Shown: positions 1 through 62,695 of the stretch, in pieces
Position numbering within the stretch: the first letter of the stretch is position 1
Layout of the letters: the number at the start of each line of letters is the position of its first letter
Virus record (IMG/VR): IMGVR_UViG_3300002461_000278
Span: 1 to 62,695 of that record
Length of the DNA: 62,695 nt
DNA from: a virus
Reading direction: 5' to 3' (one strand)
The notes under the pieces: model-generated
The model's database searches: none
What the model was told of the DNA's origin: nothing
Seen by the model: the letters and a program-made list of their open reading frames with translations, nothing else
Translations under genes and position numbers: made by a program

Positions 1-94
1 CGCCGTCGCGCGGGATTAGGGCGCCGATCCCGGGCGCTCGATCGAGCAGGAAGCGGTGGAGCAGCCATCCCGCGATGGCGTGTTCGCCGACCAG
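1..94. repeat. Terminal direct repeat, copy 1 (identical to 62602..62695)
   Basis: The first 94 nt recur exactly as the last 94 nt of the window, giving a unit length of 62,601 bp. Confidence 0.95.
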
Positions 95-145
95 AATCGC
101 CGCGCCGGCCGTCGCCACAACTGTGTTGAGCAAGTCTTCCCCCAT
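1..145 (-). CDS. Small two-TM membrane protein, 5' part (the ORF crosses the window junction and continues at 62601..62543)
   Basis: ATG at 145 on the minus strand. Reading past position 1 into 62601 stays in frame and stops at TAG 62545..62543. The product is 67 aa, MGEDLLNTVVATAGAAILVG...GFGTLWWRFGL, with two hydrophobic segments. Confidence 0.4.
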   Translation of the reverse strand, partial: MGEDLLNTVVATAGAAILVGEHAIAGWLLHRFLLDRAPGIGALIPRDG

Positions 146-149
146 TTCC

Positions 150-177
150 GCCCGCCCCGGCTCACGCCGGGGCGGGC
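150..177 (+). terminator. GC-rich hairpin; possible terminator or insulator between divergent genes
   Basis: 11-bp stem GCCCGCCCCGG/CCGGGGCGGGC with a 6-nt loop, followed by GCTTTGTGC. The T-tract is weak. Confidence 0.3.
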
Positions 178-198
178 GCTTTGTGCTATTCGGCCCGC

Positions 199-447
199 AT
201 GAGCCTGTCCTTAAAGAAAGATCCCGATGGCGAGGGAGACGAGTATTACCTTGTCTTCGAGAACAAGACGGTCGCCGTCGGCCGGATATTCCAACAGTTT
301 GCCGCCACCAGCGTCCCGGGAAACTGGCATTGGAGCGTGACGTTCAAGCCGCACTGGCCTCAGCCGACTTATGGGACTGCACCGACGCGGGAAGCGGCGA
401 TGCAGGCGTTCAAGGAGCGATGGGAGCGCGGGGAGGGGCACTCCTAA
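199..447 (+). CDS. Hypothetical protein (82 aa)
   Basis: ATG at 199 inside ORF 181..447. Codons are G/C-ending and the composition is protein-like (MSLSLKKDPDGEGDEYYLVFENK...). Confidence 0.55.
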   Translation: MSLSLKKDPDGEGDEYYLVFENKTVAVGRIFQQFAATSVPGNWHWSVTFKPHWPQPTYGTAPTREAAMQAFKERWERGEGHS

Positions 448-602
448 TTTTTTATCGGTTTGAACATTTCATCGACCAAACGCTGCGCCCCGTCAGTGAT
501 CGCCTTCACAATGTCCTTAGCGAGCGCCGCGCGTTTTTTGGGCGACTTCCCGGCAAGATGACGGTCTGCGATCTCGATTGCCTTCGCGGCCTCCGGCGTC
601 AT
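444..602 (-). CDS. Hypothetical small protein (52 aa)
   Basis: Hand-translated as MTPEAAKAIEIADRHLAGKSPKKRAALAKDIVKAITDGAQRLVDEMFKPIKN. An AGGAGG lies 7 nt upstream of the ATG and overlaps the stop of the upstream gene. The ORF is below the ORF-track size cutoff. Confidence 0.45.
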   Translation of the reverse strand: MTPEAAKAIEIADRHLAGKSPKKRAALAKDIVKAITDGAQRLVDEMFKPIKN

Positions 603-614
603 GCGACGGCCCTC

Positions 615-1097
615 CTAATACGACGCGCGCTGCTTGATGTGCAGCTCGTTGTCCTGCAGCCACACCAGCGTGGCCCGCACCGCTTTCAAGTTTTCGACGT
701 GAAGCTCCGCCTCGCTCTTTCGCAGAGGGCGGTTCTCGGCAATGCGCTTTAGCTCGAGGTCGAGATCTGCAATCTGAGACGTCAGCGACCGCTTGGGTCG
801 CTTCGCCGGCGGGGCTTCTATGACCATTGTGGCTTCCTCGATCGACATTTCACCGTTGAGCACCGCGAGCGCGGCATCGAGATCACGCACCGCCTTGCCG
901 TCGACCGACCAGGTGCGGGTCGTTTTCTTGGCTCGCCCGTCGTGCTCGTCGTAGACCTTCAATCGCGGAAGGTCCTCGAGCCCGTAGATCCACGCCGAGC
1001 GCTTCCTGTCGAAGTCCATATGGACAACATCGGTCGTTTTCCGGCCGATGATGTCTTCGCGGGTCAGCGGCTTCCGGAGCGCGACGACGTTCGTCAC
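615..1097 (-). CDS. Hypothetical early protein (160 aa)
   Basis: ORF track. The GTG start forms a GTGA overlap with the stop of the upstream ATPase gene. Confidence 0.65.
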   Translation of the reverse strand: MTNVVALRKPLTREDIIGRKTTDVVHMDFDRKRSAWIYGLEDLPRLKVYDEHDGRAKKTTRTWSVDGKAVRDLDAALAVLNGEMSIEEATMVIEAPPAKRPKRSLTSQIADLDLELKRIAENRPLRKSEAELHVENLKAVRATLVWLQDNELHIKQRASY

Positions 1098-2893
1098 GCC
1101 GCCATTCTTTCCGGGAACAGGCGATCACTCGCCTTGAACATCTTCGGCACGGGCGACTCGATGAGCCCAAGTGATCGCATCTGGCTCACGTATTTTTCGA
1201 ACGTGGATGAGTTCGCCGACATGCCAGCGGCCACGGCGAGATCGTCCTTTGAAATCTCGTGCGGATAAACAGCGGTCGTCCCCTTCACGATCCGGAGTTG
1301 ACCATCGGTCAGCTTGCGGGAAATGGACGCCATCATGGCGTCGTGATCGGGCGGTGTTTGCTGCTGGTTCGCGCACGCGCGGCCTTCGTCGGTGAGCGAG
1401 AATTCCCCCGATCGCGGTGACACGATTAGGCCTGCTGTTCGGAGCTGACTGACGTACTTTTCGAAGGTTGACGACTTCGGGCTGCTGTCAGCCAAGAACG
1501 CGACCATCATCTTCGACGCGGCGCCTGCGCCCAGCAGCTCAGTCCAGGCGATCGCGTCCAGAATGGCCTGCTTTGTTCCAGTGAGGTTCAATTCGCCCTC
1601 GGCCTGCTGGCGCGGAGCGGTATTCGAGGTAGCGGGCTTGGCACGAGACGCCGTTTGGGGCGGGACGGCTGGCACAGCGCGGGGCACGGGTGCAGCGGCC
1701 GACGGCGAGAATGTGACGTCGCCGGCGTCGAACCGCTTGGCCTTCACTTCGCGGATCTGTTCGCTGAGGAAAGTCATCAGCGGGCCGATCTTGTCGCCGA
1801 GCCCGCTAAGCAGCTCGACCGTCCGCTTTTGAAGCTCCCGCTCCATGCTCGCGGTGAGTTTCTTCTCCGCTTGCTCGAAGCCCTTCTTCTCCGCCGCGGC
1901 GATCGCGTCCTTGTCGGGCTTTGCCGCTGCAGGACTTGCAGCCGCAGACTGCAGTTTGGCGTTCTCAGCCTTGAGCCGTGCGACTTCGGCGCGCAGCTCG
2001 CGCGGATCGTTCGCTTTCGCCTCTTCAACGACGCTGGCGAGCTTCTCCTTCACCTGGTCAAGATCGACCGAGGCCCAGCCTTTGAGCTTGCGGCCCTGCG
2101 CGCCGGTCTGCGGCGCGAAGCTGTCGTAGGTCTTGAACATCGGAAAATCGACGAGCTTTGGCCCGAACTCGATTTCCGGCGAATAGACCCACCCTTGGCT
2201 GCGCTGCAGGCCTGCGAGCGTGCGCAGCACTTCCTTGCCTTGCTCTGGATCCCCGCAAGCGTCGATCCAGTCGCGGAGCGCGTCTCGATCGAGCTTGTGG
2301 ATCACGCGCTTGCCGATCAGCGTTTCGTGGCTGGTCAGGTAGTCCTTGTGGACCTTCTGCGGCCGCTGCGATGCCGAGATCAGCACCAAGCCCTTGCCGG
2401 CGCCCTCGCTGGCGAGCCGGTTGGCCCAATGCAGCGACATGCCGGCCTGCGGATCGATGACTTTCCCCTGCGGCGCGAAGTTGTGGCACTCGTCGATCGC
2501 GAGCCAGCGGTGGCCGTGCGTCTTCACGAACAGCGTCGATGCGAAGTCGATGAAGAACCGCGTGCGATCGCCGACCATCCAGCCGCCCAGGTCGATCAGG
2601 GCAGGCCGGTTGCCGGTGGCGACCAGCTCGGCAACGACCTTGCCGGATTGGGGATTGATAGGCACGTCGGCGTGCGAGCCGCCGAAGATCACGACGTCAT
2701 AGCCGGGCTTCTTGCCGTCGGCCGACGACTTGATGCCCCACCAGTCGCCTTTCGGATCGACGATGCAGACCGGCTTCTTGTCGTCGAGCAGCGCTTCGAC
2801 CATGACGCGCATGGTCGAGGATTTACCGGAACGGGTCTTGCCGAGAAGGATGGTGTGCTGCGCGAGCACGCCCTTGGGAAATGGTAGCGTCAT
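1094..2893 (-). CDS. HerA/FtsK-superfamily P-loop ATPase with two C-terminal winged-helix-like repeats
   Basis: Walker A is GKTRSGKS. IVDPKGDWWG and the Walker B-like LAIDECHNF follow, then SASQRPQKV. The C terminus carries two copies of SSTFEKYVSQ(L/M)R..GLI. Confidence 0.75.
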   Translation of the reverse strand: MTLPFPKGVLAQHTILLGKTRSGKSSTMRVMVEALLDDKKPVCIVDPKGDWWGIKSSADGKKPGYDVVIFGGSHADVPINPQSGKVVAELVATGNRPALIDLGGWMVGDRTRFFIDFASTLFVKTHGHRWLAIDECHNFAPQGKVIDPQAGMSLHWANRLASEGAGKGLVLISASQRPQKVHKDYLTSHETLIGKRVIHKLDRDALRDWIDACGDPEQGKEVLRTLAGLQRSQGWVYSPEIEFGPKLVDFPMFKTYDSFAPQTGAQGRKLKGWASVDLDQVKEKLASVVEEAKANDPRELRAEVARLKAENAKLQSAAASPAAAKPDKDAIAAAEKKGFEQAEKKLTASMERELQKRTVELLSGLGDKIGPLMTFLSEQIREVKAKRFDAGDVTFSPSAAAPVPRAVPAVPPQTASRAKPATSNTAPRQQAEGELNLTGTKQAILDAIAWTELLGAGAASKMMVAFLADSSPKSSTFEKYVSQLRTAGLIVSPRSGEFSLTDEGRACANQQQTPPDHDAMMASISRKLTDGQLRIVKGTTAVYPHEISKDDLAVAAGMSANSSTFEKYVSQMRSLGLIESPVPKMFKASDRLFPERMAA

Positions 2894-2910
2894 GCTGGCT
2901 CCTGTGCGCT

Positions 2911-2922
2911 GTCACGCGTGAC
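2911..2922. repeat. GTCACGCGTGAC palindrome, copy 1 (extended form CTGTCACGCGTGACAG, 2909..2924)
   Basis: Exact 16-bp palindrome in the 107-bp gap between the ParB-like and ATPase genes. It lies 18 nt upstream of the ATPase start codon. Confidence 0.9.
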
Positions 2923-3000
2923 AGAGGTTGGTTGCTGTGAACGCGTCACAACTTCCGCCATGGCCACACCGGTCGGCCATGGCGGTCTTTGTCGGCTGCT

Positions 3001-3846
3001 TCACGCGGCCTTTTTCGACATGTGCGCCTCGAGGTGCTCGGCGACGATATCGACCATCACGGCAGTCGCACCGACACGATCCTCGGCCGCTTTCTTCATT
3101 GCTTTGCCGAGCGCGTCCGCAAAGTTGAAGCGGTTAAAGGCCTCGATGAGACGCTTCTCGCTTTTGCGCCATTCGGGCTCCGCGTCGATGTTGTGGCAGA
3201 TGGCCCCGGCGATCGAGGCGCGCACCATGCCGGGATTGCCCTTTCCCGACTTCGTAATGCACCGCAGGGCGGTGGTCAGCAGCTCGGCGCCGTAGCGCTT
3301 GAGCAGCCTATTTAGTTGCGAGGCGGCCAGCGTCTCACCTGGTCGCATCACTGCAGAGTGAACGTGGCTGCGGCAGATCGTGACGCCGGCGGCACTACAA
3401 ACTCTATCAAGCTCGAGTGCACCGACATCGCCGGCTGCGACACGCGCCGCGTGAACTTGTACCGTGCTGATTTTCGTCACCTGGCCGTTAATCGCCGCAA
3501 AGGCCTTGGCTTGCTCGACTTCGTTTCCGGTGACTACTTGGCAAGGCACTTGTGTGAGGCCGCGTAAAGCGGCCGCTGTCGTGCGGTGCTGGCCGTCGAT
3601 GATTGCGTAAACACCTTCGCCGACCGGCGCGACGATGACCGTTCCAAAGCGCGACCAAGAAAAATTAATCGCGATCGAGCGGACATTCGATGCGCCGCGG
3701 CCGTTGATTTCTCGCTGATAGCTGTCATCGACGCGCAACCGGCGAATTTCCACCCATTGCAGCTTGGGCTCCTTGCCCGGCGCGAAGGTCGGGAGGTCGG
3801 TCCTCAGTGCGAATGGCTTGGGATCGATAGGTCTAAGTTTGGGCAT
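3001..3846 (-). CDS. ParB N-terminal-domain (ParB/Srx fold) protein
   Basis: IIDGQHRTTAA motif with an upstream RRLRVDDSYQR segment. The protein is 281 aa. Confidence 0.75.
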   Translation of the reverse strand: MPKLRPIDPKPFALRTDLPTFAPGKEPKLQWVEIRRLRVDDSYQREINGRGASNVRSIAINFSWSRFGTVIVAPVGEGVYAIIDGQHRTTAAALRGLTQVPCQVVTGNEVEQAKAFAAINGQVTKISTVQVHAARVAAGDVGALELDRVCSAAGVTICRSHVHSAVMRPGETLAASQLNRLLKRYGAELLTTALRCITKSGKGNPGMVRASIAGAICHNIDAEPEWRKSEKRLIEAFNRFNFADALGKAMKKAAEDRVGATAVMVDIVAEHLEAHMSKKAA

Positions 3847-3945
3847 CTCGGCTCCTGTTCGGCGGGCGTTGAGGTTGACAACGCCGCCGGTATGCCCGCG
3901 CGCTACGACGTCGAGACGCTTTACAAATGAGAAAGATGGAGCGCA

Positions 3946-4341
3946 TCAGCGCACCGCTATGTTGGCGATGATGATCGCGGCCGGGATCGCCGCGCAGCCG
4001 TAACCGAGCGCGAAGATCGTCCAGAACCCGAAGCGCTGCGGCTCGGGCTTGGTTGGGGCGGGCTCCGGCTCCGGCGCCGGTGCAGCGACCGGGGCGATAT
4101 CGACCTGCACAACCTGGGGAAGCGGCCAGGCGGTCGGCGCTTTGATCTTCCCGGCGATGCGGTCAGCCAGCGCAAAGGCGAACTTGGTGACGTCCTCGCT
4201 ATCCTCAAGACGAAGTAGCGCGTTGAAGCAGCCGTCGATCACGCCTCGGGCGTGCTCAGCGGCTGTCTCGACGTCCCGTTGAGCCGCCAGTGTGAGCAAC
4301 TGGCCCTCGTTGAACATCGCGGTGTCGGCGCGCTGGCTCAT
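3946..4341 (-). CDS. Hypothetical C-terminally membrane-anchored protein
   Basis: The start was moved to ATG 4341, which forms an ATGA overlap with the upstream gene. The C-terminal hydrophobic stretch is FWTIFALGYGCAAIPAAIIIANIAV. Confidence 0.55.
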   Translation of the reverse strand: MSQRADTAMFNEGQLLTLAAQRDVETAAEHARGVIDGCFNALLRLEDSEDVTKFAFALADRIAGKIKAPTAWPLPQVVQVDIAPVAAPAPEPEPAPTKPEPQRFGFWTIFALGYGCAAIPAAIIIANIAVR

Positions 4342-4544
4342 TGGCCACCCTCGATCCAAGAAGCCCGCACCAATTCGCCGCCCATTAAGGCCCGCGCAAA
4401 GTCGTCCAGATTTACCTCGATCTTTGCGAGCCGCTTTCTGCCGCCCGCGACCTTTGAAGTCGCGATGATGCGGACGAGCTTGCCTTCTTCATTGCCGTGG
4501 ACCCGGCCTATCTGCAGCTCGCATACGATGATGCTTTGGCTCAT
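4338..4544 (-). CDS. Hypothetical protein (68 aa)
   Basis: ORF track. ATGA overlaps are present at both ends. Confidence 0.5.
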   Translation of the reverse strand: MSQSIIVCELQIGRVHGNEEGKLVRIIATSKVAGGRKRLAKIEVNLDDFARALMGGELVRASWIEGGQ

Positions 4545-4693
4545 CGCGGCACCGCCACGTTGCCGCTGGCGTCGAGGACGATGCCGGGGCGATCGGCGTT
4601 TGCTTGGGTGCAGCCAGCGAGTGCAGCGGCATACAGCGCGACTGAAAGAAATGCTCCGATCCGCGCCGGAAATTTGCGAGCTGCGTGTTTCAA
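4541..4693 (-). CDS. Small putative lipoprotein (50 aa)
   Basis: TTG start at 4693. The signal peptide plus lipobox reads ...IGAFLSVALYAAALAGC. The longer ORF up to 4861 runs antisense through the tRNA fragment and was trimmed. Confidence 0.45.
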   Translation of the reverse strand: MKHAARKFPARIGAFLSVALYAAALAGCTQANADRPGIVLDASGNVAVPR

Positions 4694-4784
4694 CTCTAGA
4701 GTCGAATCGCGGTTCTTAGGGCCGCTTTTGTCAGCGTCACGAGTCGAATCGTTGATTGAAAAACTTGAAGAACTTCCCCGAAGT

Positions 4785-4836
4785 CGCCGCCCTGTCACGG
4801 CAGAGGTCGCGGGTTCGAGTCCCGTCGCTCCCGCCA
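4785..4836 (+). other. attP-like core: 3' ~52 nt of tRNA-Asp(GTC), not a complete tRNA
   Basis: The anticodon loop CTGTCAC, the T-arm GCGGGTTCGAGTCCCGT, the 3' acceptor strand CGCTCCC, a discriminator G and CCA are present. No matching 5' acceptor or D-arm lies upstream. The anticodon stem has one mismatch. The site is adjacent to the integrase gene. Confidence 0.75.
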
Positions 4837-4939
4837 GTATCTTTTTGATATTGCGTACCATTTTTAGCCGCTCCGATTTTGTTTCGACTCGTTAAGGCCC
4901 GGCGATTCGACTCCCGGCCGATCCTGTTCCCCAAACGCC

Positions 4940-6229
4940 CTAGCCATCGCGTTCAGTCCGCCTGATTTTTTGACGCCCGGCCGACCGCGCGACGTCGGCC
5001 AGTCGCACCAGCGTGGCGTCATCTCGAGACGGCGGCAGGTAAGTTTGGCGCAGCCTCCGATTGGTTTCGATGGTGTTGGCCATCTTGTGCCCGAGGTTGG
5101 AAGCCGACACGCCGCCGAGTTCCGCCTCCTTGGCGCCAGAGCGGCGGAAGTCGGACAGCTTCCGGGTATCGCCCGGAAATTCCGCCTCCTTAACCTCCCT
5201 GAAGTCGCGCCCAAGCTTGTCCTTGCTGTACGGGCGCGGGATCCATCGGCGACCGCCCTTTGGGCCCGGCGCCGCCCCGGCTGTGCGGAACATCGGCGTC
5301 GTGTCGAATACTTCGTAGGGCACGATCGCTCGATAGGCCTGGATCAGCCGCAGCGTGCGCCGTGAAAGGGTGCCGATCGCCGCCTTACCGGTCTTGGCGC
5401 GATCTACCCCAAAAAACGGTCCCTCGGCATCACCGCGGAGCTGCGCGGGCGTCAGCATCCGGTTATCGACCGGAGAGAACATGCTGTCCCAAGCAACCGC
5501 CATGATGCAGGCAAGGCCGTATTTTTCCATGCGCCATGCCCGCTTGACCAGGCGTACGGCCTCGCCCTCGCGCCACATCGCCGTGCGCGTCTTCGGCGTC
5601 TTGCGCCGAATGCCGAGTGAAGGGTCGGCCTTCGAATCGCAGTATTTCTTGCCGTCGGACGGCCGATTGAGGGTGCCCGCGACCTTCCACAGCGCGCGCC
5701 AGATCTTCATGGCGAGATAGGCCTCGCTCACGCCGATCGTGTCGAGCAGCCCCTTGATGCCCTCATCGGGGTCGCCCGAGTACCAAAGATCGACATCCTC
5801 GAGCCCGACGGTGGAAGGATCGACGTCGCCAAACACCGGCTCGATGTGCCGCCAGCCGCGATCCCAACTGTCCTGCGTTGCCGGAGCCTTCGATTTGAAG
5901 GTTCCAAGCTTGCGTATGCGCTCATAGGCCTCTCCGAGGCTGTTGGGCGGGTAGACGCGCCGCATTTTGCCGACCTTGGGAACACTTCTGCCGGCGCGAT
6001 GGTCTCGCAGAGCGGCGTCCCATTTCGCGTTCCAGCTCTGTGCGATCGACCAGGCCCGCGGCCCATCCTCACCGCAGTCGACGAGCTTGAAGCCGAGCTT
6101 CGCCATCAGGGTCGGCTCGATCTTCTTGGTCTTGGGATTGCGGCGCGCAAGGCACGGCGCCCAATAGCCCCACTTCGGGCGCCCATCGTGCTGACGAGTG
6201 ACGTAGTAGCGGATTTTCACGTTACCCAC
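4940..6229 (-). CDS. int: Tyrosine recombinase (phage integrase)
   Basis: 429 aa with a GTG start. The C-terminal catalytic-type pattern is ...DFRRSGAKEA...LGHKMANT...TYLPP. The gene lies next to the tRNA-derived att core. Confidence 0.88.
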   Translation of the reverse strand: MGNVKIRYYVTRQHDGRPKWGYWAPCLARRNPKTKKIEPTLMAKLGFKLVDCGEDGPRAWSIAQSWNAKWDAALRDHRAGRSVPKVGKMRRVYPPNSLGEAYERIRKLGTFKSKAPATQDSWDRGWRHIEPVFGDVDPSTVGLEDVDLWYSGDPDEGIKGLLDTIGVSEAYLAMKIWRALWKVAGTLNRPSDGKKYCDSKADPSLGIRRKTPKTRTAMWREGEAVRLVKRAWRMEKYGLACIMAVAWDSMFSPVDNRMLTPAQLRGDAEGPFFGVDRAKTGKAAIGTLSRRTLRLIQAYRAIVPYEVFDTTPMFRTAGAAPGPKGGRRWIPRPYSKDKLGRDFREVKEAEFPGDTRKLSDFRRSGAKEAELGGVSASNLGHKMANTIETNRRLRQTYLPPSRDDATLVRLADVARSAGRQKIRRTERDG

Positions 6230-6500
6230 CCGCGTTCCCCCGCATCCGGTCTCTCACAACGCTGCGAGCGTTGCGCGCGGTCTGCGGGCTGGTCAAGAAA
6301 AGGTGTGGATAGCGGGCCTTCCGCCATTCCTCGATCGCGTCGAGGTCGAAGTTGCCGGTGGTCGGATCGGCCTGCGGGAAGGGCGGGCTGCGCTTCTGCA
6401 GATCCGCAAGCGCGTCCTCGAACTGCGCCAGCGACAAGCCAAGCCTGCGCGCCGCGACCGCCGGCGGGACGTCGCCTCCTGGTGGCAGTTTGAACCTCAT
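6222..6500 (-). CDS. Putative excisionase-like or HTH DNA-binding protein
   Basis: ATG at 6500 preceded by AAGGAAGG. The N terminus is MRFKLPPGGDVPPAVAARRLGLSLAQFEDAL... The gene overlaps the int start by 8 nt. Confidence 0.5.
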   Translation of the reverse strand: MRFKLPPGGDVPPAVAARRLGLSLAQFEDALADLQKRSPPFPQADPTTGNFDLDAIEEWRKARYPHLFLTSPQTARNARSVVRDRMRGNAGG

Positions 6501-6706
6501 CGGCGTGCCTTCCTTTTTTCGGCCGGCGTCTCGATCGAGCGACTGACCGGCTTCACCGGCGAGAACGCGACGACGGGCGAGGGCATCGCTGGCGCGACCG
6601 CATGGCAATGCGGACAGGTGGCCGAGCCGAGCCGTTCGCTCTCGGGCGTATGCACGACGAAATGCCGACCACAGCCGCAGGCGAACCAGTGCGTTGTGGC
6701 GGTCAT
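6497..6706 (-). CDS. Zinc-ribbon mini-protein
   Basis: ATG at 6706 forms an ATGA overlap. The Cys pattern is CGC...CPHC (MTATTHWFACGCGRHFVVHTPESERLGSATCPHCH). Confidence 0.5.
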   Translation of the reverse strand: MTATTHWFACGCGRHFVVHTPESERLGSATCPHCHAVAPAMPSPVVAFSPVKPVSRSIETPAEKRKARR

Positions 6707-6954
6707 TGCCTTGGGCCCCGTTCTTCGTCGAGCCTTCGCTCGCAGTGCTCGTACTCTCGAAGCGCGCCCTTGCACGGCCCGTCGCATAGCTTTTGCAAGG
6801 TGTCGGCCCGCTGGTCGGGCGGGAATGACGAAACCAGTGTCAACCCGATCGCGTGCGCAAGAGCCAACAGCCGGTACGGCGGGCCAAGGTGCGCGATCGC
6901 CTCGGTTATTTTTTCCGAGGCTTGAAGAATTTCCTTCTTGCTATGCGCCGTCAT
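6703..6954 (-). CDS. Hypothetical protein (83 aa)
   Basis: ORF track. The gene is translationally coupled on both sides. Confidence 0.55.
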   Translation of the reverse strand: MTAHSKKEILQASEKITEAIAHLGPPYRLLALAHAIGLTLVSSFPPDQRADTLQKLCDGPCKGALREYEHCERRLDEERGPRQ

Positions 6955-7490
6955 CGCTTCGTCCTCCTCAGGCTTTTCCGCGACTGCATCTTGCGCTTGC
7001 CGTTGGCGAAGCCGCGGCTCTGCAGCTTCCGCTTCTGTGTCAGCCTGGTCGGCCGCTCGAGCTGAGCACGGAGCTGCGCCGCGTGGGTGTGGTTGCCAGC
7101 CTTCACCGCCATCTTCGCCTGGTGCAGCCGCTCGGTGTCCCGAATGTTGCGGGCGCGGGCGCGCTCGCCGATGTCGCTGCCGCGCGTGGTGACGGTTTTC
7201 TCGGCACCTTCTTTGCGGCCGAATGTCCTCTCGTCGTGTTTGCCCTTCCGAAGTGCGAAGATTTTGGACGGATCGAGCTGCGGCGGAATGAAGTCATTGG
7301 CGACAGTGTCGAACGGGCGCTCACTGAGCGGCGGGCGATGGTCGAAATTGATCTTCCCGATGTCGGCCTCGGTGAACGGGACGCCTGCCACATCGCAAGC
7401 TTTCTGCCGAACAACCACAGCAAGTTTGATCGCAAGAGGAATGTCCTTGCGGTGGTCGGAGACGCGGAATGTGCCGGGCTCGAGGATCAT
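6951..7490 (-). CDS. Hypothetical protein, possibly HNH-type nuclease-like
   Basis: INFDHRPPL...VANDF...KGKHDERT resembles an H-N-H arrangement. The C-terminal tail is basic. The function is tentative. Confidence 0.55.
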   Translation of the reverse strand: MILEPGTFRVSDHRKDIPLAIKLAVVVRQKACDVAGVPFTEADIGKINFDHRPPLSERPFDTVANDFIPPQLDPSKIFALRKGKHDERTFGRKEGAEKTVTTRGSDIGERARARNIRDTERLHQAKMAVKAGNHTHAAQLRAQLERPTRLTQKRKLQSRGFANGKRKMQSRKSLRRTKR

Positions 7491-7693
7491 GCTGCGAAGT
7501 CCTCTCGCTGCTCGTTTTCCTCGATCGCCATTTCAATGATGGCGTCCATGTCCGCTTCGCCGGTGGCGTGGCAGACCGGACACTGAAATTCTTCGTGCTT
7601 GGTCGGAAACCAGCCGTCGCTCACTTCGACAATCGCGGTGACGTAGCGATTGCCTCTGCAGCGTGGGCACTTTGCGTAAAGGGGCAGGGTCAT
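7487..7693 (-). CDS. Zinc-ribbon mini-protein
   Basis: CPRC...CPVC pattern in 68 aa. Confidence 0.6.
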   Translation of the reverse strand: MTLPLYAKCPRCRGNRYVTAIVEVSDGWFPTKHEEFQCPVCHATGEADMDAIIEMAIEENEQREDFAA

Positions 7694-7890
7694 GCGCGCA
7701 TTCCCGCTTTCTCTCGCACGCGCTCGGCCGCGCCGATGATGCCGCGTGTGATGATTTCCTGATTGGCGATCTCCTGCACGGCGCGCACGGTCAGTTCGCC
7801 ATGCACTTGCACGATTGCGCCGACGAGTTCGACCAGGTGGGCCTTGTATTGCTCGCGGGTCAGCGGGGTCATGAGTGGCGCGTCCATCAC
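7690..7890 (-). CDS. Hypothetical protein (66 aa)
   Basis: ORF track. The gene is coupled to both neighbours. Confidence 0.55.
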   Translation of the reverse strand: MMDAPLMTPLTREQYKAHLVELVGAIVQVHGELTVRAVQEIANQEIITRGIIGAAERVREKAGMRA

Positions 7891-9029
7891 ATCACCACTG
7901 TCAGTTTTTCGGCAGCGCGCGTGACGCCGGTGTAGAGCCAGCGCCGCGCGTCGTCCCGGAACACCGAACTTTCATTGAACAGAACGACGTTGCCCCATTG
8001 CGAACCCTGCGCCTTGTGCACGGTGAGTGCGTAACCGAAGGTCATCTGCTGGTACTCCTTGAGCACTTCCCACGTCAGTTCGGCATCACGGCCTGCGAAG
8101 AAGAACGGGTGCAGCTTGACCTCGACAGAGCGCGCGACTTCGCCGGCATCCTCCGGCGCGATCGTCATGCGAATGGCGGCAGCATTCGATTTGCGAAGCT
8201 TCTCGACACGCCACAGCCCGCCGTTAAACAGGCTCTTGGAGCGGTCGTTCTTGAGGCAGACCAGCTTCTCGCCCTGCAGCGGAGTGTCGCGCTTGAAATT
8301 CTTCAGCTCGCGGAATCGAGCGTTCATCTTGGCGCGGGTGGTGTTGCGGCCAACCAGGAGCTGGTCGGCGCCAAGGATTTCCTCGGGCGTAAGCGCGTCC
8401 CGTTTCCAAGGTACGATCCGGCAGGCACCATGGTCGCCATAATCGAGGCCGACGCCATTGCGCACGTCCATCGAGAGCCGGATGATGGGATTTCCTGCTG
8501 CCTGCCGATGCACCTCGGTAAGCATGCTGTCAGGCTTGGCCTCGGTGAAGTAGCCCGCATCCTGCACCGGCGGCAGTTGCGCGGGATCTCCGAGCACCAG
8601 CACCTTCACGCCGAAGCTCAACACGTCCGCGGCCAGCTCGGCACCCACCATCGAACACTCGTCGACGATCAGGAGCTTGGCGTCCTCGAGCTTGCTCGCT
8701 GGATTGAGGATGAAACGGGGCACGCCGCCGCTGGCTTCATCCAAGGTGTAAATCAGGCTGTGCAGGGTCGAAGCGCCATGGCACCCCTTTGACCGAAGTA
8801 CCAGCGCGGCCTTGCCAGTGAACGCGGCGAACAGAACCGCACCCTCGGCGGTGTCCTCCTCGGCTCGCACCAGGTCGCGCACCACCTTGGCGATCGCCAG
8901 CGCCAGCGTTGTCTTGCCTGTCCCGGCATAGCCGAACAGGCGGTAAATCTGAGGCGCATTCTCGGACGCAAACCAATCGGTTGCGTCCTTCAGCGCGGCG
9001 ACCTGCTGCGGTGACCAATCTTGAGACAT
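7887..9029 (-). CDS. RecD/Dda-like SF1 DNA helicase
   Basis: Walker A is GYAGTGKTT and Walker B is LLIVDECSMV. The C-terminal motif is YALTVHKAQGSQW. Confidence 0.88.
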   Translation of the reverse strand: MSQDWSPQQVAALKDATDWFASENAPQIYRLFGYAGTGKTTLALAIAKVVRDLVRAEEDTAEGAVLFAAFTGKAALVLRSKGCHGASTLHSLIYTLDEASGGVPRFILNPASKLEDAKLLIVDECSMVGAELAADVLSFGVKVLVLGDPAQLPPVQDAGYFTEAKPDSMLTEVHRQAAGNPIIRLSMDVRNGVGLDYGDHGACRIVPWKRDALTPEEILGADQLLVGRNTTRAKMNARFRELKNFKRDTPLQGEKLVCLKNDRSKSLFNGGLWRVEKLRKSNAAAIRMTIAPEDAGEVARSVEVKLHPFFFAGRDAELTWEVLKEYQQMTFGYALTVHKAQGSQWGNVVLFNESSVFRDDARRWLYTGVTRAAEKLTVVM

Positions 9030-9038
9030 GGGGGGTCC

Positions 9039-9176
9039 TTACATTGCCGCGACGATTGCGCGGCACTGCCAGTAGGCGTGCCAGCCGGCGGCGTAGATCG
9101 GGTCCGCGTCGTCGAACAGCGGCTCACCTGACCAGGCGTCGTGGAAGCCTTCATGGTAGTTCGGGTGCTGTTGCAT
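9039..9176 (-). CDS. Possible small ORF (45 aa)
   Basis: Hand-translated as MQQHPNYHEGFHDAWSGEPLFDDADPIYAAGWHAYWQCRAIVAAM. It fills the gap between two genes. Confidence 0.3.
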   Translation of the reverse strand: MQQHPNYHEGFHDAWSGEPLFDDADPIYAAGWHAYWQCRAIVAAM

Positions 9177-9183
9177 TTGGGCC

Positions 9184-9462
9184 CTAGAGGTCGTTGAGCG
9201 ATGACGCGGTGATTACATGGGACGCAACAAACGGACGCGCGATCGTGCGGATTTCGGTCGGATCAGCGACCTTGGTTTCTTCCTTCACGCGCTCCTTGCC
9301 GCGCGCGATCGCGCGGAGCATGGCGGCGCGGAAAGCGTCGTTCTGCTCACGGGCTGACAGGCTAAACTTCTCGTCGGTCTCGCCGGCGTCGTCGGGATCG
9401 AGCGGGCAAAAGCCCGCCTTGCGTGTGCGGCGGATTTTGAGGCTGAGATTGTGGCCCGTCAT
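9184..9462 (-). CDS. Hypothetical protein (92 aa)
   Basis: ORF track, with an ATGA overlap to the upstream gene. Confidence 0.55.
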   Translation of the reverse strand: MTGHNLSLKIRRTRKAGFCPLDPDDAGETDEKFSLSAREQNDAFRAAMLRAIARGKERVKEETKVADPTEIRTIARPFVASHVITASSLNDL

Positions 9463-9758
9463 AACTGCTCCTCAGAGCGCTTTGCGGCACGGCGCGCGGC
9501 GGCGAGCAGCATCAAGCCAGCGCGCTTCCGTCCAACTGTGCCGAGGGTGGGAAGAACTTTGGCGAGCCTGATGACCAGGTACGCAAGATCATGGATCGTT
9601 CCAGCGCAGGCGCTGCAGAGCGGTCCCATGAAGTCATAGGTGTAGGCTGGCTCTTTCACCCAAGAGCAGCCTTCCTCGCAGGCGTTGTGCTGCGTGCAGC
9701 CGCAGACGCGGCAATGCAGGCCGTCGCCCTTGATTGGTTTGTTGAGCGGGTACTTCAT
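9459..9758 (-). CDS. Cys-rich hypothetical protein
   Basis: CRVCGC..H..C...C...CSAC pattern in 99 aa. Confidence 0.55.
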   Translation of the reverse strand: MKYPLNKPIKGDGLHCRVCGCTQHNACEEGCSWVKEPAYTYDFMGPLCSACAGTIHDLAYLVIRLAKVLPTLGTVGRKRAGLMLLAAARRAAKRSEEQL

Positions 9759-9952
9759 CGCCCGAACTCCGGGCAGAACACGTCCGGGCGCGGGTGGTTC
9801 TCGATCAGATCCACAACGGCGAGTTCAGCCGTTGCGCCGTGGCCTGTCGCCATCTGCTCGTCTTCCTCGCCCTCGTAGTGAGCTTGGAAGTCGAACTGCC
9901 GTATCGGGATCGGCGGATAGACGTCGGTGACGATGATCTTGGGGCTGGTCAT
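9755..9952 (-). CDS. Hypothetical protein (65 aa)
   Basis: ORF track, with a coupled overlap. Confidence 0.5.
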   Translation of the reverse strand: MTSPKIIVTDVYPPIPIRQFDFQAHYEGEEDEQMATGHGATAELAVVDLIENHPRPDVFCPEFGR

Positions 9953-9979
9953 GCGGCCACCATCGGGCCGCGCGATGCG

Positions 9980-10525
9980 TCAGCCAGCCAGGGCGAGGGG
10001 CTTCGGGTCGAGCTTCGGGCGCCGACCGGCCCATTCGCTGATGAGCGCTTGCTGCTTCCGTCGCGTGACGCCGGGCAGATAGTCACGGAAGATGAGTTCG
10101 ACGGCGTAATCGCAGAACCGCGAGAACTCCGTATCGTCCATGATCGGGAAGGCCGTTGACTTGAGCCGCACCGCAACGCCGGCGCCGACACCGGTGTTCT
10201 TGACCATGATGATCTGGTCGATGAGGCCGGCCTTGAACTTAAGCTCGGCGTGGAGCGCGTCGGGGGCGGCGCCGATCGCTTCGGCGACATGCCCGACGAG
10301 CCCGCGATACCAGCGATTGAGCTTGCTGGTGCGCGCGAACAAAGTCTGCACCTGCATCGGCTCGCTGTGGCGGATGCTGCGCAGACGGTCTTCGTCGAGT
10401 TGGGTAGCCGGGACCAGCGCCAGGCGGCGCCGATCCCGGACCATGCAAAGGTCCATGGGAAGAGATATAGGCTCCTGTTGTGTTTCCGCATGGTTAACCT
10501 CTGCTGATGCCTGCAATTCTTCCAC
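9980..10525 (-). CDS. Hypothetical protein (start uncertain: GTG 10525 or ATG 10456)
   Basis: ORF track. The composition is protein-like and no motif was recognised. Confidence 0.55.
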   Translation of the reverse strand: MEELQASAEVNHAETQQEPISLPMDLCMVRDRRRLALVPATQLDEDRLRSIRHSEPMQVQTLFARTSKLNRWYRGLVGHVAEAIGAAPDALHAELKFKAGLIDQIIMVKNTGVGAGVAVRLKSTAFPIMDDTEFSRFCDYAVELIFRDYLPGVTRRKQQALISEWAGRRPKLDPKPLALAG

Positions 10526-10592
10526 CGCTGCAGGCGCTTACGGTCATCTTCTGACCCGCCCCCTGAGGAGGAGGCGGGCCAGCAGGAAGCTC

Positions 10593-12182
10593 TCAGGCGG
10601 TGGCGACCAGGTCGGCCATCGTCCGCTCGCTGGCGTTCTCAGTGGGCCGGGCCGTCTGGCGGCGCGCGGTCGGTTGCGGCCGATCGGGCTGCTGCGACGG
10701 TGGGGGCATATCGCTTGGGTTGCCCTCGTCGGGTTTCCCGCCATCGGGATTGCCCTTCGGCGGCTCTGCCGGGTCGCTATTGCCACCTTCGTCGCCACCA
10801 TCCCCCGGCTTGGTGATCTTGCCGATTGTGTTCTGGCGGGCGATCAGCGCCGCATTGATGACGTTGGCGTCCTCGTCCTTGAGGCCAGTCAACTGCGCGA
10901 GCTGAATGCCGAAGTGCATGCAGTCGGCCATCGACGCGAGCTGGCCGATGTCGGCGAGCAGCGTGTCCTTGAGCGAGATCTGCGCCGGCGCGGTCGGAGC
11001 ATCGAAGCCGGGGATTTCGTCGCCGATCGCCGTGGTGGTTTTTTCGGGCGCGAACAGGGTGGCATATTGCGAGGGCTTGCCCTTCAATTCGCGGTACATG
11101 CTGTCGTAGCCCATGCGGAGATCGACCAGCGGCAACACTTCCTCGATCTTCGTCCAGGTCATTTCCTCGTCGCCGAAGTGATCGCGCATCAGCTTGATCT
11201 TGGCTTGCTTGTCTTCCTTGCCGGTCGATGGATAGTGCTCGACCATCAAAGTCTGCAATTCGTCGAGGACGACCTTCCTCTGTGTCGATGACCAGTCCTT
11301 CTTCTCGGTCGAGACCGCATGCTGGCTGGTGCGCTTCGTATCGACGCCGAGCTGCTTGCCGCCGAGATTGAGCCGGTTGATGTGCGGAAAGAAGGCGCGG
11401 AACGTCCGGTTGACCATCTGCTCGGTCGTCAGGCGATTCCCGTCGTCATCGTCTGTCGTGAAGATAAAGGTCTTGCCGTCGATCAGGGTCGAGCGGTCCT
11501 TGATGACGTGCGCCTCGCGCCAGAGCTTGGTCACAGATTTGCCCTGGACTTCCTGACGCAGCTCCATCTGAACGAGCAGCGACGGCTCGAAGCCGAATTC
11601 GCCTTCGGCCTTCATCTTAACGCCGGTCTTCTCGAGCTGCTTCTTGCCGTCGTCGTCCTCGAAATAGTCATACTCGAAGCCGGCACGGCCGCAGACGCCA
11701 ATGTGCAGCGCTGAGTTGATGTAGCGATCGCTGAACTTCTGCCAGCCGTCCTCGCCCTTGAGGTAGGACCAATCCTGAAACTGAAGGCGGTACGGAAATT
11801 TGAGCTTGAGCTTTTTGGTCTTTTCCCGAACGTAGCTATCGCAAAGCTCCTTCCAGAAATGCGTGATGGAATCGGCGATGAGAAAGGCCGCGTTCTTCTC
11901 GGCCTCGTCGATCGCGGTGATGAGGTCGGTAAAGGAGCGCGTCTTGGCGACGTGCAGATCGACCCCCATTTCCTTGAAGTCGGGGATGATCCAGTCGCTG
12001 CCGGTCTCGGTGTCGAGAAAAAACACCGGCCGGTTGGCGTATTCGATGTTGAGCTTTTGCAGGTGCTTGACCAGCCCGATCGCGAGCAGGCCACTGGTCT
12101 TGGTCTTGCCTGACCCCTGGAACCCCATGGAGCCTTGCTTGAGATAGGCCGATGTAATCTCGGCCGGCGCGAACAGTGTCAT
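10593..12182 (-). CDS. P-loop NTPase (RecA-like/AAA_24-like early ATPase) with an acidic, Pro/Gly-rich tail
   Basis: Walker A is GFQGSGKTKT, followed by FLIADSITHFW. The protein is 529 aa. Confidence 0.75.
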   Translation of the reverse strand: MTLFAPAEITSAYLKQGSMGFQGSGKTKTSGLLAIGLVKHLQKLNIEYANRPVFFLDTETGSDWIIPDFKEMGVDLHVAKTRSFTDLITAIDEAEKNAAFLIADSITHFWKELCDSYVREKTKKLKLKFPYRLQFQDWSYLKGEDGWQKFSDRYINSALHIGVCGRAGFEYDYFEDDDGKKQLEKTGVKMKAEGEFGFEPSLLVQMELRQEVQGKSVTKLWREAHVIKDRSTLIDGKTFIFTTDDDDGNRLTTEQMVNRTFRAFFPHINRLNLGGKQLGVDTKRTSQHAVSTEKKDWSSTQRKVVLDELQTLMVEHYPSTGKEDKQAKIKLMRDHFGDEEMTWTKIEEVLPLVDLRMGYDSMYRELKGKPSQYATLFAPEKTTTAIGDEIPGFDAPTAPAQISLKDTLLADIGQLASMADCMHFGIQLAQLTGLKDEDANVINAALIARQNTIGKITKPGDGGDEGGNSDPAEPPKGNPDGGKPDEGNPSDMPPPSQQPDRPQPTARRQTARPTENASERTMADLVATA

Positions 12183-12187
12183 GACGC

Positions 12188-12535
12188 TTACTCCTTCGTT
12201 GGTTGCGGTGCAGTCTCACGCGGTCGGACCTGGACGGTCCTGTTGACGTGATTGGTGAGGCTCGCGAGACGGCGCGCGGCGGCTTTCATCAGCGCCAGTT
12301 GGCCTTGCTTGCGGGCAAACTTGAGATCAGCGAAGGCGAGCTGCGCGGCATCGAGCGCGGGGCCCACTTCGTTGAGGATGAGGGTCAGGCCGGGCAGCAG
12401 CTCGTCGCTGGCTGGCGCGGCTCCTTCCCGCCCGGCATCGAAAAGATCGAGAGGCGACGGCTGTTGCTTGGGAGGGCTAGGCACGTCGTCGCGATCGCCG
12501 GGCGGGAGTGCAAAGGCAGCGTTGGGTCCGCTCAT
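12188..12535 (-). CDS. Hypothetical protein (115 aa)
   Basis: Trimmed to ATG 12535. The upstream extension is Arg/His-rich junk. Confidence 0.5.
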   Translation of the reverse strand: MSGPNAAFALPPGDRDDVPSPPKQQPSPLDLFDAGREGAAPASDELLPGLTLILNEVGPALDAAQLAFADLKFARKQGQLALMKAAARRLASLTNHVNRTVQVRPRETAPQPTKE

Positions 12536-12663
12536 GCAGCTTTCTCCTGTGTGAGCTGACGCAGGGGGCACGCGGAATCCATGCAACGGTCGGGCAGGTC
12601 GAGCTTGTCTGCCGGCACGGAAAGCCGGCAGAGGGCGCATTTGTGGGTGGCGGGTGAGGACAT
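12532..12663 (-). CDS. Possible Cys-containing mini-protein (43 aa)
   Basis: Hand-translated as MSSPATHKCALCRLSVPADKLDLPDRCMDSACPLRQLTQEKAA. It has an ATGA overlap with the next gene. Confidence 0.3.
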   Translation of the reverse strand: MSSPATHKCALCRLSVPADKLDLPDRCMDSACPLRQLTQEKAA

Positions 12664-12678
12664 GTTGTTGCCCGCGAA

Positions 12679-13002
12679 TTACGCGAAGTCTTCCTTCGGC
12701 CCCTGAATGATGACCTCCGGCATGGCCGTGGTGATCATGTCCGCCAGCTCGCGCAGCGTTGACGCGCAAGCCTTCGCCTTCGTCTGGTTTTCTTTGAGGG
12801 TGGCGAGATAATCGAAGCCCGTTGAAATCTTGATCTCGGTCCCGGTCTTGATGTCATGGCGGTCATCGAAGCCGATGGCGTCTTTGAACTTCCGTTTCGT
12901 CTCGCCGTAGAGCGGGTAGCGACCGAAACCCGTAATCAGGCCGATCTCGTCAAGCGTGATCTGGCAGAGAAAGCCGTTGTTGGTGGTTCCGACGATCTTC
13001 AT
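12679..13002 (-). CDS. Hypothetical protein (107 aa)
   Basis: Start placed at ATG 13002 (MKIVGTTNNGFLCQITLDEIG...). Confidence 0.55.
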   Translation of the reverse strand: MKIVGTTNNGFLCQITLDEIGLITGFGRYPLYGETKRKFKDAIGFDDRHDIKTGTEIKISTGFDYLATLKENQTKAKACASTLRELADMITTAMPEVIIQGPKEDFA

Positions 13003-13024
13003 TTCGAATACTCCAATCTTGGTG

Positions 13025-13405
13025 CTAGGCGTGCGCCAGCGCATGAGCGACGTCGGCGACGGCGTGACGGCCGGCGTTGTCCTTGATCGCGATGAAGCTC
13101 TCCGCGAGCTTCAAACCGCACGGCGTGGCGATCATCTGGCCGATCAGATCCGCGCCTTCGGTCTTGGGCTTGCCGGCGGGCTGCTCGTCGAAGAACCACG
13201 ACACCGGGCGATTGAGGATCTCGGCGATCTGCGCCAAGCGGCTCGAGCCGATGCGGTTGGTGCCTTTCTCGTACTTCTGCACCTGCTGGAAGGTGAGGCC
13301 GAGACGCTTGCCGAGCGCTTCTTGGCTCATCTTTTCAATCAGCCGTGCACTGCGCACGCGCTGGCCGACGAATACGTCGGTCTTGTTCGGGGGGCTCTTG
13401 GGCAT
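13025..13405 (-). CDS. XRE-family HTH transcriptional regulator
   Basis: VGQRVRSARLIEKMSQEALGKRLGLTFQQVQKYEKGTNRIGSSRLAQIAEIL. Confidence 0.85.
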   Translation of the reverse strand: MPKSPPNKTDVFVGQRVRSARLIEKMSQEALGKRLGLTFQQVQKYEKGTNRIGSSRLAQIAEILNRPVSWFFDEQPAGKPKTEGADLIGQMIATPCGLKLAESFIAIKDNAGRHAVADVAHALAHA

Positions 13406-13411
13406 GTGACA

Positions 13412-13612
13412 CTACTCCGGTTGGTGGTGGTGGTTAGTCGGCGGCTCCGCGTTGATCGCGGTGTCTTCTTGGTCCTGCCGACGATCGCGGCAGGGCTCGC
13501 AAAGCGTGATTGTTTGATGAAGGCGGCGCATGTTGCCGATCTCGACGAAGCATTCCGCATCGTCGTCGCTGTCGATCGGGCGGTCGCAGCCTTCGCAAGT
13601 GACCATGCTCAT
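13412..13612 (-). CDS. Zinc-ribbon mini-protein
   Basis: CEGC...CEPC pattern in 66 aa. Confidence 0.55.
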   Translation of the reverse strand: MSMVTCEGCDRPIDSDDDAECFVEIGNMRRLHQTITLCEPCRDRRQDQEDTAINAEPPTNHHHQPE

Positions 13613-13926
13613 GACGCGCTCCGCACGACGGCAAGCGCCTGGTCGTAGCCTTTGTCGTCAAGCCAGTCGGTCGCCAGATCGTGCACATGATCGGGCGCGA
13701 GCCCGATGCCGTCGCCATCGATCAGCTCGGCGCGCACCAGCTCGAATTCGTCCGGATAGCCGGGATCGCCGCCCGAGACGTGGCAGATGGTCGGCGCTGC
13801 GCCCTTGACCGTGTGCTTGAACACGACCTCGATCTTGAGGTTGGCAACCTCGCGTTCATCCTCGGGCATCCACGACGTGCGGAAGCTGTAAGGAATTTCG
13901 GCTGTGATGGTGTGGTGCTGGCTCAC
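13609..13926 (-). CDS. Hypothetical protein (105 aa)
   Basis: ORF track. The GTG start forms a GTGA overlap. Confidence 0.6.
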   Translation of the reverse strand: MSQHHTITAEIPYSFRTSWMPEDEREVANLKIEVVFKHTVKGAAPTICHVSGGDPGYPDEFELVRAELIDGDGIGLAPDHVHDLATDWLDDKGYDQALAVVRSAS

Positions 13927-15119
13927 AGCGGCGCACCACCAAGTTCTTCGCCGATCGAGATCAGGCGCGTGAGCAGGTAGGTCTGCATGCCACGGGTTTC
14001 GTCCTCGTAGCCGTGCCGAAGATGGATGAACTCCTCAATCAGCGTGGCGGCGACCATCTTGGTGCCTTGCTGGAAAGCCTGCCGCGCGATGTAGATGCGA
14101 CCGCCTTCCGCGCAGCCGTAGATCCCGGCGCCGAGCGTGTCCGTGACGATTAGCTCGTATTCGCCGACCGGGAAGCCGAGGCTCTGGCTGAATGCCATGG
14201 CGCGCTCAAGCATTTCCGCTTCGACGCCGCGCAGAACCGTCGTCGCCGGCGTGAGCTTGGCGCGCTCGGCCTCCTTGTACCGGATGACCGCGCTGTAATT
14301 CGTGCGGGCAGCACGGTCGGTCATCAAGCAGGAGACGGCGTTGTTGAAGGACGGTGCCGGTTTGGCCGGTCCCCACGGATCCTTGAAATTGATCTCGTGC
14401 TCGAAGTGCTTTTCTTCGGCAGTCAGAACACGCTTGAGGAAGTCCTGGTCTTCGCACTCGAGGAAGTCGGTCGCCAGATACATCGGCAGGAACGACGCGT
14501 ACTTCGCGGTGCGATCTTCGGTCAGGTCGATCGCACGCGTGAAATTGTAGGTGAACATCGACGCCTTCCCCTTGGGGAAGCGGTGCACCAGGACGCCGCG
14601 ATAGAACGCGCCGCAGGCCTCGCCCTTGTGCACGTCCACGCCCTCGAGCTTGAGGAAGGGTTCGCCCTCGAGCAGGAAGATGTGGCGGTTGTTGTGCTGC
14701 GTGAGGAACTCGTCGCCCTCGACGATGAAGCGGGTGACGCCTTCCGCGGGCGCCGGGATCTCGCTGGCGACGTCGACGGTGCCGTCTTCGTCCTTCGTGT
14801 TGCAGTACAGCTCGCGGTACGCCATCCACACGTCCCACGTCTTGCCGAGCTGGTCGGTAAAGCCGAGGGGCGAGCCATCCATCGTTGCGAGCCGGAACGG
14901 CGTGCCGCGAATGGTGTGCTCGGTGAGCAGGAATTCGTGCTGCTTGAGGCCTGCCTGCAGCGTGACCTTGTGGCCAGTGCGCAGGAGGATCGCCAGCGCG
15001 TACTTGAGACCGGTGCCGAAGAAGCCGATCGGATGATCGCCTTCTTTAACGCTGACGCCGAACGTCTGGATTGTCAGCGGATCAATCTCGCCGTCATTCT
15101 CAAAAACCACGTAGCTCAC
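13923..15119 (-). CDS. Hypothetical 398-aa protein with a GHKL G2-box-like motif
   Basis: GTG at 15119, 6 nt after GGGAGG. The motif IGFFGTGLKYA sits near the N terminus. No Asn box was seen, so ATPase identity is unproven. Confidence 0.6.
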   Translation of the reverse strand: MSYVVFENDGEIDPLTIQTFGVSVKEGDHPIGFFGTGLKYALAILLRTGHKVTLQAGLKQHEFLLTEHTIRGTPFRLATMDGSPLGFTDQLGKTWDVWMAYRELYCNTKDEDGTVDVASEIPAPAEGVTRFIVEGDEFLTQHNNRHIFLLEGEPFLKLEGVDVHKGEACGAFYRGVLVHRFPKGKASMFTYNFTRAIDLTEDRTAKYASFLPMYLATDFLECEDQDFLKRVLTAEEKHFEHEINFKDPWGPAKPAPSFNNAVSCLMTDRAARTNYSAVIRYKEAERAKLTPATTVLRGVEAEMLERAMAFSQSLGFPVGEYELIVTDTLGAGIYGCAEGGRIYIARQAFQQGTKMVAATLIEEFIHLRHGYEDETRGMQTYLLTRLISIGEELGGAPL

Positions 15120-15304
15120 TGGAAGCCTCCCTTGTCTGTTGGACGAAACGACAGGCCCTGCGCCGCGTAGATCACGGCGAGGCCGAGCAGAATTGCGAGA
15201 ACGATGGCGAGGTCGCTGAGAAGCGCGGGCAGCGACACGGGCTGTCCAAAGGCCAGCACCATGCCGGCGACGACCACGACCGATATGACGACGTCGCGGA
15301 TCAT
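15116..15304 (-). CDS. Small two-TM membrane protein (62 aa)
   Basis: MIRDVVISVVVVAGMVLAFG...LAIVLAILLGLAVIYAA. It has a GTGA overlap with the next gene. Confidence 0.5.
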   Translation of the reverse strand: MIRDVVISVVVVAGMVLAFGQPVSLPALLSDLAIVLAILLGLAVIYAAQGLSFRPTDKGGFQ

Positions 15305-15588
15305 CGGGAGGGCTCCGCAATTCGGAGGGCGGCGTACAAATCGTGCAGATGCTCGCGCGAGATCGACACGCGATCGGAGCCGTCGATATCCAGTGCGTTG
15401 ACCGCCGCTGCTTGTGCGGCTGCAAAAAGCGCTGGCGCCGCTGTGATGAGACGCGCGTTCGCTGTGGCTTCGTTTGGGTCACGATCTAGCGACAGCCGCG
15501 CTTCTGCGATCTGCTTCCCATCGGGCCCGAGCACGGTCCTGCCACGGACGCCTTCGAGCCGCCACGGCGCGGGTGTGTGCGTGCTCAT
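15301..15588 (-). CDS. Hypothetical protein (95 aa)
   Basis: ORF track, with ATGA overlaps. Confidence 0.6.
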   Translation of the reverse strand: MSTHTPAPWRLEGVRGRTVLGPDGKQIAEARLSLDRDPNEATANARLITAAPALFAAAQAAAVNALDIDGSDRVSISREHLHDLYAALRIAEPSR

Positions 15589-16007
15589 CGCGCGGCCCTC
15601 GCGAGGCCGAGCGGAGGAGTCACTTCCGCCCGGCCTCCCTTGGACGCCACGCCACCTGGTACGCCACGCTTACAGGACAGGTTGACCTTCACGCCGACGG
15701 GCGCATGCGAAGCGATCCACGTCAGCCACTCCTCAAGCTTGTCGCTCTTGGCGGCTTGCACTTCGTCGATGGAGGGCTTCGGACCAAGGAACAGCTCGGC
15801 CTCAGGGACGCCGGGCACGAGCAGCGTGTCGCTTCCGGGCACTTTCGTGCGGCGACCCTTGACCATTTCGGTGCTGTAGCCGTGGCGCGCGACGGAGCAG
15901 ATGAAATCGTGCAGCGCGCGCGGCTCGCCGCGAGCAATCTCGATCGAGCCCTTCGGCTTGCGAGCAGCGAATTCGATGTGGCCTGATGCAAAGCAGACAG
16001 CGAGCAT
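15585..16007 (-). CDS. Hypothetical protein (140 aa)
   Basis: Trimmed to ATG 16007 (MLAVCFASGHIEFAARKPKG...), with a GGAG upstream. Confidence 0.6.
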   Translation of the reverse strand: MLAVCFASGHIEFAARKPKGSIEIARGEPRALHDFICSVARHGYSTEMVKGRRTKVPGSDTLLVPGVPEAELFLGPKPSIDEVQAAKSDKLEEWLTWIASHAPVGVKVNLSCKRGVPGGVASKGGRAEVTPPLGLARAAR

Positions 16008-16012
16008 GGTCG

Positions 16013-16513
16013 TTACTCCGCTTGTTGGAATTCGCGCGCGTGCTGCGCGGCGAGGGTGGGGCTGTCGATCGCGTGCTGTGCGTTCTCGGCGCAGGTATCG
16101 AGGAGGACGGAGCCATTGCCGTCGATCGCGTTGGCGATGACGTCCTTGAAGCACTCGGCAAACTCGCGGGCGTCGGCGCCGAGCGAGCTGCAGCGTGCTT
16201 CCTCGCCTATCGCGAAGATGAGCGGATCGATCGAGCGCGCGACGTGATCGAGATCCTCGCGCAAGCGCTTAAAGTCGACGGCGTCGGCCTGCGCCGGCAT
16301 CGAATAGAAATACGCGCCAGCGAGTTTGCCCGCGGCGCGCACCTGTTGAACTTCGATGTCGGAAAGACCCGCAGCGACCTTCTCGGCCTCCTGCAGCAGA
16401 CGGAAAGCTTGCTGGCGCAGGTCGGTGAACTGGCGGCGCAGCTCGGCGCGGGCGGCAAGCTTTGCCTTGAGCGCGAGCTGGGCGTCGGCGAATGGGGTCG
16501 GCTGGGCTGTCAT
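16013..16513 (-). CDS. Hypothetical protein; first gene of the leftward early operon
   Basis: ATG at 16513, 6 nt after GAGGGA. The N-terminal half looks coiled-coil-like. Confidence 0.6.
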   Translation of the reverse strand: MTAQPTPFADAQLALKAKLAARAELRRQFTDLRQQAFRLLQEAEKVAAGLSDIEVQQVRAAGKLAGAYFYSMPAQADAVDFKRLREDLDHVARSIDPLIFAIGEEARCSSLGADAREFAECFKDVIANAIDGNGSVLLDTCAENAQHAIDSPTLAAQHAREFQQAE

Positions 16514-16537
16514 GGTTGGTCCCTCGATTCGGACACA

Positions 16538-16589
16538 ACCATACATTTGAACTGAATTTTAGGTCAAGCGATATTCAGTCAAACTGAAT
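16538..16589 (-). promoter_or_regulatory. Candidate leftward early promoter overlapped by ATTCAGT/ACTGAAT operator-like repeats
   Basis: On the minus strand: -35 TTGACC (16567..16562), an 18-nt spacer, and -10 TATGGT (16543..16538). There is a perfect inverted repeat ATTCAGT-CAA-ACTGAAT (16573..16589) and a third ACTGAAT at 16551..16557. Confidence 0.35.
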
Positions 16590-16603
16590 GCTCCCATACA
16601 GCC

Positions 16604-16642
16604 CTGTCACGCGTGACTCCCGTGACTCAGCGTGACGTCACG
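16604..16642. promoter_or_regulatory. Operator-like array of GTCAC/GTGAC half-sites (includes GTCACGCGTGAC copy 2 at 16606..16617)
   Basis: CTGTCACGCGTGAC tcc CGTGAC tcag CGTGACGTCACG. That is five half-sites in 39 bp. The second palindrome, CGTGACGTCACG, is at 16631..16642. Confidence 0.6.
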
Positions 16643-16791
16643 CCAGACTAGACGAGACAAATAGCTACCTTCTGAGTTCGGAGCTGCGACAAAAGAGGCA
16701 ACCGACAAGGAAGTGGAAGAAAATTCTTTACGCCGGTTCCCTCGGGCATACTGTAGGGCGCTGGAAAAAAGCCGTTAAAAACAATTACGTA

Positions 16792-17004
16792 GTGGGGAGT
16801 TGCGTGATGACGGTGGTTGAATTGGGGGGGCGACGGCGTCGTGGCGGTAACAATTCAGATGGGGGCGGCGGCGGCGATCCGCGCGATCGCTGGTTGAAAC
16901 GGCAGGCCAATCTGGTGGTCTCTCAGCTACCTGAGGATCCCGAAGAAGCTGTGCGTGTGCTGGAATTAGCCCGGAAAATTGTACGTTATTTAAGCGGACA
17001 TTAG
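16792..17004 (+). CDS. Possible small protein (70 aa); weak call
   Basis: The C-terminal half is helix-like (DRWLKRQANLVVSQLPEDPEEAVRVLELARKIVRYL) and the N terminus is Gly/Arg-rich. Third-position GC is atypically low. The ORF is convergent with the repressor gene. Confidence 0.25.
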   Translation: MGSCVMTVVELGGRRRRGGNNSDGGGGGDPRDRWLKRQANLVVSQLPEDPEEAVRVLELARKIVRYLSGH

Positions 17005-17324
17005 GCCGACTTCGCGGTGTCTTCGGCCTGCAGCTTTTCGATTTCTTTCGCAAGGTCGTGCGGAAGATGCCGCGTTTCGCCGAGGAAAATGTAGTTCAGC
17101 GGGGCGCCGGTGCGTTGGTACACCGAGATCGCGCCATCTACGCCTATACGATTGTCGCCCGTCTCGGCGTTGTTCCAGGTCGGGCCGGCGATGCCGCACA
17201 GGCGCGCAAATTCGGCTTGGCTTATGTCACGTTCCCGACCTTGCAACCGGCTGTAGGCCAGCCGAATCAGGCGAAGCCTTGGGCCCATTTGCGCTGGATT
17301 GTCCTGCCGAGGAATCGCCGCCAT
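17001..17324 (-). CDS. cI-like HTH (XRE-type) repressor candidate
   Basis: Start moved to ATG 17324, with AAGAGG 9 nt upstream. The HTH region reads ISQAEFARLCGIAGPTWNNAETGDNRIGVDGAISV. It is divergent from a Cro-like gene. Confidence 0.65.
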   Translation of the reverse strand: MAAIPRQDNPAQMGPRLRLIRLAYSRLQGRERDISQAEFARLCGIAGPTWNNAETGDNRIGVDGAISVYQRTGAPLNYIFLGETRHLPHDLAKEIEKLQAEDTAKSA

Positions 17325-17414
17325 AGGCGAAAACCTCTTATATTCAGCAAGATGACGCCATTCAGCAGTCGCTTGACTTGACACTGTTCAGTCTCACTGT
17401 AGTTTCTCGGCCTC
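17325..17414. promoter_or_regulatory. Divergent cI-like/Cro-like intergenic control region
   Basis: ATTCAG occurs at 17342 and 17360 and GTTCAG at 17386. Tandem TTGACT/TTGACA lies at 17373..17383. A possible -10, TAGTTT, is at 17400..17405, only about 10 nt before the ATG at 17415. Confidence 0.35.
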
Positions 17415-17645
17415 ATGAAGAACAAAAAACTTCATACGGTCGATCAGGTCGTCGAAACGATCGGGCGCGACCGCGTCAAGAAGCTCACCGGCAAAGACAG
17501 CACGCATCTGTGCAACTGGAGCGATGCCGGTAACTTTCCTCCGACGACCTATGTGGTGCTGACCGATGAGCTGAAGCGCATCGGCTGCAGCGCGCCGCCC
17601 TCACTGTGGCGAATGATCGAAAGCGTTAAGCAGCGCGCGGCCTGA
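17415..17645 (+). CDS. Cro-like small DNA-binding protein candidate
   Basis: 76 aa. It is the first gene of the rightward operon and divergent from the repressor candidate. The functional call is positional. Confidence 0.5.
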   Translation: MKNKKLHTVDQVVETIGRDRVKKLTGKDSTHLCNWSDAGNFPPTTYVVLTDELKRIGCSAPPSLWRMIESVKQRAA

Positions 17646-17773
17646 TTTGGTGCGCTGGCGTGTGAAGAGTCGAGTCGGTTTCAAGGCGCTTTTTCTAGGA
17701 CTATTTAGCCTGTGGAAAAGTTTGAGTAAGTCAGTTGCGTAGCGTTTGTGCGTATTTTCGAAGGAATACCCGC

Positions 17774-18037
17774 ATGGACCACGCAGCGCCATCGCCCGCG
17801 ACATCGTCGCCCGTTCCGCAGCAGAAGGGCGCGTGGGTCGTCTACGACGAGAGCAGGGACGATCGGCAGCGCTTCGTTGCGCGCAAGTTCTTCATCGGGC
17901 CGAACATGCTGCTCGATGCCGACGACGCCGTCGGCGCAGCTTCACTCGTTGAGGTGCGCAAGCTTCTCCCGGAAGGCCTGACCAATCTCGGCCGCACCTA
18001 CGACGATCCTGCGAACGTCGTGGAGACGTGGGCGTAA
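17774..18037 (+). CDS. Hypothetical protein (87 aa)
   Basis: ATG at 17774 after AAGGAA. Its stop overlaps the next start (TAATG). Confidence 0.55.
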   Translation: MDHAAPSPATSSPVPQQKGAWVVYDESRDDRQRFVARKFFIGPNMLLDADDAVGAASLVEVRKLLPEGLTNLGRTYDDPANVVETWA

Positions 18038-18909
18038 TGCAGCGCCCGCCGCCAGTGCGTCCCCAACCTCCGCAACGCTCGAAACGCTACGGCTGGTTTC
18101 GGCTGTACGAGGATTTTCCGAACCACCCAAAGTGGCGATTGATCGCGGCGAAGTCGGGCGTGCCGCTCGTCTACGTCAAAGCCTTCGTCATGGATTTGTT
18201 GTGCAAGGCGTCGAAGGCGCGCGCGCGGGGTCATCTTGGGGACATCGACTTCCACGAGATCGCGATCGCCAACGACGCGCAGGCCGAGCAGGTCGCCGGC
18301 GTCTACAAGACGCTCTGCGAGATCGGCTGGATCGAAGACGACTTCATCGTGGACTGGCTCGATCGCCAGCCCGACCACGAGGACCCGACAGCCACCGACC
18401 GTCAGCGCAACAAGCGCGCACGCGATCGCGCGAAGCGCCACAAGCTCATGGGCACCGCGAGCGAGGTTGATGAGCTGATCCTGTCACGCGTGACGGTGCC
18501 ACCTGCAGAGGAAGTCGCGCCGGTGCGTCCGACCGAGCGCATCGAGCCGCTCAAGCTCGTTTCCGGCACGTCGCCCGAAGCCAAAGCAACCAACGACAGC
18601 CGCGCGCGCGCGTGGCTGTTTGGCGACGGCGTGCGCGACACCGGCAGCGCCAGCCTGATCGTGGCGCACCACCTTGGACAGAAGCGCCTCTCGGCGGATC
18701 TGACGGTGCGGCGCTGGTATGGCGACCATGGCCGCGATGCCGTGATGCTCGCCGAGATCATCAGCGCCGCCGATCGTGACGCGCTGAACGGCGAGGCGTT
18801 CGAGAACTTGGTGCACCAGCGCCTCGAAGCCGCGACAAGGCTGCGCGAGAATGGCCCGACACTTCCGCTCGGGCCCGCTGCGATCAAGGGAGGGCGTGAT
18901 GGCCAGTAA
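18037..18909 (+). CDS. Hypothetical protein, possibly a replication-initiation/organiser protein
   Basis: 290 aa. The N-terminal region reads YGWFRLYEDFPNHPKWRLIA... The position fits an early replication module. The function is inference only. Confidence 0.55.
   Translation: MQRPPPVRPQPPQRSKRYGWFRLYEDFPNHPKWRLIAAKSGVPLVYVKAFVMDLLCKASKARARGHLGDIDFHEIAIANDAQAEQVAGVYKTLCEIGWIEDDFIVDWLDRQPDHEDPTATDRQRNKRARDRAKRHKLMGTASEVDELILSRVTVPPAEEVAPVRPTERIEPLKLVSGTSPEAKATNDSRARAWLFGDGVRDTGSASLIVAHHLGQKRLSADLTVRRWYGDHGRDAVMLAEIISAADRDALNGEAFENLVHQRLEAATRLRENGPTLPLGPAAIKGGRDGQ
18483..18494. repeat. GTCACGCGTGAC palindrome, copy 3 (inside a CDS)
   Basis: Exact 12-mer, preceded by CT. Confidence 0.9.
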
Positions 18910-19195
18910 AGACGGCTACCGCATGCCGCCGGGTTGGGAGGACGGCGTCAGTCCGGACGTCAGGCCGGCGTTGCGCGGCGTGCGGCCGGCAATGCCGGCG
19001 ACCAGGCGCATCGAGCAGGTGACGGTCATGTTCCCGGTCAATTCCGCCGAAGAGTTCCGGTGGCAGTTCAAGGACGGCAGCTTCTCGCCTTGGAAACCGG
19101 TGCCGAAGCGGGATCTTCTCAAGGCGCCGCCGGGTGCGCTCGGCATCGCGTGGCGGTCAAAGCCCGTCGAGAAGCCCGCTAAACCGATGTTTTAG
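18899..19195 (+). CDS. Hypothetical protein (98 aa)
   Basis: ATG at 18899 after AAGGGAGGG. It overlaps the preceding gene by 11 nt. Confidence 0.55.
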   Translation: MASKDGYRMPPGWEDGVSPDVRPALRGVRPAMPATRRIEQVTVMFPVNSAEEFRWQFKDGSFSPWKPVPKRDLLKAPPGALGIAWRSKPVEKPAKPMF

Positions 19196-19276
19196 CCGGT
19201 GCCGCTACACCTCTGATTCGCCTCTGGATTTTCCACACCAAATGCGGGTATATTCGCCGCGTTCGGTGGGGTTCGG

Positions 19277-19510
19277 ATGAGCGAGACAAGCGACCAGCCG
19301 GCGCCGTCAGCGCCACACGACGCATCGCCCGCCTTTAAGGTGGGCGAAACTGTTGTCGTCGAAGGTGTCGTCGTGGCCGTCTGGCCTGCCGACGGTAGCC
19401 TGCCGCCCGGCATGCAGGTCCAGTTCCCAAGCCATGCGCAACCCGACCGCGGCTGGACTAGGACGCCAGTGCCGGTGTCGATCGTGCGTCGAAGCGACAA
19501 GGCAGCGTGA
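19277..19510 (+). CDS. Hypothetical protein (77 aa)
   Basis: ORF track, with an ATG start. Confidence 0.5.
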   Translation: MSETSDQPAPSAPHDASPAFKVGETVVVEGVVVAVWPADGSLPPGMQVQFPSHAQPDRGWTRTPVPVSIVRRSDKAA

Positions 19511-19624
19511 TGAAGGATCCCGACATGACCGCGTAGCGCAATCGCATCGTCCGTGGTGAAGCCGGGCGAAGCGAGATCTCCAAGTCATAGGGCGAGGGGG
19601 CCATCGGCAGCGTGAGGACCGCTG

Positions 19625-20446
19625 GTGGGACGCAACAGGAAGTCGGGCGAGCGCTATCCTTCGGGCAAGCTCAAGCCAGCGGCAAAGCCAACAGCAGAAC
19701 CGATTACGGGCGTAGCGTGGCAGCGCATCAGAACGCATGCCATCAGGCTCGGTGCAGATCCGCGCGTGGCGTCGGAGCTGAGCCGCCTCAATCTGTTCGG
19801 CGAGCTGACGATCGTGCAGACCACCGCCGGTCAGCGCATTGGCGAGATCTACGGACAGTACGAGGCGTTGAAGGGCCTGCGTCGATCGACGCGCAGCCCG
19901 TCCTATGAGCGCGCCTTCGGCGGTGCCCGTGCGGATTCGATCGCGCGCGAGGAGGCCGAACAGGACGCGACAGAGGCTTTCCTCGAGCTGCAGAAGACGC
20001 TGCACGACATATCGCCGCGATCCCTTGAGCCGCTCGAGCAGCTCTGCGTCGAAGACCGATCGGTAAGCCGAACGCTCTACCCGGACATTCGCAATGTCCT
20101 GGAATATCTGGCGCAGATTTGGGGGCTCACCACCGTCCGTCGTGCAGGACCCGCGAAGCGACCTGAAGCAAAGAAGGCCGCGGCCGAGGAAGCGCCGGCG
20201 CCGAAGAAGGTCAACCTCGATCGACAATCTTGGATCAAGACGATCCGCACCATGCGGCCCGATCTCACCGCCGACCAGGCGGGCGAAGCCTACGACATCG
20301 CGCAAGCGCTGAAACATCGCGCCGTCTTCGTCAGCAGAAGTCCAACGCTCTCACAAAACACATTGCCGGAAGCAGCACGCATTCGCGTTGCTGGCGATCG
20401 GCCTGTCCTCAAGCTCGTGAAGAAAGGCGGCACCGATGTTGCGTAG
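19625..20446 (+). CDS. Hypothetical protein (273 aa)
   Basis: GTG start with G/C-ending codons. The long antisense ORF 19307..20317 is rejected. Confidence 0.6.
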   Translation: MGRNRKSGERYPSGKLKPAAKPTAEPITGVAWQRIRTHAIRLGADPRVASELSRLNLFGELTIVQTTAGQRIGEIYGQYEALKGLRRSTRSPSYERAFGGARADSIAREEAEQDATEAFLELQKTLHDISPRSLEPLEQLCVEDRSVSRTLYPDIRNVLEYLAQIWGLTTVRRAGPAKRPEAKKAAAEEAPAPKKVNLDRQSWIKTIRTMRPDLTADQAGEAYDIAQALKHRAVFVSRSPTLSQNTLPEAARIRVAGDRPVLKLVKKGGTDVA

Positions 20447-20704
20447 ATCAATGGGTATCTTGGCGCTCATGATGGGCTCGATCGCCAGCGCAGCGATGCG
20501 ATTGCCGAATGCGCCGCTGACCGGTCCGAGCCCGTTCTCCGGATCTGCAGGCGGGGGCAGCTATCGGGCATCACGGCAATGGACGCGCCGATCGCGCTCA
20601 GTAAAGTCGGCCGCTTCGGTGCGCCGGCGCGCGAGAAGCTGCAGTCAGCGCAAGGCAGCGTCGAAACGCCGAAAGCGTGCATAACCGGCCTTTCCGGCGA
20701 AAAC

Positions 20705-20739
20705 CGACCCAATAGGAAGGCCGCTGGTGCGTTAAAACG
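20705..20739 (+). repeat. 35-bp element, copy A (inverted partner at 31082..31116)
   Basis: CGACCCAATAGGAAGGCCGCTGGTGCGTTAAAACG matches the reverse complement of 31082..31116 at 34 of 35 positions. It lies 31 nt upstream of the TAT-signal gene. Confidence 0.9.
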
Positions 20740-20769
20740 CATCGCGACGTATCTCAGCATGGGGGTAAA

Positions 20770-21057
20770 ATGCTCTCTCGCCGAAAATTCCTGATCGGTG
20801 CATCCAGCGCCGCGGCCGCCGTCGCGGTCGGGCCGAGCTTGCCGACGCGGGAAGGTGCGTCGTACTTCACTGGCTGCGCCATCGACGCGCGCATGAAGCA
20901 AGGCGCAGCCGAGTATTATTACGCCATCGTGCATCCCGACACGCTGCGCGCGTTGAAGCGGCTCCGGCCTGACATCGTGGAGCAATTACGGAAGTCGAGA
21001 AGTATTTTGCTCGAGAGCCATCCGATCGAGATCAAAGGTGTGCGTTTCATCGAATGA
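20770..21057 (+). CDS. Small exported protein with a twin-arginine (TAT) signal
   Basis: MLSRRKFLIGASSAAAAVAVGPSLP... A GGGGG lies 5 nt upstream of the ATG. Confidence 0.6.
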   Translation: MLSRRKFLIGASSAAAAVAVGPSLPTREGASYFTGCAIDARMKQGAAEYYYAIVHPDTLRALKRLRPDIVEQLRKSRSILLESHPIEIKGVRFIE

Positions 21058-21152
21058 AACGCAATTCCTTAACCACGATCGCACGCCGCTGATTGACGAC
21101 GCGCGCGATCGAGAGCACTACCGAAACGCAAGCTCACCACGAGTGTCCTCAG

Positions 21153-21178
21153 ATGCCGGTTCCTCCAGGTGCCGGCAT
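21153..21178 (+). terminator. Possible weak intrinsic terminator
   Basis: ATGCCGG...CCGGCAT stem with a 12-nt loop, followed by TTCGCGTTTGTG. Confidence 0.25.
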
Positions 21179-21450
21179 TTCGCGTTTGTGGTGGCGCATC
21201 GGGGCGGTGCGGGAGAGCCCAGCGCCTGTTCTGCCAGCCGCGACGACGGCACCCGCTTCGCAGAGCCGCCCCCTTCTTCATGCCAGCGAAATCAGGTGGT
21301 TAACGCCCGTTATCGTTTCGGCAATCAATTAGTCCCATATCGGACCTAATCGGCGCGGCTTCACCCGTGCTGTCTGAGCGCGCCTGGTCGACCGCATCCG
21401 CCCCGATGCCCCGGTCGGCCGGGCCGCAGCTCACAACCGAGGAGCTGAAC

Positions 21451-21906
21451 ATGATCAAGCCGTCGATCGGCCGCATCGTCTGGTTTCACCCGACCCCGAA
21501 AGACCCGATCTATTCGCCGAAGCAGGTGCTCGCCGCGATCGTCGCAGCGGTGCACTCAGACACCAGCATCAATCTTTCGGTGTTCGGCGCCGACGGCTCC
21601 GGTCCCTATGCACGGCAGAACGTCTATCTGCAGCAGGATGGCAATCCGACGCAGGAAGGCGTGAGCTTCGCAGCGTGGATGCCCTATCAGCAGGGCCAAG
21701 CCGCGAAGACCGAGCAGCTCGAGGCCAAGCTCGCCGGCGACAAGAACGACGGTCAACGTGACAAGCTGCAGGAGCTCGAGCAGCTGCGTCAGCAGCAGCC
21801 CGCCGAACCCGAGAAGGCTCCGAGCTTAGTGCCCGCCGATGGCGCCGCACCTGGTGCCAACACCGAACCGGCGCCGCCGGCGCAGACCGAACAGCCGCAG
21901 GGCTGA
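21451..21906 (+). CDS. Hypothetical protein with a Gln/Pro-rich C terminus
   Basis: ATG at 21451 after GAGGAG (MIKPSIGRIVWFHPTPKDPIY...). Confidence 0.6.
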   Translation: MIKPSIGRIVWFHPTPKDPIYSPKQVLAAIVAAVHSDTSINLSVFGADGSGPYARQNVYLQQDGNPTQEGVSFAAWMPYQQGQAAKTEQLEAKLAGDKNDGQRDKLQELEQLRQQQPAEPEKAPSLVPADGAAPGANTEPAPPAQTEQPQG

Positions 21907-21931
21907 TCACTCCGCTCGAGGAGCGGCTGAC

Positions 21932-22132
21932 ATGAGCTGGCACTTCGAGAACGCAATCTTTCGAGATGAAAAACCGGGAGCTGAGTGGATACAGATCATC
22001 CGCTTGGCCTGTCGGTTTTTCACGTTCGAACGCAAGCGCTTCATCATGCTCCACTGGGGCACCGAACAGCGTTCGACGTATTTCCGAGTCCACGTCGATG
22101 TGACGTGGCGCAGACGCAGAGCGATCGCGTGA
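21932..22132 (+). CDS. Hypothetical protein (66 aa)
   Basis: ATG at 21932 after GAGGAG (MSWHFENAIFRDEKPGAEW...). Confidence 0.5.
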   Translation: MSWHFENAIFRDEKPGAEWIQIIRLACRFFTFERKRFIMLHWGTEQRSTYFRVHVDVTWRRRRAIA

Positions 22133-22581
22133 GCGGCCGTACTGTCTGGTTTCGTGACGGCGAAAAGGTCACGGGCCATCGCAAGACCGATCGCCGCCGT
22201 TCCGCATCGCGCCCGATCGCGCAGCGCCTTGCAGATCTCAACCGCAAAGGGATCGGCAAGGTCGAGGGCGTCAAGTTTCGCATGGCGTTCATGCTGCCCA
22301 AGACGCTGCAGGGCTTTGTCGCCAGCGGCAAACACGGATTCGGCGTGGAGGTCATTCGCGGCCTGGTGCGCATCGAAATGCCGTCGATCGAGCAGTGCTA
22401 CATCGAGGCGCGGTCGTTTCTCGGCACGGTCGCCAAGCAGCGCCCCGCCTTCACGGCCGTGGCCAGCATCGTCAGCACCAAGGCGCCGGAGCAATCGTTC
22501 CACCGCCACCTGACCGTGGTGGGCGGCGCGCTGGTGGTGTCGAACGGTAGTTACGAGCCCAAGGTGTTCGAGGCCGCATGA
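22129..22581 (+). CDS. Hypothetical protein (150 aa)
   Basis: The GTG start forms a GTGA overlap with the preceding stop. Confidence 0.5.
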   Translation: MSGRTVWFRDGEKVTGHRKTDRRRSASRPIAQRLADLNRKGIGKVEGVKFRMAFMLPKTLQGFVASGKHGFGVEVIRGLVRIEMPSIEQCYIEARSFLGTVAKQRPAFTAVASIVSTKAPEQSFHRHLTVVGGALVVSNGSYEPKVFEAA

Positions 22582-22742
22582 ACCCCGACGTCGTTCTCAG
22601 CCTGATGTTCCTGCAGAACGACGCGCAGGATCGCGGAATGTCGGTGCTCGCGCAGACGTACCGCTACTCGGCGATGCGGCTGGGCGCGGAGCAGGCATTT
22701 GCGCGGTGCAACGAAGCCGCCGAGAGACTGAAGCGCCAATGA
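22578..22742 (+). CDS. Hypothetical small protein (54 aa)
   Basis: Hand-translated as MNPDVVLSLMFLQNDAQDRGMSVLAQTYRYSAMRLGAEQAFARCNEAAERLKRQ. ATGA overlaps are present at both ends. Confidence 0.45.
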   Translation: MNPDVVLSLMFLQNDAQDRGMSVLAQTYRYSAMRLGAEQAFARCNEAAERLKRQ

Positions 22743-22993
22743 GCTTCACCGTCGAGCGCAAGCGCCGCCAGCCTGGTGCTGTGCCGCCGTCGCAGGCGCC
22801 GAAGGCCTCAACTCGTCCCATGAGCCGGGAAGAGATCACCACCGCGGTCGCCGACATCAAGGACACGGCGCGCCGACTGCGACCGCCCCTAAACCAGAAG
22901 CCCAACGCCTTTCACGAGGACAAGGACGAGCTGGTGAAGATGGCCGAGCGCCTCGAGGACGCATTGCGGGGCAACAGGCCACTGCGGTGCTGA
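22739..22993 (+). CDS. Hypothetical protein (84 aa)
   Basis: ATG at 22739 (MSFTVERKRRQPGAVPP...). Confidence 0.5.
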   Translation: MSFTVERKRRQPGAVPPSQAPKASTRPMSREEITTAVADIKDTARRLRPPLNQKPNAFHEDKDELVKMAERLEDALRGNRPLRC

Positions 22994-23610
22994 TCCGGCC
23001 GCAGCCGCCGATCGAGCTGACCGGCGTAGAGGGAGCACTCGCTCCAAAGTTCGCGCCGGCGCCGGATCTGCTGGAATGGGCGCAGGCCTCGTTCGTCGAC
23101 GAGGGGGCAGAGACAGCCAATCCCGACCATGCGCATCTCGGTATGGCGCGCATCGGGATGCTCTGGACCAGCGCCGCCAACGCCAAGCACGGCCGCACGA
23201 TCGTAGGGCAGGCTGAGTTCAAGCCACCCGGCGGCACTATGGGGAAATGGCAGCGCGCTCGAGCGCAGGCCCAGATTTACGGGTGGTTCGGCGGAGAGCT
23301 GGACTTCCTGCTGACGTTCTCGGCGCAATACGCCGCGATGTGCAGCGATGCCGAGTTCTGCGCCCTGGTCGAGCACGAGCTCTACCACTGCGGCCAGGCC
23401 AAGGACGAGTTCGGCGCACCCAAGTTCATCGAAGACACCGGGATGCCGGTCTTCTGCATGAGGGGCCACGACGTCGAGGAGTTCATCGGCGTGGTGAAGC
23501 GCTACGGCACGATCGCCGCAGACGTCGCCGCCTTGGTGGATGCCGCCATGGAAGCGCCGGTCCTCGATGGCCCGAAGATCCGCAGCCTTTGCGGCACCTG
23601 TCACGCGTGA
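22987..23610 (+). CDS. Putative zinc metallopeptidase (HExxH)
   Basis: The VEHELYHCG motif fits the 'putative phage metallopeptidase' type. The C terminus ends in CGTCH. Confidence 0.6.
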   Translation: MLIRPQPPIELTGVEGALAPKFAPAPDLLEWAQASFVDEGAETANPDHAHLGMARIGMLWTSAANAKHGRTIVGQAEFKPPGGTMGKWQRARAQAQIYGWFGGELDFLLTFSAQYAAMCSDAEFCALVEHELYHCGQAKDEFGAPKFIEDTGMPVFCMRGHDVEEFIGVVKRYGTIAADVAALVDAAMEAPVLDGPKIRSLCGTCHA

Positions 23611-23611
23611 C
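23600..23611. repeat. GTCACGCGTGAC palindrome, copy 4 (extended form TGTCACGCGTGACA, 23599..23612)
   Basis: It spans the TGA stop of the metallopeptidase gene and lies 15 nt upstream of the phosphatase GTG. Confidence 0.9.
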
Positions 23612-23626
23612 ACCGGGAGAGCGCCA

Positions 23627-24136
23627 GTGATCGAGATCGAGCCCAATTTCTTCGTCGGCAACCAGATCGACGAGCAGAAGGTGCGCGGCAAGGAAGGCTG
23701 GGCCGTCGTCCACGCCTGCAAGGAGCCGTATCACCGCGAGGCGCTCGGTTACTCCGGTCAGGGCGCACCCAAGGACCACAAGGAATATCTGATCGCCCGC
23801 CGCGGCGATCGCCTGTGCCTCAACCTGGTTGACGTCTCGGACCCGCAGTATGTCCGCAAGGAGATCATCGACGCGGCGATCGCCTTCATCCGCGAGCAGC
23901 TCGACGCCGGTAAGAACGTGCTGGTCCACTGCAACCAAGGCCATTCGCGGGGGCCGACGATTGGGATGCTCTGGGCCGCGCCGCATCTGCCGTTCTCGTT
24001 TGAGCAGGCGGTCGAGGCCTTCCGGGAGCGCTATCCGGACTATCAGCCCGCCGGCGGCATGCTCGGCTTCGCCATCGAGCATTGGCCGACGTACTGGAAC
24101 ATGACCGAGCGTGCGAAGTCATTGACCCCGGCTTGA
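23627..24136 (+). CDS. Cys-based (CX5R) dual-specificity/protein-tyrosine-type phosphatase
   Basis: VHCNQGHSRGPT is an HCxxGxxR signature. GTG at 23627 follows GGGAGAG. Confidence 0.7.
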   Translation: MIEIEPNFFVGNQIDEQKVRGKEGWAVVHACKEPYHREALGYSGQGAPKDHKEYLIARRGDRLCLNLVDVSDPQYVRKEIIDAAIAFIREQLDAGKNVLVHCNQGHSRGPTIGMLWAAPHLPFSFEQAVEAFRERYPDYQPAGGMLGFAIEHWPTYWNMTERAKSLTPA

Positions 24137-24139
24137 CGC

Positions 24140-24772
24140 ATGGCGGGATCTGACGAGCTGAGCGACGAGGTCAAGCGCGCCGTCGTTACAGCGCTCGCCT
24201 GCTACGACACGCCCTCGGAAGTGGCAGCGGCCGTCAAGGAAGAATTCGGCCTCGAGGTCAGCCGCCAGCGCGTCCAGGCCTACGACCCGACCAAGGTGGC
24301 GGGCAAGGGACTGAGCGCCGAGTTCCGCGCGATCTTCGACGAGGCCCGATCCCGCTATCTGGCCGACACCGCCGACATCGGCATCGCGCAGAAGACCTAC
24401 CGGCTGCGCATGCTGGAGCGGATGACGATCAAGGCGGTCGGGATGGGCAACATGAAGCTCGCCTCGGCCTTGCTCGAGCAGGCTGCCAAGGAGGTTGGCG
24501 GGGCGTTCACCAACCGGCGCGAGCTGAGCGGGCCTGACGGAAAGCCGATCGAGACGGCCAACGTGCCGCCGACAGACCCGAAGCAAAAGGTTCTCGATGA
24601 ACTCCGAGACATCTTCGGCGCCGGCGTCGGCACCACCGCCGCTGCTGATGCTGGAGCAGCGCCCGAAAACCCGGCTGGAGACGATCCAGTGGTACCGGAC
24701 GGTGCTGGCGGCGGCAGCGCAGAGGAGCCCGGAGCATCTGCGCCAGGCGAAACGCTGGCTGTGCCGGAATGA
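24140..24772 (+). CDS. terS: Terminase small subunit candidate (DUF2280-like N terminus)
   Basis: SDEVKRAVVTALACYDTPSEVAAAVKEEFGLEVSRQRVQAYDP. It lies immediately upstream of, and overlaps, terL. Confidence 0.6.
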   Translation: MAGSDELSDEVKRAVVTALACYDTPSEVAAAVKEEFGLEVSRQRVQAYDPTKVAGKGLSAEFRAIFDEARSRYLADTADIGIAQKTYRLRMLERMTIKAVGMGNMKLASALLEQAAKEVGGAFTNRRELSGPDGKPIETANVPPTDPKQKVLDELRDIFGAGVGTTAAADAGAAPENPAGDDPVVPDGAGGGSAEEPGASAPGETLAVPE

Positions 24773-26222
24773 TCTGTTCTTCCTGCTTACGGTCGCCTGC
24801 CGTCGTAAGGACGTAAACCACGATTGGCTGTTCGACCGGTGCCGAGAGGTACAGGACGCACCGAACGGCTACCTCGATTTGTGGGCGCGCGAGCACTACA
24901 AGTCGTTCATCATCACCTTCGGGCTTTCGCTGCAGGACATTCTCGCCAGCCACGGCGAGGATCCGGAGCCCCGCTATGGCGGGCGCGAAGTCACGATCGG
25001 CATCTTTTCGTACAATCGGCCGGAAGCGAAGAAGCCGCTCCGCCAGATCAAGCAGGAGTGCGAGAACAATCGCGAGCTGCAGGCGCTCTTTCCCGATGTG
25101 TTGTGGGGCGAGAGCACCAAGGCCGCACCGAAATGGTCCGAAGACGACGGCCTGATCTTCCGGCGCAAGACCAATCCGAAGGAAGCGACGGTCGAGGCGC
25201 ACGGCCTGGTCGATGGCCAGCCGATCGGCATGCACTTCTTCATCTGCGTCTACGACGACGTGGTGACGGACAAGTCAGTCACCGAGCTGATGATCCCCAA
25301 GACCACCGCGGCTTGGGAATTGTCGCTCAATCTCGGCACAGAGGGCGGGTGGGTCCGGTACATCGGGACGCGCTACCACCTGTTCGATACCTATTCCGTG
25401 ATGATGTCGCGCGGCATCAAGGCGCGCATCTACCCGTGCACGTCGGACGGCTCCGAAGACTTCGACAAGGCGGTGCTGCGCACCAAGGCCTTTCTCGCCG
25501 AGAAGCGCCGCCTGCAGGGGCCTTACACGTTCGGAGCGCAGATGCTGCTCAATCCGAAGGCTGACACCGCGCAGGGCTTCAAGGAAGAATGGCTCAAGCG
25601 CTGGCCGAACGAGAACACGGACGGCCTCAATCTCTACATCGTGGTCGATCCGGCCTCGAAGAAGAAGAAGACCAGCGACTTCACGACGATGCTGGTTATC
25701 GGTGTTGCCGGCGACGACAACTATTACCTCGTTGACGGCGTGCGCGATCGCCTCAACCTGACCGAGCGCGCCAAGTGGCTGTTCAAGCTGCATCGCCGCT
25801 GGCGACCGCTGGGCGTGGGCTACGAGGAATACGGCCAGCAGGCCGACATCGAGCACATGCTGTCGGAGATGGACCGGCAGAACTACCGGTTCACCATCAC
25901 GCCGCTCGGCGGTCAGATTGCAAAGCCCGACCGCATTAAGCGCCTGATACCGATCTTCGAGCAGGGGCGCATGTACCTGCCGCAGCACGGCATCCTGATC
26001 AAGAACTACGAAGGCCAGATGATCGACGTCGTGCGTTCCTTCATTGAGGAGGAATACACGGCGTTCCCGGTCAGCAAGCACGACGACATGCTTGATTGTA
26101 TGGCCCGCATCCTCGAGCCCGACCTCGGCGTTATCAAGCCCGAGCCGCGCGAGACCTTGAAGCCCAAATGGCTCGAGGACCTCGAGGACGACAACGACAC
26201 CGCAGACTTCATCACCAGCTAA
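24597..26222 (+). CDS. terL: Terminase large subunit
   Basis: The ATPase region has YLDLWAREHYKS. The C-terminal nuclease-like region has KHDDMLDCMARI. The start may instead be ATG 24648. Confidence 0.8.
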   Translation: MNSETSSAPASAPPPLLMLEQRPKTRLETIQWYRTVLAAAAQRSPEHLRQAKRWLCRNDLFFLLTVACRRKDVNHDWLFDRCREVQDAPNGYLDLWAREHYKSFIITFGLSLQDILASHGEDPEPRYGGREVTIGIFSYNRPEAKKPLRQIKQECENNRELQALFPDVLWGESTKAAPKWSEDDGLIFRRKTNPKEATVEAHGLVDGQPIGMHFFICVYDDVVTDKSVTELMIPKTTAAWELSLNLGTEGGWVRYIGTRYHLFDTYSVMMSRGIKARIYPCTSDGSEDFDKAVLRTKAFLAEKRRLQGPYTFGAQMLLNPKADTAQGFKEEWLKRWPNENTDGLNLYIVVDPASKKKKTSDFTTMLVIGVAGDDNYYLVDGVRDRLNLTERAKWLFKLHRRWRPLGVGYEEYGQQADIEHMLSEMDRQNYRFTITPLGGQIAKPDRIKRLIPIFEQGRMYLPQHGILIKNYEGQMIDVVRSFIEEEYTAFPVSKHDDMLDCMARILEPDLGVIKPEPRETLKPKWLEDLEDDNDTADFITS

Positions 26223-26236
26223 CCCCGGAGAGACCC

Positions 26237-26449
26237 ATGTTTGCTGCAGTACAGAAAGTCGTTAACGCCCTGATGGGCACCGCCTGGCACGAAAGCGCCG
26301 CCAAGCTCGGCGCGCTCGAATACGCCGGCGACCCGACCAACAACGTCCTGCCGGACTTCGCCGGCCAGTTCTGCAAGGACACGTCGGGCTCGCACCTCTA
26401 TTGGGCCTCGAGCACGACCGCCGCGAGCTGGAAGAAGCTCAACAACTAG
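26237..26449 (+). CDS. Hypothetical protein (70 aa)
   Basis: ATG at 26237 after GGAGAG. Confidence 0.5.
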   Translation: MFAAVQKVVNALMGTAWHESAAKLGALEYAGDPTNNVLPDFAGQFCKDTSGSHLYWASSTTAASWKKLNN

Positions 26450-26476
26450 CGCGCATCGCTTCAACAGGAGCGCACC

Positions 26477-26929
26477 ATGCGCCTCGTCACGATCTCCAAG
26501 ACGCCCGCCGTTGAGGCCTCGCCGGATTATTCCGACGGCGACGTCATCGGCGGCAAGCTCACGCTCGCCGGCGCGGTGACAGCGCTGGGCAATGGCGGAG
26601 CCATCGTGGCGGCGGCGGTCTATTCCAAGGTCGATATCGGCGCCAGCATCCCGATCCGGGGCATTGTGTTCAACGCCGACCCGACCGCCTCGACCTTCAC
26701 CGAGAACAGCGCGCCGACCATCCATGCCGATGACCTGTCCAAGATCGTTGGCGTCATCGACATGAGCCAGCGGCTCGATCTCGGCACGCCGGTGGCGCTG
26801 TTCGCAGCCGCGCCCCGCATTCCGTTCCGCTGCGATGGCCCGCTGTACGTGGTGCCGATCGCCGGCGGCACGATCAACCTCGGCAGCACGTCGGATCTGA
26901 CGTTCGTGTTCGGCATCGAACGCGAATAG
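26477..26929 (+). CDS. Hypothetical virion-module protein (150 aa)
   Basis: ORF track, with AGGAG upstream. Confidence 0.6.
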   Translation: MRLVTISKTPAVEASPDYSDGDVIGGKLTLAGAVTALGNGGAIVAAAVYSKVDIGASIPIRGIVFNADPTASTFTENSAPTIHADDLSKIVGVIDMSQRLDLGTPVALFAAAPRIPFRCDGPLYVVPIAGGTINLGSTSDLTFVFGIERE

Positions 26930-26931
26930 CC

Positions 26932-28887
26932 ATGAAGTTCGGGCCGGTCCCACCCAAGAAGGTCCCTGTCCAGGACCCCTTCAAGGTGCTGCTGCTGGCC
27001 GAACGCTGGCAGCGTGCTTCCCATGCTCACCAAGGCTGGGCCGAGCGAGCGCTCCGGTCGTTCGATTTCTTCGAGGGGCGGCAATACTCGGCCGCGCAGA
27101 TCGCCAAGCTGGCCGGGCAGGGACGCCCGAGCTTCAAGTTCAACATCATCGGCTCGCTGGTGCGCCTGGTGCTCGGCTATCAGGGCAACCACAAGACCGA
27201 CATCACCTTCCAGCCCGGCAACGACGCGCGCTCGAGCGAGAACGTCGCCACCGCGCTGTCAGCGCTGGAGAAGGCGATCGCCACGGGCTGCGGCCTGCAA
27301 TACACCGACGTCGAAGTGTTCCTCGACGGCTTGGTCGGCGGCCGCGGCTTCTACGACACGCGGCTTGATTTCGAGAACAACGACTTTGGCGAGGTGTCCA
27401 CCCGGGCTTCCGATCCGTTCGCAACGAAGATCGACCCCGACGCCGATACCTACGATCTGAACAAGTCTGCCTCCTACGTCATGACCGACAAGATGGTGTC
27501 GATCGACGAGCTGGAGGCGGCTTTCGGCAAGGGCACCACGGACCTGATCCGGCCCTTCACCATGGGTCAGACGCCGGTGGCGCCGATCTCGAGCATGGCG
27601 GTCAATGACGACCTGACGCCGCTGCGCTACTTCGGCGAGCGCGAGGACGCCACCGATTGGTGGGACCAGTATTACGGAATGATGGGCGACTTCGTCGACA
27701 CCTACCGCAAGACGATCCGCATCATCGAGGCCCAATACAAGATCCGCGAGCCGCGCAACGTCATCATCGACCTCGAGACCGGCGACAAGAAGACGCTGCC
27801 GGAAAACTGGAACGAGGAGAAGATCGCCAAGACGCTGTTCTACTGCCAGCAGATCGGCAATCCGTGCGTCGTTGAGAACCGGATGGTTCAACGCGTGCAC
27901 TGGACCACCTTCGCCGGCGACCTGCTGCTGTACGACTCGGCGTCGATGTACGACCGCTTCACGATTTCGGGCTACTTCCCGTATTTCCGGCGTGGCTTCA
28001 CCAAGGGCATGGTCGAAGACCTGATCGACCCGCAGATGGAGAAGAACAAGCGCCGCAATGCGCAGATCGAGATCGTCGGCCGCACCGCCAACGGCGGCTG
28101 GATGTACAACACGGACACGCTGACGCCGAAGCAGAAGCGCAACCTGAAGAAGTTCGGCTCAACGCCCGGCGTCCACATCGAATACAAGGGCGAGAACGCC
28201 CCCAAGCAGATCGAGATGGGTAAATCGCCGCTCCAGCATGAGCGGCTCGAGCGCGAGGCCGATACCGACTTCCACGGCATCTCCGGCATCAACCCCAGCG
28301 CGCTCGGCGAGCTGGACCGCGTTCAATCCGGCAAGGCGATCGAGGCGCGCACGCGTCAGGCCGTCCTGTCGGTGCAGAGCTATCTCGACAATTTCCAGCG
28401 CGCCAAGGTCCTGCTCGGCCAGGCGCACCTTGAGATTGTGCAGAACCACTACACCGAGCCGCGCTTCTATCGGGTGCTTGGCGAGGACAGCAAGCTCACC
28501 AAGCTGCTCATCAACGACATGCAGGTTGACCCTTCGAGCGGCGTCAAACGCATCCTCAATGACGTGACGCTCGGCAAATACACCGCGATCGTGGACCCGG
28601 CGCCGCTCTCGGCGACGTTCCAGCAGGCGCAGTTCGAGGAAATGATGGAGATCCTCGAGAAGATGGGCCCGGCCGGTCAGATGGTCCTGCCTGCCGTCGT
28701 GGATCTGATCGTCGGCATGTCCTCGCTGCCGCGCAAGGACGAATGGATCAGCCGCCTGCAGCAGGTTCTTGGTGGCGGTCAGCAGCAGCAGGGCGCGCCT
28801 GGTGCTGGCGCTCCGGGCGCCCCACCGATTCCGGGACAGGCGCCGCCGCCGGCGCAGCTCCCGCCACCTACCGCCGTACCGGCGTAA
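26932..28887 (+). CDS. Portal protein
   Basis: 651 aa. It is positioned after terL, has the N-terminal segment FFEGRQYSAAQIAKL...FKFNIIGSLV, and carries a Gln/Pro/Ala-rich tail. Confidence 0.7.
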   Translation: MKFGPVPPKKVPVQDPFKVLLLAERWQRASHAHQGWAERALRSFDFFEGRQYSAAQIAKLAGQGRPSFKFNIIGSLVRLVLGYQGNHKTDITFQPGNDARSSENVATALSALEKAIATGCGLQYTDVEVFLDGLVGGRGFYDTRLDFENNDFGEVSTRASDPFATKIDPDADTYDLNKSASYVMTDKMVSIDELEAAFGKGTTDLIRPFTMGQTPVAPISSMAVNDDLTPLRYFGEREDATDWWDQYYGMMGDFVDTYRKTIRIIEAQYKIREPRNVIIDLETGDKKTLPENWNEEKIAKTLFYCQQIGNPCVVENRMVQRVHWTTFAGDLLLYDSASMYDRFTISGYFPYFRRGFTKGMVEDLIDPQMEKNKRRNAQIEIVGRTANGGWMYNTDTLTPKQKRNLKKFGSTPGVHIEYKGENAPKQIEMGKSPLQHERLEREADTDFHGISGINPSALGELDRVQSGKAIEARTRQAVLSVQSYLDNFQRAKVLLGQAHLEIVQNHYTEPRFYRVLGEDSKLTKLLINDMQVDPSSGVKRILNDVTLGKYTAIVDPAPLSATFQQAQFEEMMEILEKMGPAGQMVLPAVVDLIVGMSSLPRKDEWISRLQQVLGGGQQQQGAPGAGAPGAPPIPGQAPPPAQLPPPTAVPA

Positions 28888-28899
28888 ACGAGGTACCCC

Positions 28900-29466
28900 A
28901 TGGCCCGTTTGTCCGACGAAAACCTCATCATCACCAAGACGCTGCTCCGCCGGTTCGAGCTGGAGGCCTTCGGCGAGGATGGCGATGGCCGGTTCTATGC
29001 GCTCATCCTGCGCTCGAACGGCGACCTGATCGCCCACAATCCCGGATCGCCCGAGCTGGCGGCCGAGCAATCGCTGTGGGCTGGCGACGTCCTGAAGTTC
29101 CTCAATCGCGAGCTGCACCATGATGGCGCGTGGGTGCTGGTGTTCACCCATCCGAAGCGCTCGATGCAGGACAACCCGCTGCTCGCCTCGAACCTGCAGA
29201 CGCAATATGCCCGCTACGTCATGCTCTGGCTCGACCAGGACGGCGACGTGCAGATCCCGATCGAGTGGATGGAAGGCACAGCCGACGCCACGCTGCGCGA
29301 CTTCGCCGACGTCATGCTCGCCGGCATGGACTGCGCAGGGCAGGCCGCAGAATTCGCCTATCAGGCGTGGAACGAGCTGATGGTCAAAGTCCTCGATCGC
29401 CGCGAAGGCGACACCTACAAGCGCGCCAGAGGAGAGCAGGCGCCGAGCAGCAGGGCAGTCCATTGA
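28900..29466 (+). CDS. Hypothetical protein (188 aa)
   Basis: ORF track. Confidence 0.6.
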   Translation: MARLSDENLIITKTLLRRFELEAFGEDGDGRFYALILRSNGDLIAHNPGSPELAAEQSLWAGDVLKFLNRELHHDGAWVLVFTHPKRSMQDNPLLASNLQTQYARYVMLWLDQDGDVQIPIEWMEGTADATLRDFADVMLAGMDCAGQAAEFAYQAWNELMVKVLDRREGDTYKRARGEQAPSSRAVH

Positions 29467-29813
29467 CCGACGAACGTTCGACCCAAGCCGAAGCCGCTGG
29501 CACTCAGGCCCAGCACGAGCAGGTCAAGCAGTCGATGTCGCGCGTCGTACGCAACGTCACTGCCGAGCCGCACGGCCTCGATGCGCTGCTCCGGAACTAC
29601 TGGCCTGTCATCGGCGCGCTGGTGGCGGTTGCCGTGGCGTGGGGTGCTTCGACGATGCAGATCGCGAACGTCGGCTCCAACCTCGACAAGGTGCTGGCCA
29701 AGCTCGACACCGTGTCCGACCAGGTGTCGGGCATCAAGGCGACTGCGACGTACAGCGATCGTGAGATCGTGGATCTGCGCGATCGGGTTTGGAAGCTGGA
29801 GGCGAAGCGATGA
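29463..29813 (+). CDS. Hypothetical single-TM/coiled-coil protein (start uncertain)
   Basis: TTG at 29463 overlaps the preceding stop. The TM segment is YWPVIGALVAVAVAWGAS. Confidence 0.45.
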   Translation: MTDERSTQAEAAGTQAQHEQVKQSMSRVVRNVTAEPHGLDALLRNYWPVIGALVAVAVAWGASTMQIANVGSNLDKVLAKLDTVSDQVSGIKATATYSDREIVDLRDRVWKLEAKR

Positions 29814-30157
29814 GCAAGTACATTGGCGCCCACACGAACGCGGGCGCAGACAACCCGGGTTTCATCAACTTCACGCGTGAGGACGACGGCACCGTGTCGG
29901 TCCATGTGCGCGGCGATCCCACGAAGCGCGAAGGCATCTACATCTGCGGCTACGCCCGGGACAAGGGCCAGCCGGGACGCTGTACGCCCGGCGACGAGCA
30001 CTGCAACAATTATTGCAATCTGGCACCGATCAAGGGCCCGATGCAGGACAGTCCGAAGCCGTGCTCGCATATCGACGCTGCGCCGACTGTAAAGCTCACG
30101 CTGTCGGCGGCGGATTTCGCCGGCTTGAAGTTTGACCTGACCGAGAACGAGAGTTGA
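29810..30157 (+). CDS. Cys-rich hypothetical protein (115 aa)
   Basis: ATG at 29810 forms an ATGA overlap. Cysteines occur in CGY...C..GDEHCNNYC...C. The gene contains the degenerate palindrome TCACGCGTGA at 29871..29880. Confidence 0.55.
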   Translation: MSKYIGAHTNAGADNPGFINFTREDDGTVSVHVRGDPTKREGIYICGYARDKGQPGRCTPGDEHCNNYCNLAPIKGPMQDSPKPCSHIDAAPTVKLTLSAADFAGLKFDLTENES

Positions 30158-30345
30158 GCCTCAACGGCCTCGACGAGGCCTTCAACTGGTTTCGGTCGTT
30201 AGTGAAGAACGAGCGCTACCACGGCGTGCCCTACACGACGTGGCTGCTCTATCGCTGCGAGTGCCTTGACCTGGTCGTGCACGTCCCGTGCATCCGGCAA
30301 GAGTATGCGCCGCCGTGCATGACGCGGCCGGCCAACGACAACTGA
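30154..30345 (+). CDS. Hypothetical protein (63 aa)
   Basis: TTG start overlapping the preceding stop. The composition is protein-like. Confidence 0.4.
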   Translation: MSLNGLDEAFNWFRSLVKNERYHGVPYTTWLLYRCECLDLVVHVPCIRQEYAPPCMTRPANDN

Positions 30346-30954
30346 TTAGTGGGCCAGCTCTGCCTTGATGCACTCTGCGACCGCCCGGCCAAGGGCTGCG
30401 CTGCCGTTGGCCGTGAAATGCACATCGACCGGGATCTGCTCGGCTTGGACGCTGCGGAGCGGGCAGATCGGAATAGCCGCCTGACGCATCACGTCATCGG
30501 CGATCTTGCGAAACTCCTCCTGGACCTCAGGCCGATACGGGGTGCCAGCAGGGACGAAGGTTGTTTCCGCAAAGACCACGCGCGCTTTGGTCTGCTTCAG
30601 CAGGTCAGCGGCTTTCGTCAGAGCGGCGCGATAGTCCTGCGCCGGCACGTTATGAATGAGGTCGTGAAGACCGGCGTTGAACTGGATCACTGACCAGCGG
30701 CGATAGAGCCGGTGATACCAGCGATCCTCAGCGATCCAGTCTTCCAGCCGCTTCACGACGTAGGCGGAGGTGTGGCCGTTCTCGGGGATGTTCTTGACAA
30801 CCGCGACATCGCGCAGCTCGTTGCGGACACTGTCGGCGTATTGAAGGGTGATCGAGTCGCCGATGAGCAGGACGCGCGGCGGTCGAGTGGCGACATACCC
30901 GACCATCACTACGATCGCCAAGAGTGCCGATAGAAGGACAAGACGACGAGCCAT
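30346..30954 (-). CDS. Exported SGNH/GDSL-family hydrolase (moron, opposite strand)
   Basis: It has an N-terminal signal or anchor. Block I is GDSIT, block III is NAGLHD, and block V is DVHFT. Confidence 0.75.
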   Translation of the reverse strand: MARRLVLLSALLAIVVMVGYVATRPPRVLLIGDSITLQYADSVRNELRDVAVVKNIPENGHTSAYVVKRLEDWIAEDRWYHRLYRRWSVIQFNAGLHDLIHNVPAQDYRAALTKAADLLKQTKARVVFAETTFVPAGTPYRPEVQEEFRKIADDVMRQAAIPICPLRSVQAEQIPVDVHFTANGSAALGRAVAECIKAELAH

Positions 30955-31081
30955 GCAGCGCCCCTAAAGCTTGCTGATCTTCCAGCAACCTTAGCGGTGG
31001 CGATCCGGCATTGCACGTAAGCGATCAATAAAAATCGGGGTTCAGTCCGAGTTTTCCCCCTCACCACACATCGGCGGGGGA

Positions 31082-31116
31082 CGTTTTAACGCACCAGCGG
31101 GCTTCCTATTGGGTCG
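31082..31116 (-). repeat. 35-bp element, copy B (inverted partner of 20705..20739)
   Basis: The reverse complement is CGACCCAATAGGAAGCCCGCTGGTGCGTTAAAACG. On the minus strand it lies 128 nt upstream of the SGNH hydrolase start. Confidence 0.9.
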
Positions 31117-31135
31117 CGATCGCGTTGCGAACGCC

Positions 31136-31151
31136 GTTTTTAATTAAAAAC
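31136..31151. repeat. A/T-core perfect palindrome GTTTTTAATTAAAAAC
   Basis: 16-bp palindrome with 14 consecutive A/T in roughly 65% GC DNA. It lies between the divergent SGNH and scaffold genes. Confidence 0.9.
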
Positions 31152-31168
31152 CGAAATCACGACGCGCC

Positions 31169-31180
31169 GTCACGCGTGAC
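31169..31180. repeat. GTCACGCGTGAC palindrome, copy 5
   Basis: Exact 12-mer followed by AG. It lies 100 nt upstream of the scaffold ATG. Confidence 0.9.
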
Positions 31181-31279
31181 AGGCAGCTCAGAGTTCGCCC
31201 GCCGGCAGCGACATGCCGGCAAAGGTGCCGCCGACCTCGAAGGGCGCTTCCGCAGCCATCCCGCGACAGGAGATGACCC

Positions 31280-32461
31280 ATGACGACCGGGAACGATCCC
31301 GCATTGAAGCCCGACGACGGGCAGTCAGCACAGCAGACCGAGAACCAGCAGCAGACCGGCGCACAGCCGCAAGCCAATGGCCAAGGTCCTGGACTGACCT
31401 TCACCGATCCGCAGCCCGAACAGGATGCGGACGAGATCACGCTGCAACAGTTGGAGGCCACGGCAAAAGCCGAGGAGGCCGGGACCGCCAACGGACAGCA
31501 GCAGGGTACGGGTGACGGCAAGGATCCCGCGCACCAGGCACAGACGAACGGACAACAGGGCCAGCAGCAGGCACCGAACGGGCAGCAGCCCGCCGGTGAC
31601 AGCGGCATCATGGTCCCGAAGGCCCGGCTCGACTCGGTGCTGAGTGAGCGCGATCAATTGCGGGAGCAGAATGCCTATCTACGCGGGCAGACTGAGGCGC
31701 TGAACCGCCAGCCGGCGCAAGCCGGTCAGCAGCAGCAACAGCCGCAGCCGCCCACGCACGAACAGCGCCTTGCTGAAATCGCGACCAAACAGGATGCGCT
31801 CGCCAAGCGTTTCGACGATGGCGAGATCACCATGGCCGATTTCAAGCGCGAGGAACGCGTCCTGAATACCGACGAGCAAGCGATCCGCGAGGAAGTGCTT
31901 GCCGCCAAACTCAGGCCCGCCGCCCCAGCGCAACAGCAGCAGGGCGATCCGCTCTATCTCGATCAGTTGACCAGCAAGCTTGAGATCGAACACCCATGGG
32001 TGACGACCTTCAGCCAGTTCGCCGACAAGTCGGGAAGCGATGCCGAATGGGATTACCTCGCCGGTCTGGCGAAGGACAATCTCAAGAAGGCCGGTGTCGC
32101 GTTGAACGGATCGGACGTCGCCAAGTATCAGCTCCGCAAGGAGATCGCAGTGCTGGCCGATCAATACGGCCCGTCACTGCTCGGCGAACGTGCGAAAGCG
32201 TTAGGCATCACCATTCCGGGCGCTCAGCAAGCTCCGAACGGTCAGCAGCAGAATAACCAGCTCAGCCCGCAGGCGGCCGCCCGCAAAGCTGCGCTGGAAA
32301 AAGCTGCCAACCAACCGCCCAATCTGGCCAATCTCACTGGCTCGCAGGGCGATCCCGCAGGGCAGATGTCCGATGAACGTGCCGAGCAACTCAGCGAGGA
32401 CGACTTCGACAAGCTGCCCGATGCGGTCCGCAACAAACTCCTCGGCATTTCCGGTTCTTAA
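31280..32461 (+). CDS. Scaffolding protein candidate (Gln-rich, coiled-coil)
   Basis: 393 aa, immediately upstream of the capsid gene. The composition is Q/E/A-rich. AGGAG lies 7 nt upstream. Confidence 0.55.
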   Translation: MTTGNDPALKPDDGQSAQQTENQQQTGAQPQANGQGPGLTFTDPQPEQDADEITLQQLEATAKAEEAGTANGQQQGTGDGKDPAHQAQTNGQQGQQQAPNGQQPAGDSGIMVPKARLDSVLSERDQLREQNAYLRGQTEALNRQPAQAGQQQQQPQPPTHEQRLAEIATKQDALAKRFDDGEITMADFKREERVLNTDEQAIREEVLAAKLRPAAPAQQQQGDPLYLDQLTSKLEIEHPWVTTFSQFADKSGSDAEWDYLAGLAKDNLKKAGVALNGSDVAKYQLRKEIAVLADQYGPSLLGERAKALGITIPGAQQAPNGQQQNNQLSPQAAARKAALEKAANQPPNLANLTGSQGDPAGQMSDERAEQLSEDDFDKLPDAVRNKLLGISGS

Positions 32462-32474
32462 AACGGGTGCCACT

Positions 32475-33581
32475 ATGGCTGCTACTGACTTCGGCGCGCT
32501 CACCGCAGCGCGCAAGACTATCTGGGCGATGGAGACCTGGAAGGCAGGTCGCGATCGTTCGTTCTTCTTCTCCAAGGGCTTCGTCGGCAAAGACGACAAC
32601 GCCAGCGGCTCGGTCATTCAGCGCGTTACCAAGCTGACCGAGACCGAGCGTGGTCTCGAATGCGTGATGCAGCTCGTCCAGGACCTGCAGGGTGACGGCG
32701 TTGTCGGTGACAACGAACTGACCGGGCAGGAAGAAGCGCTCATCAACGATGCGCAGACCATCCGCATCGACCAGCTCCGCCACGGCACCAAGTCCAAGGG
32801 TGAAATGGCCGAGCAGGCGACGGTCCTCCGCTTCCGCCAGCAGTCGAAGGACAAGCTGGGCTTCTGGGTCGCGGACAAGACCGACGAGCTGATGTTCCTG
32901 ACGCTGTCGGGCCGTGCCTACACGCTCAAGACCGACGGCTCGACCCGCACCGGTTCGCAGCTCCCCTCGCTCAGCTTCGCGGCTGACGTCGCGGCGCCGA
33001 CTTCGAACCGCATCATCTATGCCGGCTCCGCCACGAGCGAAGGCTCGCTGACGACCGCCGACAAGATGTCGTGGAACCTGATCACCCGCGCGAAAGCGAT
33101 GGCGATCCGCAAGCGGCTCAACCCGCTGCGCGACGGCGGCAAGGACTACTACTGCATCGTCATGTCGGCGGAGCAGGAACGCGATCTGGTCAACGATCCG
33201 ACCTATCAGACGATCGTGTCGCGCGCGGCCGAGAAGGGCTCCAAGAACCCGCTGTTCATGGGCTCGATGGCCGTCGTGCAGGGCGTCGTGCTCTACAGCC
33301 ACAACAAGGTGTTCAACACCTTGGGCACTTCGACGAAGTGGGGCTCGGGCAACCTGGTCGATGGCGCGCAGGCCATGCTCCTCGGAGCGCAGGCCGGCGG
33401 TCTCGCCACGATCAAGGAGCCGTTCTGGCGTGAAGCCGAGATCACCGACTACGGCAATCGTCCGGGCATCGGTGTCGGCCGCAAGATCGGCATGCTGAAG
33501 CCGCGCTTCAAGTCGATCTACGACGGCAACGCCCGCGAGGACTTCGCGACGATCGCTGTCAAGACCGCCGCCGCCGCTTAA
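32475..33581 (+). CDS. Major capsid protein (HK97-fold type; resembles the N4 gp56-like family from memory)
   Basis: 368 aa. The call rests on position, a strong terminator downstream, and the segment DLQGDGVVGDNELTGQEEAL. Confidence 0.7.
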   Translation: MAATDFGALTAARKTIWAMETWKAGRDRSFFFSKGFVGKDDNASGSVIQRVTKLTETERGLECVMQLVQDLQGDGVVGDNELTGQEEALINDAQTIRIDQLRHGTKSKGEMAEQATVLRFRQQSKDKLGFWVADKTDELMFLTLSGRAYTLKTDGSTRTGSQLPSLSFAADVAAPTSNRIIYAGSATSEGSLTTADKMSWNLITRAKAMAIRKRLNPLRDGGKDYYCIVMSAEQERDLVNDPTYQTIVSRAAEKGSKNPLFMGSMAVVQGVVLYSHNKVFNTLGTSTKWGSGNLVDGAQAMLLGAQAGGLATIKEPFWREAEITDYGNRPGIGVGRKIGMLKPRFKSIYDGNAREDFATIAVKTAAAA

Positions 33582-33605
33582 TCGCTGCGACGTCTGAACG
33601 CTTAA

Positions 33606-33636
33606 GGCCCGCTCCGGGATCCCGGGGCGGGTTTCT
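33606..33636 (+). terminator. Intrinsic terminator after the capsid gene
   Basis: CCCGCTCCGGG at CCCGGGGCGGG forms a stem with one G-U pair, followed by TTTCT. Confidence 0.6.
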
Positions 33637-33686
33637 ACCATCCGGCGGGACTACACCCGCTCCCACGAAAACAGTGAGTTTGAGCC

Positions 33687-34400
33687 ATGCGTTTCTTCTC
33701 GATGCAGCTCAAGGACCTCAACACCGGGCTGGCCATCATCACCGCCGGCGGCAAAGTCTATGTCGCCGTCTCTGGTTCGCCCGCCAAGCAGGCCCTTGTG
33801 AACAAGGACGGCTCCGCGCTGTCCAACCCGATCACGCCGACGCGCGGCAAGATCGAGTTCTACGTCGCTTCCGACGACACCACGACCGTTGACCTCTACG
33901 GCATGGCGCCGGGCGGTCAGTCGTTCCAGGCCATCGGCATCACTGCCTCGGGCCCGAACGAGATCGGTATCGACTGCAGCCGTCGCCACCAGGTGCTCGT
34001 GATCCCGTACTCGATCGCCGACACCTTGGCCGCCACAGAAACCGTGACCGGCTTCAAAACCGGCATCGACAAGATGTGGTTGCCGAACCCGATGGCGAAG
34101 ACCGTCACGCTCGATGCCACCGAGACCATCGATGTCGGCACCGATGGCGCCGGCTCGAACGATCCGGACGGCTTCCTCGCCGCCGCGTCGGTTGCGACCG
34201 CCGTACTCGTCAAAGGTACGCTGCTCGCTTCGGGTGCGACCATGGGTGCGCTGTTCTCTGTGCTGGACAGCGCCAACGCCGGCGATGATGCCCCGGAAGG
34301 GTTCATCAACGCGGCCGACGAGGACATCACCTACACGCTGTCCGCCGGCACCGACACCGCCCGCGGCTATATCTACCTGCCGTACCTGCTGGCCGCTTAA
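33687..34400 (+). CDS. Hypothetical virion protein (237 aa)
   Basis: ORF track. It is flanked by terminators, so it may be highly expressed. Confidence 0.6.
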   Translation: MRFFSMQLKDLNTGLAIITAGGKVYVAVSGSPAKQALVNKDGSALSNPITPTRGKIEFYVASDDTTTVDLYGMAPGGQSFQAIGITASGPNEIGIDCSRRHQVLVIPYSIADTLAATETVTGFKTGIDKMWLPNPMAKTVTLDATETIDVGTDGAGSNDPDGFLAAASVATAVLVKGTLLASGATMGALFSVLDSANAGDDAPEGFINAADEDITYTLSAGTDTARGYIYLPYLLAA

Positions 34401-34419
34401 GCCAGCCGACGACAACGAA

Positions 34420-34446
34420 GGGCCGGGCCGCAATGCCCGGCCCTTC
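34420..34446 (+). terminator. Intrinsic terminator
   Basis: GGGCCGGGC cgcaat GCCCGGCCC followed by TTCAAG. Confidence 0.55.
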
Positions 34447-34506
34447 AAGACCGATCGCCGTTGCGACCGAGTGTGCTGAAGCGAACCAACTGAGGACTGA
34501 GGACAC

Positions 34507-35238
34507 ATGAACCAAAATCAGCAGCAGAAACCGCCCGAGCAGGCGAAGCCGCAGGAGCAGACGCCGGCGGCGATCGCCACCACGGCCGTCGAACAGGCCA
34601 AGCCCGAACAGGTAAAGCCCGAGCAGCTCACCCAGGCGAAGCCGCAGCAGGGCAACGAGCAGCCGACGCAGCAGCAGCCCCGCGCCGAAGCGGTGCAGGG
34701 TGCCGCGGCCGCCGCCAAGCCGCTCGAGCCGAAAGGCCCGCGCACCGTCCTGATCATGGACACGACCGCGACACAGGACAGCGGCCCCCGCACGCATCTG
34801 CAGATGGTCAACGGCCTGAAAAAGAGCTTCACGTTCAAGCCGCAGGAGCCCTTGCCGCTCCCGATCGAGGTCGCCACCAAGTTCCTGCGCCAACCCGACG
34901 TGTTCAAGCTCGTGGACGAGAAGGGCGAGTTTCAGCCCTACAAGCGTCAGCCGAAGCAGCCCGAAGAACTCGGCGCCGGCGAGAAGCTCGAGCTGGCCGA
35001 AGATGCCACGATCGCCCGCTTCGACGAACTGTCGATGCCGGCGCTCATGCAGCGCACGCTCGAGCTGCCCGGCGGCGAGAAGTTCGCCATTGCCGAAGAT
35101 CGCCCGGAGCGCGCCGAGCTGGTCGCCTTCCTGATTGAAGCGGCCAAGGCAAAGCGGGCCGCTCTGAAATCGGTCGCGCCGGATGTCGGCCCGGACGAAT
35201 TCATTCCGGACGCCGTCCTCGACGAAGACGCGGCCTAA
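34507..35238 (+). CDS. Hypothetical protein with a Gln/Pro/Lys-rich N terminus
   Basis: ORF track, with GAGGA upstream. Confidence 0.6.
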   Translation: MNQNQQQKPPEQAKPQEQTPAAIATTAVEQAKPEQVKPEQLTQAKPQQGNEQPTQQQPRAEAVQGAAAAAKPLEPKGPRTVLIMDTTATQDSGPRTHLQMVNGLKKSFTFKPQEPLPLPIEVATKFLRQPDVFKLVDEKGEFQPYKRQPKQPEELGAGEKLELAEDATIARFDELSMPALMQRTLELPGGEKFAIAEDRPERAELVAFLIEAAKAKRAALKSVAPDVGPDEFIPDAVLDEDAA

Positions 35239-35244
35239 ACGGCC

Positions 35245-35991
35245 ATGTCGGCCATCCTCTCAGCCAAGAAGATCTGCGAGGAGGCACTCGGCGCCGGCGG
35301 AGCTTTCCCGACATCGGAGAGCGCCGCGGCGCCGGAGCAACTGCGGCGCGCCATGTCGTGGCTCGACCTCATCATGGCCGAGAAAAGCGGGGTGGGGCGG
35401 CTGTTCTTCCTCATCCCGGCCACGCTCTCGATGCCGATCGAGAACGGCACCGCGAGCTACAACCTCAACCAGGCGCTGGGATCCGACCTGCCGGTCGACA
35501 AGATCCAGTTCCCGGTCGAGGCATGGCTTGAAGACGCCGAGGGCAACCGCTCGCCCATCGAGATCTCCACGCTGGAGAAGTTCGAAGCCGTCTCGAATGC
35601 GGATCAGACCGGCACGCCGGTGATGATCCACATCGACAGGTTGCCGACGTCTCCGGTGCTTCGCATCCGCCCGTTCCCGGCGGCCGACAGCGCTGCCGAC
35701 TTCACGCTCAAGCTGGTGGTGCAGACCTACGCTCCAAACGTCGCACCGGGCGGCGTCACCGGCACGCTCCCGTCAGGCTCGATCCTGACCGGCTTTCGCC
35801 AGGCGTGGCAGCGCTGGCTGATCTGGCAGCTCGCAGCCGATCTGTTCGTCGGCCCGATCTTCAAACTGCCGAAGTCGAGCACGGACGAATTCCAGCGCAA
35901 GGCGAACCTCGCAATGGCCGAGCTGGAGCGGTTCGAGAACGACGAGCACGACACCGAGCCCCCGATCGCAGATTCTTGGGATAGGCCCTGA
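35245..35991 (+). CDS. Virion structural protein, possible head-tail adaptor
   Basis: 248 aa. The functional call rests on position only. Confidence 0.5.
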   Translation: MSAILSAKKICEEALGAGGAFPTSESAAAPEQLRRAMSWLDLIMAEKSGVGRLFFLIPATLSMPIENGTASYNLNQALGSDLPVDKIQFPVEAWLEDAEGNRSPIEISTLEKFEAVSNADQTGTPVMIHIDRLPTSPVLRIRPFPAADSAADFTLKLVVQTYAPNVAPGGVTGTLPSGSILTGFRQAWQRWLIWQLAADLFVGPIFKLPKSSTDEFQRKANLAMAELERFENDEHDTEPPIADSWDRP

Positions 35992-35993
35992 CG

Positions 35994-37148
35994 ATGGCAT
36001 TCCGCGGCACAGTCCCTGATTTTCAGCTCGCCAACCCGCTCTACACGGCGGCGCAGGTCAGCTTTTACACCGTCGATGAGAACGGTGACGCGACGACCAC
36101 GCTTGCCACGCTCTATGCCGAGCCGACAGGCGTTCAGACCGTCGGCAATCCGCAGACACTCGACAGTGAGGGCAAGTTTGTCGCGCCGATCTACATCGAG
36201 GGCCCGGTCATTGCCGAAGTCGTGGGGCCGAACGTCGGCTCGCACAGGACCGGCATCATCTCCGGCCGCGGCCGCTGGCGGGATGACTGGCTGACAGCGA
36301 CCCTCTATCACACCGACGATTTCCTGCGGGATCCGGTGTCGGGCGACATCCTCGTCGCCACCAATGATTACATTTCCGGCGCGTCGGTCTCGATCGACGT
36401 CGTCGCGGGCAACCTGCAGGTCATCATCAGCCAGGTGTCGCTCATCAGCGGCGGCGCTGGTCTGGCGATCAAGGCGCCGGTGAAGGTCGCAACCACGGCG
36501 AATATCGCGCTCGCAGGCCTGCAGACGATCGACACGAGCTATACGACGGTCGCGGGCGATCGCGTGCTTGTCAAAGACCAGTCCGACACCACGCAGAACG
36601 GGATCTGGAACGCTGCCGCCGGCGCATGGACCCGCGCTGTCGATTGCGATGCCAGCGCCAAGTTCGGCAACGGCATGATCGTCTTTGTCATCAACGGCAC
36701 CGTTGGTCACAACCGGGCGTTCCAGGCGGTCATTGCTTCCCCGTTCACCCTCGGTACCGATGCAGTGCTGTGGGAAGCGGCCGACATTCCGAATTCCGCG
36801 ATCGAAGTGCAGTTCGGATCGCCGCCCGATGGCCAGCTCACCGCCGGCGTGAAGGGCTATCGCCATGTGCCGTTCGACTGCACGATCACCAGCAACCGCC
36901 TGATCGGCAATCGTGCCGGTTCGATCGTCGTCGACATCTACAAAGCGACGTTTCCGGCCGTGCCGACCTCGGGCGATACGATCACCGCCAGCGCCAAGCC
37001 GACGCTCGCGGCCGCGCAGACGTCGCAAGACGCCACCCTTACGGGCTGGACCAAGACGCTGCGCAAGGGCGACGTGCTCGCCTTCGAGATCCTCAGCGTC
37101 AGCGGCTTGCAGTTCGTGACGCTGTATTTACCCGTTACGCGCAGCTAG
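35994..37148 (+). CDS. Tail/structural protein; its C-terminal ~100-aa domain is paralogous to that of 40066..40569
   Basis: GVKGYRHVPFDCTITSNRLIGNRAGSIVVDIYK... aligns with GFKGYQPVPFDGIIVGCSLIADRAGSIVFDIYR... Confidence 0.6.
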   Translation: MAFRGTVPDFQLANPLYTAAQVSFYTVDENGDATTTLATLYAEPTGVQTVGNPQTLDSEGKFVAPIYIEGPVIAEVVGPNVGSHRTGIISGRGRWRDDWLTATLYHTDDFLRDPVSGDILVATNDYISGASVSIDVVAGNLQVIISQVSLISGGAGLAIKAPVKVATTANIALAGLQTIDTSYTTVAGDRVLVKDQSDTTQNGIWNAAAGAWTRAVDCDASAKFGNGMIVFVINGTVGHNRAFQAVIASPFTLGTDAVLWEAADIPNSAIEVQFGSPPDGQLTAGVKGYRHVPFDCTITSNRLIGNRAGSIVVDIYKATFPAVPTSGDTITASAKPTLAAAQTSQDATLTGWTKTLRKGDVLAFEILSVSGLQFVTLYLPVTRS

Positions 37149-37157
37149 GAGCCGCCA

Positions 37158-37574
37158 ATGCGATACGCCGTCGTGATCGGATCGACCGTCGTCCACGTCT
37201 CCGAGACAGAGCCGCATGCCGCAATCATCCCGGATGACCTCGCGGTCTCTCCGGCGTGGCTCTACGAAGAGGGGCGCTTCATCGCCCCTCCGCCGCCGGC
37301 GCCTTGGCAGATCAAGATGCTCGACGGCCAATATCCGGTGGAAGCCCTCGAGGTGGTCGACAAGCACTCAATGCCGCCTGGCGTCGATTCCAAGGCCAGT
37401 GACAGCACGCGCGTCAGCGTCATCACCCATACCGGCGTGGTCGAAGTGCAAAACGGCGACTGGCTGGTTCGCGCGCGGCCCGACGCCAGCGCCGCGGCCA
37501 TCGAATATCTCAAGATGGGCGATGCATCGCTGATCCGGCTTCCCTTCGATCAAGCGCTCGCGCGCCTAGTCTAG
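37158..37574 (+). CDS. Hypothetical protein (138 aa)
   Basis: ORF track, with AGGAG upstream. Confidence 0.6.
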   Translation: MRYAVVIGSTVVHVSETEPHAAIIPDDLAVSPAWLYEEGRFIAPPPPAPWQIKMLDGQYPVEALEVVDKHSMPPGVDSKASDSTRVSVITHTGVVEVQNGDWLVRARPDASAAAIEYLKMGDASLIRLPFDQALARLV

Positions 37575-37581
37575 GTTCATC

Positions 37582-38859
37582 ATGCTCATTCTGCCGGAAC
37601 GCGGGCTTGCTCGCGGCAAGATACTCATGCCGATGCGCCCGGCGCTGTGGCGTCAGCCGTCGCAGCGCGCTGCGACCTTCGGCATCGAGAACCAGACGCG
37701 CTATCGCCTGACGGCGAGGCTCAACGACGGTTTCATTCTTTGGCGCGGCTGGTTCGACGATCGCGAGGACGCCGACGCATTCTTGCTGTCGATGGTCACG
37801 GGCGCGCTGCTGCACGAGCGCGAACTCTGGCGGTTGCCAACGCCTGCCTGGTCGCCCGATCTCGGCGAGAACCTGCGCTACGACTTCGCCAGCGTCTCGT
37901 TCATCACGAGTTCGCCTGGATCGAACCAGACCTTCACGTCGCCGATCGACTGGAACAACTCGAATAATACGGTCGAGGCGATCGGTGGTGGTGCTGGCGG
38001 CGGAGGCAGTGCTGGCTCGCCTCTCGGCGCTGGCGTCGGCGGTGGCGGCGGTGCCTTTGCCAGTATCGGCAACTTCACCTTTGCCACGCCCGGAACGACC
38101 ACGGCGACGTGTCGTGTCGCTGCCGCGGGTTTGGGCGTCAGCAACGCGTATGCCGGCAACCCGGGCGGCGATACCTGGTTCAACGACACCGCGTTTCCGA
38201 CGACCGGGACCAAGCTGGGCGCCAAGGGAGCGGTCCCCGTTGACGCCTCTGTGTCACCCGGTGGCTCAGCGTCAGCATCCTATGCCCCGAGCGGCACAAA
38301 ATACGACGGAGGCGACGGTCGCGGCCCCACGAACGGTGGCGGCAACTGGCCAACGACCGGAGGCGGCGGTGCAGCCGGGCCAAATGGTGCAGGCAAGGCA
38401 TCGGGCGCTCACGCTGGCGGCGCGGGCAACGGCTCCTCCGGTGGCGGTGCGGCGAATAACGGCTCCGTCGGCGGTGACGCCTCAGGCACCACTGGTGGCC
38501 TCGGTGGCAATAACCGGCTCGGCACCGGTGGCGGTGCTGTCAACGGCGGCAACGGCTCCAGTGGAGGCGGCGGTGGCGGTGGAAACGGTCCTACCGGAAA
38601 CGGTGGCAATGGCAGCATGGACCCGGTTTGGGATCCGACGCACGGACCGGGCTCCGGCGGCGGCGCCAGCACGGGCAACGGATCGAATGCCGGCGTAGCC
38701 GGGGACGCTGGCCTGTACGGCGGCGGCGGTGGTGGCGGTGGCTTCGGCGCCGGCAGCATTGGCGGCGACGGCGGGCAAGGGATCATCGTTGCGACCTCCA
38801 CGCCGGTTGCTGGCGTCGGCGTCGACATGTCTTCACTCGGGATCATGTGTCTCCCATGA
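37582..38859 (+). CDS. Glycine-rich tail-fibre-like protein
   Basis: NNSNNTVEAIGGGAGGGGSAG is followed by long Gly-rich tracts that continue to the C terminus. Confidence 0.6.
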   Translation: MLILPERGLARGKILMPMRPALWRQPSQRAATFGIENQTRYRLTARLNDGFILWRGWFDDREDADAFLLSMVTGALLHERELWRLPTPAWSPDLGENLRYDFASVSFITSSPGSNQTFTSPIDWNNSNNTVEAIGGGAGGGGSAGSPLGAGVGGGGGAFASIGNFTFATPGTTTATCRVAAAGLGVSNAYAGNPGGDTWFNDTAFPTTGTKLGAKGAVPVDASVSPGGSASASYAPSGTKYDGGDGRGPTNGGGNWPTTGGGGAAGPNGAGKASGAHAGGAGNGSSGGGAANNGSVGGDASGTTGGLGGNNRLGTGGGAVNGGNGSSGGGGGGGNGPTGNGGNGSMDPVWDPTHGPGSGGGASTGNGSNAGVAGDAGLYGGGGGGGGFGAGSIGGDGGQGIIVATSTPVAGVGVDMSSLGIMCLP

Positions 38860-39149
38860 CAAAATCGATCTTCAACGGCCACGGCTACTTCATGAACGAC
38901 GACCGCGCCTCTGGCGGCAAGCTCGCCGAGGATGACATCGTCGCCTGCGCGCATCACAACGGCGCGCTCAAAAAGTCGAAGTGGAAGCTGCAAGGCGGCA
39001 TGTGCATGGTTTGTGCCAAGCCGCTCTGCCACGCCTGCTACGTGCGCACCAAGCAGTTCGGCTGCGAAGGTCCTGAGGAAAAGCGCATCGAGAAGATCGT
39101 CAACGACACCTACCGCCTCGAGCAGAACGCCAAGGTGCTCGGCATCTAA
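38856..39149 (+). CDS. Cys-rich hypothetical protein (97 aa)
   Basis: ATG at 38856 forms an ATGA overlap. The Cys pattern is CAHH...CMVC..PLCHAC. Confidence 0.5.
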   Translation: MTKSIFNGHGYFMNDDRASGGKLAEDDIVACAHHNGALKKSKWKLQGGMCMVCAKPLCHACYVRTKQFGCEGPEEKRIEKIVNDTYRLEQNAKVLGI

Positions 39150-39249
39150 TTCCAATTCCGGCCCATAAAGCCGGATGAGCCCAAACGCCCTTGGGCAAGG
39201 CACTCGCGCCGGTGATGAGCCGCCGCATTCCTGATCAATGGAGCCCTCT

Positions 39250-39717
39250 ATGCCGACTTATTCTTCCGGCAACGGCGCATTCACGCCTGCCACCAACCAA
39301 GACAACTGGACGCTCGACCCGCAGACCGCGGGCATCTTCGGTAAGGTCGTGGCGATCGGCTGGGGCGGTCGCTTGACCACCTCGACCGGCTACCGCACCC
39401 GCTGGACCCGCCCGACGACCGGCGGCGCCTCGACCTTCACCGCGTTGACCAACGCCTACCACAACCCGAACCAGGTCACGGTTGGCTCGCGCGTCGGCAC
39501 CTTCGCCACCGCGCCGACGCTCGCCGCTGACCCGGCCGGCAATCTCTGGGCGCAGGACTGGAACGCACAGGGCGGTGTCGGCCTGGTGGTCATGCCGCTG
39601 GCGAACCCGTGGTGGTTCGTTTACTCGGCCTCCGGCGGCTTGGGGCAGATCTCCTGCCGCAACATCGCCGGCACCGACGCCAACGGCTCGTCCTACGAAG
39701 CGACGATCGAAGAGTAG
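39250..39717 (+). CDS. Hypothetical virion protein (155 aa)
   Basis: ATG at 39250, 6 nt after GGAG. Confidence 0.55.
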   Translation: MPTYSSGNGAFTPATNQDNWTLDPQTAGIFGKVVAIGWGGRLTTSTGYRTRWTRPTTGGASTFTALTNAYHNPNQVTVGSRVGTFATAPTLAADPAGNLWAQDWNAQGGVGLVVMPLANPWWFVYSASGGLGQISCRNIAGTDANGSSYEATIEE

Positions 39718-39750
39718 GCGTTAACGCTTCGGGTTTTTCAGCGTGGTAAT

Positions 39751-39775
39751 CCTCCTGGTGCACCCCACCAGGAGG
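39751..39775 (+). promoter_or_regulatory. Perfect 10-bp hairpin that sequesters the Shine-Dalgarno of the next gene
   Basis: CCTCCTGGTG caccc CACCAGGAGG. The AGGAGG of the 3' arm lies 5 nt before ATG 39781. Confidence 0.5.
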
Positions 39776-39780
39776 ACACC

Positions 39781-40053
39781 ATGGCTGAAGCTCCGAAACC
39801 GAATGCCGATCTGATCAAGCAGCTCAAGGCGGTACTCGCCATGGCTGAGGCTGGCACCGTCACCAACGGTGTCGTCGTCGCGACCGGCGCAACCGTCTAT
39901 CACCGCACCTTCAGTGTGCCGAAGCCTGAAGACATGGCGCTGATGATCGGCGAACTCGACATGTTCAAGGTCGAGATGGGCTTGATCGTCATGGGCGGCC
40001 GCACGCAGCAGGATCAGCGCCGGAATGCCTTGATGGGCGGTCACCGGCAATGA
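39781..40053 (+). CDS. Hypothetical protein (90 aa)
   Basis: ORF track, with a strong SD. Confidence 0.55.
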   Translation: MAEAPKPNADLIKQLKAVLAMAEAGTVTNGVVVATGATVYHRTFSVPKPEDMALMIGELDMFKVEMGLIVMGGRTQQDQRRNALMGGHRQ

Positions 40054-40065
40054 TGTAGGTGTTCC

Positions 40066-40569
40066 ATGTTCGTCACCGGTACGCACGCAGCACATCGAGA
40101 AAGAGCGCTGCGGGGCAGCCGGTGGCTCTGGAATGGCCTGCAGGGACCGTCGGCGATACCGGCGGTCTTTCGCGATCGCTCGTTTCATAGCCCGGACTCG
40201 AGCGTCGGACTGCGCATCACGGCCGCTGGCGGAGGCGAAGTTCGCCGTGGCTTCAAGGGCTATCAGCCGGTCCCGTTCGACGGGATCATCGTTGGATGCA
40301 GCCTGATCGCCGATCGCGCTGGATCCATCGTCTTCGACATCTACCGCTCGAGCGCCGCGGCGTTCCCGCCGAGGCCTTCCGGGAGCCTGATGACGCTGTC
40401 GGCATTCCGACCGGCGCTCAATGGTCAGCAGGCCATGCTCGATAACGCGTTGTTCGGTTGGCATACCGCGCTGACGAAGGGTGAAATCCTCGGCTTCGAC
40501 GTCTTGAGCGCGTCGGGGATCAATACGGTGACGCTGACGCTCATCATCAGCGCCAATCACCGACCCTGA
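40066..40569 (+). CDS. Tail-associated protein; shares its N terminus with 40584..41273 and its C-terminal domain with 35994..37148
   Basis: MFVTGTHAAHRERALRG...GLQGP aligns with MFITGTHRAQQERAGRG...GVQGP. Confidence 0.55.
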   Translation: MFVTGTHAAHRERALRGSRWLWNGLQGPSAIPAVFRDRSFHSPDSSVGLRITAAGGGEVRRGFKGYQPVPFDGIIVGCSLIADRAGSIVFDIYRSSAAAFPPRPSGSLMTLSAFRPALNGQQAMLDNALFGWHTALTKGEILGFDVLSASGINTVTLTLIISANHRP

Positions 40570-40583
40570 AGGCTTAACGCACA

Positions 40584-41273
40584 GTGTTCATTACCGGCAC
40601 ACACCGCGCCCAACAGGAACGGGCAGGGCGCGGCGCGCAATTCTTACGACCGGGCGTCCAAGGCCCGAATGTCGACAACAACAACATCATCACCAATCGG
40701 ATCGCCACGCAGCAGGAACTGCCGTGGCATCCGCGGTCGTTCCTGCAGGCTGGCGTTCAAGGGCCCAATGTTCGATCGCCGACGCGCGATGCGATCTTCA
40801 CGCGGCAGGAACTGCCATCGCATCCCGGATCGGTGCTGCGGCCGAGCCTTCCCGGCTTCACCGTCAAGGCCCCGATACGCGATGTCATCCTCATTCGGCA
40901 GGAGATGCCGGGGCATCCGCCCTCGATCTTCCTTGCCGGTGTGCAGGGACCGGACGTCCGGTCGCCGACGCGCGACACGATCATCACGCGGCAGGAGCTG
41001 CCCGATCATCCTCGGTCGCGCTTCTACGCTGGTGTCCAGGGTCCGAACGTCGCGCCGAACCCGATGGTTCGGAACACGGTGTTCATCAGGCAGGAAATGC
41101 CGTGGCACCCGGCTTCACTGCTGATCTCGAACCCGCCGCCGGTCTTGAAGCAGATCCCGTTCGTGCGCGGCCTTCTCGTACTGCAGGAAATGCCTTGGCA
41201 CCCGCGCTCTCAGGTTCGCGCCGGCACGCCACCCACGTCCTACGAGGACGTCGAGTTTTTCATAATCCAATAA
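40584..41273 (+). CDS. Tandem-repeat protein (six ~31-34-aa repeats)
   Basis: GTG start. The repeat unit is GVQGPNVRSPTRD.I.TRQE(L/M)P.HP. Confidence 0.55.
   Translation: MFITGTHRAQQERAGRGAQFLRPGVQGPNVDNNNIITNRIATQQELPWHPRSFLQAGVQGPNVRSPTRDAIFTRQELPSHPGSVLRPSLPGFTVKAPIRDVILIRQEMPGHPPSIFLAGVQGPDVRSPTRDTIITRQELPDHPRSRFYAGVQGPNVAPNPMVRNTVFIRQEMPWHPASLLISNPPPVLKQIPFVRGLLVLQEMPWHPRSQVRAGTPPTSYEDVEFFIIQ
40650..41222 (+). repeat. Coding tandem repeats, period about 93-99 nt, six units
   Basis: (R/Q/L)QE(L/M)P(W/S/G/D)HP recurs six times at regular spacing. Confidence 0.8.
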
Positions 41274-41285
41274 GGACGCCTGACC

Positions 41286-41666
41286 ATGATCCGAGCGATG
41301 CTTCTGGCGCTTTTCCTATCGTCCTGCGGCACGCTCCTGCCTGCGCACGCGCAGCACAATCACGCCCAGCACCACGACACCTACCGCGATTGGGTCAACG
41401 GCAACGGCCGCGGCTGCTGCAACAAGCAGGACTGCGGCGAGCTGGCCGAAGAAAACGAGCGAACGACGCCGGGGGTCGGCATCGAAGTGCGCGTCGAAGG
41501 CCAATGGTGCCAGATCAAGCCTTGGCACTATCTCAAGAAGGGCAACGCGCCGAACTGGAGCACCGCGCATGTGTGCGTGCAGTTGCCGATGTCCGGCGAT
41601 GGCGAGCCGGATCTTCGCACGCCGTGCGAGCGGTTGCTCTGCTACCAGCCCAAGCCACTGTTCTAG
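41286..41666 (+). CDS. Exported Cys-rich protein (signal peptide or possible lipobox)
   Basis: MIRAMLLALFLSSCGTLLPAHA... followed by CCNKQDC. It lies directly upstream of the lysis genes. Confidence 0.6.
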   Translation: MIRAMLLALFLSSCGTLLPAHAQHNHAQHHDTYRDWVNGNGRGCCNKQDCGELAEENERTTPGVGIEVRVEGQWCQIKPWHYLKKGNAPNWSTAHVCVQLPMSGDGEPDLRTPCERLLCYQPKPLF

Positions 41667-41668
41667 CC

Positions 41669-41893
41669 ATGGCGAAGCGCAAAGCGCCGATCCTCATTCC
41701 GGGCTGGAAGCACAAGCTCTACCAGCTCTGGAGCATCCGGCTTTCACTGGCATGGGGCGCAATCTGCGGGCTCTACGCCGCATGGCCCGCGTTCCAGTCT
41801 GTGCTCGATCCCATCCCCTTCGCGCTTTGCTCGGTCTTCATGTGCGCGGCGATCGCCGGCGCGCGCGTTCTTAAGCAGAAGGGCGTCGACTGA
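41669..41893 (+). CDS. Holin/pinholin candidate (two TM, 74 aa)
   Basis: The TM segments are LSLAWGAICGLYAAWPAF and IPFALCSVFMCAAIAGA, with a basic C terminus. Its stop overlaps the endolysin start (TGATG). Confidence 0.5.
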   Translation: MAKRKAPILIPGWKHKLYQLWSIRLSLAWGAICGLYAAWPAFQSVLDPIPFALCSVFMCAAIAGARVLKQKGVD

Positions 41894-42384
41894 TGGCGAT
41901 GAGGCGCGGGCGGCTTTACATCGGCGCAGGCCTCGGCGGCGTCATGGCCGCGACCGCGACCCTCACCACACATTGGGAAGGCGTCAAGACGACCATCTAT
42001 CGCGACGTCATCGGCAAAGAGACGTTCTGCATCGGTGAGACCGATCTGTCGAAGTATCGCCCGAACATGACGATCGAGGACTGCCGGAAGCTGCTCGTCG
42101 AGCGGCTATGGGATTACGAGATCCCGCTGCAGAAGGCCGTCGGCCGCGCGATGCCGCCAAGCGTGCACGTCGCAATGCTCGATGCCTCGTACAATCTCGG
42201 CAATCGCGCCATGGCGCGCTCGAGCATGATGAAGCACCTGCAGCGCGGCGAGTGGCGTGAGGCCTGCGCGGCGCTGTCGCTCTACACGATGGCGGCCGGC
42301 AAGGTCATCAAGGGCCTGGTCAACCGCCGCGGCGATCCGGTTTGGGGCGAGCGCACGATCTGCGAGCAGGATCTGGCGCCATGA
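41893..42384 (+). CDS. Lysozyme-family (GH24-like) endolysin with a SAR-like N-terminal anchor
   Basis: The pattern HWEG...YRD..G..T.CIGET matches E-x8-D-x5-T. The N-terminal Gly/Ala-rich hydrophobic segment is LYIGAGLGGVMAATATL. Confidence 0.75.
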   Translation: MAMRRGRLYIGAGLGGVMAATATLTTHWEGVKTTIYRDVIGKETFCIGETDLSKYRPNMTIEDCRKLLVERLWDYEIPLQKAVGRAMPPSVHVAMLDASYNLGNRAMARSSMMKHLQRGEWREACAALSLYTMAAGKVIKGLVNRRGDPVWGERTICEQDLAP

Positions 42385-42845
42385 CCGAGCTGCTGCTGTC
42401 GTTCCTCACCTGGACGCCGTCGCTCGTCCTCTCCGGTGGCCTCGGCCTGGTCGGGATCCTCGGGCCCACGTTCGGCGCCTTCAAGCAATGGGCGATGCTC
42501 GCGCGCGTGATCGGCCTGCTGTTCCTCTGCGTGCACTGCTTCATGTGGGGCTTTCGCACCGCCGACGACAAAGCCGAGCAGAAAGCCATCACCGACGCCC
42601 TGCGCACGCAGGTGACGTCGCTCACGTCTCAGCTCGCCAACCAGAAGCTGATCGCGACGATCGCCGCCGGCGAGCGGACGCGATTGGCCGAGGAGAAGGC
42701 CGCCGCCGCCAGCCTTGCCGACGCATACAAGGCCGCTCTTGCCGAACAAACCGCAAAGGCCCCCGCCAATGCCTCGTGCACTATCGATGATGCTGATCTG
42801 CGCTTTCGTCGCAGCCTGCGCCGACCGGCCAAAGCCAAGCCCTGA
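42381..42845 (+). CDS. i-spanin-like protein
   Basis: It has an ATGA overlap with the endolysin gene, an N-terminal TM region, and a coiled-coil segment. Confidence 0.55.
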   Translation: MTELLLSFLTWTPSLVLSGGLGLVGILGPTFGAFKQWAMLARVIGLLFLCVHCFMWGFRTADDKAEQKAITDALRTQVTSLTSQLANQKLIATIAAGERTRLAEEKAAAASLADAYKAALAEQTAKAPANASCTIDDADLRFRRSLRRPAKAKP

Positions 42846-43050
42846 TCCGTCGGTGCAGATCCCGCGCGACTGCGAGCAGCTCGCGCAGCAGGTTCCGGAG
42901 CCGTCCTGGTCGAAGGGCGCCAACCCCAAGGCGCTGCTTGCCGACACCACCATCGCGCTGGTCGAAGCCAACGGCCACCTCGACGCAACCCGCACCTGCC
43001 AAGAGCGCCAGCGCGAGAGCTTCGCGCTTCCGTCACGCGTGACAGAGTAA
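42769..43050 (+). CDS. o-spanin-like lipoprotein; its 5' end overlaps the i-spanin gene in another frame
   Basis: MPRALSMMLICAFVAAC ADRPKPSPDP gives a lipobox plus a Pro-rich start. The start may instead be 42787. Confidence 0.55.
   Translation: MPRALSMMLICAFVAACADRPKPSPDPSVQIPRDCEQLAQQVPEPSWSKGANPKALLADTTIALVEANGHLDATRTCQERQRESFALPSRVTE
43032..43043. repeat. GTCACGCGTGAC palindrome, copy 6
   Basis: Exact 12-mer followed by AG. It lies 12 nt upstream of the tailspike ATG, inside the o-spanin 3' end. Confidence 0.9.
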
Positions 43051-43054
43051 TTTC

Positions 43055-44926
43055 ATGCCCGCAATTCGCCTCGCAGACTTCGACACATGGCGTCCGGGCT
43101 ACGGCCTTGCGACCGTGCGCGTCATCAAGGCCGGTGCGCCCGGCGTGCTGGCGTCGATCTACTCCGATGAGGAGCTGACGACAGTTGCGGACAACCCGCA
43201 GACCTTGAGCGAGCGGCTGTTGGGGGACATCTCCTATGGCCGGTGGTCGATGCCGCTCTATGTCGGCGAGCCCTACCAGCTCGAGATCGACGCCGTCGAT
43301 CGAACCGGCGTGATCAGGCCGCCCTTGGTGACGCTAGCGGGCGAAGATGCCTCGCTGGCCGTTGTGACGGTCAGTGGCGGCGAAGAGGCGATCGCGCTCG
43401 AGGACCATCTCGCCCGGCGCATCGATGTGCGCGACTTCGGCGAGTTTCTAGCCGTCGGCGAGCAGAACGCCTCTGCAGCGACGAACAATGCGAGCCTCAC
43501 CGCAGCTCTCGGCGCCGCCGGCGCACGCGGTGGCGGCTATGTCGAAGTGCCGGAAGGCACCTATCAGATCAGCCTGTTCACCATTCCGCAGGGCGTGGTG
43601 GTGCGCGGCCAAGGCCGCGGCGCGACCATCCTGCAGTCGATCGAGGCCGATAACGTCGTCACGATCGGCGGCGCACAGGCCGGCATCAGCCGTCTGACGC
43701 TCGATGGCATCACGCTCCCCGAGAACTCCGTCGGCGTCTTTGCCGAGGACAAGGACCAGATCGTCTTCGACGATGCCGAGATCAAGCGCTTTGAAACCGG
43801 CGCGCAGCTCAAGGGTGGCCGCTTCGGCAGTTGGTGCAGCCTGTATATCTCCAACTGCGTTGACGGCATGGAGATCTCCGGCGTTGACGACGCGCCGCTG
43901 ACGGCCGAGGGCGCCTTCAACGTCTGGCGCGGCGGTCAGATCGATACCTGCAGCGGCGTAGGCCTGCGCCTGCAGGACGACGGCCAGCCCTGCCACCACA
44001 ACATCTTCGACGGTGTTCGCTTCGATGGGAACACGGACAAGGCCGTGCACATCATCGGCGCGCGCTCGACGTCCTTCGCGAATTGCTCGTGGATCGACAA
44101 CACGATCAATATCGAAGTCGAGGACGGCGACCCGGAGACCGACACCAACACCGTCATCGGCTTGCATTTTGACGGCGGCTCGATCAAGGACGGCGACATC
44201 AACCTGACCGGATCGCTCGAATCTGTCGCGTTCCGCCGGATGGACCTCGAGGACGTCGAAATCACGCTCACGACGCCGGGCCAGAACATCCTCGCCGAAG
44301 ACTGCCGCGAGATCGCCGGCATCACCTTCGCGGGAGTGACGACGGCATGGCAGCGGCACAAGACCGGCGATCGCGGATCGTCCTCAGGCCTCACGACCGG
44401 CAACGCGCCGACGAAGGTGTGGGCGATCACGCTCGAGGCAGGCCAGCAGGTCTATCTCGAGGGCAAGGTCATCGGCCGGCAGCGCAACGGCATCAACACC
44501 GGCTTTTATCACCTTGGCGTCTCGGCAGGCAGACCAGGCGCTTCGCTGGCCTATGACACGCAGACGGCGAACTTCACGCTTGGCGACATCGTCACCGGCT
44601 CCGTCAGTGGCGCGACCGGCCGCATAACCGCCGATAGCGACGGCGGCACCACGGGCACACTGACGCTGCAGGACGTGGTCGGCGAGTTCGTTGACGACGA
44701 AATCCTGACCGACACCTCAGGCGGCTCGGCAACGGCCAACGGACTGCTCTCGTACACGAATGCCGCCTTGGTCGGCACTGTCGAGGCCATCCGCCCCGCG
44801 CAGGAGACCGATGCCGATTGGGCAGCGACCTTCGTAGCGAACGGGCCGCAGATCGAGCTGCGCGTGACCGGCGACACCAGCCAGATCATCGAATGGGTTG
44901 CCGACGTCGACGTGGTGTCGAGTTAA
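43055..44926 (+). CDS. Tailspike with a pectate-lyase-type right-handed beta-helix (depolymerase candidate)
   Basis: IDVRDFGEF...NNASLTAALGAAGARGGGYVEVPEGTYQIS...VVVRGQGRGATIL. Confidence 0.7.
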   Translation: MPAIRLADFDTWRPGYGLATVRVIKAGAPGVLASIYSDEELTTVADNPQTLSERLLGDISYGRWSMPLYVGEPYQLEIDAVDRTGVIRPPLVTLAGEDASLAVVTVSGGEEAIALEDHLARRIDVRDFGEFLAVGEQNASAATNNASLTAALGAAGARGGGYVEVPEGTYQISLFTIPQGVVVRGQGRGATILQSIEADNVVTIGGAQAGISRLTLDGITLPENSVGVFAEDKDQIVFDDAEIKRFETGAQLKGGRFGSWCSLYISNCVDGMEISGVDDAPLTAEGAFNVWRGGQIDTCSGVGLRLQDDGQPCHHNIFDGVRFDGNTDKAVHIIGARSTSFANCSWIDNTINIEVEDGDPETDTNTVIGLHFDGGSIKDGDINLTGSLESVAFRRMDLEDVEITLTTPGQNILAEDCREIAGITFAGVTTAWQRHKTGDRGSSSGLTTGNAPTKVWAITLEAGQQVYLEGKVIGRQRNGINTGFYHLGVSAGRPGASLAYDTQTANFTLGDIVTGSVSGATGRITADSDGGTTGTLTLQDVVGEFVDDEILTDTSGGSATANGLLSYTNAALVGTVEAIRPAQETDADWAATFVANGPQIELRVTGDTSQIIEWVADVDVVSS

Positions 44927-44929
44927 GCC

Positions 44930-46348
44930 ATGGCGGAGAACTGGATCGCCCTCCCGATCGACAAGCCGCTCTTTGCCAACCTCGACCAGGATGCCGTTGT
45001 CGGCGCACAGACCGCGATCGAGAACGGCTTCATCAACGAGCAGGGCGGTCACACGCGCTTTCCGGGGCTGCGGCTGTTCGCCGAGCTGGAAGACAATGGC
45101 CGCGTCTATCTCAACGACCTGTCGGGCGATCTGATCGCATCGACCAGCAAGGGCCGCACCTACCGTCTCGATCGACGCGCCAACGTGCAGGCGATCGCCG
45201 GCGTGCCAGTTTCCGGCGGCCGCCGGGTCGTCTTCCAGAAAACCGATCGCGAGCTGATGATGGCCGCAGGCGGTCCGATCGTGCGACTTCGCGATGCCAA
45301 GACCGAACTCTTGAGCAAGAACGCGCCGCTCTCGACGCATGTTGGCTGGATCGACGATTACACGATCGCCGTGCAGGTCAATTCGGGCCGCTTCTATCAT
45401 TCGCCGCCTGGTCAACCCGATGTGTGGGATCCGCTCGATACGTTCACCGCCAACGGCAACCCGGACAACATCAATTCGCTGATCATCACGCCGTTTCGCG
45501 AGCTGATGCTTGGCGGCGCGGAATCAGTTGAACAGTTCGAGCGCTTGCCGACCGGCGATATCCCGTTCTTCCGCCGTTGGGCGGTCGGCGACGGCGTGAA
45601 ATTCCCTTACGTCCAGATCTTCGCCGACAACGCGATGTGGACGATCAACAAGCTCACCGAGCTGGTGCGCTTCTCCGGTCAGCAATCGGTGTCGGAAGGC
45701 GACCAGATCGGGCGCCTGCTCGAGTCGATCGACGACTGGACCGACGCATGGATGGGCGGCTACCCCGACCGGCCGTTCCACATCGTCGGCCAGAAGTTCA
45801 TCATGTTCCAGGCGCCGCACGCGACGAACGCCTACGGCACCAAGGGCATCACGATCGTCTTCGACTACAAGCAGAAGCGCTTCTTCACGTTGTGGGGCTG
45901 GGACAACAAGAACGGCGTGCCCGGCCGCTGGCCCGGATGGTCGCACTGGACGCTGTGGGACCAACTATTTGTCGGCGGCGAGGGCAAGATCTTCGTTGTT
46001 GACCCGGCCATCTACCGCAATGGCCCGGACCTGCAGCGCTGGCTGATCCGCACGTCGCACATTGCGCAGGGCTCTGGCGTCGTCATCAACAACCTGCGCC
46101 TGCAGATCACGCGCGGTATTGGCACTTCATCGACCGCGCCGCAGATCCGCATTCGCTGCGCCCGCGATGGCGGTCAATTTGGGCCGTGGATCTCGCGCAG
46201 CCTTGGCAAGGCGGGCGAACGCAATCGCTTCATCCACTTCGGCAGCTTCGGCCAGGCGAGCAGCTTCATGTTCGAGATTTCCTCGGCCGACGACTGCGCG
46301 ATCGATCTCAACAAGGCCGAAGTCCTCGCGACGGCCGTAGGACACTGA
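44930..46348 (+). CDS. Tail hub / P22 gp10-like protein candidate
   Basis: 472 aa, with a beta-propeller-like repetitive pattern. It lies next to the tailspike. The assignment is tentative. Confidence 0.45.
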   Translation: MAENWIALPIDKPLFANLDQDAVVGAQTAIENGFINEQGGHTRFPGLRLFAELEDNGRVYLNDLSGDLIASTSKGRTYRLDRRANVQAIAGVPVSGGRRVVFQKTDRELMMAAGGPIVRLRDAKTELLSKNAPLSTHVGWIDDYTIAVQVNSGRFYHSPPGQPDVWDPLDTFTANGNPDNINSLIITPFRELMLGGAESVEQFERLPTGDIPFFRRWAVGDGVKFPYVQIFADNAMWTINKLTELVRFSGQQSVSEGDQIGRLLESIDDWTDAWMGGYPDRPFHIVGQKFIMFQAPHATNAYGTKGITIVFDYKQKRFFTLWGWDNKNGVPGRWPGWSHWTLWDQLFVGGEGKIFVVDPAIYRNGPDLQRWLIRTSHIAQGSGVVINNLRLQITRGIGTSSTAPQIRIRCARDGGQFGPWISRSLGKAGERNRFIHFGSFGQASSFMFEISSADDCAIDLNKAEVLATAVGH

Positions 46349-46349
46349 C

Positions 46350-46637
46350 ATGGCCAAGAATACCGTCGTTCCGCCGCCGCCGCGCATCGACTTCAATGCT
46401 GCTGACCCTACGTCGGTCGCCTCGGCTGTGCGCTCGCTGCTCGGATGGGTGAACGACTTTTACCGCAGCACCGTTGTGGAAAGCGGACTACTCGATCCGA
46501 GCTTCCAATCCAACGCTGGCCAGTTCGATCCCGCGAACCTGCCAGACCCGGAAAACTCTTCGATCGCGCGAGCGCAGCTCACCGCGAACGAGGCCTTCAG
46601 ACTGGCGCAAGAAGCCAAAACACTCGCAGAGGCTTAG
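46350..46637 (+). CDS. Hypothetical protein (95 aa)
   Basis: ORF track. Confidence 0.55.
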   Translation: MAKNTVVPPPPRIDFNAADPTSVASAVRSLLGWVNDFYRSTVVESGLLDPSFQSNAGQFDPANLPDPENSSIARAQLTANEAFRLAQEAKTLAEA

Positions 46638-46643
46638 ACAGAC

Positions 46644-47615
46644 ATGGCATCCTATGTTTCCCCGAACGATCCCGCGGCGCTCGCCTCCGGTCGTTACAGC
46701 GAAAACCGCCCGGCCCAATTCGTCGGCGGCTCGATCGACCCGACCAGTGGCAATCTCATTCCCGGATCCCGCGACGACGCTTCGAACGGCCGCACCGCGT
46801 CGATCGAGGCCGACATTCCCGAACCTGCCGCGCCGACGACGCGCCTTGGCAGCGTGACGCCGGAAGCACCAAAGACCGATTACGGCGCGCTGGCGCTCAA
46901 CACTGGCTTGAACGTCGCCGCGGGCGCCGCGAGCAAGGTGCTGGGCGACACAATCGGCAAGGCGCTCGGCGGCGGCAGCGGCGGCAGCGCCGGCAGCAAT
47001 CCGATGGACCTCAACGTCGGCGGCGGCATCAATAACACCGGCGCCGGCGGAAACAACGGCAGCGGATCGGCGCCGATGTTCGAGTTTCCGTCACCTGGTG
47101 CATCGAGCTATGGCGGCGGCGGCGGCGGTTATTACAGCCCGTCGATCGACACCTCTCCGAGTTTCAGCGGTGGCGGCGGCTATTTCGACAGCCACTATGG
47201 CGGCGGTGGCGGCAACAGCTATTACAGCGGCCCGGGCGACAGCGGTGGCGGGAGCGGAAGCGTGATCTGCACCGAGCTGCATCGTCAGGATCTGCTCGAT
47301 GGCATCACCTTCGCGGCCGACCAGCGCTTCGGCACCATGGTCAAGCTCTACTATCCCGCCGTCTATGACGGCTACCTCGCCTGGGCACGTCACTGCGTGA
47401 CGCTGATGCGCGTGTCGCCGCGCTTCACCGCCTTCGTGAAGTTCTTCGCAACGCCGTGGGCGCAGTACCTCGCCATGCTGATGGGAGAGCGCGAGACCGC
47501 GCCGGTGTTCGGCATGGTGCTGTTCCACATCGGCTGGCCGCTGTGCGGCGCCATCGGCCGGATCAAGGCGCGGCTCAACGCGAAGCGCGCGCAACTCCTG
47601 CCGGCAAAAGCCTGA
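46644..47615 (+). CDS. Gly/Tyr/Ser-rich virion protein with a hydrophobic C-terminal domain
   Basis: GGGGGYYSPSIDTSPSFSGGGGYFDSHYGGGGGNSYYSGPG is followed by a globular C-terminal domain. Confidence 0.55.
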   Translation: MASYVSPNDPAALASGRYSENRPAQFVGGSIDPTSGNLIPGSRDDASNGRTASIEADIPEPAAPTTRLGSVTPEAPKTDYGALALNTGLNVAAGAASKVLGDTIGKALGGGSGGSAGSNPMDLNVGGGINNTGAGGNNGSGSAPMFEFPSPGASSYGGGGGGYYSPSIDTSPSFSGGGGYFDSHYGGGGGNSYYSGPGDSGGGSGSVICTELHRQDLLDGITFAADQRFGTMVKLYYPAVYDGYLAWARHCVTLMRVSPRFTAFVKFFATPWAQYLAMLMGERETAPVFGMVLFHIGWPLCGAIGRIKARLNAKRAQLLPAKA

Positions 47616-47643
47616 GACCTCGAGCACAAGAAAGGCTCCGACC

Positions 47644-48078
47644 ATGATGCCTCCGAACCAGATGCCGCCCGCTGGCGCCAACGCCGGCGCGCCGCAACAG
47701 CAGCCGTCGCGACTTCCGCCGCACCTCAGCAAACTGCCGCCGGAGATTGCGGCGCAGATCGACCCGAACAACCCGATCCAGATGGAGCTGCTCAAGCGCA
47801 TCGACACATTGTCGCCGCAGGAAGCGCAGGCGCTGCGAACCGGCATCACGCCGCAGGCCGCAGCCGTCATGAAGCGATTGTTGCCCGAGGTTGGTTTCCT
47901 CCTCAGCGGCCGTGGCGCAGGCGCAGCGCCTGGTGGCCAAGCGCCGCAGCAGGGCGCGCCTGGTGGCCAGCCGCCGCGGCCGCCGATGCCGCCGCAGGGC
48001 GGTGGCGGTGGCGCACCGCCTCCGCAGGCGCAGGGCGGTTTCCCGCCGCGTCCGAAATCCAGACTTGGCGAGATGTAA
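47644..48078 (+). CDS. Pro/Gln/Gly-rich protein (144 aa)
   Basis: ORF track. The sequence is low-complexity but codons are G/C-ending. Confidence 0.5.
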   Translation: MMPPNQMPPAGANAGAPQQQPSRLPPHLSKLPPEIAAQIDPNNPIQMELLKRIDTLSPQEAQALRTGITPQAAAVMKRLLPEVGFLLSGRGAGAAPGGQAPQQGAPGGQPPRPPMPPQGGGGGAPPPQAQGGFPPRPKSRLGEM

Positions 48079-48092
48079 CGAGGTAGCGCGCC

Positions 48093-48764
48093 ATGTCGTG
48101 GAATTTCATCGCCCCGATCATCACCAACGCCGTCGGCGCGGCGATCGGCAAGTCGGCCAACAACGAAGCCGCGCAGATCGCGGCGAACGCGACGTTGCAG
48201 GGTGCGCAGATCGGTGCTGATGCCATCCGCGAAGGCAACACGCAGGCGCAGAACACGCTCAATACCGTCCGCAAGGAAGCAGCGCCGGCGACGAGCTATC
48301 TGCGCGGCGTCATCGCGCAGGAGGGAAGCCTCACGCCGGCGCAGGCCTCAGGCCTGACCGATGCGCGGCGCACGGTCGCCAACACGATCCACTCCTCGAA
48401 CTTCGCCGGATCCGGCCGCACCGCAACCGCGCTGTTCCGCAAAGCGGAGAGCGACTTCACCAACAACGCGCTCGATAGCAACAGCCAGCGTGCGTTCCAG
48501 GCTGCGACCGGCATGCAGGGCGGCGCGACGTCGGCCGCGACCGGCATCGCCAATTCGCAGGCGAACACCGGCAATGCCGTCGGCAAACTGATGAGTGACG
48601 CGACCACCAAGGCCGGGCTGTACGACGCGAACGCGACGACAGCGAACGGCAAGCTCACCGGCGAAGCGCTGGGCACGATCGGCGCCACGATCGCCAACGA
48701 ACAGCGCGCCAGCCGCTACGGCGACCGCATGGCGAAAATCGAGAAAGCTTTGGGTGTGACCTGA
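48093..48764 (+). CDS. Internal virion/ejection protein candidate
   Basis: 223 aa and Ala/Asn/Thr-rich. It precedes the repeat protein and the giant gene. Confidence 0.5.
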   Translation: MSWNFIAPIITNAVGAAIGKSANNEAAQIAANATLQGAQIGADAIREGNTQAQNTLNTVRKEAAPATSYLRGVIAQEGSLTPAQASGLTDARRTVANTIHSSNFAGSGRTATALFRKAESDFTNNALDSNSQRAFQAATGMQGGATSAATGIANSQANTGNAVGKLMSDATTKAGLYDANATTANGKLTGEALGTIGATIANEQRASRYGDRMAKIEKALGVT

Positions 48765-50257
48765 TGTCCGACAGAGTAGGGCTTGCCTTCATCACCGCCA
48801 ATCCGGCCACGGCCGCGTTCGAAGACGGCCAGCGCGCGGCGATGGCACGCGAGCAAGCCGAGCAGCAGCTTCAGGGGCAGATGCTCCAGAACGCCGAGAA
48901 TATGGCAGCCGCGCCGTCGCGCCTGAAAACGGTCAACGCTAACGCGAACCTCGCCACCACCAATGCCGACGTGGCGCAGAAGACAGCGCCCTACAAGGTG
49001 CAGTCGGCGGAAGCGGGGGCGCGCAGCGGCATGGCCGATGCCAGAGTTTCCGAAGGCACAGTCGGTTCGCGCATCGCGACGTCGGGCGCCGCCGCCCAAA
49101 CTGCAGGTGCGAATGCGCGCGTGGCATCGGGCACCGTCGATAGCCGCATTGCTGCGCAAGACGCAGCCGCGCGCACCGCGGGCGCGAATGCTGACGTTGC
49201 CGTCGGCACTGTGCAGCCGCGCATCGATACCGCGCAGTACGGCGCACAGACGGCCGGCGCGAATGCCAACGTGGCAACAGGCACCGTCCAACCACGGATC
49301 GATACAGCGCAGGCCGGTGCTCGCACCGCCGATGCAAACGCCGATGTCGCCGTCAACACCGTCGATCAACGCGTGAGAACTGGCCTCGCCAACACGCGGC
49401 TTGCCGAAACGAACGCCGATGTTGGTGAACAGACGGCTGACGCGCGCGTGCAAACGGCGCAGGCTGGCGCGCGATCGGCCGCTGCAGGCGCGGTGAAGGC
49501 GGAGATGGAGGGCTTCTACAAGTCGCTCGATCTTCTGAACGCAGGCGATCCGGCGAGCGCACAGGAAGTCGCGCGCGCCTATGGCAGCGAGATCCCGCCG
49601 CAGGTCGTGCAGGATGCAGGCCTGCGCAAGGAAATCACCGACGCGGCGAATTACGCCAAGAACGCGTATCCCAACCGCCCTGCCGATCAGCAGAAGTACA
49701 TTCAGGGCTTCATCAAGACCCGCACCGAGCGAATGGCCGCTGGCAAGCCGCAGCCCGATCCAACTGCGGTCTACAACGTGCCAGGCGCGCCGGAGCTTCC
49801 GGAATCGACAGCGACGTCGACGCAGCATGCGCCGGCCGAAGTCGCTGTTGCGACATGGCTGATGCAGAACAAGGTTGCGGCCAACGCGCAGGAAGCGTGG
49901 GACATGGTGCGGCGTTCGAAGTCGAACCCGACCACGGTTTATGCCAGCGTGTTCAACAACGCGTTGCGTGCGAACTTCGGCAATCAGGCGAAGGCGAAGC
50001 AGATCGCCGATGACTTCATGAAGCAGGCGGGGCTGGCGGGCCAACCGACGGCAGCACCGGCGCCAGCGCCAGCAGCTCCCGCTCGAGCGCCAGCTCCTGC
50101 GGCAGCACCAGGCGCGCCGAGCGCTGGCTTGCCGCCCGGTCAGGGCTCGCAGCAATCGCCGTACCAGGCGACGACGCAGCAGCACGTCAATTGGTTCAAG
50201 ACCTCCGCGCCTCCGGGCACGGTGATCAGCGTCAACGGCCAGCTCTACACCAAATAG
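48764..50257 (+). CDS. Internal virion protein candidate with seven 25-aa tandem repeats
   Basis: The repeat unit is TAGANA.VA.GTV..RI....A.AR. Its start overlaps the preceding stop (TGATG). Confidence 0.6.
   Translation: MSDRVGLAFITANPATAAFEDGQRAAMAREQAEQQLQGQMLQNAENMAAAPSRLKTVNANANLATTNADVAQKTAPYKVQSAEAGARSGMADARVSEGTVGSRIATSGAAAQTAGANARVASGTVDSRIAAQDAAARTAGANADVAVGTVQPRIDTAQYGAQTAGANANVATGTVQPRIDTAQAGARTADANADVAVNTVDQRVRTGLANTRLAETNADVGEQTADARVQTAQAGARSAAAGAVKAEMEGFYKSLDLLNAGDPASAQEVARAYGSEIPPQVVQDAGLRKEITDAANYAKNAYPNRPADQQKYIQGFIKTRTERMAAGKPQPDPTAVYNVPGAPELPESTATSTQHAPAEVAVATWLMQNKVAANAQEAWDMVRRSKSNPTTVYASVFNNALRANFGNQAKAKQIADDFMKQAGLAGQPTAAPAPAPAAPARAPAPAAAPGAPSAGLPPGQGSQQSPYQATTQQHVNWFKTSAPPGTVISVNGQLYTK
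48950..49474 (+). repeat. Coding tandem repeats, 75-nt period, seven units
   Basis: The repeats span aa 63-237 of the 497-aa protein. Confidence 0.8.
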
Positions 50258-50271
50258 CGAGCTAATCGCGG

Positions 50272-53200
50272 ATGAACCTCGACATCACCGGCCTTAAGCC
50301 GCTGGATGCAAGCGGCTTGACGCCGGTAGCGCCCGACGGGCTGCAGATCGACGTCACCGGCTTGAAGCCGCTGGACGTCACGGGCTTGAAGCCCGCCAGC
50401 GCCGCACCGGCGCAAACCTCCCCAACTGAAACATCGCTGAGCGATTACCCGGTCGAATTCGGCAAGGGTGTGCTCGAAGGCGCCAAGAACCTTCCGGCTT
50501 CGGCCATGAAGGGCGCTGGCGCGGCCGCGACCGGCTTTACGCGTGATCAGCGGACCGTATTCGACCGCATCGATCGCGGCGAACGCGTCTCCGACATGGA
50601 AGATCCTGTCGGCTATCAGCACATGTCGCCGGAGCAGCGCATGGCCGCGCGCGCCGATATCGACCGCGCATCGGCCGTGCCGCTGACGCAATCACCGCTT
50701 TATCGCGCCGGCGAGGCCGTGGAGGAGTTCGGCAAAGAGACGCTCGCGCCGGCGCCGGGCTTCGAAGGCAGCTGGACGCGCGATATCGGCTCGGGCTTCG
50801 GCTCGATGGCCGCGGGCATCGGTTTGTCGCTGGTGCCGCATGTCGGTCCGTTCGCTGCGCAGGCGACGTTCTTCGGCGCCGGGCAGGGCGAAGCGGTCGA
50901 TCGCGCCGTCAAGAAGGGTGCGACCGAGGAGCAATCGATCCAGGCCGCGCGCCTCGGCACGATCCCGGGCGCAACTGACGCACTCGACATGCTGCTGCCG
51001 CAGCTCGGCTCGACCGGCCGCGCGCTCGGCTTCATCAAGCGCGTCGGCTTGCGCGCGCTCGAGGGCGCGTTGCTCGAGGGCGGGCAGGAGGGCGTTCAGC
51101 AGCTCATGCAGAACGCGATCGCGCAGGGCGTCTATAACCCGGCGCAGGATCTGCTCGAGGACGTGCCCCGGTCGATGGCGATCGGCGCCATCGTCGGCGG
51201 CGCGACGTCAGGCGGTTTTGCCGCGGCGGACCGCCGCCAGCCGGCCGCGGCGCAACCGCAGGCCGCCCCGGCGCAACAAATCGACCCCGTTTTGCAACAG
51301 GCCGCCCCGCAGGGCGTCCCTTCCGGGGCAATTCCCGCCGAAACCATCCTCCCGCCCGACCCGGTTAACCAGCCATTCAGCACGTCTGTAGAAAGCCCCG
51401 CAGCGCCAATAGGAGCCCCGCTGAGTGGGGGTCCGGTTTTGGCCGATGCGAGTGCCGGAATTCAGCCGCCAGCCAGCGGGCTCCCCGCCGCCGCAGAGCT
51501 GCCGGGCAATCCAGTTGAACTGGACGCGACCGGCCTTGAGCCGATGCCGCCGCCGTCCACCCGCCCGCTGCTCGAGCAGATCCTCAACGACCCGCGCCCG
51601 GTCGCCGAGATCCGGGCGGAGATGGAGGCGGCGCGGAAGGCCAGCCTGACGCCGGCGGTAGATTCGGCTCGCCTTGGCGAGGTGCAGGACGACGGAATTC
51701 TCGGCTTTCAGTCACTGAACGGCCAAGTTCGGCTGATTGACGGTCGCGTTATTCCAGTCTCCCAAGGCGCCGGGCAGATTTGGGGCCCTGAAGGCGTCTT
51801 GATCCACCCGAACATCGTAGCGGCGTTCAAGAACGGGCCGACCGACGAGTGGGTGCCGACGAAGTTGCCCGGATCCCGCCGCGCGCCGGTGCAGCTCGAG
51901 ACGGCAGGCGATCCGAGCCTCGGCGCCGAACAGACCGTGCAGCCGAAGTCGATGGCGCAGGCCGAGGCCGGTAATTACCGCAAGCGGCACGTCAAATGGA
52001 ACGGCATCGACGGCGCGATCGAAACCGAAGCCGGCCAGGAGCGCACTGGCATCGGCGCCGACGGCACGCCGTGGTCAGTGACGCTCCAGCACCCCTACGG
52101 TGAATTCAAGCGCACCGAAGGCAAGGACGGCGACCCGGTCGACTTCTACGTCGGGCCCAATCCCGATTCCGGCCGCGCGGTGGTGATCGACCAGGTCGAT
52201 CCCGACACGCGTAAGTTCGATGAGCACAAGGTGGTCATCGGCGTGCGCAGCGGCGATGAAGCGCTCGCGGTCTACAATTCCGGCTTTAGCGACGGCAGCG
52301 CCGAGATGCGCGTCGGCGCGGCGACCGAGATGAGCGCGGCCGAGCTGAAGACGTGGCTCGAGCAGGGCAACACCAAGAAGCCGCTTGCCTACACCAATCC
52401 GCCGGTTGACCGATCGCCGAAAGGCCCGTTGTCGCTGTTTCAGTTTCTCGCCAAGAACGGCGGCATTCAGGATCACGGCGGCGAGCTGCGCCACATGGGC
52501 CTCGATCGTACCTTCGTGCCCTCGTTCGGCCGGCTGGTGAGATCCAGCGGCATGACGCTGGATCGCGCGCGCGAAGCCCTGGTCGAAGCGGGGTACCTGC
52601 AGGATGCAGGCGCCATCAGCGGCGGCAATCCTGAAAGCTTCATCAACGATCTGCTCGAGGCGCTGGACGATGAGAGCCGCGGCAACCGGCTGTATTCCGT
52701 CCAAGACGTCGAAGCCTATCAGACCCGCGAATCGCAGCGTCAGGAAAAGGCCAATGCGGAGGAGCTTGCGCGCGCGATCGACGACGTTCGCTCGATCGCC
52801 AAGACCGAAGGCATCAACGCGACCGAGCAAGAGCTGAAAGACGCTGCCGAATTCTCATTGGTCAATGGCACTGACCTAATCGACGGACTGATCGAGATTG
52901 TCGAGCGCAGCGCTTACGCCGCGCACGATGAAGTGGTAGCGTTAGAACCTCAGGAGCAGGGCGATGGACAGCCGGCCGCGGATGACACCGGAAGATCGGA
53001 TCAGGGGAGCGCAGGATCTGCGCCGCCGCGCGAACGCGCAGCCGGGCCTGAAGCAGGCGCAGCGCCAGAACCTCCGGCGCGTGGCGAGCAATCTGGTCAA
53101 GCTGAACAGCCTCGAGGCGAAGCGCCGGTAGAGGCGCCGACCGACAATCGGCAGTACCTCGCATCGAAGGCGATGGAGGACGCACTCGACAAGATCGAGG

Positions 53201-56200
53201 TAGCGGTCGAGGCCAACGACCGAAAAGCGGTAATGGAAGCCGCGCGCGACGCTAAGCAGCTTCTCGCCGCCACGCCGCAGGCCATCAAGGACGACGATCT
53301 CCAGTATTGGTCGCAGTTCGGTCAGGTCATCGCGAAGATGGTCAAGCCGGGCTATGTGACGGCGAAGCAGCAGATCGAAGCTGAAGCCGCGCCGCCGCCG
53401 CCTGTCACGCGTGACAGCGGTTTAATTTCTGCGCCCTCAAATGAGGACGAAAAAATTAACACGCCTGCGCCGCCGCAAGCCTCCGAACCGGGCGAGAAAA
53501 TCGACACGGCCCCGGAAACTGCAGCTGCGCCGTCGATTGCTCTGGCACGGGCGCTGATGAAGCGCCTCGGGGCGGGCGAGGCGATCACAGCCAAGATCCT
53601 GCAGGACGAGGCGACCAAGGCCCACGGCGGTACGCTCGCAGAGGGCAAGTTCGACCGTAAGGACGCGCACGACGCGCTTGAGCTGGCGGTCAATCTCTAC
53701 ATTCGCGACACCCGCCACCTGCGCAGCGATAGCCCTGACGCGCGCATGGCATTCAAGATGCTCGACGAGTTTTTGGCAGACCTGCCGACGCAGCGCGTGC
53801 GCTCCGACGAGATGGTCGCGTTCGATCAGTTCTCCACGCCGCCGAATTATGCGCTTGCCGCGGCCTATGCCGCCAACTTGCGCTCTGGCGACACGCTGCT
53901 TGAGCCGTCGGCCGGCACCGGCTCGCTGGTCGCCGCGTCATCCATGCCCGGCGTCAAGATCGTCGCCAATGAGCTGTCCGACCGCCGTGCCGCGCTGTTG
54001 CGCGAGCTGGTCGGCACAAACGGTCGCGTCTTTAAGGAAAACGCCGAGCAGCTCGACAACGTGCTGCCCGATGACGTGACGCCGACCGTCGTGGTGATGA
54101 ACCCGCCGTTCTCGCAGACCGCTGGTCGCATGGGCGACAAGAAGGTGCCGATGACGCCGGCGGTGCACATCGAAGCCGCCTTGAAGCGTCTCGAGCCGGG
54201 CGGGCGCGTGGTCGCGATCGTCGGCCGCGGCATGACGATGGGATCGCCGACCTTCCGCGCCTGGTGGGGCAAGATCGGCGAGAAATATACCGTGGTCGCC
54301 AATATCGGCGTTGCCGGTGGCGCCTTTGAGAAATACGGCACCACTTTCGGCACGCGCCTGGTTGTCATAGATAAGGTCCAAGCCCCGGCGAATCATAAGC
54401 CGGTGCTGGTCGAAGCGCAGACGGTCGAGGACCTGATGCGCGCATTGGAGCCGATCCGCGATGCAAGACCATCCTCACCAGCACCACAAATTAGCGACGC
54501 TCAATCTCCTCCAGTTAAATCGAGCCGCGCTCCGTCAGTTGAAGGACGTGCAAGCGGAAGCACCGACGCACTATCTGCATCTGCTCAATCTGGCGGCATG
54601 GGGACTGGAGAACGGGGCGGAAGGGGAGTGGCCGTTCAAGGATCAGGCCGCGCTTCAACAGCAGGTGGACAATCTGTTCGCGTGGAAGCCGCAGATCGCG
54701 TTCAGGTGGCTGCTGAGCAATCCGAACGGGCAGGACAAGACAGAGCAGACGGCAAACCTCCTCAACGAGATCAACCTAGCGTCGACGCCGAAGGCAGCCG
54801 CGGCGGCAGTGCTCAACGCGATCTACAGCCGTCAGGTAGCGGACAATCCAGCGCTGCAGCCGTCGGCGAGCGAGTAGGGCTAGAACAGGTTGCGCCCGGC
54901 AAGCAGGGCGCTTCCGAGATCTCCGAAAGCCTCTATCAGCCTTATGAGCCCGCGCGCGTCCGCGTGAAGGGCGCAAAGCCGCATCCCGGCCCGCTGGTGG
55001 AATCGGCATCGATGTCGTCGGTTTCGCCGCCGCCGGCGACGTATGCGCCTCATCTGCCGAAGGCTGTCATCGAAAAGGGCCTGCTCTCGCTCGCCCAGCT
55101 CGAGACGACGGTTTACGCCGGTCAGGCGCACTCCAAGATGCTGCCTGCAGGCGAGGGCGAAACAGCCATGCGCCGCGGCTTCTTCATCGGCGACGGCACC
55201 GGCGTCGGCAAAGGCCGCGAGATCGCTGGCATAATCCTCGACAACTTCCAGCAGGGCCGGAAGAAGGCGATCTGGGTCTCGGAGAAGCAGACGCTGCTCA
55301 CCGACGCAAAACGCGATTGGGGCGGTCTCGAGCAGAACGCCAACCTCGTGTTCAACGCTGGCAAGGTCAAAACCGGCGAGCCGATCACCGCCGCAACGGG
55401 CGTGGGCTTCATCACCTACGACACGCTCAAGGGCGGCATGTCCGACCAGGAGGCGATCGCGCGCGGCGGTTTCGTGCGCAAGCAAAAGGTGTCGGTCAAC
55501 GGGCAGAGCGGCACGGTCGCTAAGATTGAGCCCGGCAACAGCAAGCGCCCGGCGCAGATTACCGTCGATCTGGACAACAAGACGCGCATCACCGCGCCCG
55601 CGAATGAAGTCACCGCGGCCGAGACCACGACTGTCAAATCCCGCGTCGACCAGCTCGTCGATTGGGTCGGCGCCGACTTCGACGGCGTTATCGCCTTCGA
55701 CGAAGCCCACAACATGGGCAACGCCGCCACGACCAAAGGCGATCGCGGTTTCAAGGACGCGGCGCAAAAGGCGCTCGCCGGCATCGCCCTGCAGGACCGC
55801 CTGCCGAATGCACGCGTGGTCTACGTCTCCGCTACTGGCGCAACCGAAGTGTCCAATCTGGCTTTCGCCAACCGTCTCGGCCTGTGGGGACGCGGCACGC
55901 CGTTCGCCTCACGCGACAAGTTCGTGGCCGACGTCGAAGAGGGCGGCATCGCGGCGATGGAGCTGATCGCCCGCGACATGAAGCAGCTCGGCCTCTACAC
56001 CGCGCGCAACCTCTCCTATGACGGCGTCGAATACGCCCGCGTCGAGCACAAGCTCGATGCCAACCAGCGGGAGATCTACGACACGCTGGCCGAGGCGTGG
56101 CAGTCCGTGCTGCGGAACATCAACGCCGCGCTCGAGGAGACCGGCGGCGACAAGGACGCGCGTGCCAAGTCGGCCGCGAAGTCTGCATTTTGGGGAGCGC

Positions 56201-59200
56201 ATCAGCGCTTCTTCAATCAGGTCATCTCGTCCATGCAGATGCCGTCGGTCATCGAGGACGTGGAAAAGGATCTGGCCGCCGGGCGCCAGGCGGTGCTGCA
56301 GCTCACCAATACCAACGAGGCCAGTCAGGAACGCGCCGCGGCGAAGGCGACGACGGCCGAGCAGATCGAAGACCTGGACATCACGCCGCGCGACCAGATC
56401 ATTCAGCTCGTCGAGCGCTCGTTCCCGACGCAGGAATACGAGACCTACACCGAGGAAGTTGACGGCAAATCCAAGGTCCGTTCGCGACCGGTGGTCGATA
56501 GCAACGGCGCGCCGGTGCAGAACAAGCAGGCGCTGCGGATGAAAGAGGACCTGATCGAGAAGCTCGCCTCGATCCGCGTCCCGCAAGGCCCGCTGGACAT
56601 GGTGCTCGATCACTTCGGCGTCGACGTCGTCGCGGAAGTGACCGGCCGCGGCCGCCGCTTCGTGCTCAAACCGGACGAAAAGACCGGCGAGCGCAAGCGA
56701 GTGGAGGAAAGCCGGCCGGGATCCGCAAACCTCGCCGAGACTGACGCCTTCCAGGCGGGCAAAAAGAAGATCCTGATCTTCTCGGAGGCCGGCGGTACCG
56801 GGCGCTCCTATCATGCTGACAACACGTCGGCGTCGAAGAACGCACGCCGCGCGCACTATCTCGTGCAAGGCGGTTGGCGCGCCGACAAGGCCGTGCAGGG
56901 CTTCGGGCGCACGCATCGCACCAATCAGGCCTCCGCGCCGATCGTGAAGCTGGTGACGACCGACCTGCAGGGCCAGAAGCGCTTCATCTCGTCGATCGCG
57001 CGCAGGCTTTCCCAGCTCGGGGCGCTCACCAAGGGCCAGCGCCAGGCGGGCGATCAGGGCATCTTCTCGGCCCGCGACAATCTGGAAAGCACCGAGGCGA
57101 CGTCGGCGCTGCGGCAGTTCTACACGGACCTGCTGCACGACAACGTCAAGGGCGTCGATATCGTCGATTTCGAGGAACAGACCGGCCTGCAGCTGCGGAA
57201 CAAGGACGACGAAGGCCGCTCGATGGGCGCGAAGGAGGACCTGCCGCCGATCACGCAGTTCCTTAATCGTCTGTTGTCGCTCAAGATCGACATGCAGAAC
57301 CGCGTGTTCGACGCATTCTCCGAGCGGCTCGATCGCGTCATTGAAGCGCGTCAGGCCGCAGGCCTGCTCGATGTCGGCCTCGAGACGGTGAAAGCCGACA
57401 AGATCGTCAAGGAGACCGAGAAGGTCGTCCACACGATCGAGGACACCAGCGCCGAGACGAAGCACGTCAAGTTCACGCTCTCCAACAAGTTCGTGGCGCT
57501 CGCCTTCGACGACGTCGCCGACAACAAGAACCGCCCGGTCAAATTCTTCGTGCGCAGCCCGAAGGGCAAGGTTTATGCGGTGGCGGAAGCCTCGAGCTTG
57601 ACGGACGCGAAGGGCAAGATCGTCGATTACTACCGCCTCATCAACGGCGTTTCAGGCTCGCATGTCGTCGAGCGCGCCAACGTCGACACCGGCAAGGGTT
57701 GGGACCGCATCGATCGCCGCCAGGCAGAGACGATGTGGAAGGCCGAGATCGACAAGGCCCCGGAATTCATCAGCTACCCGATGCACCTCATCACCGGCGC
57801 GATCCTGCCGATTTGGGACCGCCTCAAGGGCAGCGCGCGCGTGGTGCGCCTGCAGACGGACACCGGCGAGCAGTTCATCGGGCGCGTCATCCCCAACGCC
57901 CGCATTGCCGATACGCTCAAGGCGCTCGGCGCAGAAGCCGACGCGCCCAAGGTGACGCCGGAAAGCCTGCATGCCGCGCTCTCCGCCGGCGGCCGCGCTA
58001 CGCTGTCCAATGGATGGGTGCTCAAGCGATCGCGCGTTGCCAACGAACAGCGCATCGAGCTGACCGGCCCGTCGTCGTTCTCCGAAGGCACCGAGGTCAA
58101 GAAAGACGGCGCTTTCACCGAGCGTATCGACTTCAAGGTGCGATACTTCGTACCGACGTCGCTGCCGGATGGCCCGGAGACGCTGCAGCGCATCACGCGC
58201 TACCGCCCGGTCGTGGAGCTGACAGAGGCGAACGCCCGGCCGGGCCAGATGGCCGCCGGCGACGAGGATGCCATGTTCAAGCTGCGCACGCTCGAGCTGC
58301 GCGCGCCCTTCACCGACGAATTCACCGAGCAGCGCGAGAAGGTCTATCCGCTTCTGCGCCGCGAGCTGGACCGGCTTGGCCTGCCTCAGATAGCGTTGAA
58401 ACTGCCCGACACGATCGAAGCCTACGTCAACGGCAAGACCGTATCGGCCGACGGGCACTATCTGCGCGGTGTGCTGTCGATCGCGCTCGATGCCAACCGA
58501 AAATTCAACACTCTCCATCACGAGGCGCTGCATGCGCTCCGGCGCTTCGGTCTGTTCAAAGATGGCGAGTGGTCAATTCTAACGCGGGCCGCCAACGCCA
58601 GATGGCTCAACCAGTTCAAGATCAGCGAGCGCTACTCTGCTTGGCCGCAGGACAAGCAGATCGAAGAAGCGATCGCGCACGCTTATGCCGAATGGGCCGA
58701 GGGCAAGTTGACCGTAGAAGGCCGCATCGCACGGCTGTTCAAGCGGATTGGCGAATTCTTCGAAGCTGTCGGCAACGCGCTGCGCGGTGCAGGCTTCAGG
58801 ACCGCCGAGGGCATCTTCCGCGACATCAAGGGCGGAGAAGTCGGGTGGCGGATGCAGCCGCGGAACGTCTCGACCGGTCAGTTCGCGCCTGAAGGCGCGA
58901 TCGCCTATGCCGTCCGGTCCTCCGATGGCGACCTGTTCAAATCTGAGATCGTGCAGACGCCCGATGGTCCGCGGGAGCAGCTCGTTATTCCCGGCGCCGA
59001 GCGGATCAGCGATCGCCAGCGCGCCGAGCGCGAAGGGGCAAAGCCGAAGCGCTCTAGCAAGCCGCAAAAGACCGTCGATGGCCTGCCGCTGTTCGAGAAT
59101 GAGCCCGAACCCGATCTGCCGCTGTTCGCGCTCCGGCAGGAGCCCGGCACCGCCATCGAGCGCCACAACGCTGCGCAGGGCTTTCTGCAGCGCGGTCAGT

Positions 59201-61797
59201 TCATCGATCGAGCACTGCGCATGCCGTTCGACGTGCTTGGCGGCACCACTAAGGATGGCGTCTGGAAGCCCGGTCGGCGGATGTTCGACAAAGCCGCGTC
59301 CGTCATCACCAGGGCGGAATTCTCGACTGAGGGCCGCTTTGCCTTCCTCAATCCGGTCATGGAGGTTGCGCGCACCGGCCTTGTCGATCGCTACAGCCTT
59401 CGTGATCTGCCGGAATACGTCGATCGAGAACGCAAGCGCGCGCTCGATGAGCGGGCAGTCATGCTGCAGGGTGTCGAAGCGCTCAAGAGCCTCAAGGATC
59501 ACGGCGTCGGCCGCGAAGAGGCCAAGGTGCTACAGGCGATCCTGACCGGCGAGCAAGTCGCCGCCGGCGACATGGAAAAGCTGTCGGAGCCGATCCGCGC
59601 CGCGATCGACCAGCTCGGGCAGGAAGCCGTTGCGCTGGGCATGGTCAGCCCCGAATCCTATGAGCGCAATCGCGGGACCTATCTGCACCGCGTCTATCAG
59701 AAATACGAGGCCGAGCAGTCTGGCTTGGCGCGCATGGTCAACCGGATCATGGGCTCCAAGCGCAAGAAGATCATCGGCGACCAGTTCAAGGGCCGCGGCC
59801 TGTTTCAGGAAGTCGACGTCGCTCGGCTGATGAAAGACGTGCCGGGCTGGAACGAGGCCGCGCGCGGCAAGCCGCAGAAGGGCGAGGCCTTCATCCTGCT
59901 GGACGAGATGCCGGCACAGGGTGCGCTCGCCCTCAACGATGACACCAGCAAGGTTAAGCCGCTGCGCAGGATCTACTGGCCGGCGGAAACTGCCATTCCC
60001 GATCGCTACGATGGCTTCCGCAATCAAGGCATGTGGGAGGTGCGCGACGTCAGCGGTGGCAAAATCACGCTCTGGCGCGACTTCACCAAGGAAGAACGCA
60101 CCAAGATGGGCGAGATCCTCGACGCCCGTTACACCATCGGCAAGACGTTCATGCTGATGGCGCATGATTTGGCGAATGGGCGCTTCTACAAGGACATCGC
60201 CGAGAACGAGGGCTGGGCTCGATCGACGCCGCCGAATGCGAAGTGGCTGGACGCCTCAGAATGGGCCGCGCAGCGCCAGCGCGCCTTCAAGCATGGCGAC
60301 GTCGCCTGGGTGAAAGTGCCCGACGTCGAGATCCCGAATTCGGGCGGCAAGAAGCGCTGGGGCGCGCTCGCAGGCAAATGGGTCCGCGAAGAAATCTGGC
60401 GCGACCTTAACGAGCTGCAGATCATGCAGACGCCCGGCCTGTGGCGTGCGCTGCTGACGCAGTGGAAGCTCAACAAGACCGCGCGATCGCCGGTCGTGCA
60501 CATGAACAACGTGCTGTCGAACTTCGTCCTGATGGACATGATCGACGTGCGCTTTCAGGACTTCGCGTCGGGTTTGCGGTCGTACATCAAGGGCGACGAG
60601 GCCTATCAGGAGGCCTTCGCCAATGGCGCCTTCGGTGGCGACATGATGAGCCAGGAGGTCCGCGACCAGGTCCTCAAGCCGATCCTCGAGGAACTGGAGA
60701 AGGGCAACACGTACCAGCAGGGCGGGCATCTCGGCGCGCTCAGCCAGGTCAGCAAGTTCACCGAAAGCCTGTGGACCAAGCTCAAGGCGGTCGATGCGAA
60801 GATGATCGACGCGTACCGGGTGGAAGACGAGATCTTCCGCATGGCGGCATATACGCGCCGGCGCCAGCTCGGCGACGATCCGAAGCAGGCCGCGGACGTC
60901 GCGCGCGAGCAGTTCATCGATTACGACGTGCGCGCGCCTTGGATCAACGCTGCGCGCAACACCGTCCTGCCGTTCATCACCTACACCTATCGCGCCGCTC
61001 CGATGGTGGCGCGCGCGATCGCCACGCGGCCGTGGAAGCTCGGCAAGTATTTCCTGCTGACCTACATGCTCAATGCGCTGGCCTATGGCCTCACCGGCGA
61101 CGACGACGAGACGGCCGAGGAGCGCGGCAAGCGCGAAGACCGCGAGCGGAAGTCGCTGCGCGAGAATGAGCAGGGACGAGCATGGCTCGGAACGCCGCGC
61201 ATGCTGCGGATCCCGCTCAACGATCGCTACAACAACCCGCTGTTCCTCGACATTCGCCGCTGGGTGCCCGCGTCCGACATCTTCGACACGCAGGGCAACG
61301 ACATGCCGGCGTGGCTCAATCTCGGCGGTCCGCTGATGATCGGCGCCGAGCTGTTCCTCAATCGCAATGCCTTCACCGGCGAGGCCATCGTCAACACGAA
61401 GACCGATGACGTGTGGGATCGAATGGGCAACCGAGGCGACCACGTCTACAAGTCGTACATGCCGTCGGCCGCGTGGGTGCCGAACTCCTGGTATTGGGAC
61501 AAGATCGAGAACGCCGTCAAAGGCGCGACCGACGCGCAAGGACGTCCCTACAGCACGCTCGGCGCTGTCAGCAATTCCGTCGGCATCAAAGTAAAACCGC
61601 AGGACGTCGAGGACGGCCTGCGGTGGAAGGCTTACGAGTTCAGCAAGGTCGAGCAGGAGCTGTCAACGGAAGCCGGGCGGCTGGCGCGCCGGCGCGATCG
61701 CAAGATCATTTCAGAGAGCGAGTTCGAGCGCGCGATGGCCGACATCGGCAACAAGCGCCGCAAGCTCAACGAAAAACGCGAGAAGCTGCTGGACTAG
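50272..61797 (+). CDS. Giant polyvalent protein (3841 aa): N6-adenine DNA methyltransferase, strawberry-notch-type helicase, and HExxH module
   Basis: - MTase motif I EPSAGTGS at 53902..53925 and motif IV NPPF at 54100..54111.
- P-loop GDGTGVGKGR at 55189..55218.
- DEAH at 55699..55710.
- GRTHRTNQ at 56905..56928.
- HEALH at 58519..58533.
- PPase-like DGDPVDFYVGPN at 52126..52161.
- A single uninterrupted ORF. Confidence 0.85.
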   Translation: MNLDITGLKPLDASGLTPVAPDGLQIDVTGLKPLDVTGLKPASAAPAQTSPTETSLSDYPVEFGKGVLEGAKNLPASAMKGAGAAATGFTRDQRTVFDRIDRGERVSDMEDPVGYQHMSPEQRMAARADIDRASAVPLTQSPLYRAGEAVEEFGKETLAPAPGFEGSWTRDIGSGFGSMAAGIGLSLVPHVGPFAAQATFFGAGQGEAVDRAVKKGATEEQSIQAARLGTIPGATDALDMLLPQLGSTGRALGFIKRVGLRALEGALLEGGQEGVQQLMQNAIAQGVYNPAQDLLEDVPRSMAIGAIVGGATSGGFAAADRRQPAAAQPQAAPAQQIDPVLQQAAPQGVPSGAIPAETILPPDPVNQPFSTSVESPAAPIGAPLSGGPVLADASAGIQPPASGLPAAAELPGNPVELDATGLEPMPPPSTRPLLEQILNDPRPVAEIRAEMEAARKASLTPAVDSARLGEVQDDGILGFQSLNGQVRLIDGRVIPVSQGAGQIWGPEGVLIHPNIVAAFKNGPTDEWVPTKLPGSRRAPVQLETAGDPSLGAEQTVQPKSMAQAEAGNYRKRHVKWNGIDGAIETEAGQERTGIGADGTPWSVTLQHPYGEFKRTEGKDGDPVDFYVGPNPDSGRAVVIDQVDPDTRKFDEHKVVIGVRSGDEALAVYNSGFSDGSAEMRVGAATEMSAAELKTWLEQGNTKKPLAYTNPPVDRSPKGPLSLFQFLAKNGGIQDHGGELRHMGLDRTFVPSFGRLVRSSGMTLDRAREALVEAGYLQDAGAISGGNPESFINDLLEALDDESRGNRLYSVQDVEAYQTRESQRQEKANAEELARAIDDVRSIAKTEGINATEQELKDAAEFSLVNGTDLIDGLIEIVERSAYAAHDEVVALEPQEQGDGQPAADDTGRSDQGSAGSAPPRERAAGPEAGAAPEPPARGEQSGQAEQPRGEAPVEAPTDNRQYLASKAMEDALDKIEVAVEANDRKAVMEAARDAKQLLAATPQAIKDDDLQYWSQFGQVIAKMVKPGYVTAKQQIEAEAAPPPPVTRDSGLISAPSNEDEKINTPAPPQASEPGEKIDTAPETAAAPSIALARALMKRLGAGEAITAKILQDEATKAHGGTLAEGKFDRKDAHDALELAVNLYIRDTRHLRSDSPDARMAFKMLDEFLADLPTQRVRSDEMVAFDQFSTPPNYALAAAYAANLRSGDTLLEPSAGTGSLVAASSMPGVKIVANELSDRRAALLRELVGTNGRVFKENAEQLDNVLPDDVTPTVVVMNPPFSQTAGRMGDKKVPMTPAVHIEAALKRLEPGGRVVAIVGRGMTMGSPTFRAWWGKIGEKYTVVANIGVAGGAFEKYGTTFGTRLVVIDKVQAPANHKPVLVEAQTVEDLMRALEPIRDARPSSPAPQISDAQSPPVKSSRAPSVEGRASGSTDALSASAQSGGMGTGERGGRGVAVQGSGRASTAGGQSVRVEAADRVQVAAEQSERAGQDRADGKPPQRDQPSVDAEGSRGGSAQRDLQPSGSGQSSAAAVGERVGLEQVAPGKQGASEISESLYQPYEPARVRVKGAKPHPGPLVESASMSSVSPPPATYAPHLPKAVIEKGLLSLAQLETTVYAGQAHSKMLPAGEGETAMRRGFFIGDGTGVGKGREIAGIILDNFQQGRKKAIWVSEKQTLLTDAKRDWGGLEQNANLVFNAGKVKTGEPITAATGVGFITYDTLKGGMSDQEAIARGGFVRKQKVSVNGQSGTVAKIEPGNSKRPAQITVDLDNKTRITAPANEVTAAETTTVKSRVDQLVDWVGADFDGVIAFDEAHNMGNAATTKGDRGFKDAAQKALAGIALQDRLPNARVVYVSATGATEVSNLAFANRLGLWGRGTPFASRDKFVADVEEGGIAAMELIARDMKQLGLYTARNLSYDGVEYARVEHKLDANQREIYDTLAEAWQSVLRNINAALEETGGDKDARAKSAAKSAFWGAHQRFFNQVISSMQMPSVIEDVEKDLAAGRQAVLQLTNTNEASQERAAAKATTAEQIEDLDITPRDQIIQLVERSFPTQEYETYTEEVDGKSKVRSRPVVDSNGAPVQNKQALRMKEDLIEKLASIRVPQGPLDMVLDHFGVDVVAEVTGRGRRFVLKPDEKTGERKRVEESRPGSANLAETDAFQAGKKKILIFSEAGGTGRSYHADNTSASKNARRAHYLVQGGWRADKAVQGFGRTHRTNQASAPIVKLVTTDLQGQKRFISSIARRLSQLGALTKGQRQAGDQGIFSARDNLESTEATSALRQFYTDLLHDNVKGVDIVDFEEQTGLQLRNKDDEGRSMGAKEDLPPITQFLNRLLSLKIDMQNRVFDAFSERLDRVIEARQAAGLLDVGLETVKADKIVKETEKVVHTIEDTSAETKHVKFTLSNKFVALAFDDVADNKNRPVKFFVRSPKGKVYAVAEASSLTDAKGKIVDYYRLINGVSGSHVVERANVDTGKGWDRIDRRQAETMWKAEIDKAPEFISYPMHLITGAILPIWDRLKGSARVVRLQTDTGEQFIGRVIPNARIADTLKALGAEADAPKVTPESLHAALSAGGRATLSNGWVLKRSRVANEQRIELTGPSSFSEGTEVKKDGAFTERIDFKVRYFVPTSLPDGPETLQRITRYRPVVELTEANARPGQMAAGDEDAMFKLRTLELRAPFTDEFTEQREKVYPLLRRELDRLGLPQIALKLPDTIEAYVNGKTVSADGHYLRGVLSIALDANRKFNTLHHEALHALRRFGLFKDGEWSILTRAANARWLNQFKISERYSAWPQDKQIEEAIAHAYAEWAEGKLTVEGRIARLFKRIGEFFEAVGNALRGAGFRTAEGIFRDIKGGEVGWRMQPRNVSTGQFAPEGAIAYAVRSSDGDLFKSEIVQTPDGPREQLVIPGAERISDRQRAEREGAKPKRSSKPQKTVDGLPLFENEPEPDLPLFALRQEPGTAIERHNAAQGFLQRGQFIDRALRMPFDVLGGTTKDGVWKPGRRMFDKAASVITRAEFSTEGRFAFLNPVMEVARTGLVDRYSLRDLPEYVDRERKRALDERAVMLQGVEALKSLKDHGVGREEAKVLQAILTGEQVAAGDMEKLSEPIRAAIDQLGQEAVALGMVSPESYERNRGTYLHRVYQKYEAEQSGLARMVNRIMGSKRKKIIGDQFKGRGLFQEVDVARLMKDVPGWNEAARGKPQKGEAFILLDEMPAQGALALNDDTSKVKPLRRIYWPAETAIPDRYDGFRNQGMWEVRDVSGGKITLWRDFTKEERTKMGEILDARYTIGKTFMLMAHDLANGRFYKDIAENEGWARSTPPNAKWLDASEWAAQRQRAFKHGDVAWVKVPDVEIPNSGGKKRWGALAGKWVREEIWRDLNELQIMQTPGLWRALLTQWKLNKTARSPVVHMNNVLSNFVLMDMIDVRFQDFASGLRSYIKGDEAYQEAFANGAFGGDMMSQEVRDQVLKPILEELEKGNTYQQGGHLGALSQVSKFTESLWTKLKAVDAKMIDAYRVEDEIFRMAAYTRRRQLGDDPKQAADVAREQFIDYDVRAPWINAARNTVLPFITYTYRAAPMVARAIATRPWKLGKYFLLTYMLNALAYGLTGDDDETAEERGKREDRERKSLRENEQGRAWLGTPRMLRIPLNDRYNNPLFLDIRRWVPASDIFDTQGNDMPAWLNLGGPLMIGAELFLNRNAFTGEAIVNTKTDDVWDRMGNRGDHVYKSYMPSAAWVPNSWYWDKIENAVKGATDAQGRPYSTLGAVSNSVGIKVKPQDVEDGLRWKAYEFSKVEQELSTEAGRLARRRDRKIISESEFERAMADIGNKRRKLNEKREKLLD
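53404..53415. repeat. GTCACGCGTGAC palindrome, copy 7 (extended form CTGTCACGCGTGACAG, 53402..53417)
   Basis: Exact 16-bp palindrome inside the giant gene. Confidence 0.9.
54461..54877 (+). CDS. 138-codon +1-frame ORF embedded in the giant gene linker; candidate overprinted gene
   Basis: ATG at 54461 with GGAG 10 nt upstream. The frame is bounded by TGA 54434 and TAG 54875. Third-position G/C is high in this frame and low in the giant frame. The composition is non-junk. Confidence 0.4.
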   Translation: MQDHPHQHHKLATLNLLQLNRAALRQLKDVQAEAPTHYLHLLNLAAWGLENGAEGEWPFKDQAALQQQVDNLFAWKPQIAFRWLLSNPNGQDKTEQTANLLNEINLASTPKAAAAAVLNAIYSRQVADNPALQPSASE

Positions 61798-62459
61798 AAG
61801 CGGTAATTCAGCCCGAGCCGCACAAGGTCCGTGTTCAAGCGGCTGTAGGTCACGGCGATCGCCGGAACCGTCGTCGTGTACGTGTTCGTGGTGCTGCCGA
61901 AGCTCATGTGCAGATACTCGACGCGCGCCGTCCAGCGATCCCACACTGCAGCCTCAACGCCGCCGCCGATCGCATAGCCGGTCAGCTCATTGGTGGCGGA
62001 GTAGGTGCCAGCGATACCAGCAACGCCCACGCCATCGTGTTTCACCGACGTGTAGGCCAGACCGCCGGTGACGTAAGGCATCCAGCGGCCCATAGCCAAG
62101 CCAAGCCGGCCGCGCACCGTGCCGAAGTAGTCCATCTTCTGCGTTTCGGTGATGGTGACGCCGCCGCCGGTGAAGGTGTTGCTGCCTTCGAGGTTGCCGC
62201 CTTGAATGTCGGCTTCAACGCCGAGCACGATCGCGCCAGCCTGCCAGTTGTAGCCGATCTGACCGCCGCCGAACGCGCCGTCGCCGGAAGCTACACCCTG
62301 CTTGGCCCAGCCGTAGCCGCCGTTCACGCCGATGTAAAAGCCGGTCCAGTTGTAGGCGGTGGAGACGACGGGCGCCGCCTTGTACGACATGTCTGCCGCG
62401 ACGGCCGGAAGGCCGGTCAGAGCAAGAGCAGCAAATGAAGCCAGAATCGCGCGGCGCAT
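61794..62459 (-). CDS. Outer-membrane beta-barrel protein (Omp25/Omp31/OmpA-like porin family)
   Basis: The signal peptide is MRRAILASFAALALTGLPAVAA. It has the motifs WTGFYIGVNGGYGW, YFGTVRGRLG and GGLAY, and the terminal GLNYRF. Confidence 0.8.
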   Translation of the reverse strand: MRRAILASFAALALTGLPAVAADMSYKAAPVVSTAYNWTGFYIGVNGGYGWAKQGVASGDGAFGGGQIGYNWQAGAIVLGVEADIQGGNLEGSNTFTGGGVTITETQKMDYFGTVRGRLGLAMGRWMPYVTGGLAYTSVKHDGVGVAGIAGTYSATNELTGYAIGGGVEAAVWDRWTARVEYLHMSFGSTTNTYTTTVPAIAVTYSRLNTDLVRLGLNYRF

Positions 62460-62542
62460 GGTGGTTCCCCCAGGTGGTCAGGGGCGGGAGCTAACTACAA
62501 CCTATGGAATGAGTCCAGAGCGGCATTCCCGTGCTCAACAGC

Positions 62543-62695
62543 CTAAAGGCCGAAACGCCACCAAAGCGTACCGAATCCGGCCGCAAAACCGATGATTGCG
62601 CCGCCGTCGCGCGGGATTAGGGCGCCGATCCCGGGCGCTCGATCGAGCAGGAAGCGGTGGAGCAGCCATCCCGCGATGGCGTGTTCGCCGACCAG
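62543..62695 (-). CDS. Small two-TM membrane protein, 3' part (same ORF as 1..145; truncated by the window end)
   Basis: The stop is TAG at 62545..62543. The region 62602..62695 duplicates 1..94. Confidence 0.4.
   Translation of the reverse strand: MVGEHAIAGWLLHRFLLDRAPGIGALIPRDGGAIIGFAAGFGTLWWRFGL
62602..62695. repeat. Terminal direct repeat, copy 2
   Basis: Identical to 1..94. Confidence 0.95.

Follow-up and report, generated by a model that had tools for sequence, protein, structure and literature searches.

A 12-bp palindrome, GTCACGCGTGAC, occurs exactly seven times in the window (the whole 62,695-nt stretch of viral DNA analysed here, a complete circular phage genome of 62.6 kb): at positions 2911, 16606, 18483, 23600, 31169, 43032 and 53404. 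A recount confirmed all seven copies reported in an initial annotation of this DNA, and the repeat is real. Its half-site, GTCACG, is most likely the iteron of the phage's replication origin, with a candidate origin core at 16604–16665 and the 12-mer as the paired form. We put at roughly 55% the full reading, i.e., that the 12-mer is an inverted pair of origin iterons bound by the phage's O-like initiator, and that the solitary copies are dimer sites acting as barriers.

The initial annotation had estimated that far less than one copy would occur by chance, and controls bear this out: over 100 dinucleotide-preserving shuffles the mean count was 0.03 (maximum 1), and the first-order Markov expectation is 0.01. 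The 12-mer also ranks first among the over-represented 12–14-mers of the window. Allowing up to two mismatches (a count of one-mismatch variants had been suggested as a check) gave 10 sites against 6.3 expected. Only three of these lie beyond the exact copies, which is chance level, and selection therefore acts on the perfect palindrome. The seven sites are also spread more evenly than random (largest gap 13.7 kb, P = 0.016). The 14 half-site flanks are CT in nine cases and CC in three, giving a 16-bp consensus of CYGTCACGCGTGACRG. As annotated, two copies (2911 and 53404, and no others) extend to the full 16-bp palindrome CTGTCACGCGTGACAG, and a degenerate copy, TCACGCGTGA, is present at 29871.

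The constraint on the motif is non-random and acts at the DNA level. Copies in coding sequence are translated in differing frames, as had been noted (SRVT at 18483, CHA-stop at 23600 and VTRD at 53404), and phage and prophage ORFs that span GTCACG arrays read them in two frames, which again places the constraint on the DNA and not on the protein. Structurally, the 12-mer is two GTCACG half-sites placed head to head, a composition that the initial annotation had missed.

The copy at 16606..16617 heads an origin-like module (16604..16665; like all sites and patches described below, it has no strand). The module reads CT-GTCACGCGTGAC-tcc-CGTGAC-tcag-CGTGAC-GTCACG and continues into a purine-rich tract, CCAGACTAGACGAGACAAATAG, and it is the sole 60-nt stretch of the window with at least four GTCAC/GTGAC pentamers. 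Its three extra half-sites (16621..16642: CGTGAC at 16621, CGTGAC at 16631 and GTCACG at 16637) are kept in L001/L039 despite diverged spacers, and the same module is found in L024, L034/L076, L039/L001, L207 and L209. The adjoining AT-rich patch (16520..16598) also holds a leftward early promoter candidate and ACTGAAT repeats. The module sits in a promoter region, 1.4 kb from the initiator gene, and this placement is compatible with an operator role as well. GC skew along the genome does not single out 16.6 kb.

The most likely reader of the half-site is the O-like or replisome-organiser-like replication initiator encoded at 18037..18909 (plus strand), whose binding we infer from sequence comparison. 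Its profile matches are PHROG 3729 and 3926 ("replication initiation protein") and PHROG 10469 ("DnaD-like helicase loader"), and residues 22–150 share 33–37% identity with genes annotated as "DNA replication protein O" or "replisome organiser N-terminal". In an AlphaFold2 model the N-terminal domain is helical, is predicted with confidence and includes a two-strand hairpin. The model also has a basic helix, a disordered linker (pLDDT < 50 from residue 152) and a helical C-terminal domain; a Foldseek search with it gave no significant PDB match. One copy of the 12-mer (18483..18494) lies within the gene itself, at the start of the disordered linker, where it encodes SRVT. This peptide is nearly invariant in 20 initiator homologues while the surrounding linker is variable, and the internal copy keeps its offset from the 5′ end of the ORF (455 nt, or 473 in L074) in L073/L206, L074 and L209, down to 40% protein identity.

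Other phages place the same half-site with replication genes. The pattern GTCACGCGTGAC-N3-CGTGAC (18 specified bases) matches 52 viral contigs, against a rough estimate of 1–3 by chance, and approximately 30 genuine arrays in bacterial genomes. Half-site arrays occur in about 80 other phage or prophage contigs, usually in or beside replication genes (e.g., that of the DnaB helicase), and skewed or AT-rich tracts come after them. An ORF spans the array in 31 of the 53 sequences examined. We ran a profile scan on the best 17 of these ORFs together with the initiators of the window and L001, and the 17 matched PHROG replication-initiation, primosomal and DnaD-like families and Pfam DUF1376 and Phage_rep_org_N. 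In L034/L076, L078, L079, L080, L083, L084 and L086 the initiator gene contains the whole module, in its linker-coding part; the window, L024, L039, L207 and L209 have it close to the gene but outside it. Among 30 fetched loci that hold an initiator relative, 21 contain the 12-mer, though some were retrieved with the motif as the query and several share a contig; for the loci fetched by protein similarity, the figure is 11 of 18.

Within this initiator family, the half-site sequence changes together with the initiator lineage and not with the CI/Cro regulators. For example, all four module half-sites are GTTACG in L080 and L083, and three of four are GACACG in L081; the initiators of these three loci are 28–29% identical to that of the window (29% in L080 and L083). 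The CI and Cro homologues of L080/L083, however, are 55–59% identical to the window's, and the same is true of L207, which keeps GTCACG.

Under the initiator reading, a dimer would occupy the palindrome and single half-sites would be engaged in the array. The origin core would then consist of the palindrome, three half-sites and the purine-rich tract, flanked by the AT-rich patch. Each of the other six copies would be a solitary site that a dimer binds with high affinity. One is in the linker-coding segment of the initiator's own gene, where relatives hold the whole origin, and five lie round the circle.

Each of these five has its own context. The copy at 2911..2922 lies between a ParB-like gene (3001–3846, minus strand) and a HerA/FtsK-like ATPase gene (1094–2893, minus strand), 17 nt upstream of the ATPase start at 2893. 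The copy at 23600..23611 marks the early/packaging gene boundary, 540 nt upstream of a small-terminase-like gene at 24140; it supplies the TGA stop of 22987–23610 and ends 15 nt before the GTG at 23627. L206 and L207 also have a 12-mer 40–230 nt upstream of the small terminase gene. The copy at 31169..31180 is in the divergent intergenic region ahead of the scaffold/capsid operon, ending 99 nt before the ATG at 31280, and an AT-rich patch that includes a terminator-like hairpin and T-run (31118..31164) ends 5 nt before it. In relatives, the homologous leader has CGCACGCGTGAG at a position that by eye seems to correspond. The copy at 43032..43043, 11 nt upstream of the ATG (43055) of the tailspike gene (a beta-helix match), is not conserved in L007, L013, L214 or L215. 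Finally, the copy at 53404..53415 is inside the giant polyvalent-protein gene, in a Pro-rich linker (frame VTRD), and 3 nt after it comes an AT-rich patch (53418..53463); nowhere else between 41.3 and 62.6 kb does a 40-nt stretch reach 60% AT. GC3 in this patch is 7/16 codons against 0.81 for the giant gene, which contains other low-GC3 stretches as well.

The initial annotation described the copies as mostly upstream of gene starts. This holds in the window, where the intragenic copies are those at 18483 and 53404, but not in relatives, in which roughly every second solitary copy is intragenic. The annotation had also suggested a comparison with related phages. The initiator-gene copy keeps its offset in the relatives named above; for solitary copies elsewhere than in the replication region, conservation of position is poor. 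Most other phages with arrays showed no solitary copies, and AT-rich patches were not found at the solitary sites of relatives, unlike in the window.

This spread of extra copies round the genome is unusual, and the five solitary sites may be barriers to forks or transcription. Such a role is speculative. Initiator bound at these sites could block replication forks and cause a switch from theta to concatemer-forming replication, as proposed for oriR of phage SPP1. Alternatively, it might block RNA polymerase at operon boundaries, and the sites could also be auxiliary unwinding sites or an initiator sink. The packaging genes include a P22-type portal and large terminase, which we take to indicate headful packaging; a fork barrier, if real, would provide the theta-to-concatemer switch that a headful packager needs.

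Known replicons offer partial parallels. In lambda-type origins, iterons bound by the O initiator lie inside the O gene. As in lambda, the sites here are repeats with dyad symmetry that would bind the initiator. The linker-coding segment of the initiator gene contains the whole module in relatives and one palindrome in the window, strand-asymmetric DNA adjoins the sites, and the iteron sequence shifts with the initiator lineage. Unlike in lambda, the half-site is 6 bp and occurs singly as well as in abutting inverted pairs, the window's module is in the early promoter region at a distance of 1.4 kb from the gene, and there are five further perfect sites far from the origin; we know of no distant solitary iteron sites described for lambda. 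Iteron plasmids (pPS10 RepA, F RepE, R6K pi) use initiator monomers on direct repeats at the origin and dimers on an inverted-repeat operator. They share with this phage one half-site in direct (array) and inverted (palindrome) orientation, and a palindrome in the transcription unit of the initiator itself, an arrangement that would permit feedback. Here, however, the replicon is a phage, that palindrome is inside the gene rather than at the initiator promoter, and many more palindromes lie elsewhere.

SPP1 has one origin, oriL, within gene 38 and another, oriR, among the late genes, which gp38 binds with nanomolar affinity and which has been proposed to stop forks and in this way set off the theta-to-sigma switch (PMC6316719, PMC3485210). 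Both phages have a replisome-organiser-type initiator, an origin in or near its gene, a distant second binding locus in the late region (a proposed barrier in SPP1; a candidate site here) and headful packaging (probable here). The differences are that SPP1 has a single distant locus with direct repeats and an unwinding element, whereas our candidate sites, known from sequence, are five solitary 12-bp palindromes of which only two are beside an AT-rich patch. The two initiators are at most distantly related in sequence.

A dedicated transcription regulator is the leading alternative, at perhaps one chance in five. The palindrome would be the operator of, for example, an Xre-type HTH protein (13025–13405) or other small early protein that controls promoters or blocks elongation at many sites, and the origin arrays would merely share its half-site. 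Dimeric HTH proteins typically bind perfect 12–16-bp palindromes such as this one, four or five of the seven lie between genes or at the edge of one (two in divergent promoter regions), and 13025–13405 has homologues in most motif-bearing relatives (L014, L034, L206, L207, L209). However, most loci fetched by the DNA array pattern lack such a homologue (only L022, L034 and L128 have one), and loci with homologues of 50–52% identity (L087–L090, L192) have no motif copy. The CI/Cro homologues do not follow the half-site change, the CI/Cro immunity intergenic region has other repeats (ATTCAG) and no 12-mer, and the many intragenic copies in relatives also fit poorly with operators. The annotation's proposal of a dimeric regulator therefore survives in that a dimeric DNA-binding protein is the best candidate, but the likely partner is the O-like initiator and not a CI/Cro-type HTH protein or late activator.

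The conserved inverted repeats of phiC31 are likewise near-identical short sites spread over a phage genome, often at gene boundaries. The same is true of the stoperators of cluster A mycobacteriophages (PMC9283540, PMC6550527). Sites of both kinds are thought, and in some cases shown, to stop transcription when bound; the protein that binds them is the immunity repressor, whose operator at the immunity promoter they match. Stoperators are asymmetric and oriented with transcription. The sites described here resemble both in number and spread, but differ from stoperators in being perfect palindromes tied to the origin, with no copy in the CI/Cro region.

We consider it rather improbable that a conserved host protein reads the GTCACG arrays and is recruited by the phage at the origin and solitary sites. 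The half-site accompanies initiators of several families (DUF1376, replisome-organiser-like and the window's own), which is odd for a lineage-specific initiator–iteron pair and leaves room for a shared factor. Array-bearing prophages also span several phyla (Alpha-, Beta- and Gammaproteobacteria, Gemmatimonadota, Acidobacteriota, Myxococcota and Oscillospiraceae). Against this, the half-site shifts with lineage within one initiator family (L080/L083 and L081, above), DnaA boxes are not enriched beside arrays (4 of 85 loci vs approximately 3.4 expected), and we know of no widespread bacterial DNA-binding protein with a GTCACG-type site.

It is very unlikely that the sites are parS- or KorB-operator-like targets of the ParB-like protein (3001–3846; DUF6551, PHROG 1033), serving partition or genome-wide silencing. 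Its gene is immediately beside the copy at 2911 and the spacing of the sites is even; palindromes of 13–16 bp, which can be dispersed, serve as parS sites and KorB operators, and in ParB-parS, RK2 KorB-OB and the N15 centromere system such sites are scattered over replicons. But 704 kb around 41 ParB-like homologues (31–50% identity) contained neither the 12-mer nor any other enriched palindrome, motif-bearing relatives were found via the initiator and not ParB, and the half-site forms direct-repeat arrays inside initiator genes.

Least probable are the annotation's two other suggestions. An RNA hairpin or processing site 5′ of ribosome-binding sites would suit the three copies 11–17 nt upstream of start codons and a palindrome that gives the same hairpin on either transcribed strand, but the hairpins are weak (−5.7 to −13.3 kcal/mol; z-scores −2.2 to +0.8 vs shuffles), two of seven minimum-energy folds do not use the palindrome, the sequence is invariant with no compensatory change, half-sites form direct-repeat arrays at the origin, and in relatives the 12-mer often lies well within a gene. 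The target of a methyltransferase or restriction system, of phage or host, would suit the ACGCGT core and the C5-cytosine methyltransferases encoded by L207 and L209, but no methyltransferase domain was found in the window's proteins, tblastn with those two enzymes found no match in the window, and a specificity of 12–16 bp is atypical for such enzymes. The annotation had taken enrichment to argue against a host restriction site, despite this core. The 12-mer is enriched; ACGCGT itself occurs at chance frequency (24 found vs approximately 31 expected), neither enriched nor avoided.

The 12-mer GTCACGCGTGAC, in which two GTCACG half-sites stand head to head, occurs in seven exact copies in the window, at 2911, 16606, 18483, 23600, 31169, 43032 and 53404. 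These are the positions reported in the initial annotation, and the count holds against 100 dinucleotide-preserving shuffles, which gave a mean of 0.03 copies and a maximum of one; the first-order Markov expectation is 0.01 copies. Among all 12-14-mers of the window, GTCACGCGTGAC ranks first in over-representation. The distances from copies to gene starts given in the initial annotation were also correct, as were its two copies extending to 16 bp, its degenerate copy at 29871 and its claim that the 12-mer is translated in different frames, of which there are three. With flanks included, the 16-bp consensus is CYGTCACGCGTGACRG, and the 14 half-site flanks are CT in nine cases and CC in three. 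Tolerating two mismatches adds only three sites, which is not above chance, and the half-site GTCACG/CGTGAC alone is not over-represented in the window, so the perfect palindrome is what selection acts on.

The copy at 16606 heads an origin-like module that reads CT-GTCACGCGTGAC-tcc-CGTGAC-tcag-CGTGAC-GTCACG-CCAGACTAGACGAGACAAATAG. Its one palindrome and three half-sites (16604-16642) have the same layout in relatives and are adjoined by a purine-rich tract (16643-16665), and nowhere else in the window do at least four GTCAC/GTGAC pentamers fall within 60 nt. An AT-rich patch near the module (16520-16598) also contains promoter and operator candidates. We infer that 16604-16665 is the core of the replication origin; an origin that combines iterons with an O-like initiator is of an already known kind.

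Gene orientation is leftward from about 16.5 kb and rightward from 17.4 kb, and the AT-skew minimum lies at 17413. GC skew was uninformative as an origin locator, with its minimum near 51.6 kb and its maximum near 25 kb. The two genes at the divergence point encode a CI-like protein (17001-17324, minus strand) and a Cro-like protein (17415-17645, plus strand), and the region between them (17325-17414) contains ATTCAG repeats instead of any 12-mer copy. Repeats of the form ACTGAAT/ATTCAG(C/T) are found at 17340-17400 in this intergenic region and at 16550-16590 in the leftward promoter region, and they are likely to be immunity operators distinct from the 12-mer. Between the module and the CI-like gene is a 70-codon ORF (16792-17004, plus strand) with a good ribosome-binding site and no family match, kept in L073/L206 (83% identity) and partly in L024 (L numbers denote loci fetched for comparison with the window).

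The putative reader of the palindrome is the replication initiator encoded at 18028/18037-18909 (plus strand). Its PHROG matches are 'replication initiation protein' (3729 and 3926) and 'DnaD-like helicase loader' (10469). In tblastn searches, its residues 22-150 are 33-37% identical to proteins annotated as 'DNA replication protein O', 'replisome organiser N-terminal' and 'primosomal protein I'. A Foldseek search with its AlphaFold2 model (mean pLDDT 81) returned nothing significant, only weak local matches to winged-helix domains.

The window has only one palindrome inside the initiator gene (18483, 455 nt into the ORF), with the module 1.4 kb upstream. Among the initiator's relatives, which we collected from IMG/VR as well as from assembled metagenomes and genomes, the internal palindrome lies at the same offset in L073/L206 (74% identical protein) and L209 (40%), and at 473 nt in L074 (44%). 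Across an alignment of 20 homologues, its translation, S-R-V-T, is nearly invariant within a variable segment, and in the AlphaFold2 model this motif is where a helix switches to a disordered linker (pLDDT <50). The whole module is within the linker-coding part of the initiator gene in L034/L076, L078, L079, L080, L083, L084 and L086, and just outside the gene in the window, L024, L039/L001, L207 and L209. The exact 12-mer is present in 21 of the 30 fetched loci that hold an initiator relative, a set partly fetched via the motif itself and with several loci from one contig; protein-based fetching alone gives 11 of 18. Directly 3' of the initiator gene, the Xanthobacteraceae prophage L209 encodes an Acb2/Tad1-hairpin protein (10995-11243) of the anti-CBASS/Thoeris sponge family, for which no counterpart was detected in the window.

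The half-site changes with the initiator lineage. The initiators of L080, L081 and L083 share only 28-29% identity with that of the window. In L080 and L083, GTTACG takes the place of GTCACG in each of the module's four half-sites, giving the palindrome GTTACGCGTAAC; in L081, three of four half-sites are GACACG. In L207, with a 72% identical initiator, the half-site is still GTCACG. The CI-/Cro-like proteins of L080 and L083 are equally similar to the window's as those of L207 (55-59% identity); for example, L083 and L207 differ in half-site, yet both of their CI homologues are 59% identical to the window's. Half-site specificity therefore follows the initiator and not the immunity regulators. 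We rejected CI and Cro as binders because their immunity region has other repeats and they do not co-vary with the motif.

Similar arrays exist well beyond these relatives. The pattern GTCACGCGTGAC-N3-CGTGAC, with 18 specified bases, is found in 52 IMG/VR contigs, against the one to three that we estimate would occur by chance. Bacteria (one genome per species) contain 74 matches, approximately 30 of which are genuine arrays, i.e., have at least five GTCAC/GTGAC pentamers within about 240 nt. Hyphomicrobiales (Microvirga, Devosia, Rhizobium, Bradyrhizobium, Brucella, Variibacter) and Caulobacter account for most of these; Beta- and Gammaproteobacteria contribute some, and Gemmatimonadota, Acidobacteriota, Myxococcota and Oscillospiraceae a few. 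One GTCACG iteron code may be common to replication modules of phages that infect several bacterial phyla. Half-site arrays often have a 9-nt period, (CGTGACGAA)n, and then AT-rich or purine/pyrimidine-skewed tracts. Oscillibacter, Gemmatimonadota and Acidobacteriota prophages also carry arrays, and in other phages a short alternating (GC)4-5 tract lies 3' of many modules (loci for 9-nt-period arrays or GC tracts: L040, L070, L072, L033/L059; L024, L034, L039, L049, L054, L151).

An ORF spans the array in 31 of the 53 sequences examined. The best 17 of these ORFs were scanned alongside the initiators of the window and L001, with matches to PHROG families of replication-initiation, primosomal and DnaD-like proteins and to the Pfam families DUF1376, Phage_rep_org_N and DnaB_2. 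Some of the proteins translate the array as ..VTRD.. and others as ..SRVT.., and with two reading frames in use, the constraint is on the DNA. In phage lambda, ori sits within O, and half-site arrays inside replication genes have the same arrangement. It is also shared by SPP1, whose oriL sits within gene 38 (PMC6316719). Replisome-organiser-like proteins and DnaB helicases form the largest clusters of neighbours at the arrays; no further common protein family was found near them, and DnaA boxes adjoining arrays are not enriched. In the L081 initiator gene (6635-7717), the linker-coding part (7035-7335, nt 400-700 of the gene) combines the variant palindrome GACACGCGTGTC with a pair of perfect DnaA boxes, TTATCCACA and TGTGGATAA.

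The analysis establishes the sequence features of the 12-mer, the conservation of the module, where it sits in initiator genes and how it co-varies with them. We put the probability that the 12-mers are iteron-derived initiator sites at roughly 55%. The O-like initiator would recognise the GTCACG half-site and probably binds the palindrome as a dimer. It is unlikely that the palindrome is instead the operator of a dedicated regulator. The Xre-type protein encoded at 13025-13405 has homologues in many motif-bearing relatives, but homologues at 50-52% identity are also found in the motif-free loci L087-L090 and L192, and they are missing from most array-bearing loci fetched by DNA pattern. A shared host factor that reads the half-site would account for its occurrence across a broad range of hosts and families of initiator. 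Such a factor is improbable, however, given that half-sites change in concert within a single initiator family.

Other identities fit poorly or were rejected. The stoperator or conserved-inverted-repeat class has dispersed sites, as here, but the immunity promoter lacks a copy and specificity does not track the repressor. A parS or KorB-type operator bound by the ParB-like protein (3001-3846, minus strand; DUF6551, PHROG 1033 'ParB-like partition protein') does not fit, as the 41 loci with homologues of this protein (704 kb) hold no copies of the 12-mer, nor any other enriched palindrome. Two roles proposed in the initial annotation also failed. An RNA hairpin or processing site is contradicted by fold z-scores of -2.2 to +0.8, the absence of a T-run and the invariant sequence, and a methyltransferase target by the failure to find any DNA methyltransferase in the window and by 24 ACGCGT sites against 31 expected. 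The same results speak against a restriction target. The LexA SOS box is CTGT-N8-ACAG, with conserved arms and a variable AT-rich centre; both arms are present in only two of the seven copies, whose conserved part is the GC-rich centre. The copies are not a mobile element or MITE, since their flanks share nothing beyond 16 bp, and none of the listed repeat families coincides with any of them.

The window is a complete circular genome of 62,601 bp, as its first 94 bases recur exactly at its end (1-94 = 62602-62695). It came from an activated-carbon metagenome and encodes a P22-type portal, large terminase and major head protein. Portals of cultured phages such as Pseudomonas KPP25 and phiR18 and Acidovorax AP1 share only about 30% identity with this one, and GenBank contains no near-identical phage.

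Five copies lie outside the replication region (2911, 23600, 31169, 43032 and 53404). Solitary perfect palindromes running through early, packaging, head, tail and polyvalent-protein genes are unusual, and the searchable literature yielded nothing relevant on the 12-mer sequence, on GTCACG as an iteron or on its broad distribution. To our knowledge, the only close precedent for such scattered solitary sites is SPP1 oriR. On the circle, the seven sites are spaced more evenly than random points (largest gap 13.7 kb, P = 0.016 by simulation, in a post hoc test). Three of them (16606, 31169 and 53404) abut AT-rich patches, of which the genome has 17. This is significant in the window, but only one of 18 solitary sites in relatives has such a patch, so it is not a general property of the 12-mer.

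Initiator-family relatives also carry solitary copies (L073/L206, L076, L024, L207 and L005), about half of which are intragenic. Counting those at the origin and in the initiator gene, L074 has four 12-mers in 13.7 kb and L086 has five in 14 kb; array-bearing phages with other initiator families rarely have solitary copies. Solitary copies change position rapidly. The one near the tailspike gene is missing from L007, L013, L214 and L215, a scan of IMG/VR and metagenomes found no relative with the exact 12-mer in the tailspike region, and the giant-gene segment, used as a query, found no relatives. One location does recur: where the early genes give way to the packaging genes, a 12-mer lies a short distance upstream of the small-terminase gene. 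The distance to that gene is 540 nt for the window's 23600 copy, about 230 nt for L206 (15149) and 40 nt for L207 (14118, with a one-mismatch copy alongside).

In the scaffold-gene leader, the place that matches by eye holds CGCACGCGTGAG in relatives without the 12-mer. Directly 5' of the window's scaffold gene is a leader of about 40 nt (31240-31279), GGGCGCTTCCGCAGCCATCCCGCGACAGGAGATGACCC-ATG. It is nearly identical, and tandemly duplicated, in relatives with only about 45% protein identity (L002 ~13620-13665, L004 ~10920-10965, L005 ~4335-4380, L006 ~3490-3535), and it may be a late promoter or translational operator.

What the solitary copies would do as iteron-derived sites is speculative, and we would allow any single role no more than about one third of the weight of that reading. 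SPP1 is the closest precedent for distant initiator sites, and the window phage similarly has a P22-type portal and terminase. [quoted passage not shown] Initiator bound at the solitary sites here could likewise block the fork and cause a theta-to-concatemer switch. Dimers bound tightly at operon boundaries could also stop RNA polymerase, as mycobacteriophage stoperators do (PMC9283540), or the sites could simply titrate the initiator.

A bolder and tentative proposal is that the initiator is also a genome-wide architectural and regulatory protein, with solitary palindromic iterons every 10-13 kb or so acting as programmed barriers or auxiliary unwinding sites. Stalled forks would then force the switch from theta to concatemer replication. 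Alternatively, the sites might control how much transcription reads through into the operons for packaging, head and tail, in which case late expression would depend on replication titrating the initiator.

For this uncultivated phage group, the analysis supplies a probable origin location and its initiator. Arrays of the GTCACG half-site also provide a simple signature, which marks replication modules on about 80 further contigs of phages and prophages, the majority from Hyphomicrobiales or other Proteobacteria. If the initiator binds the solitary copies, they would be a second, more extreme case of the SPP1 oriR idea, with an origin-binding protein controlling fork progression or transcription from distant sites. 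If they do nothing measurable, an ordinary origin annotation remains. The reason for their existence could prove interesting or minor.

Several other features of the genome deserve mention. The ParB-like DUF6551 gene is paired with a gene for a HerA/FtsK-like ATPase of 599 residues that has a C-terminal winged helix (together 1094-3846, minus strand), and IMG/VR has many homologues of the ParB-like protein (41 loci). The giant gene (50272-61797) encodes a polyvalent protein of 3841 residues, with an inorganic-pyrophosphatase domain (residues 562-697) and a Strawberry-notch-type helicase made up of AAA_34 (best match 1784-1938) and Helicase_C_4 (2107-2372). A gene for an outer-membrane beta-barrel protein (PF13505; 61794-62459, minus strand) lies at the far end of the leftward arm; it is a probable moron and gives a hint that the host is alphaproteobacterial. 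Finally, the structural gene at 40584-41273 contains three tandem copies of a 93-nt unit (40701-41018), with homologues of these repeats in L002 and L003.

Follow-up and report, generated by a model that had tools for sequence, protein, structure and literature searches.

The window, that is, the whole 62,695-nucleotide stretch of DNA analysed here, has ends that overlap by 94 nt and represents a circular genome of ~62.6 kb (62,601 bp). The genes for the terminase, the portal, the major head protein, and a tail or connector protein lie upstream of one giant gene, which forms the end of the virion module (Table 1). The giant ORF starts with ATG and contains no internal stop codon over its 3841 codons. 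GC3 is 0.66–0.88 in each 900-nt block, and the codon-position GC is thus coding-like and uniform from end to end. The same module order recurs in a 3852-aa open frame of a Variibacter MAG contig (L010) and in one of 4089 aa in an IMG/VR contig (L037), which argues that the ORF is no fusion artefact. Thus, the initial annotation was correct in describing an uninterrupted 3841-codon ORF that closes the virion module, and all the motifs quoted there were located in the translation.

Table 1 Features of the giant gene, the modules of its product, and the ORFs upstream of it
Feature	Residues	Coordinates	Strand	Basis
Four ORFs upstream of the giant gene, candidate companion ejection/internal proteins		46644..50257	+	role from position only
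Upstream ORF, Gly-rich		46644-47615	+	translation
Upstream ORF, P/Q/G-rich		47644-48078	+	translation
Upstream ORF		48093-48764	+	translation
Upstream ORF with ~22-aa degenerate repeats		48764-50257	+	translation, repeat analysis
Single gene, 3,841-aa polyvalent protein		50272..61797	+	ORF list, translation; 18% of 62,601-bp genome
Short peptide repeats D(I/V/x)(T/S)GL(K/T)P	3-42	50278..50397	+	motif positions
Conserved N-terminal element	205-321	50884..51234	+	HHalign to N4 vRNAP NTD aa325-443, DC1 gp67 aa472-603
A/P/Q/G-rich low-complexity linker	322-440	51235..51591	+	composition
Polyvalent-type inorganic pyrophosphatase (InPase) domain	562-697	51955..52362	+	Pfam PF18823
Conserved region behind InPase, A/E/P-rich linker at its end	705-1000	52384..53271	+	phrog_37402
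Cassette colinear with complete plasmid-type methyltransferase-SBNO protein	~1102-2650	53575..58221	+	tblastn against plasmids
N6-adenine (gamma-class, EcoKI/TaqI-like) methyltransferase, predicted	1183-1395	53818..54456	+	PHROGs, PADLOC, HHalign to DarB
S/A/G/P-rich low-complexity linker	1400-1600	54469..55071	+	composition
Strawberry-notch (SBNO) SF2 ATPase/translocase, predicted	1620-2372	55129..57387	+	Pfam AAA_34 + Helicase_C_4
C-terminal extension of SBNO cassette	2380-2670	57409..58281	+	colinear with plasmid proteins to ~aa2650
HExxH module, candidate metal-dependent peptidase	2680-2860	58309..58851	+	motif conservation
Conserved ~890-aa, mostly alpha-helical C-terminal module	2950-3841	59119..61794	+	phmmer, AF2, BFVD
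Core of C-terminal module, aligned with N4 vRNAP CTD-C2 (gp50 aa~3197-3445)	3385-3590	60424..61041	+	HHalign

The MCP and the portal are related to their KPP25 and DC1 counterparts. The capsid type had been thought to resemble that of N4-like phages; this was not supported, because the head genes are KPP25-/Bcep22-like (MCP versus N4 gp56, E 0.009) and the terminase is the only head gene with N4 similarity. Among the ORFs directly upstream of the giant gene, those at 46644-47615, 48093-48764, and 48764-50257 matched no PHROG family, and pairwise similarity to the neighbour proteins in DC1 and KPP25 was not found. When seven upstream ORFs were compared with N4 gp51–54 (phmmer, four-sequence database), nothing below E 0.006 appeared, a pairwise result with which remote homology is compatible. 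No promoter or terminator signal above chance was found between the giant gene and the late genes.

Modules of the giant protein

Three features are found in the N-terminal region. One is the repeats at the extreme N terminus, already noticed as DITGLKPLD repeats: this sequence occurs at aa4, and DVTGLKP occurs at aa27 and aa35. Repeats of this type start 13 relatives, and different short repeats are found there in other relatives. Another is the conserved N-terminal element, in which the pattern EGxQEGxQQxxQN is followed by a Gly-rich hydrophobic stretch. Its residues 209–320 align with the NTD family of N4 gp50 (aa325–443; HHalign 95.7%, E 1e-8), with a real score of 73.4 against 17.5 for the reversed sequence and 30.1 for the best of 25 block-shuffles. 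The element also aligns with DC1 gp67 (92.5%), as does the N4 NTD (87.3%), these matches likewise lying well beyond the control scores, and phrog_2206 'virion RNA polymerase' matches aa249–337 (E 8e-5). By these profile comparisons, the element and a section of the N4 vRNAP NTD are homologous, the shared part being ~115 residues of a 900-aa NTD. The last feature is the linker behind the element (A+P+G+S+Q account for 68 of the 100 residues at aa301–400), which is analogous to the 100-aa low-complexity linker that follows the N4 NTD (PMC13434306).

A scan with profiles, as proposed in the initial annotation, confirmed the InPase, methyltransferase, and SBNO domains, with the peptidase fold as the sole exception. 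For the pyrophosphatase, where a stretch resembling the inorganic-pyrophosphatase core had been suspected, PF18823 matched with E 8e-42 (142.7 bits versus a cut-off of 26.8). The motifs YGEFKRTEG and DGDPVDFYV start at aa609 and aa619, respectively, and D619, D621, D624, D650, E651, and K653 are kept in 56–61 of 61 relatives. The InPase region is also matched by phrog_10089, and phrog_37402 covers aa560–845. The domain was found by tblastn in 461 phage records, mostly in virion proteins; it occurs in portal and minor head proteins, and the portal in PDB 9b41 is matched by it at the C-terminal end. The region behind it, present in 43 of 177 relatives, matched no Pfam family.

The methyltransferase carries the TP, ExxAGxG, and NPPF motifs (EPSAGTGS at aa1211, NPPF at aa1277), from which an amino-MTase had been proposed. 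This is supported by phrog_10691 (3e-25), phrog_6263 'DNA methyltransferase' (2e-10), PADLOC mad2 (3e-14), and the match to P1 DarB described below; the Pfam matches were below the cut-offs. E1211, P1212, A1214, G1215, G1217, and N1277-P-P are kept in 37 of 37 relatives, and F1280 in 36 of them. Behind the linker that follows (A+P+G+S+Q, 63 and 59 per 100 residues), AAA_34 (E 2e-113, 378.6 bits versus a cut-off of 27) and Helicase_C_4 (E 9e-86, 288.4 bits versus 30.5) establish the helicase as the strawberry-notch type that had been claimed. Its motifs are GDGTGVGKGR at aa1640, FDEAHN at aa1809, GGTGRSYHAD at aa2174, and GRTHRTNQ at aa2212, and the Walker A DxTGxGKGR (GKGR, 1646–1649), the DExH (DEAH, 1810–1813), and motif VI GRxxR (GRTHR, 2212–2216) are kept in 24–27 of 27 relatives. 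The extension behind it may be the SnoC-wHTH region named in PMC5512222.

The whole cassette has counterparts on plasmids: 604 plasmid records matched it by tblastn, 382 of them with at least 80% coverage, at ~43–46% identity. These homologues are annotated as 'bifunctional class I SAM-dependent methyltransferase/DEAD/DEAH box helicase' or 'strawberry notch family protein', and their genes stand in establishment, leading-region, or tra contexts, beside ssb, radC, DUF932, toprim, or traI/traD. The plasmid proteins (~1400 aa; e.g. WP_072506870 of Phaeobacter pP97_c) are colinear with the giant protein over ~1500 residues at ~45% identity and have the same order of methyltransferase, linker, SBNO, and extension. 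However, the ~1400-aa forms, which lack InPase and the phage terminal parts, stand alone and presumably become active once conjugation has brought them or their DNA into the cell, whereas here the cassette is nested within a phage virion protein; a 3236-aa methyltransferase-SBNO version is found on a Methylomonas plasmid. The helicase part had no match in 50,697 isolated phage records, and the SBNO cassette occurs in at least 25 IMG/VR contigs. From these alignments, the cassette is plasmid-type in origin and resembles those that conjugative plasmids encode in their leading or transfer regions. The literature searched contained no experimental test of any SBNO-methyltransferase protein.

The HExxH module contains the only HExxH of the protein (HHEALH at aa2749). 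H2750, E2751, H2754, and E2799 are invariant and E2798 is nearly so in 17 homologues, and the motif lies on a helix with a conserved downstream Glu, as in zincin-like proteins. The module occurs in 84 of 177 relatives, behaving as a separate mobile module, and is also found in the KPP25 virion protein ORF088 (HHalign 87.8%). No Pfam match at E<1 and no PDB profile match at E<10 were obtained, and the AF2 model is all-helical without strands and has no PDB fold match (best Foldseek E 0.6); this result is weak negative evidence, because the model is only moderately confident (pLDDT 75). Thus, of the metallopeptidase that had been claimed, the motif and the conserved residues stand, while the zincin fold was not recovered in Pfam, PDB profiles, or AF2-Foldseek, and the module is regarded as a candidate, putative metallopeptidase.

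The C-terminal module (AF2 pLDDT 75.5) is widespread. Among 1.84 billion representatives searched by phmmer, 2641 matched at E<=1e-3, of which 844 reached E<=1e-30. In the best 150 of the 2641, the module is at the C-terminal end, mostly in proteins of 2000–5900 aa. BFVD gave 72 matches at E<=1e-3, and most of those listed are pieces split off from large polyvalent proteins of phages. Some relatives consist of the module alone (~870–900 aa), and others pair it with InPase, ART-PolyVal, RadC-JAB, LPD37, or LPD38. Neither the C-terminal module nor the N-terminal element matched any Pfam or LPD family.

Relation to polyvalent proteins, DarB, and the N4 virion RNA polymerase

The polyvalent proteins of phages are a published class (Iyer, Burroughs, Anand, de Souza & Aravind 2017, J Bacteriol; PMC5512222), in which many unrelated effector domains are combined in a single giant polypeptide encoded among late or virion genes. 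The giant protein, assigned to them in the initial annotation, shows this domain mix: at least two unrelated enzymatic or effector domains are present (InPase, N6-methyltransferase, and SBNO ATPase, together with the HExxH module), and PF18823 is a polyvalent-specific family. Its relatives, some with ART-PolyVal, RadC, LPD37, and LPD38, are located in prophage late regions ahead of lysis genes, and they are regarded as polyvalent because the same C-terminal module is recombined with varied domains, the behaviour that defines the class (PMC5512222). Judged from its sequence, the giant protein is therefore a further case of this known, DarB-like class. It differs from the described members in two points: a Strawberry-notch helicase is mentioned there only 'in a few instances', the example being from Methylomonas (PMC5512222), and its C-terminal module and N-terminal element lie outside all Pfam and LPD families.

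P1 DarB, for which PMC5512222 gives the precedent and a translocating-methylase model, is a 2255-aa virion head protein that protects DNA in cis from type I restriction. The parallel with it, which had been drawn for both enzymes, holds for the methyltransferase (DarB aa90–288; HHalign 95.8%, E 7e-9, 28% identity over 196 aa), which an SF2 ATPase follows in both proteins. It does not hold for the helicase, since SBNO is a different SF2 family (HHalign 2.8%), and no similarity was found outside the methyltransferase. DarB lacks InPase, the HExxH module, and both terminal parts; moreover, P1 is a myovirus in which DarA, Hdf, and other proteins are needed for packaging. Closer in setting are the Bcep22-like giants (Bcep22 gp75; DC1 gp67, 4650 aa; JC1 gp69, 4515 aa). 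They are likewise products of the last virion-module gene, in podoviruses with related MCP and portal, are of comparable size, bear the 'DarB-like' label, and share the N-terminal element in the case of DC1. JC1 gp69 was detected by mass spectrometry in CsCl-purified virions (PMC9144972). Nevertheless, their helicase belongs to another family, and DC1 gp67 has no BLASTP similarity to the giant protein: the ~115-residue element is the only link, and the match of the C-terminal module to gp67 is just a 42-residue motif (HHalign probability 6%).

The third comparison is with N4 gp50 (Schitoviridae, 9PNR), whose NTD is a membrane-inserting domain by which the enzyme stays anchored (PMC13434306) and whose C-terminal region (CTD-C1/C2) is required for encapsidation. 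The overall plan is alike: an N-terminal injection or membrane domain (putative in the giant protein), a low-complexity linker, and enzymatic cargo, followed in both by an HExxH part and a large helical part that may be equivalent. The linker-rich layout of the giant protein also agrees with the domain plan published for N4 and with the model of ejection as beads on a string (PMC13434306). The HExxH module occupies the same relative position as CTD-C1, although only 14 columns around the motif are aligned (HHalign 19.6%). For the C-terminal core, 203 columns are aligned with CTD-C2 (HHalign 66%, P 5.6e-5), covering ~200 of the 890 residues; the score of 53.2 exceeds those of the reversed sequence (19.3) and of the best of 25 shuffles (25.0). 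An HMM of N4 C2 matched many relatives at the same two positions and, in reversed sequences, nothing below E 0.47. In Foldseek, the top PDB match of the C-terminal module is again N4 gp50 (9pnr), weak in its values (E 5e-3, prob 0.28, TM 0.10). The core is thus probably homologous to CTD-C2, the match being modest. The earlier proposal that the gene occupies the slot of the N4 vRNAP accordingly gains more than position, through the N-terminal element and, weakly, the CTD-C2 match. On the other hand, the cargo here is pyrophosphatase, methyltransferase, and SBNO translocase instead of RNA polymerase, for which no Pfam family matched; PF21769, PF21894, PF21624, and PF21867, the families of N4-like relatives (via the gp50 C-terminal domain, extending upstream), are all absent from its Pfam matches. 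In the pairwise comparison, no resemblance to gp51 or gp52 was detected in the neighbouring ORFs, and the head genes, apart from the terminase, are not N4-like.

Proposed function and its alternatives

Since N4-vRNAP-like N- and C-terminal parts surround the enzymes, the protein is probably injected with the DNA to protect it. We consider it likely that it is a virion-packaged, host-injected polyvalent protein whose cargo, held between these parts, most likely methylates and guards the entering DNA. We infer packaging, ejection, and anti-restriction from homology and synteny; the substrate and a proteolytic step are inferred as well. The N-terminal region, with its repeats and N4-NTD-like element, would lead the exit through the tail and anchor at the cell envelope, and the long low-complexity linkers would let the chain thread through the narrow channel like a string of beads. 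CTD-C1 and CTD-C2 may have their positional counterparts in the HExxH module and the ~890-residue helical module, respectively, and these two modules would serve capsid incorporation, because the corresponding N4 region is required for encapsidation. In place of the RNA polymerase, the cargo would be the pyrophosphatase, the N6-adenine DNA methyltransferase, and the Strawberry-notch SF2 translocase. Inside the cell, the translocase would track along the incoming phage DNA while the fused methyltransferase modifies it, producing a restriction shield before any phage gene is expressed, as in the DarB paradigm; bound nucleases may perhaps be displaced too. The pyrophosphatase would clear PPi or a nucleotide signal, and the HExxH module may cleave the chain into working pieces.

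Genome entry is driven by polymerases in N4 and T7. The protein might accordingly be an ejected DNA-entry motor that replaces such enzyme-driven internalisation, with its N-terminal domain at the inner membrane, its SBNO translocase pulling the genome in, and methylation being secondary or regulatory. The N4-vRNAP-like terminal parts, with a dsDNA translocase where N4 has its polymerase, the membrane anchoring of the N4 NTD (PMC13434306), and the duplex-DNA translocation by SWI2/SNF2-type ATPases (PMC5512222) are consistent with this. However, the same cassette occurs on conjugative plasmids, where the type IV secretion system drives DNA entry, and SBNO is present in just 31 of 177 relatives with the same terminal parts, so that it is not essential for genome entry in this lineage. 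We therefore regard an entry motor as unlikely.

Many phage methyltransferases are active in the producing cell. An unpackaged cytoplasmic enzyme, expressed late and serving to methylate the progeny DNA ahead of its packaging or to manipulate the host at that stage, would also agree with the failure to detect a promoter or terminator between the gene and the late genes; its place in the virion module would then reflect co-transcription only. This is improbable when set against the homology of the N-terminal element and, weakly, of the C-terminal core to the ejected N4 gp50 or the virion-found JC1 gp69, and against the InPase-type domains in portal and head proteins. Moreover, the long linkers and a C-terminal module that is always terminal (in the best 150 of 2641 matches) are hard to explain in a soluble cytoplasmic enzyme.

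About half of the chain, made up of the N-terminal region, the linkers, and the C-terminal module, is devoid of enzymatic signatures, and the C-terminal module alone makes up some relatives, as would be expected of a mainly structural ejectosome or internal-core protein whose enzyme domains are decayed, inactive passengers. Such decay is quite improbable: the catalytic residues of InPase, methyltransferase, and SBNO are kept in nearly all the relatives that carry these domains, and this conservation and the ~45% identity of the cassette to plasmid proteins across 1500 residues indicate purifying selection on activity. Finally, an assembly or frameshift artefact joining several genes, which the extreme length and the metagenome-style circular assembly with its terminal overlap might bring to mind, is hardly credible in view of the uniform codon-position GC, the independent open frames with the same module order (3852 and 4089 aa), a further such frame in the relative P0040 (4088 aa), and the giant genes (4500–4650 aa) verified in cultured relatives.

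A broader view can also be considered, for and against which we judge the case to be evenly balanced: the N4 vRNAP, the Bcep22-like giants, and this mostly uncultivated family (>2,600 clusters at 50% identity) would share one modular ejection framework with arbitrary cargo between its parts. At the N-terminal side it would have an injection or membrane element and at the C-terminal side a large helical module for encapsidation, and low-complexity linkers and an HExxH module would belong to it as well. N4 would have loaded it with an RNA polymerase, and the phage studied here with an entire methyltransferase-SBNO cassette taken over from conjugative plasmids.

Three points, each drawn from sequence comparison, appear to be new: the colinearity with plasmid methyltransferase-SBNO proteins, the homology of the N-terminal element to the N4 NTD and DC1 gp67, and the widespread C-terminal module with its weak match to CTD-C2. 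In a newly infected cell, ejected polyvalent proteins act before all other phage molecules and therefore decide whether host defences win. An 'establishment' cassette, complete with methyltransferase and translocase, is exchanged between conjugative plasmids and the virion proteins of phages, and the family that carries the C-terminal module is far commoner in uncultivated and prophage genomes (thousands of clusters) than in isolated phages. Through the kinship of its terminal parts with those of the N4 vRNAP, an ejection system that has been studied closely is linked to many more phages, and there is a hint as to which parts packaging and injection need. If the framework is true, CTD-C2, reported in 2026 as being without a structural homologue, would belong to a very large family, and megadalton protein cargo could be delivered by a general route that is open to engineering.

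Genome context of the giant gene

The giant gene had been described in the initial annotation as an uninterrupted 3841-codon ORF, and this was verified: its translation runs without an internal stop, and all the motifs quoted there were found in the translation at the places assigned to them. GC3 ranges from 0.66 to 0.88 across the gene, and the codon-position GC is coding-like in all 13 of the 13 blocks of 900 nt. The two ends of the window (1-94 and 62602-62695) share 94 identical nucleotides; the window is thus a circular assembly of 62,601 unique bp, 18% of which belongs to the giant gene, and the circle is probably a complete phage genome. An exact-protein look-up found the identical protein to be absent from public assemblies. 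When the giant gene was compared by megablast, no match was obtained in phages, and just two SBNO matches of ~90 nt each were obtained in plasmids. No tRNA genes were found in the window, the promoter and terminator scans stayed at chance level, and the tandem repeats at the DNA level were trivial ones. In the ~30 ORFs compared with Pfam or PHROGs, neither an integrase nor a lysis gene was recognised. The early/replication region has genes for a HerA/TrwB-like ATPase, for a DUF6551 protein, for a RecD/PIF1-like SF1 helicase and for a replication-initiator-like protein; its partition- and plasmid-like flavour suggests that the phage might be an extrachromosomal prophage.

The genes for the terminase, portal, head and tail-type proteins lie upstream (see the table; a beta-helix protein was also seen in the window), and the giant gene therefore closes the virion module. 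Just upstream of it is the gene for the 497-aa repeat protein, which belongs to no PHROG family and has no similarity to N4 gp51 or gp52. Further upstream are the Gly-rich and P/Q/G-rich ORFs, whose products are candidate internal or ejection proteins and were orphans in the searches made. No similarity was found between the upstream ORFs and N4 gp51-54 or the DC1 and KPP25 neighbours. On the other side, a beta-barrel gene is convergent with the giant gene, their stop codons overlapping, and the homology to a Variibacter MAG contig (L010) runs on through it. This gene looks like a conserved moron, possibly functioning in superinfection exclusion or surface modification.

Features of the window and modules of the giant protein (nucleotide positions, or residues where marked aa)
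Feature	Position	Strand	Characteristics
Early/replication region	1094-2893, 3001-3846, 7887-9029; 18028-18906	-; +	
Large terminase	upstream of giant gene		phrog_38, 4e-50
Portal	upstream of giant gene		3e-90
Major head protein	upstream of giant gene		5e-78
Tail-fibre/decoration-like protein	upstream of giant gene		
'Head closure Hc3' homologue	upstream of giant gene		
Gly-rich ORF	46644-47615	+	GGGGxY runs; C-terminal third hydrophobic
P/Q/G-rich ORF	47644-48078	+	144 aa
497-aa protein	48764-50257	+	~8 degenerate ~22-residue repeats, TAGANA[ND]VAxGTVxxRIDTAQxGAx; P/A-rich tail
Giant gene	50272..61797	+	3,841 codons; ATG start; no internal stop
InPase	aa562-697		Pfam PF18823, 8e-42
SBNO helicase	aa~1620-2372		Pfam AAA_34 2e-113, Helicase_C_4 9e-86
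HExxH module	aa2680-2860		H, E, H and downstream E invariant
Outer-membrane beta-barrel protein	61794-62459	-	221 aa; Pfam OMP_b-brl 7e-18; signal-peptide-like N-terminus

Enzymatic domains and the plasmid-type cassette

The proposed pyrophosphatase core and strawberry-notch-type helicase were both substantiated by Pfam, the latter through two families. The methyltransferase scores under the Pfam thresholds; the amino-MTase assignment is upheld by PHROGs, by PADLOC mad2 (3e-14) and by profile similarity to the methyltransferase of P1 DarB (95.8%, E 7e-9). DarB is alike in this domain, whereas its helicase is unlike that of the giant protein (2.8%). A reading of the gene as a defence system was rejected, because the mad2 match reflects the methyltransferase fold only and the gene lies in a virion module. 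Searches of Pfam and NCBIfam with the N-terminal 560 aa, aa701-1130, aa2371-2850 and aa2851-3841 gave nothing significant, and a SHOCT match at the extreme C-terminus (E 0.003, under the cut-off) was dismissed.

The HExxH metallopeptidase claim stood in part. The motif residues are invariant; no sign of a peptidase fold emerged, since no Pfam family matched the module, the PDB profile search was empty, and the all-helical, moderately confident model had no significant neighbour in a Foldseek search of the PDB. The term 'metallopeptidase' is thus a putative one, derived from the motif. This module is also present in KPP25 ORF088 (2009 aa; 87.8%), to which the N-terminal and C-terminal profiles gave no match.

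The region of aa~1102-2650 is colinear with a plasmid protein of ~1400 aa at ~43-46% identity. This cassette protein, annotated as 'bifunctional class I SAM-dependent methyltransferase/DEAD/DEAH box helicase' or 'strawberry notch family protein', was found on 604 plasmid records (382 with ≥80% query coverage), mostly alphaproteobacterial, and 308 of the 604 were typed as conjugative. On a Phaeobacter plasmid, the cassette gene lies amid ssb, DUF932, radC, antitoxin and toprim genes. On a Methylomonas sp. LL1 plasmid (L007, 8809-18519), traI, the coupling protein gene, traF, a topoisomerase III gene and traD are immediately followed by the gene for a 'strawberry notch-like' polyvalent protein of 3236 aa, the conjugative counterpart of the phage giant protein. 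Among viruses, tblastn of the cassette segment against 50,697 isolated phage genomes gave no match, and the cassette was found inside ORFs of 2,300-5,700 aa on at least 25 IMG/VR viral contigs. Most of the cassette-bearing viral contigs (L037-L061) carry giant ORFs without a BLAST-detectable copy of the C-terminal module of the window, so that this cargo seems to occur with different terminal regions as well. The literature searched yielded no experimental work on a methyltransferase-SBNO protein.

Terminal regions and the N4 virion RNA polymerase

No Pfam family matches the last ~890 residues, which define a large family of their own: when 1.84 billion representatives were scanned in full with HMMER, 2,641 proteins scored at E ≤ 1e-3, 844 of them at E ≤ 1e-30. 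Among the best 150 matches listed, mostly proteins of 2,000-5,900 aa, the module forms the C-terminal end. The domains upstream of it vary among relatives (InPase, ART-PolyVal, RadC-JAB, LPD37 and LPD38), and such swapping is the signature of polyvalent proteins (Iyer et al. 2017, PMC5512222). Prophages of Alphaproteobacteria, and of certain other Proteobacteria, carry the relatives in late regions followed by lysis genes; Fulvimarina endophytica 85 and Roseobacter sp. SK209-2-6 are among the hosts. Stand-alone ORFs of ~870-900 aa were also observed (L019 from Roseobacter sp. SK209-2-6, L021, and the relatives P0099 and P0134), indicating that the module can work as a separate polypeptide. In the relative P0003, an insertion of ~340 aa with a LAGLIDADG_3 match (aa ~1165-1503) lies in the middle of the module, between the equivalents of aa ~3401 and 3402. 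This insertion resembles an intein, and the site it occupies would then be highly conserved and functionally important.

According to the initial annotation, the giant gene occupies the slot of the N4 virion RNA polymerase in a phage of similar capsid type. The latter part was not borne out: the terminase resembles N4 gp68, but the MCP and portal have their relatives in Pseudomonas phage KPP25 and Burkholderia phage DC1, not in N4. The link to the polymerase itself received support from the termini. N4 gp50 consists of a membrane-inserting NTD, a 100-residue low-complexity linker, the RNA polymerase, CTD-C1 with an HExxH motif, and CTD-C2, a ~110-kDa helical domain 'with no significant structural homology'; its ejection resembles beads on a string (2026 structure, PMC13434306), and its encapsidation requires the C-terminal 1,400 residues (Iyer et al. 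2017, PMC5512222). In profile-profile comparisons, the family alignment of aa209-320 matched gp50 aa325-443 (95.7%, E 1e-8), the N-terminal element matched DC1 gp67 aa472-603 (92.5%), and the N4 NTD matched DC1 (87.3%). The score of 73 for the N-terminal element exceeds those of reversed or block-shuffled controls (≤~30). This element is therefore common to the giant protein, the N4 vRNAP and the Bcep22-like giants.

The C-terminal core (aa3385-3590) aligned with gp50 aa~3197-3445 less strongly (66%, P 5.6e-5; score 53, controls ≤25). With an N4-C2 HMM, numerous family members were hit at two recurring positions, and reversed sequences gave nothing below E 0.47. Modelled with AF2 (pLDDT 75.5), the module is mostly helical, and its top match among 350,542 PDB chains was the N4 virion RNA polymerase (9pnr), a weak one (E 5e-3, prob 0.28). 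The module is probably, not certainly, a relative of CTD-C2. The HHalign alignment of the HExxH module with CTD-C1 was confined to the motif. BLASTP against DC1 gp67 gave no match, and HMM and HHalign comparisons of the C-terminal module with DC1 gave a short motif only. In BFVD, many entries matched the model, largely split-off pieces of phage 'large polyvalent' proteins, one being from Ralstonia phage Alix.

No classical transmembrane helix above 1.3 showed up in a Kyte-Doolittle scan; the hydrophobic stretches of the N-terminal region are Gly/Ala-rich and not canonical TM segments. At the extreme N-terminus of relatives, DxTGLKP is replaced by tandem peptides of LSFDDLIP, GMFDHLIP, LPPIPDGF or APWERDYE (P0050, P0101, P0083 and P0129). 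The repeated short linear motif is kept there as a feature, not in its sequence.

Proposed role and its alternatives

From homology, synteny and motif conservation, we infer that the evidence is explained best by a protein that is packaged and ejected, its ends being related to delivery and its enzymatic middle exchangeable. By the analogy with DarB and type III R-M systems that Iyer et al. (2017, PMC5512222) laid out for a translocase-methylase, the SBNO translocase would travel on the incoming duplex and the fused methyltransferase would modify it, giving protection ahead of any phage gene expression. The pyrophosphatase may remove PPi or a nucleotide signal, and the HExxH module may process the chain.

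The translocase could also be taken for a DNA-entry motor; this is less likely, and the cassette is present in 31 of the 177 relatives. An unpackaged late enzyme is also less likely: in DC1 the same position is taken by a 'DarB-like' gene of 4650 aa, with small reverse-strand genes and lysis genes coming after it, and its JC1 homologue, gp69, had the second-highest score in the mass-spectrometry table of purified virions (PMC9144972). KPP25 ORF088, which shares the HExxH module, is annotated as a virion structural protein. InPase domains occur in 461 phage records, mostly in head or virion proteins, and a solved portal (PDB 9b41 chain L, 'gp19 Portal', 765 aa) has an InPase-like domain at its C-terminus (aa630-762; E 4e-17 with aa567-705 of the giant protein), which places such a domain physically inside a capsid. 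A purely structural protein is less likely too: the InPase acidic cluster, the ExxAGxG and NPPF motifs, and the Walker A, DExH and motif VI residues are almost invariant among the relatives carrying each domain, so that the three enzymes are probably active. As for an assembly artefact, also less likely, the giant gene is not a fusion artefact, because giant open frames elsewhere (3852 aa on L010, 4089 aa on the IMG/VR contig L037, and 4088 aa in the relative P0040) keep the module order.

The polyvalent class is already known, and so is the idea of such proteins in the N4 polymerase slot. Three features are apparently undescribed in the literature examined: a complete plasmid-type methyltransferase-SBNO cassette nested in a phage virion protein, a very large family defined by an unannotated C-terminal module, and the homology of the N-terminal element with the N4 vRNAP, accompanied by a probable homology of the C-terminal core.
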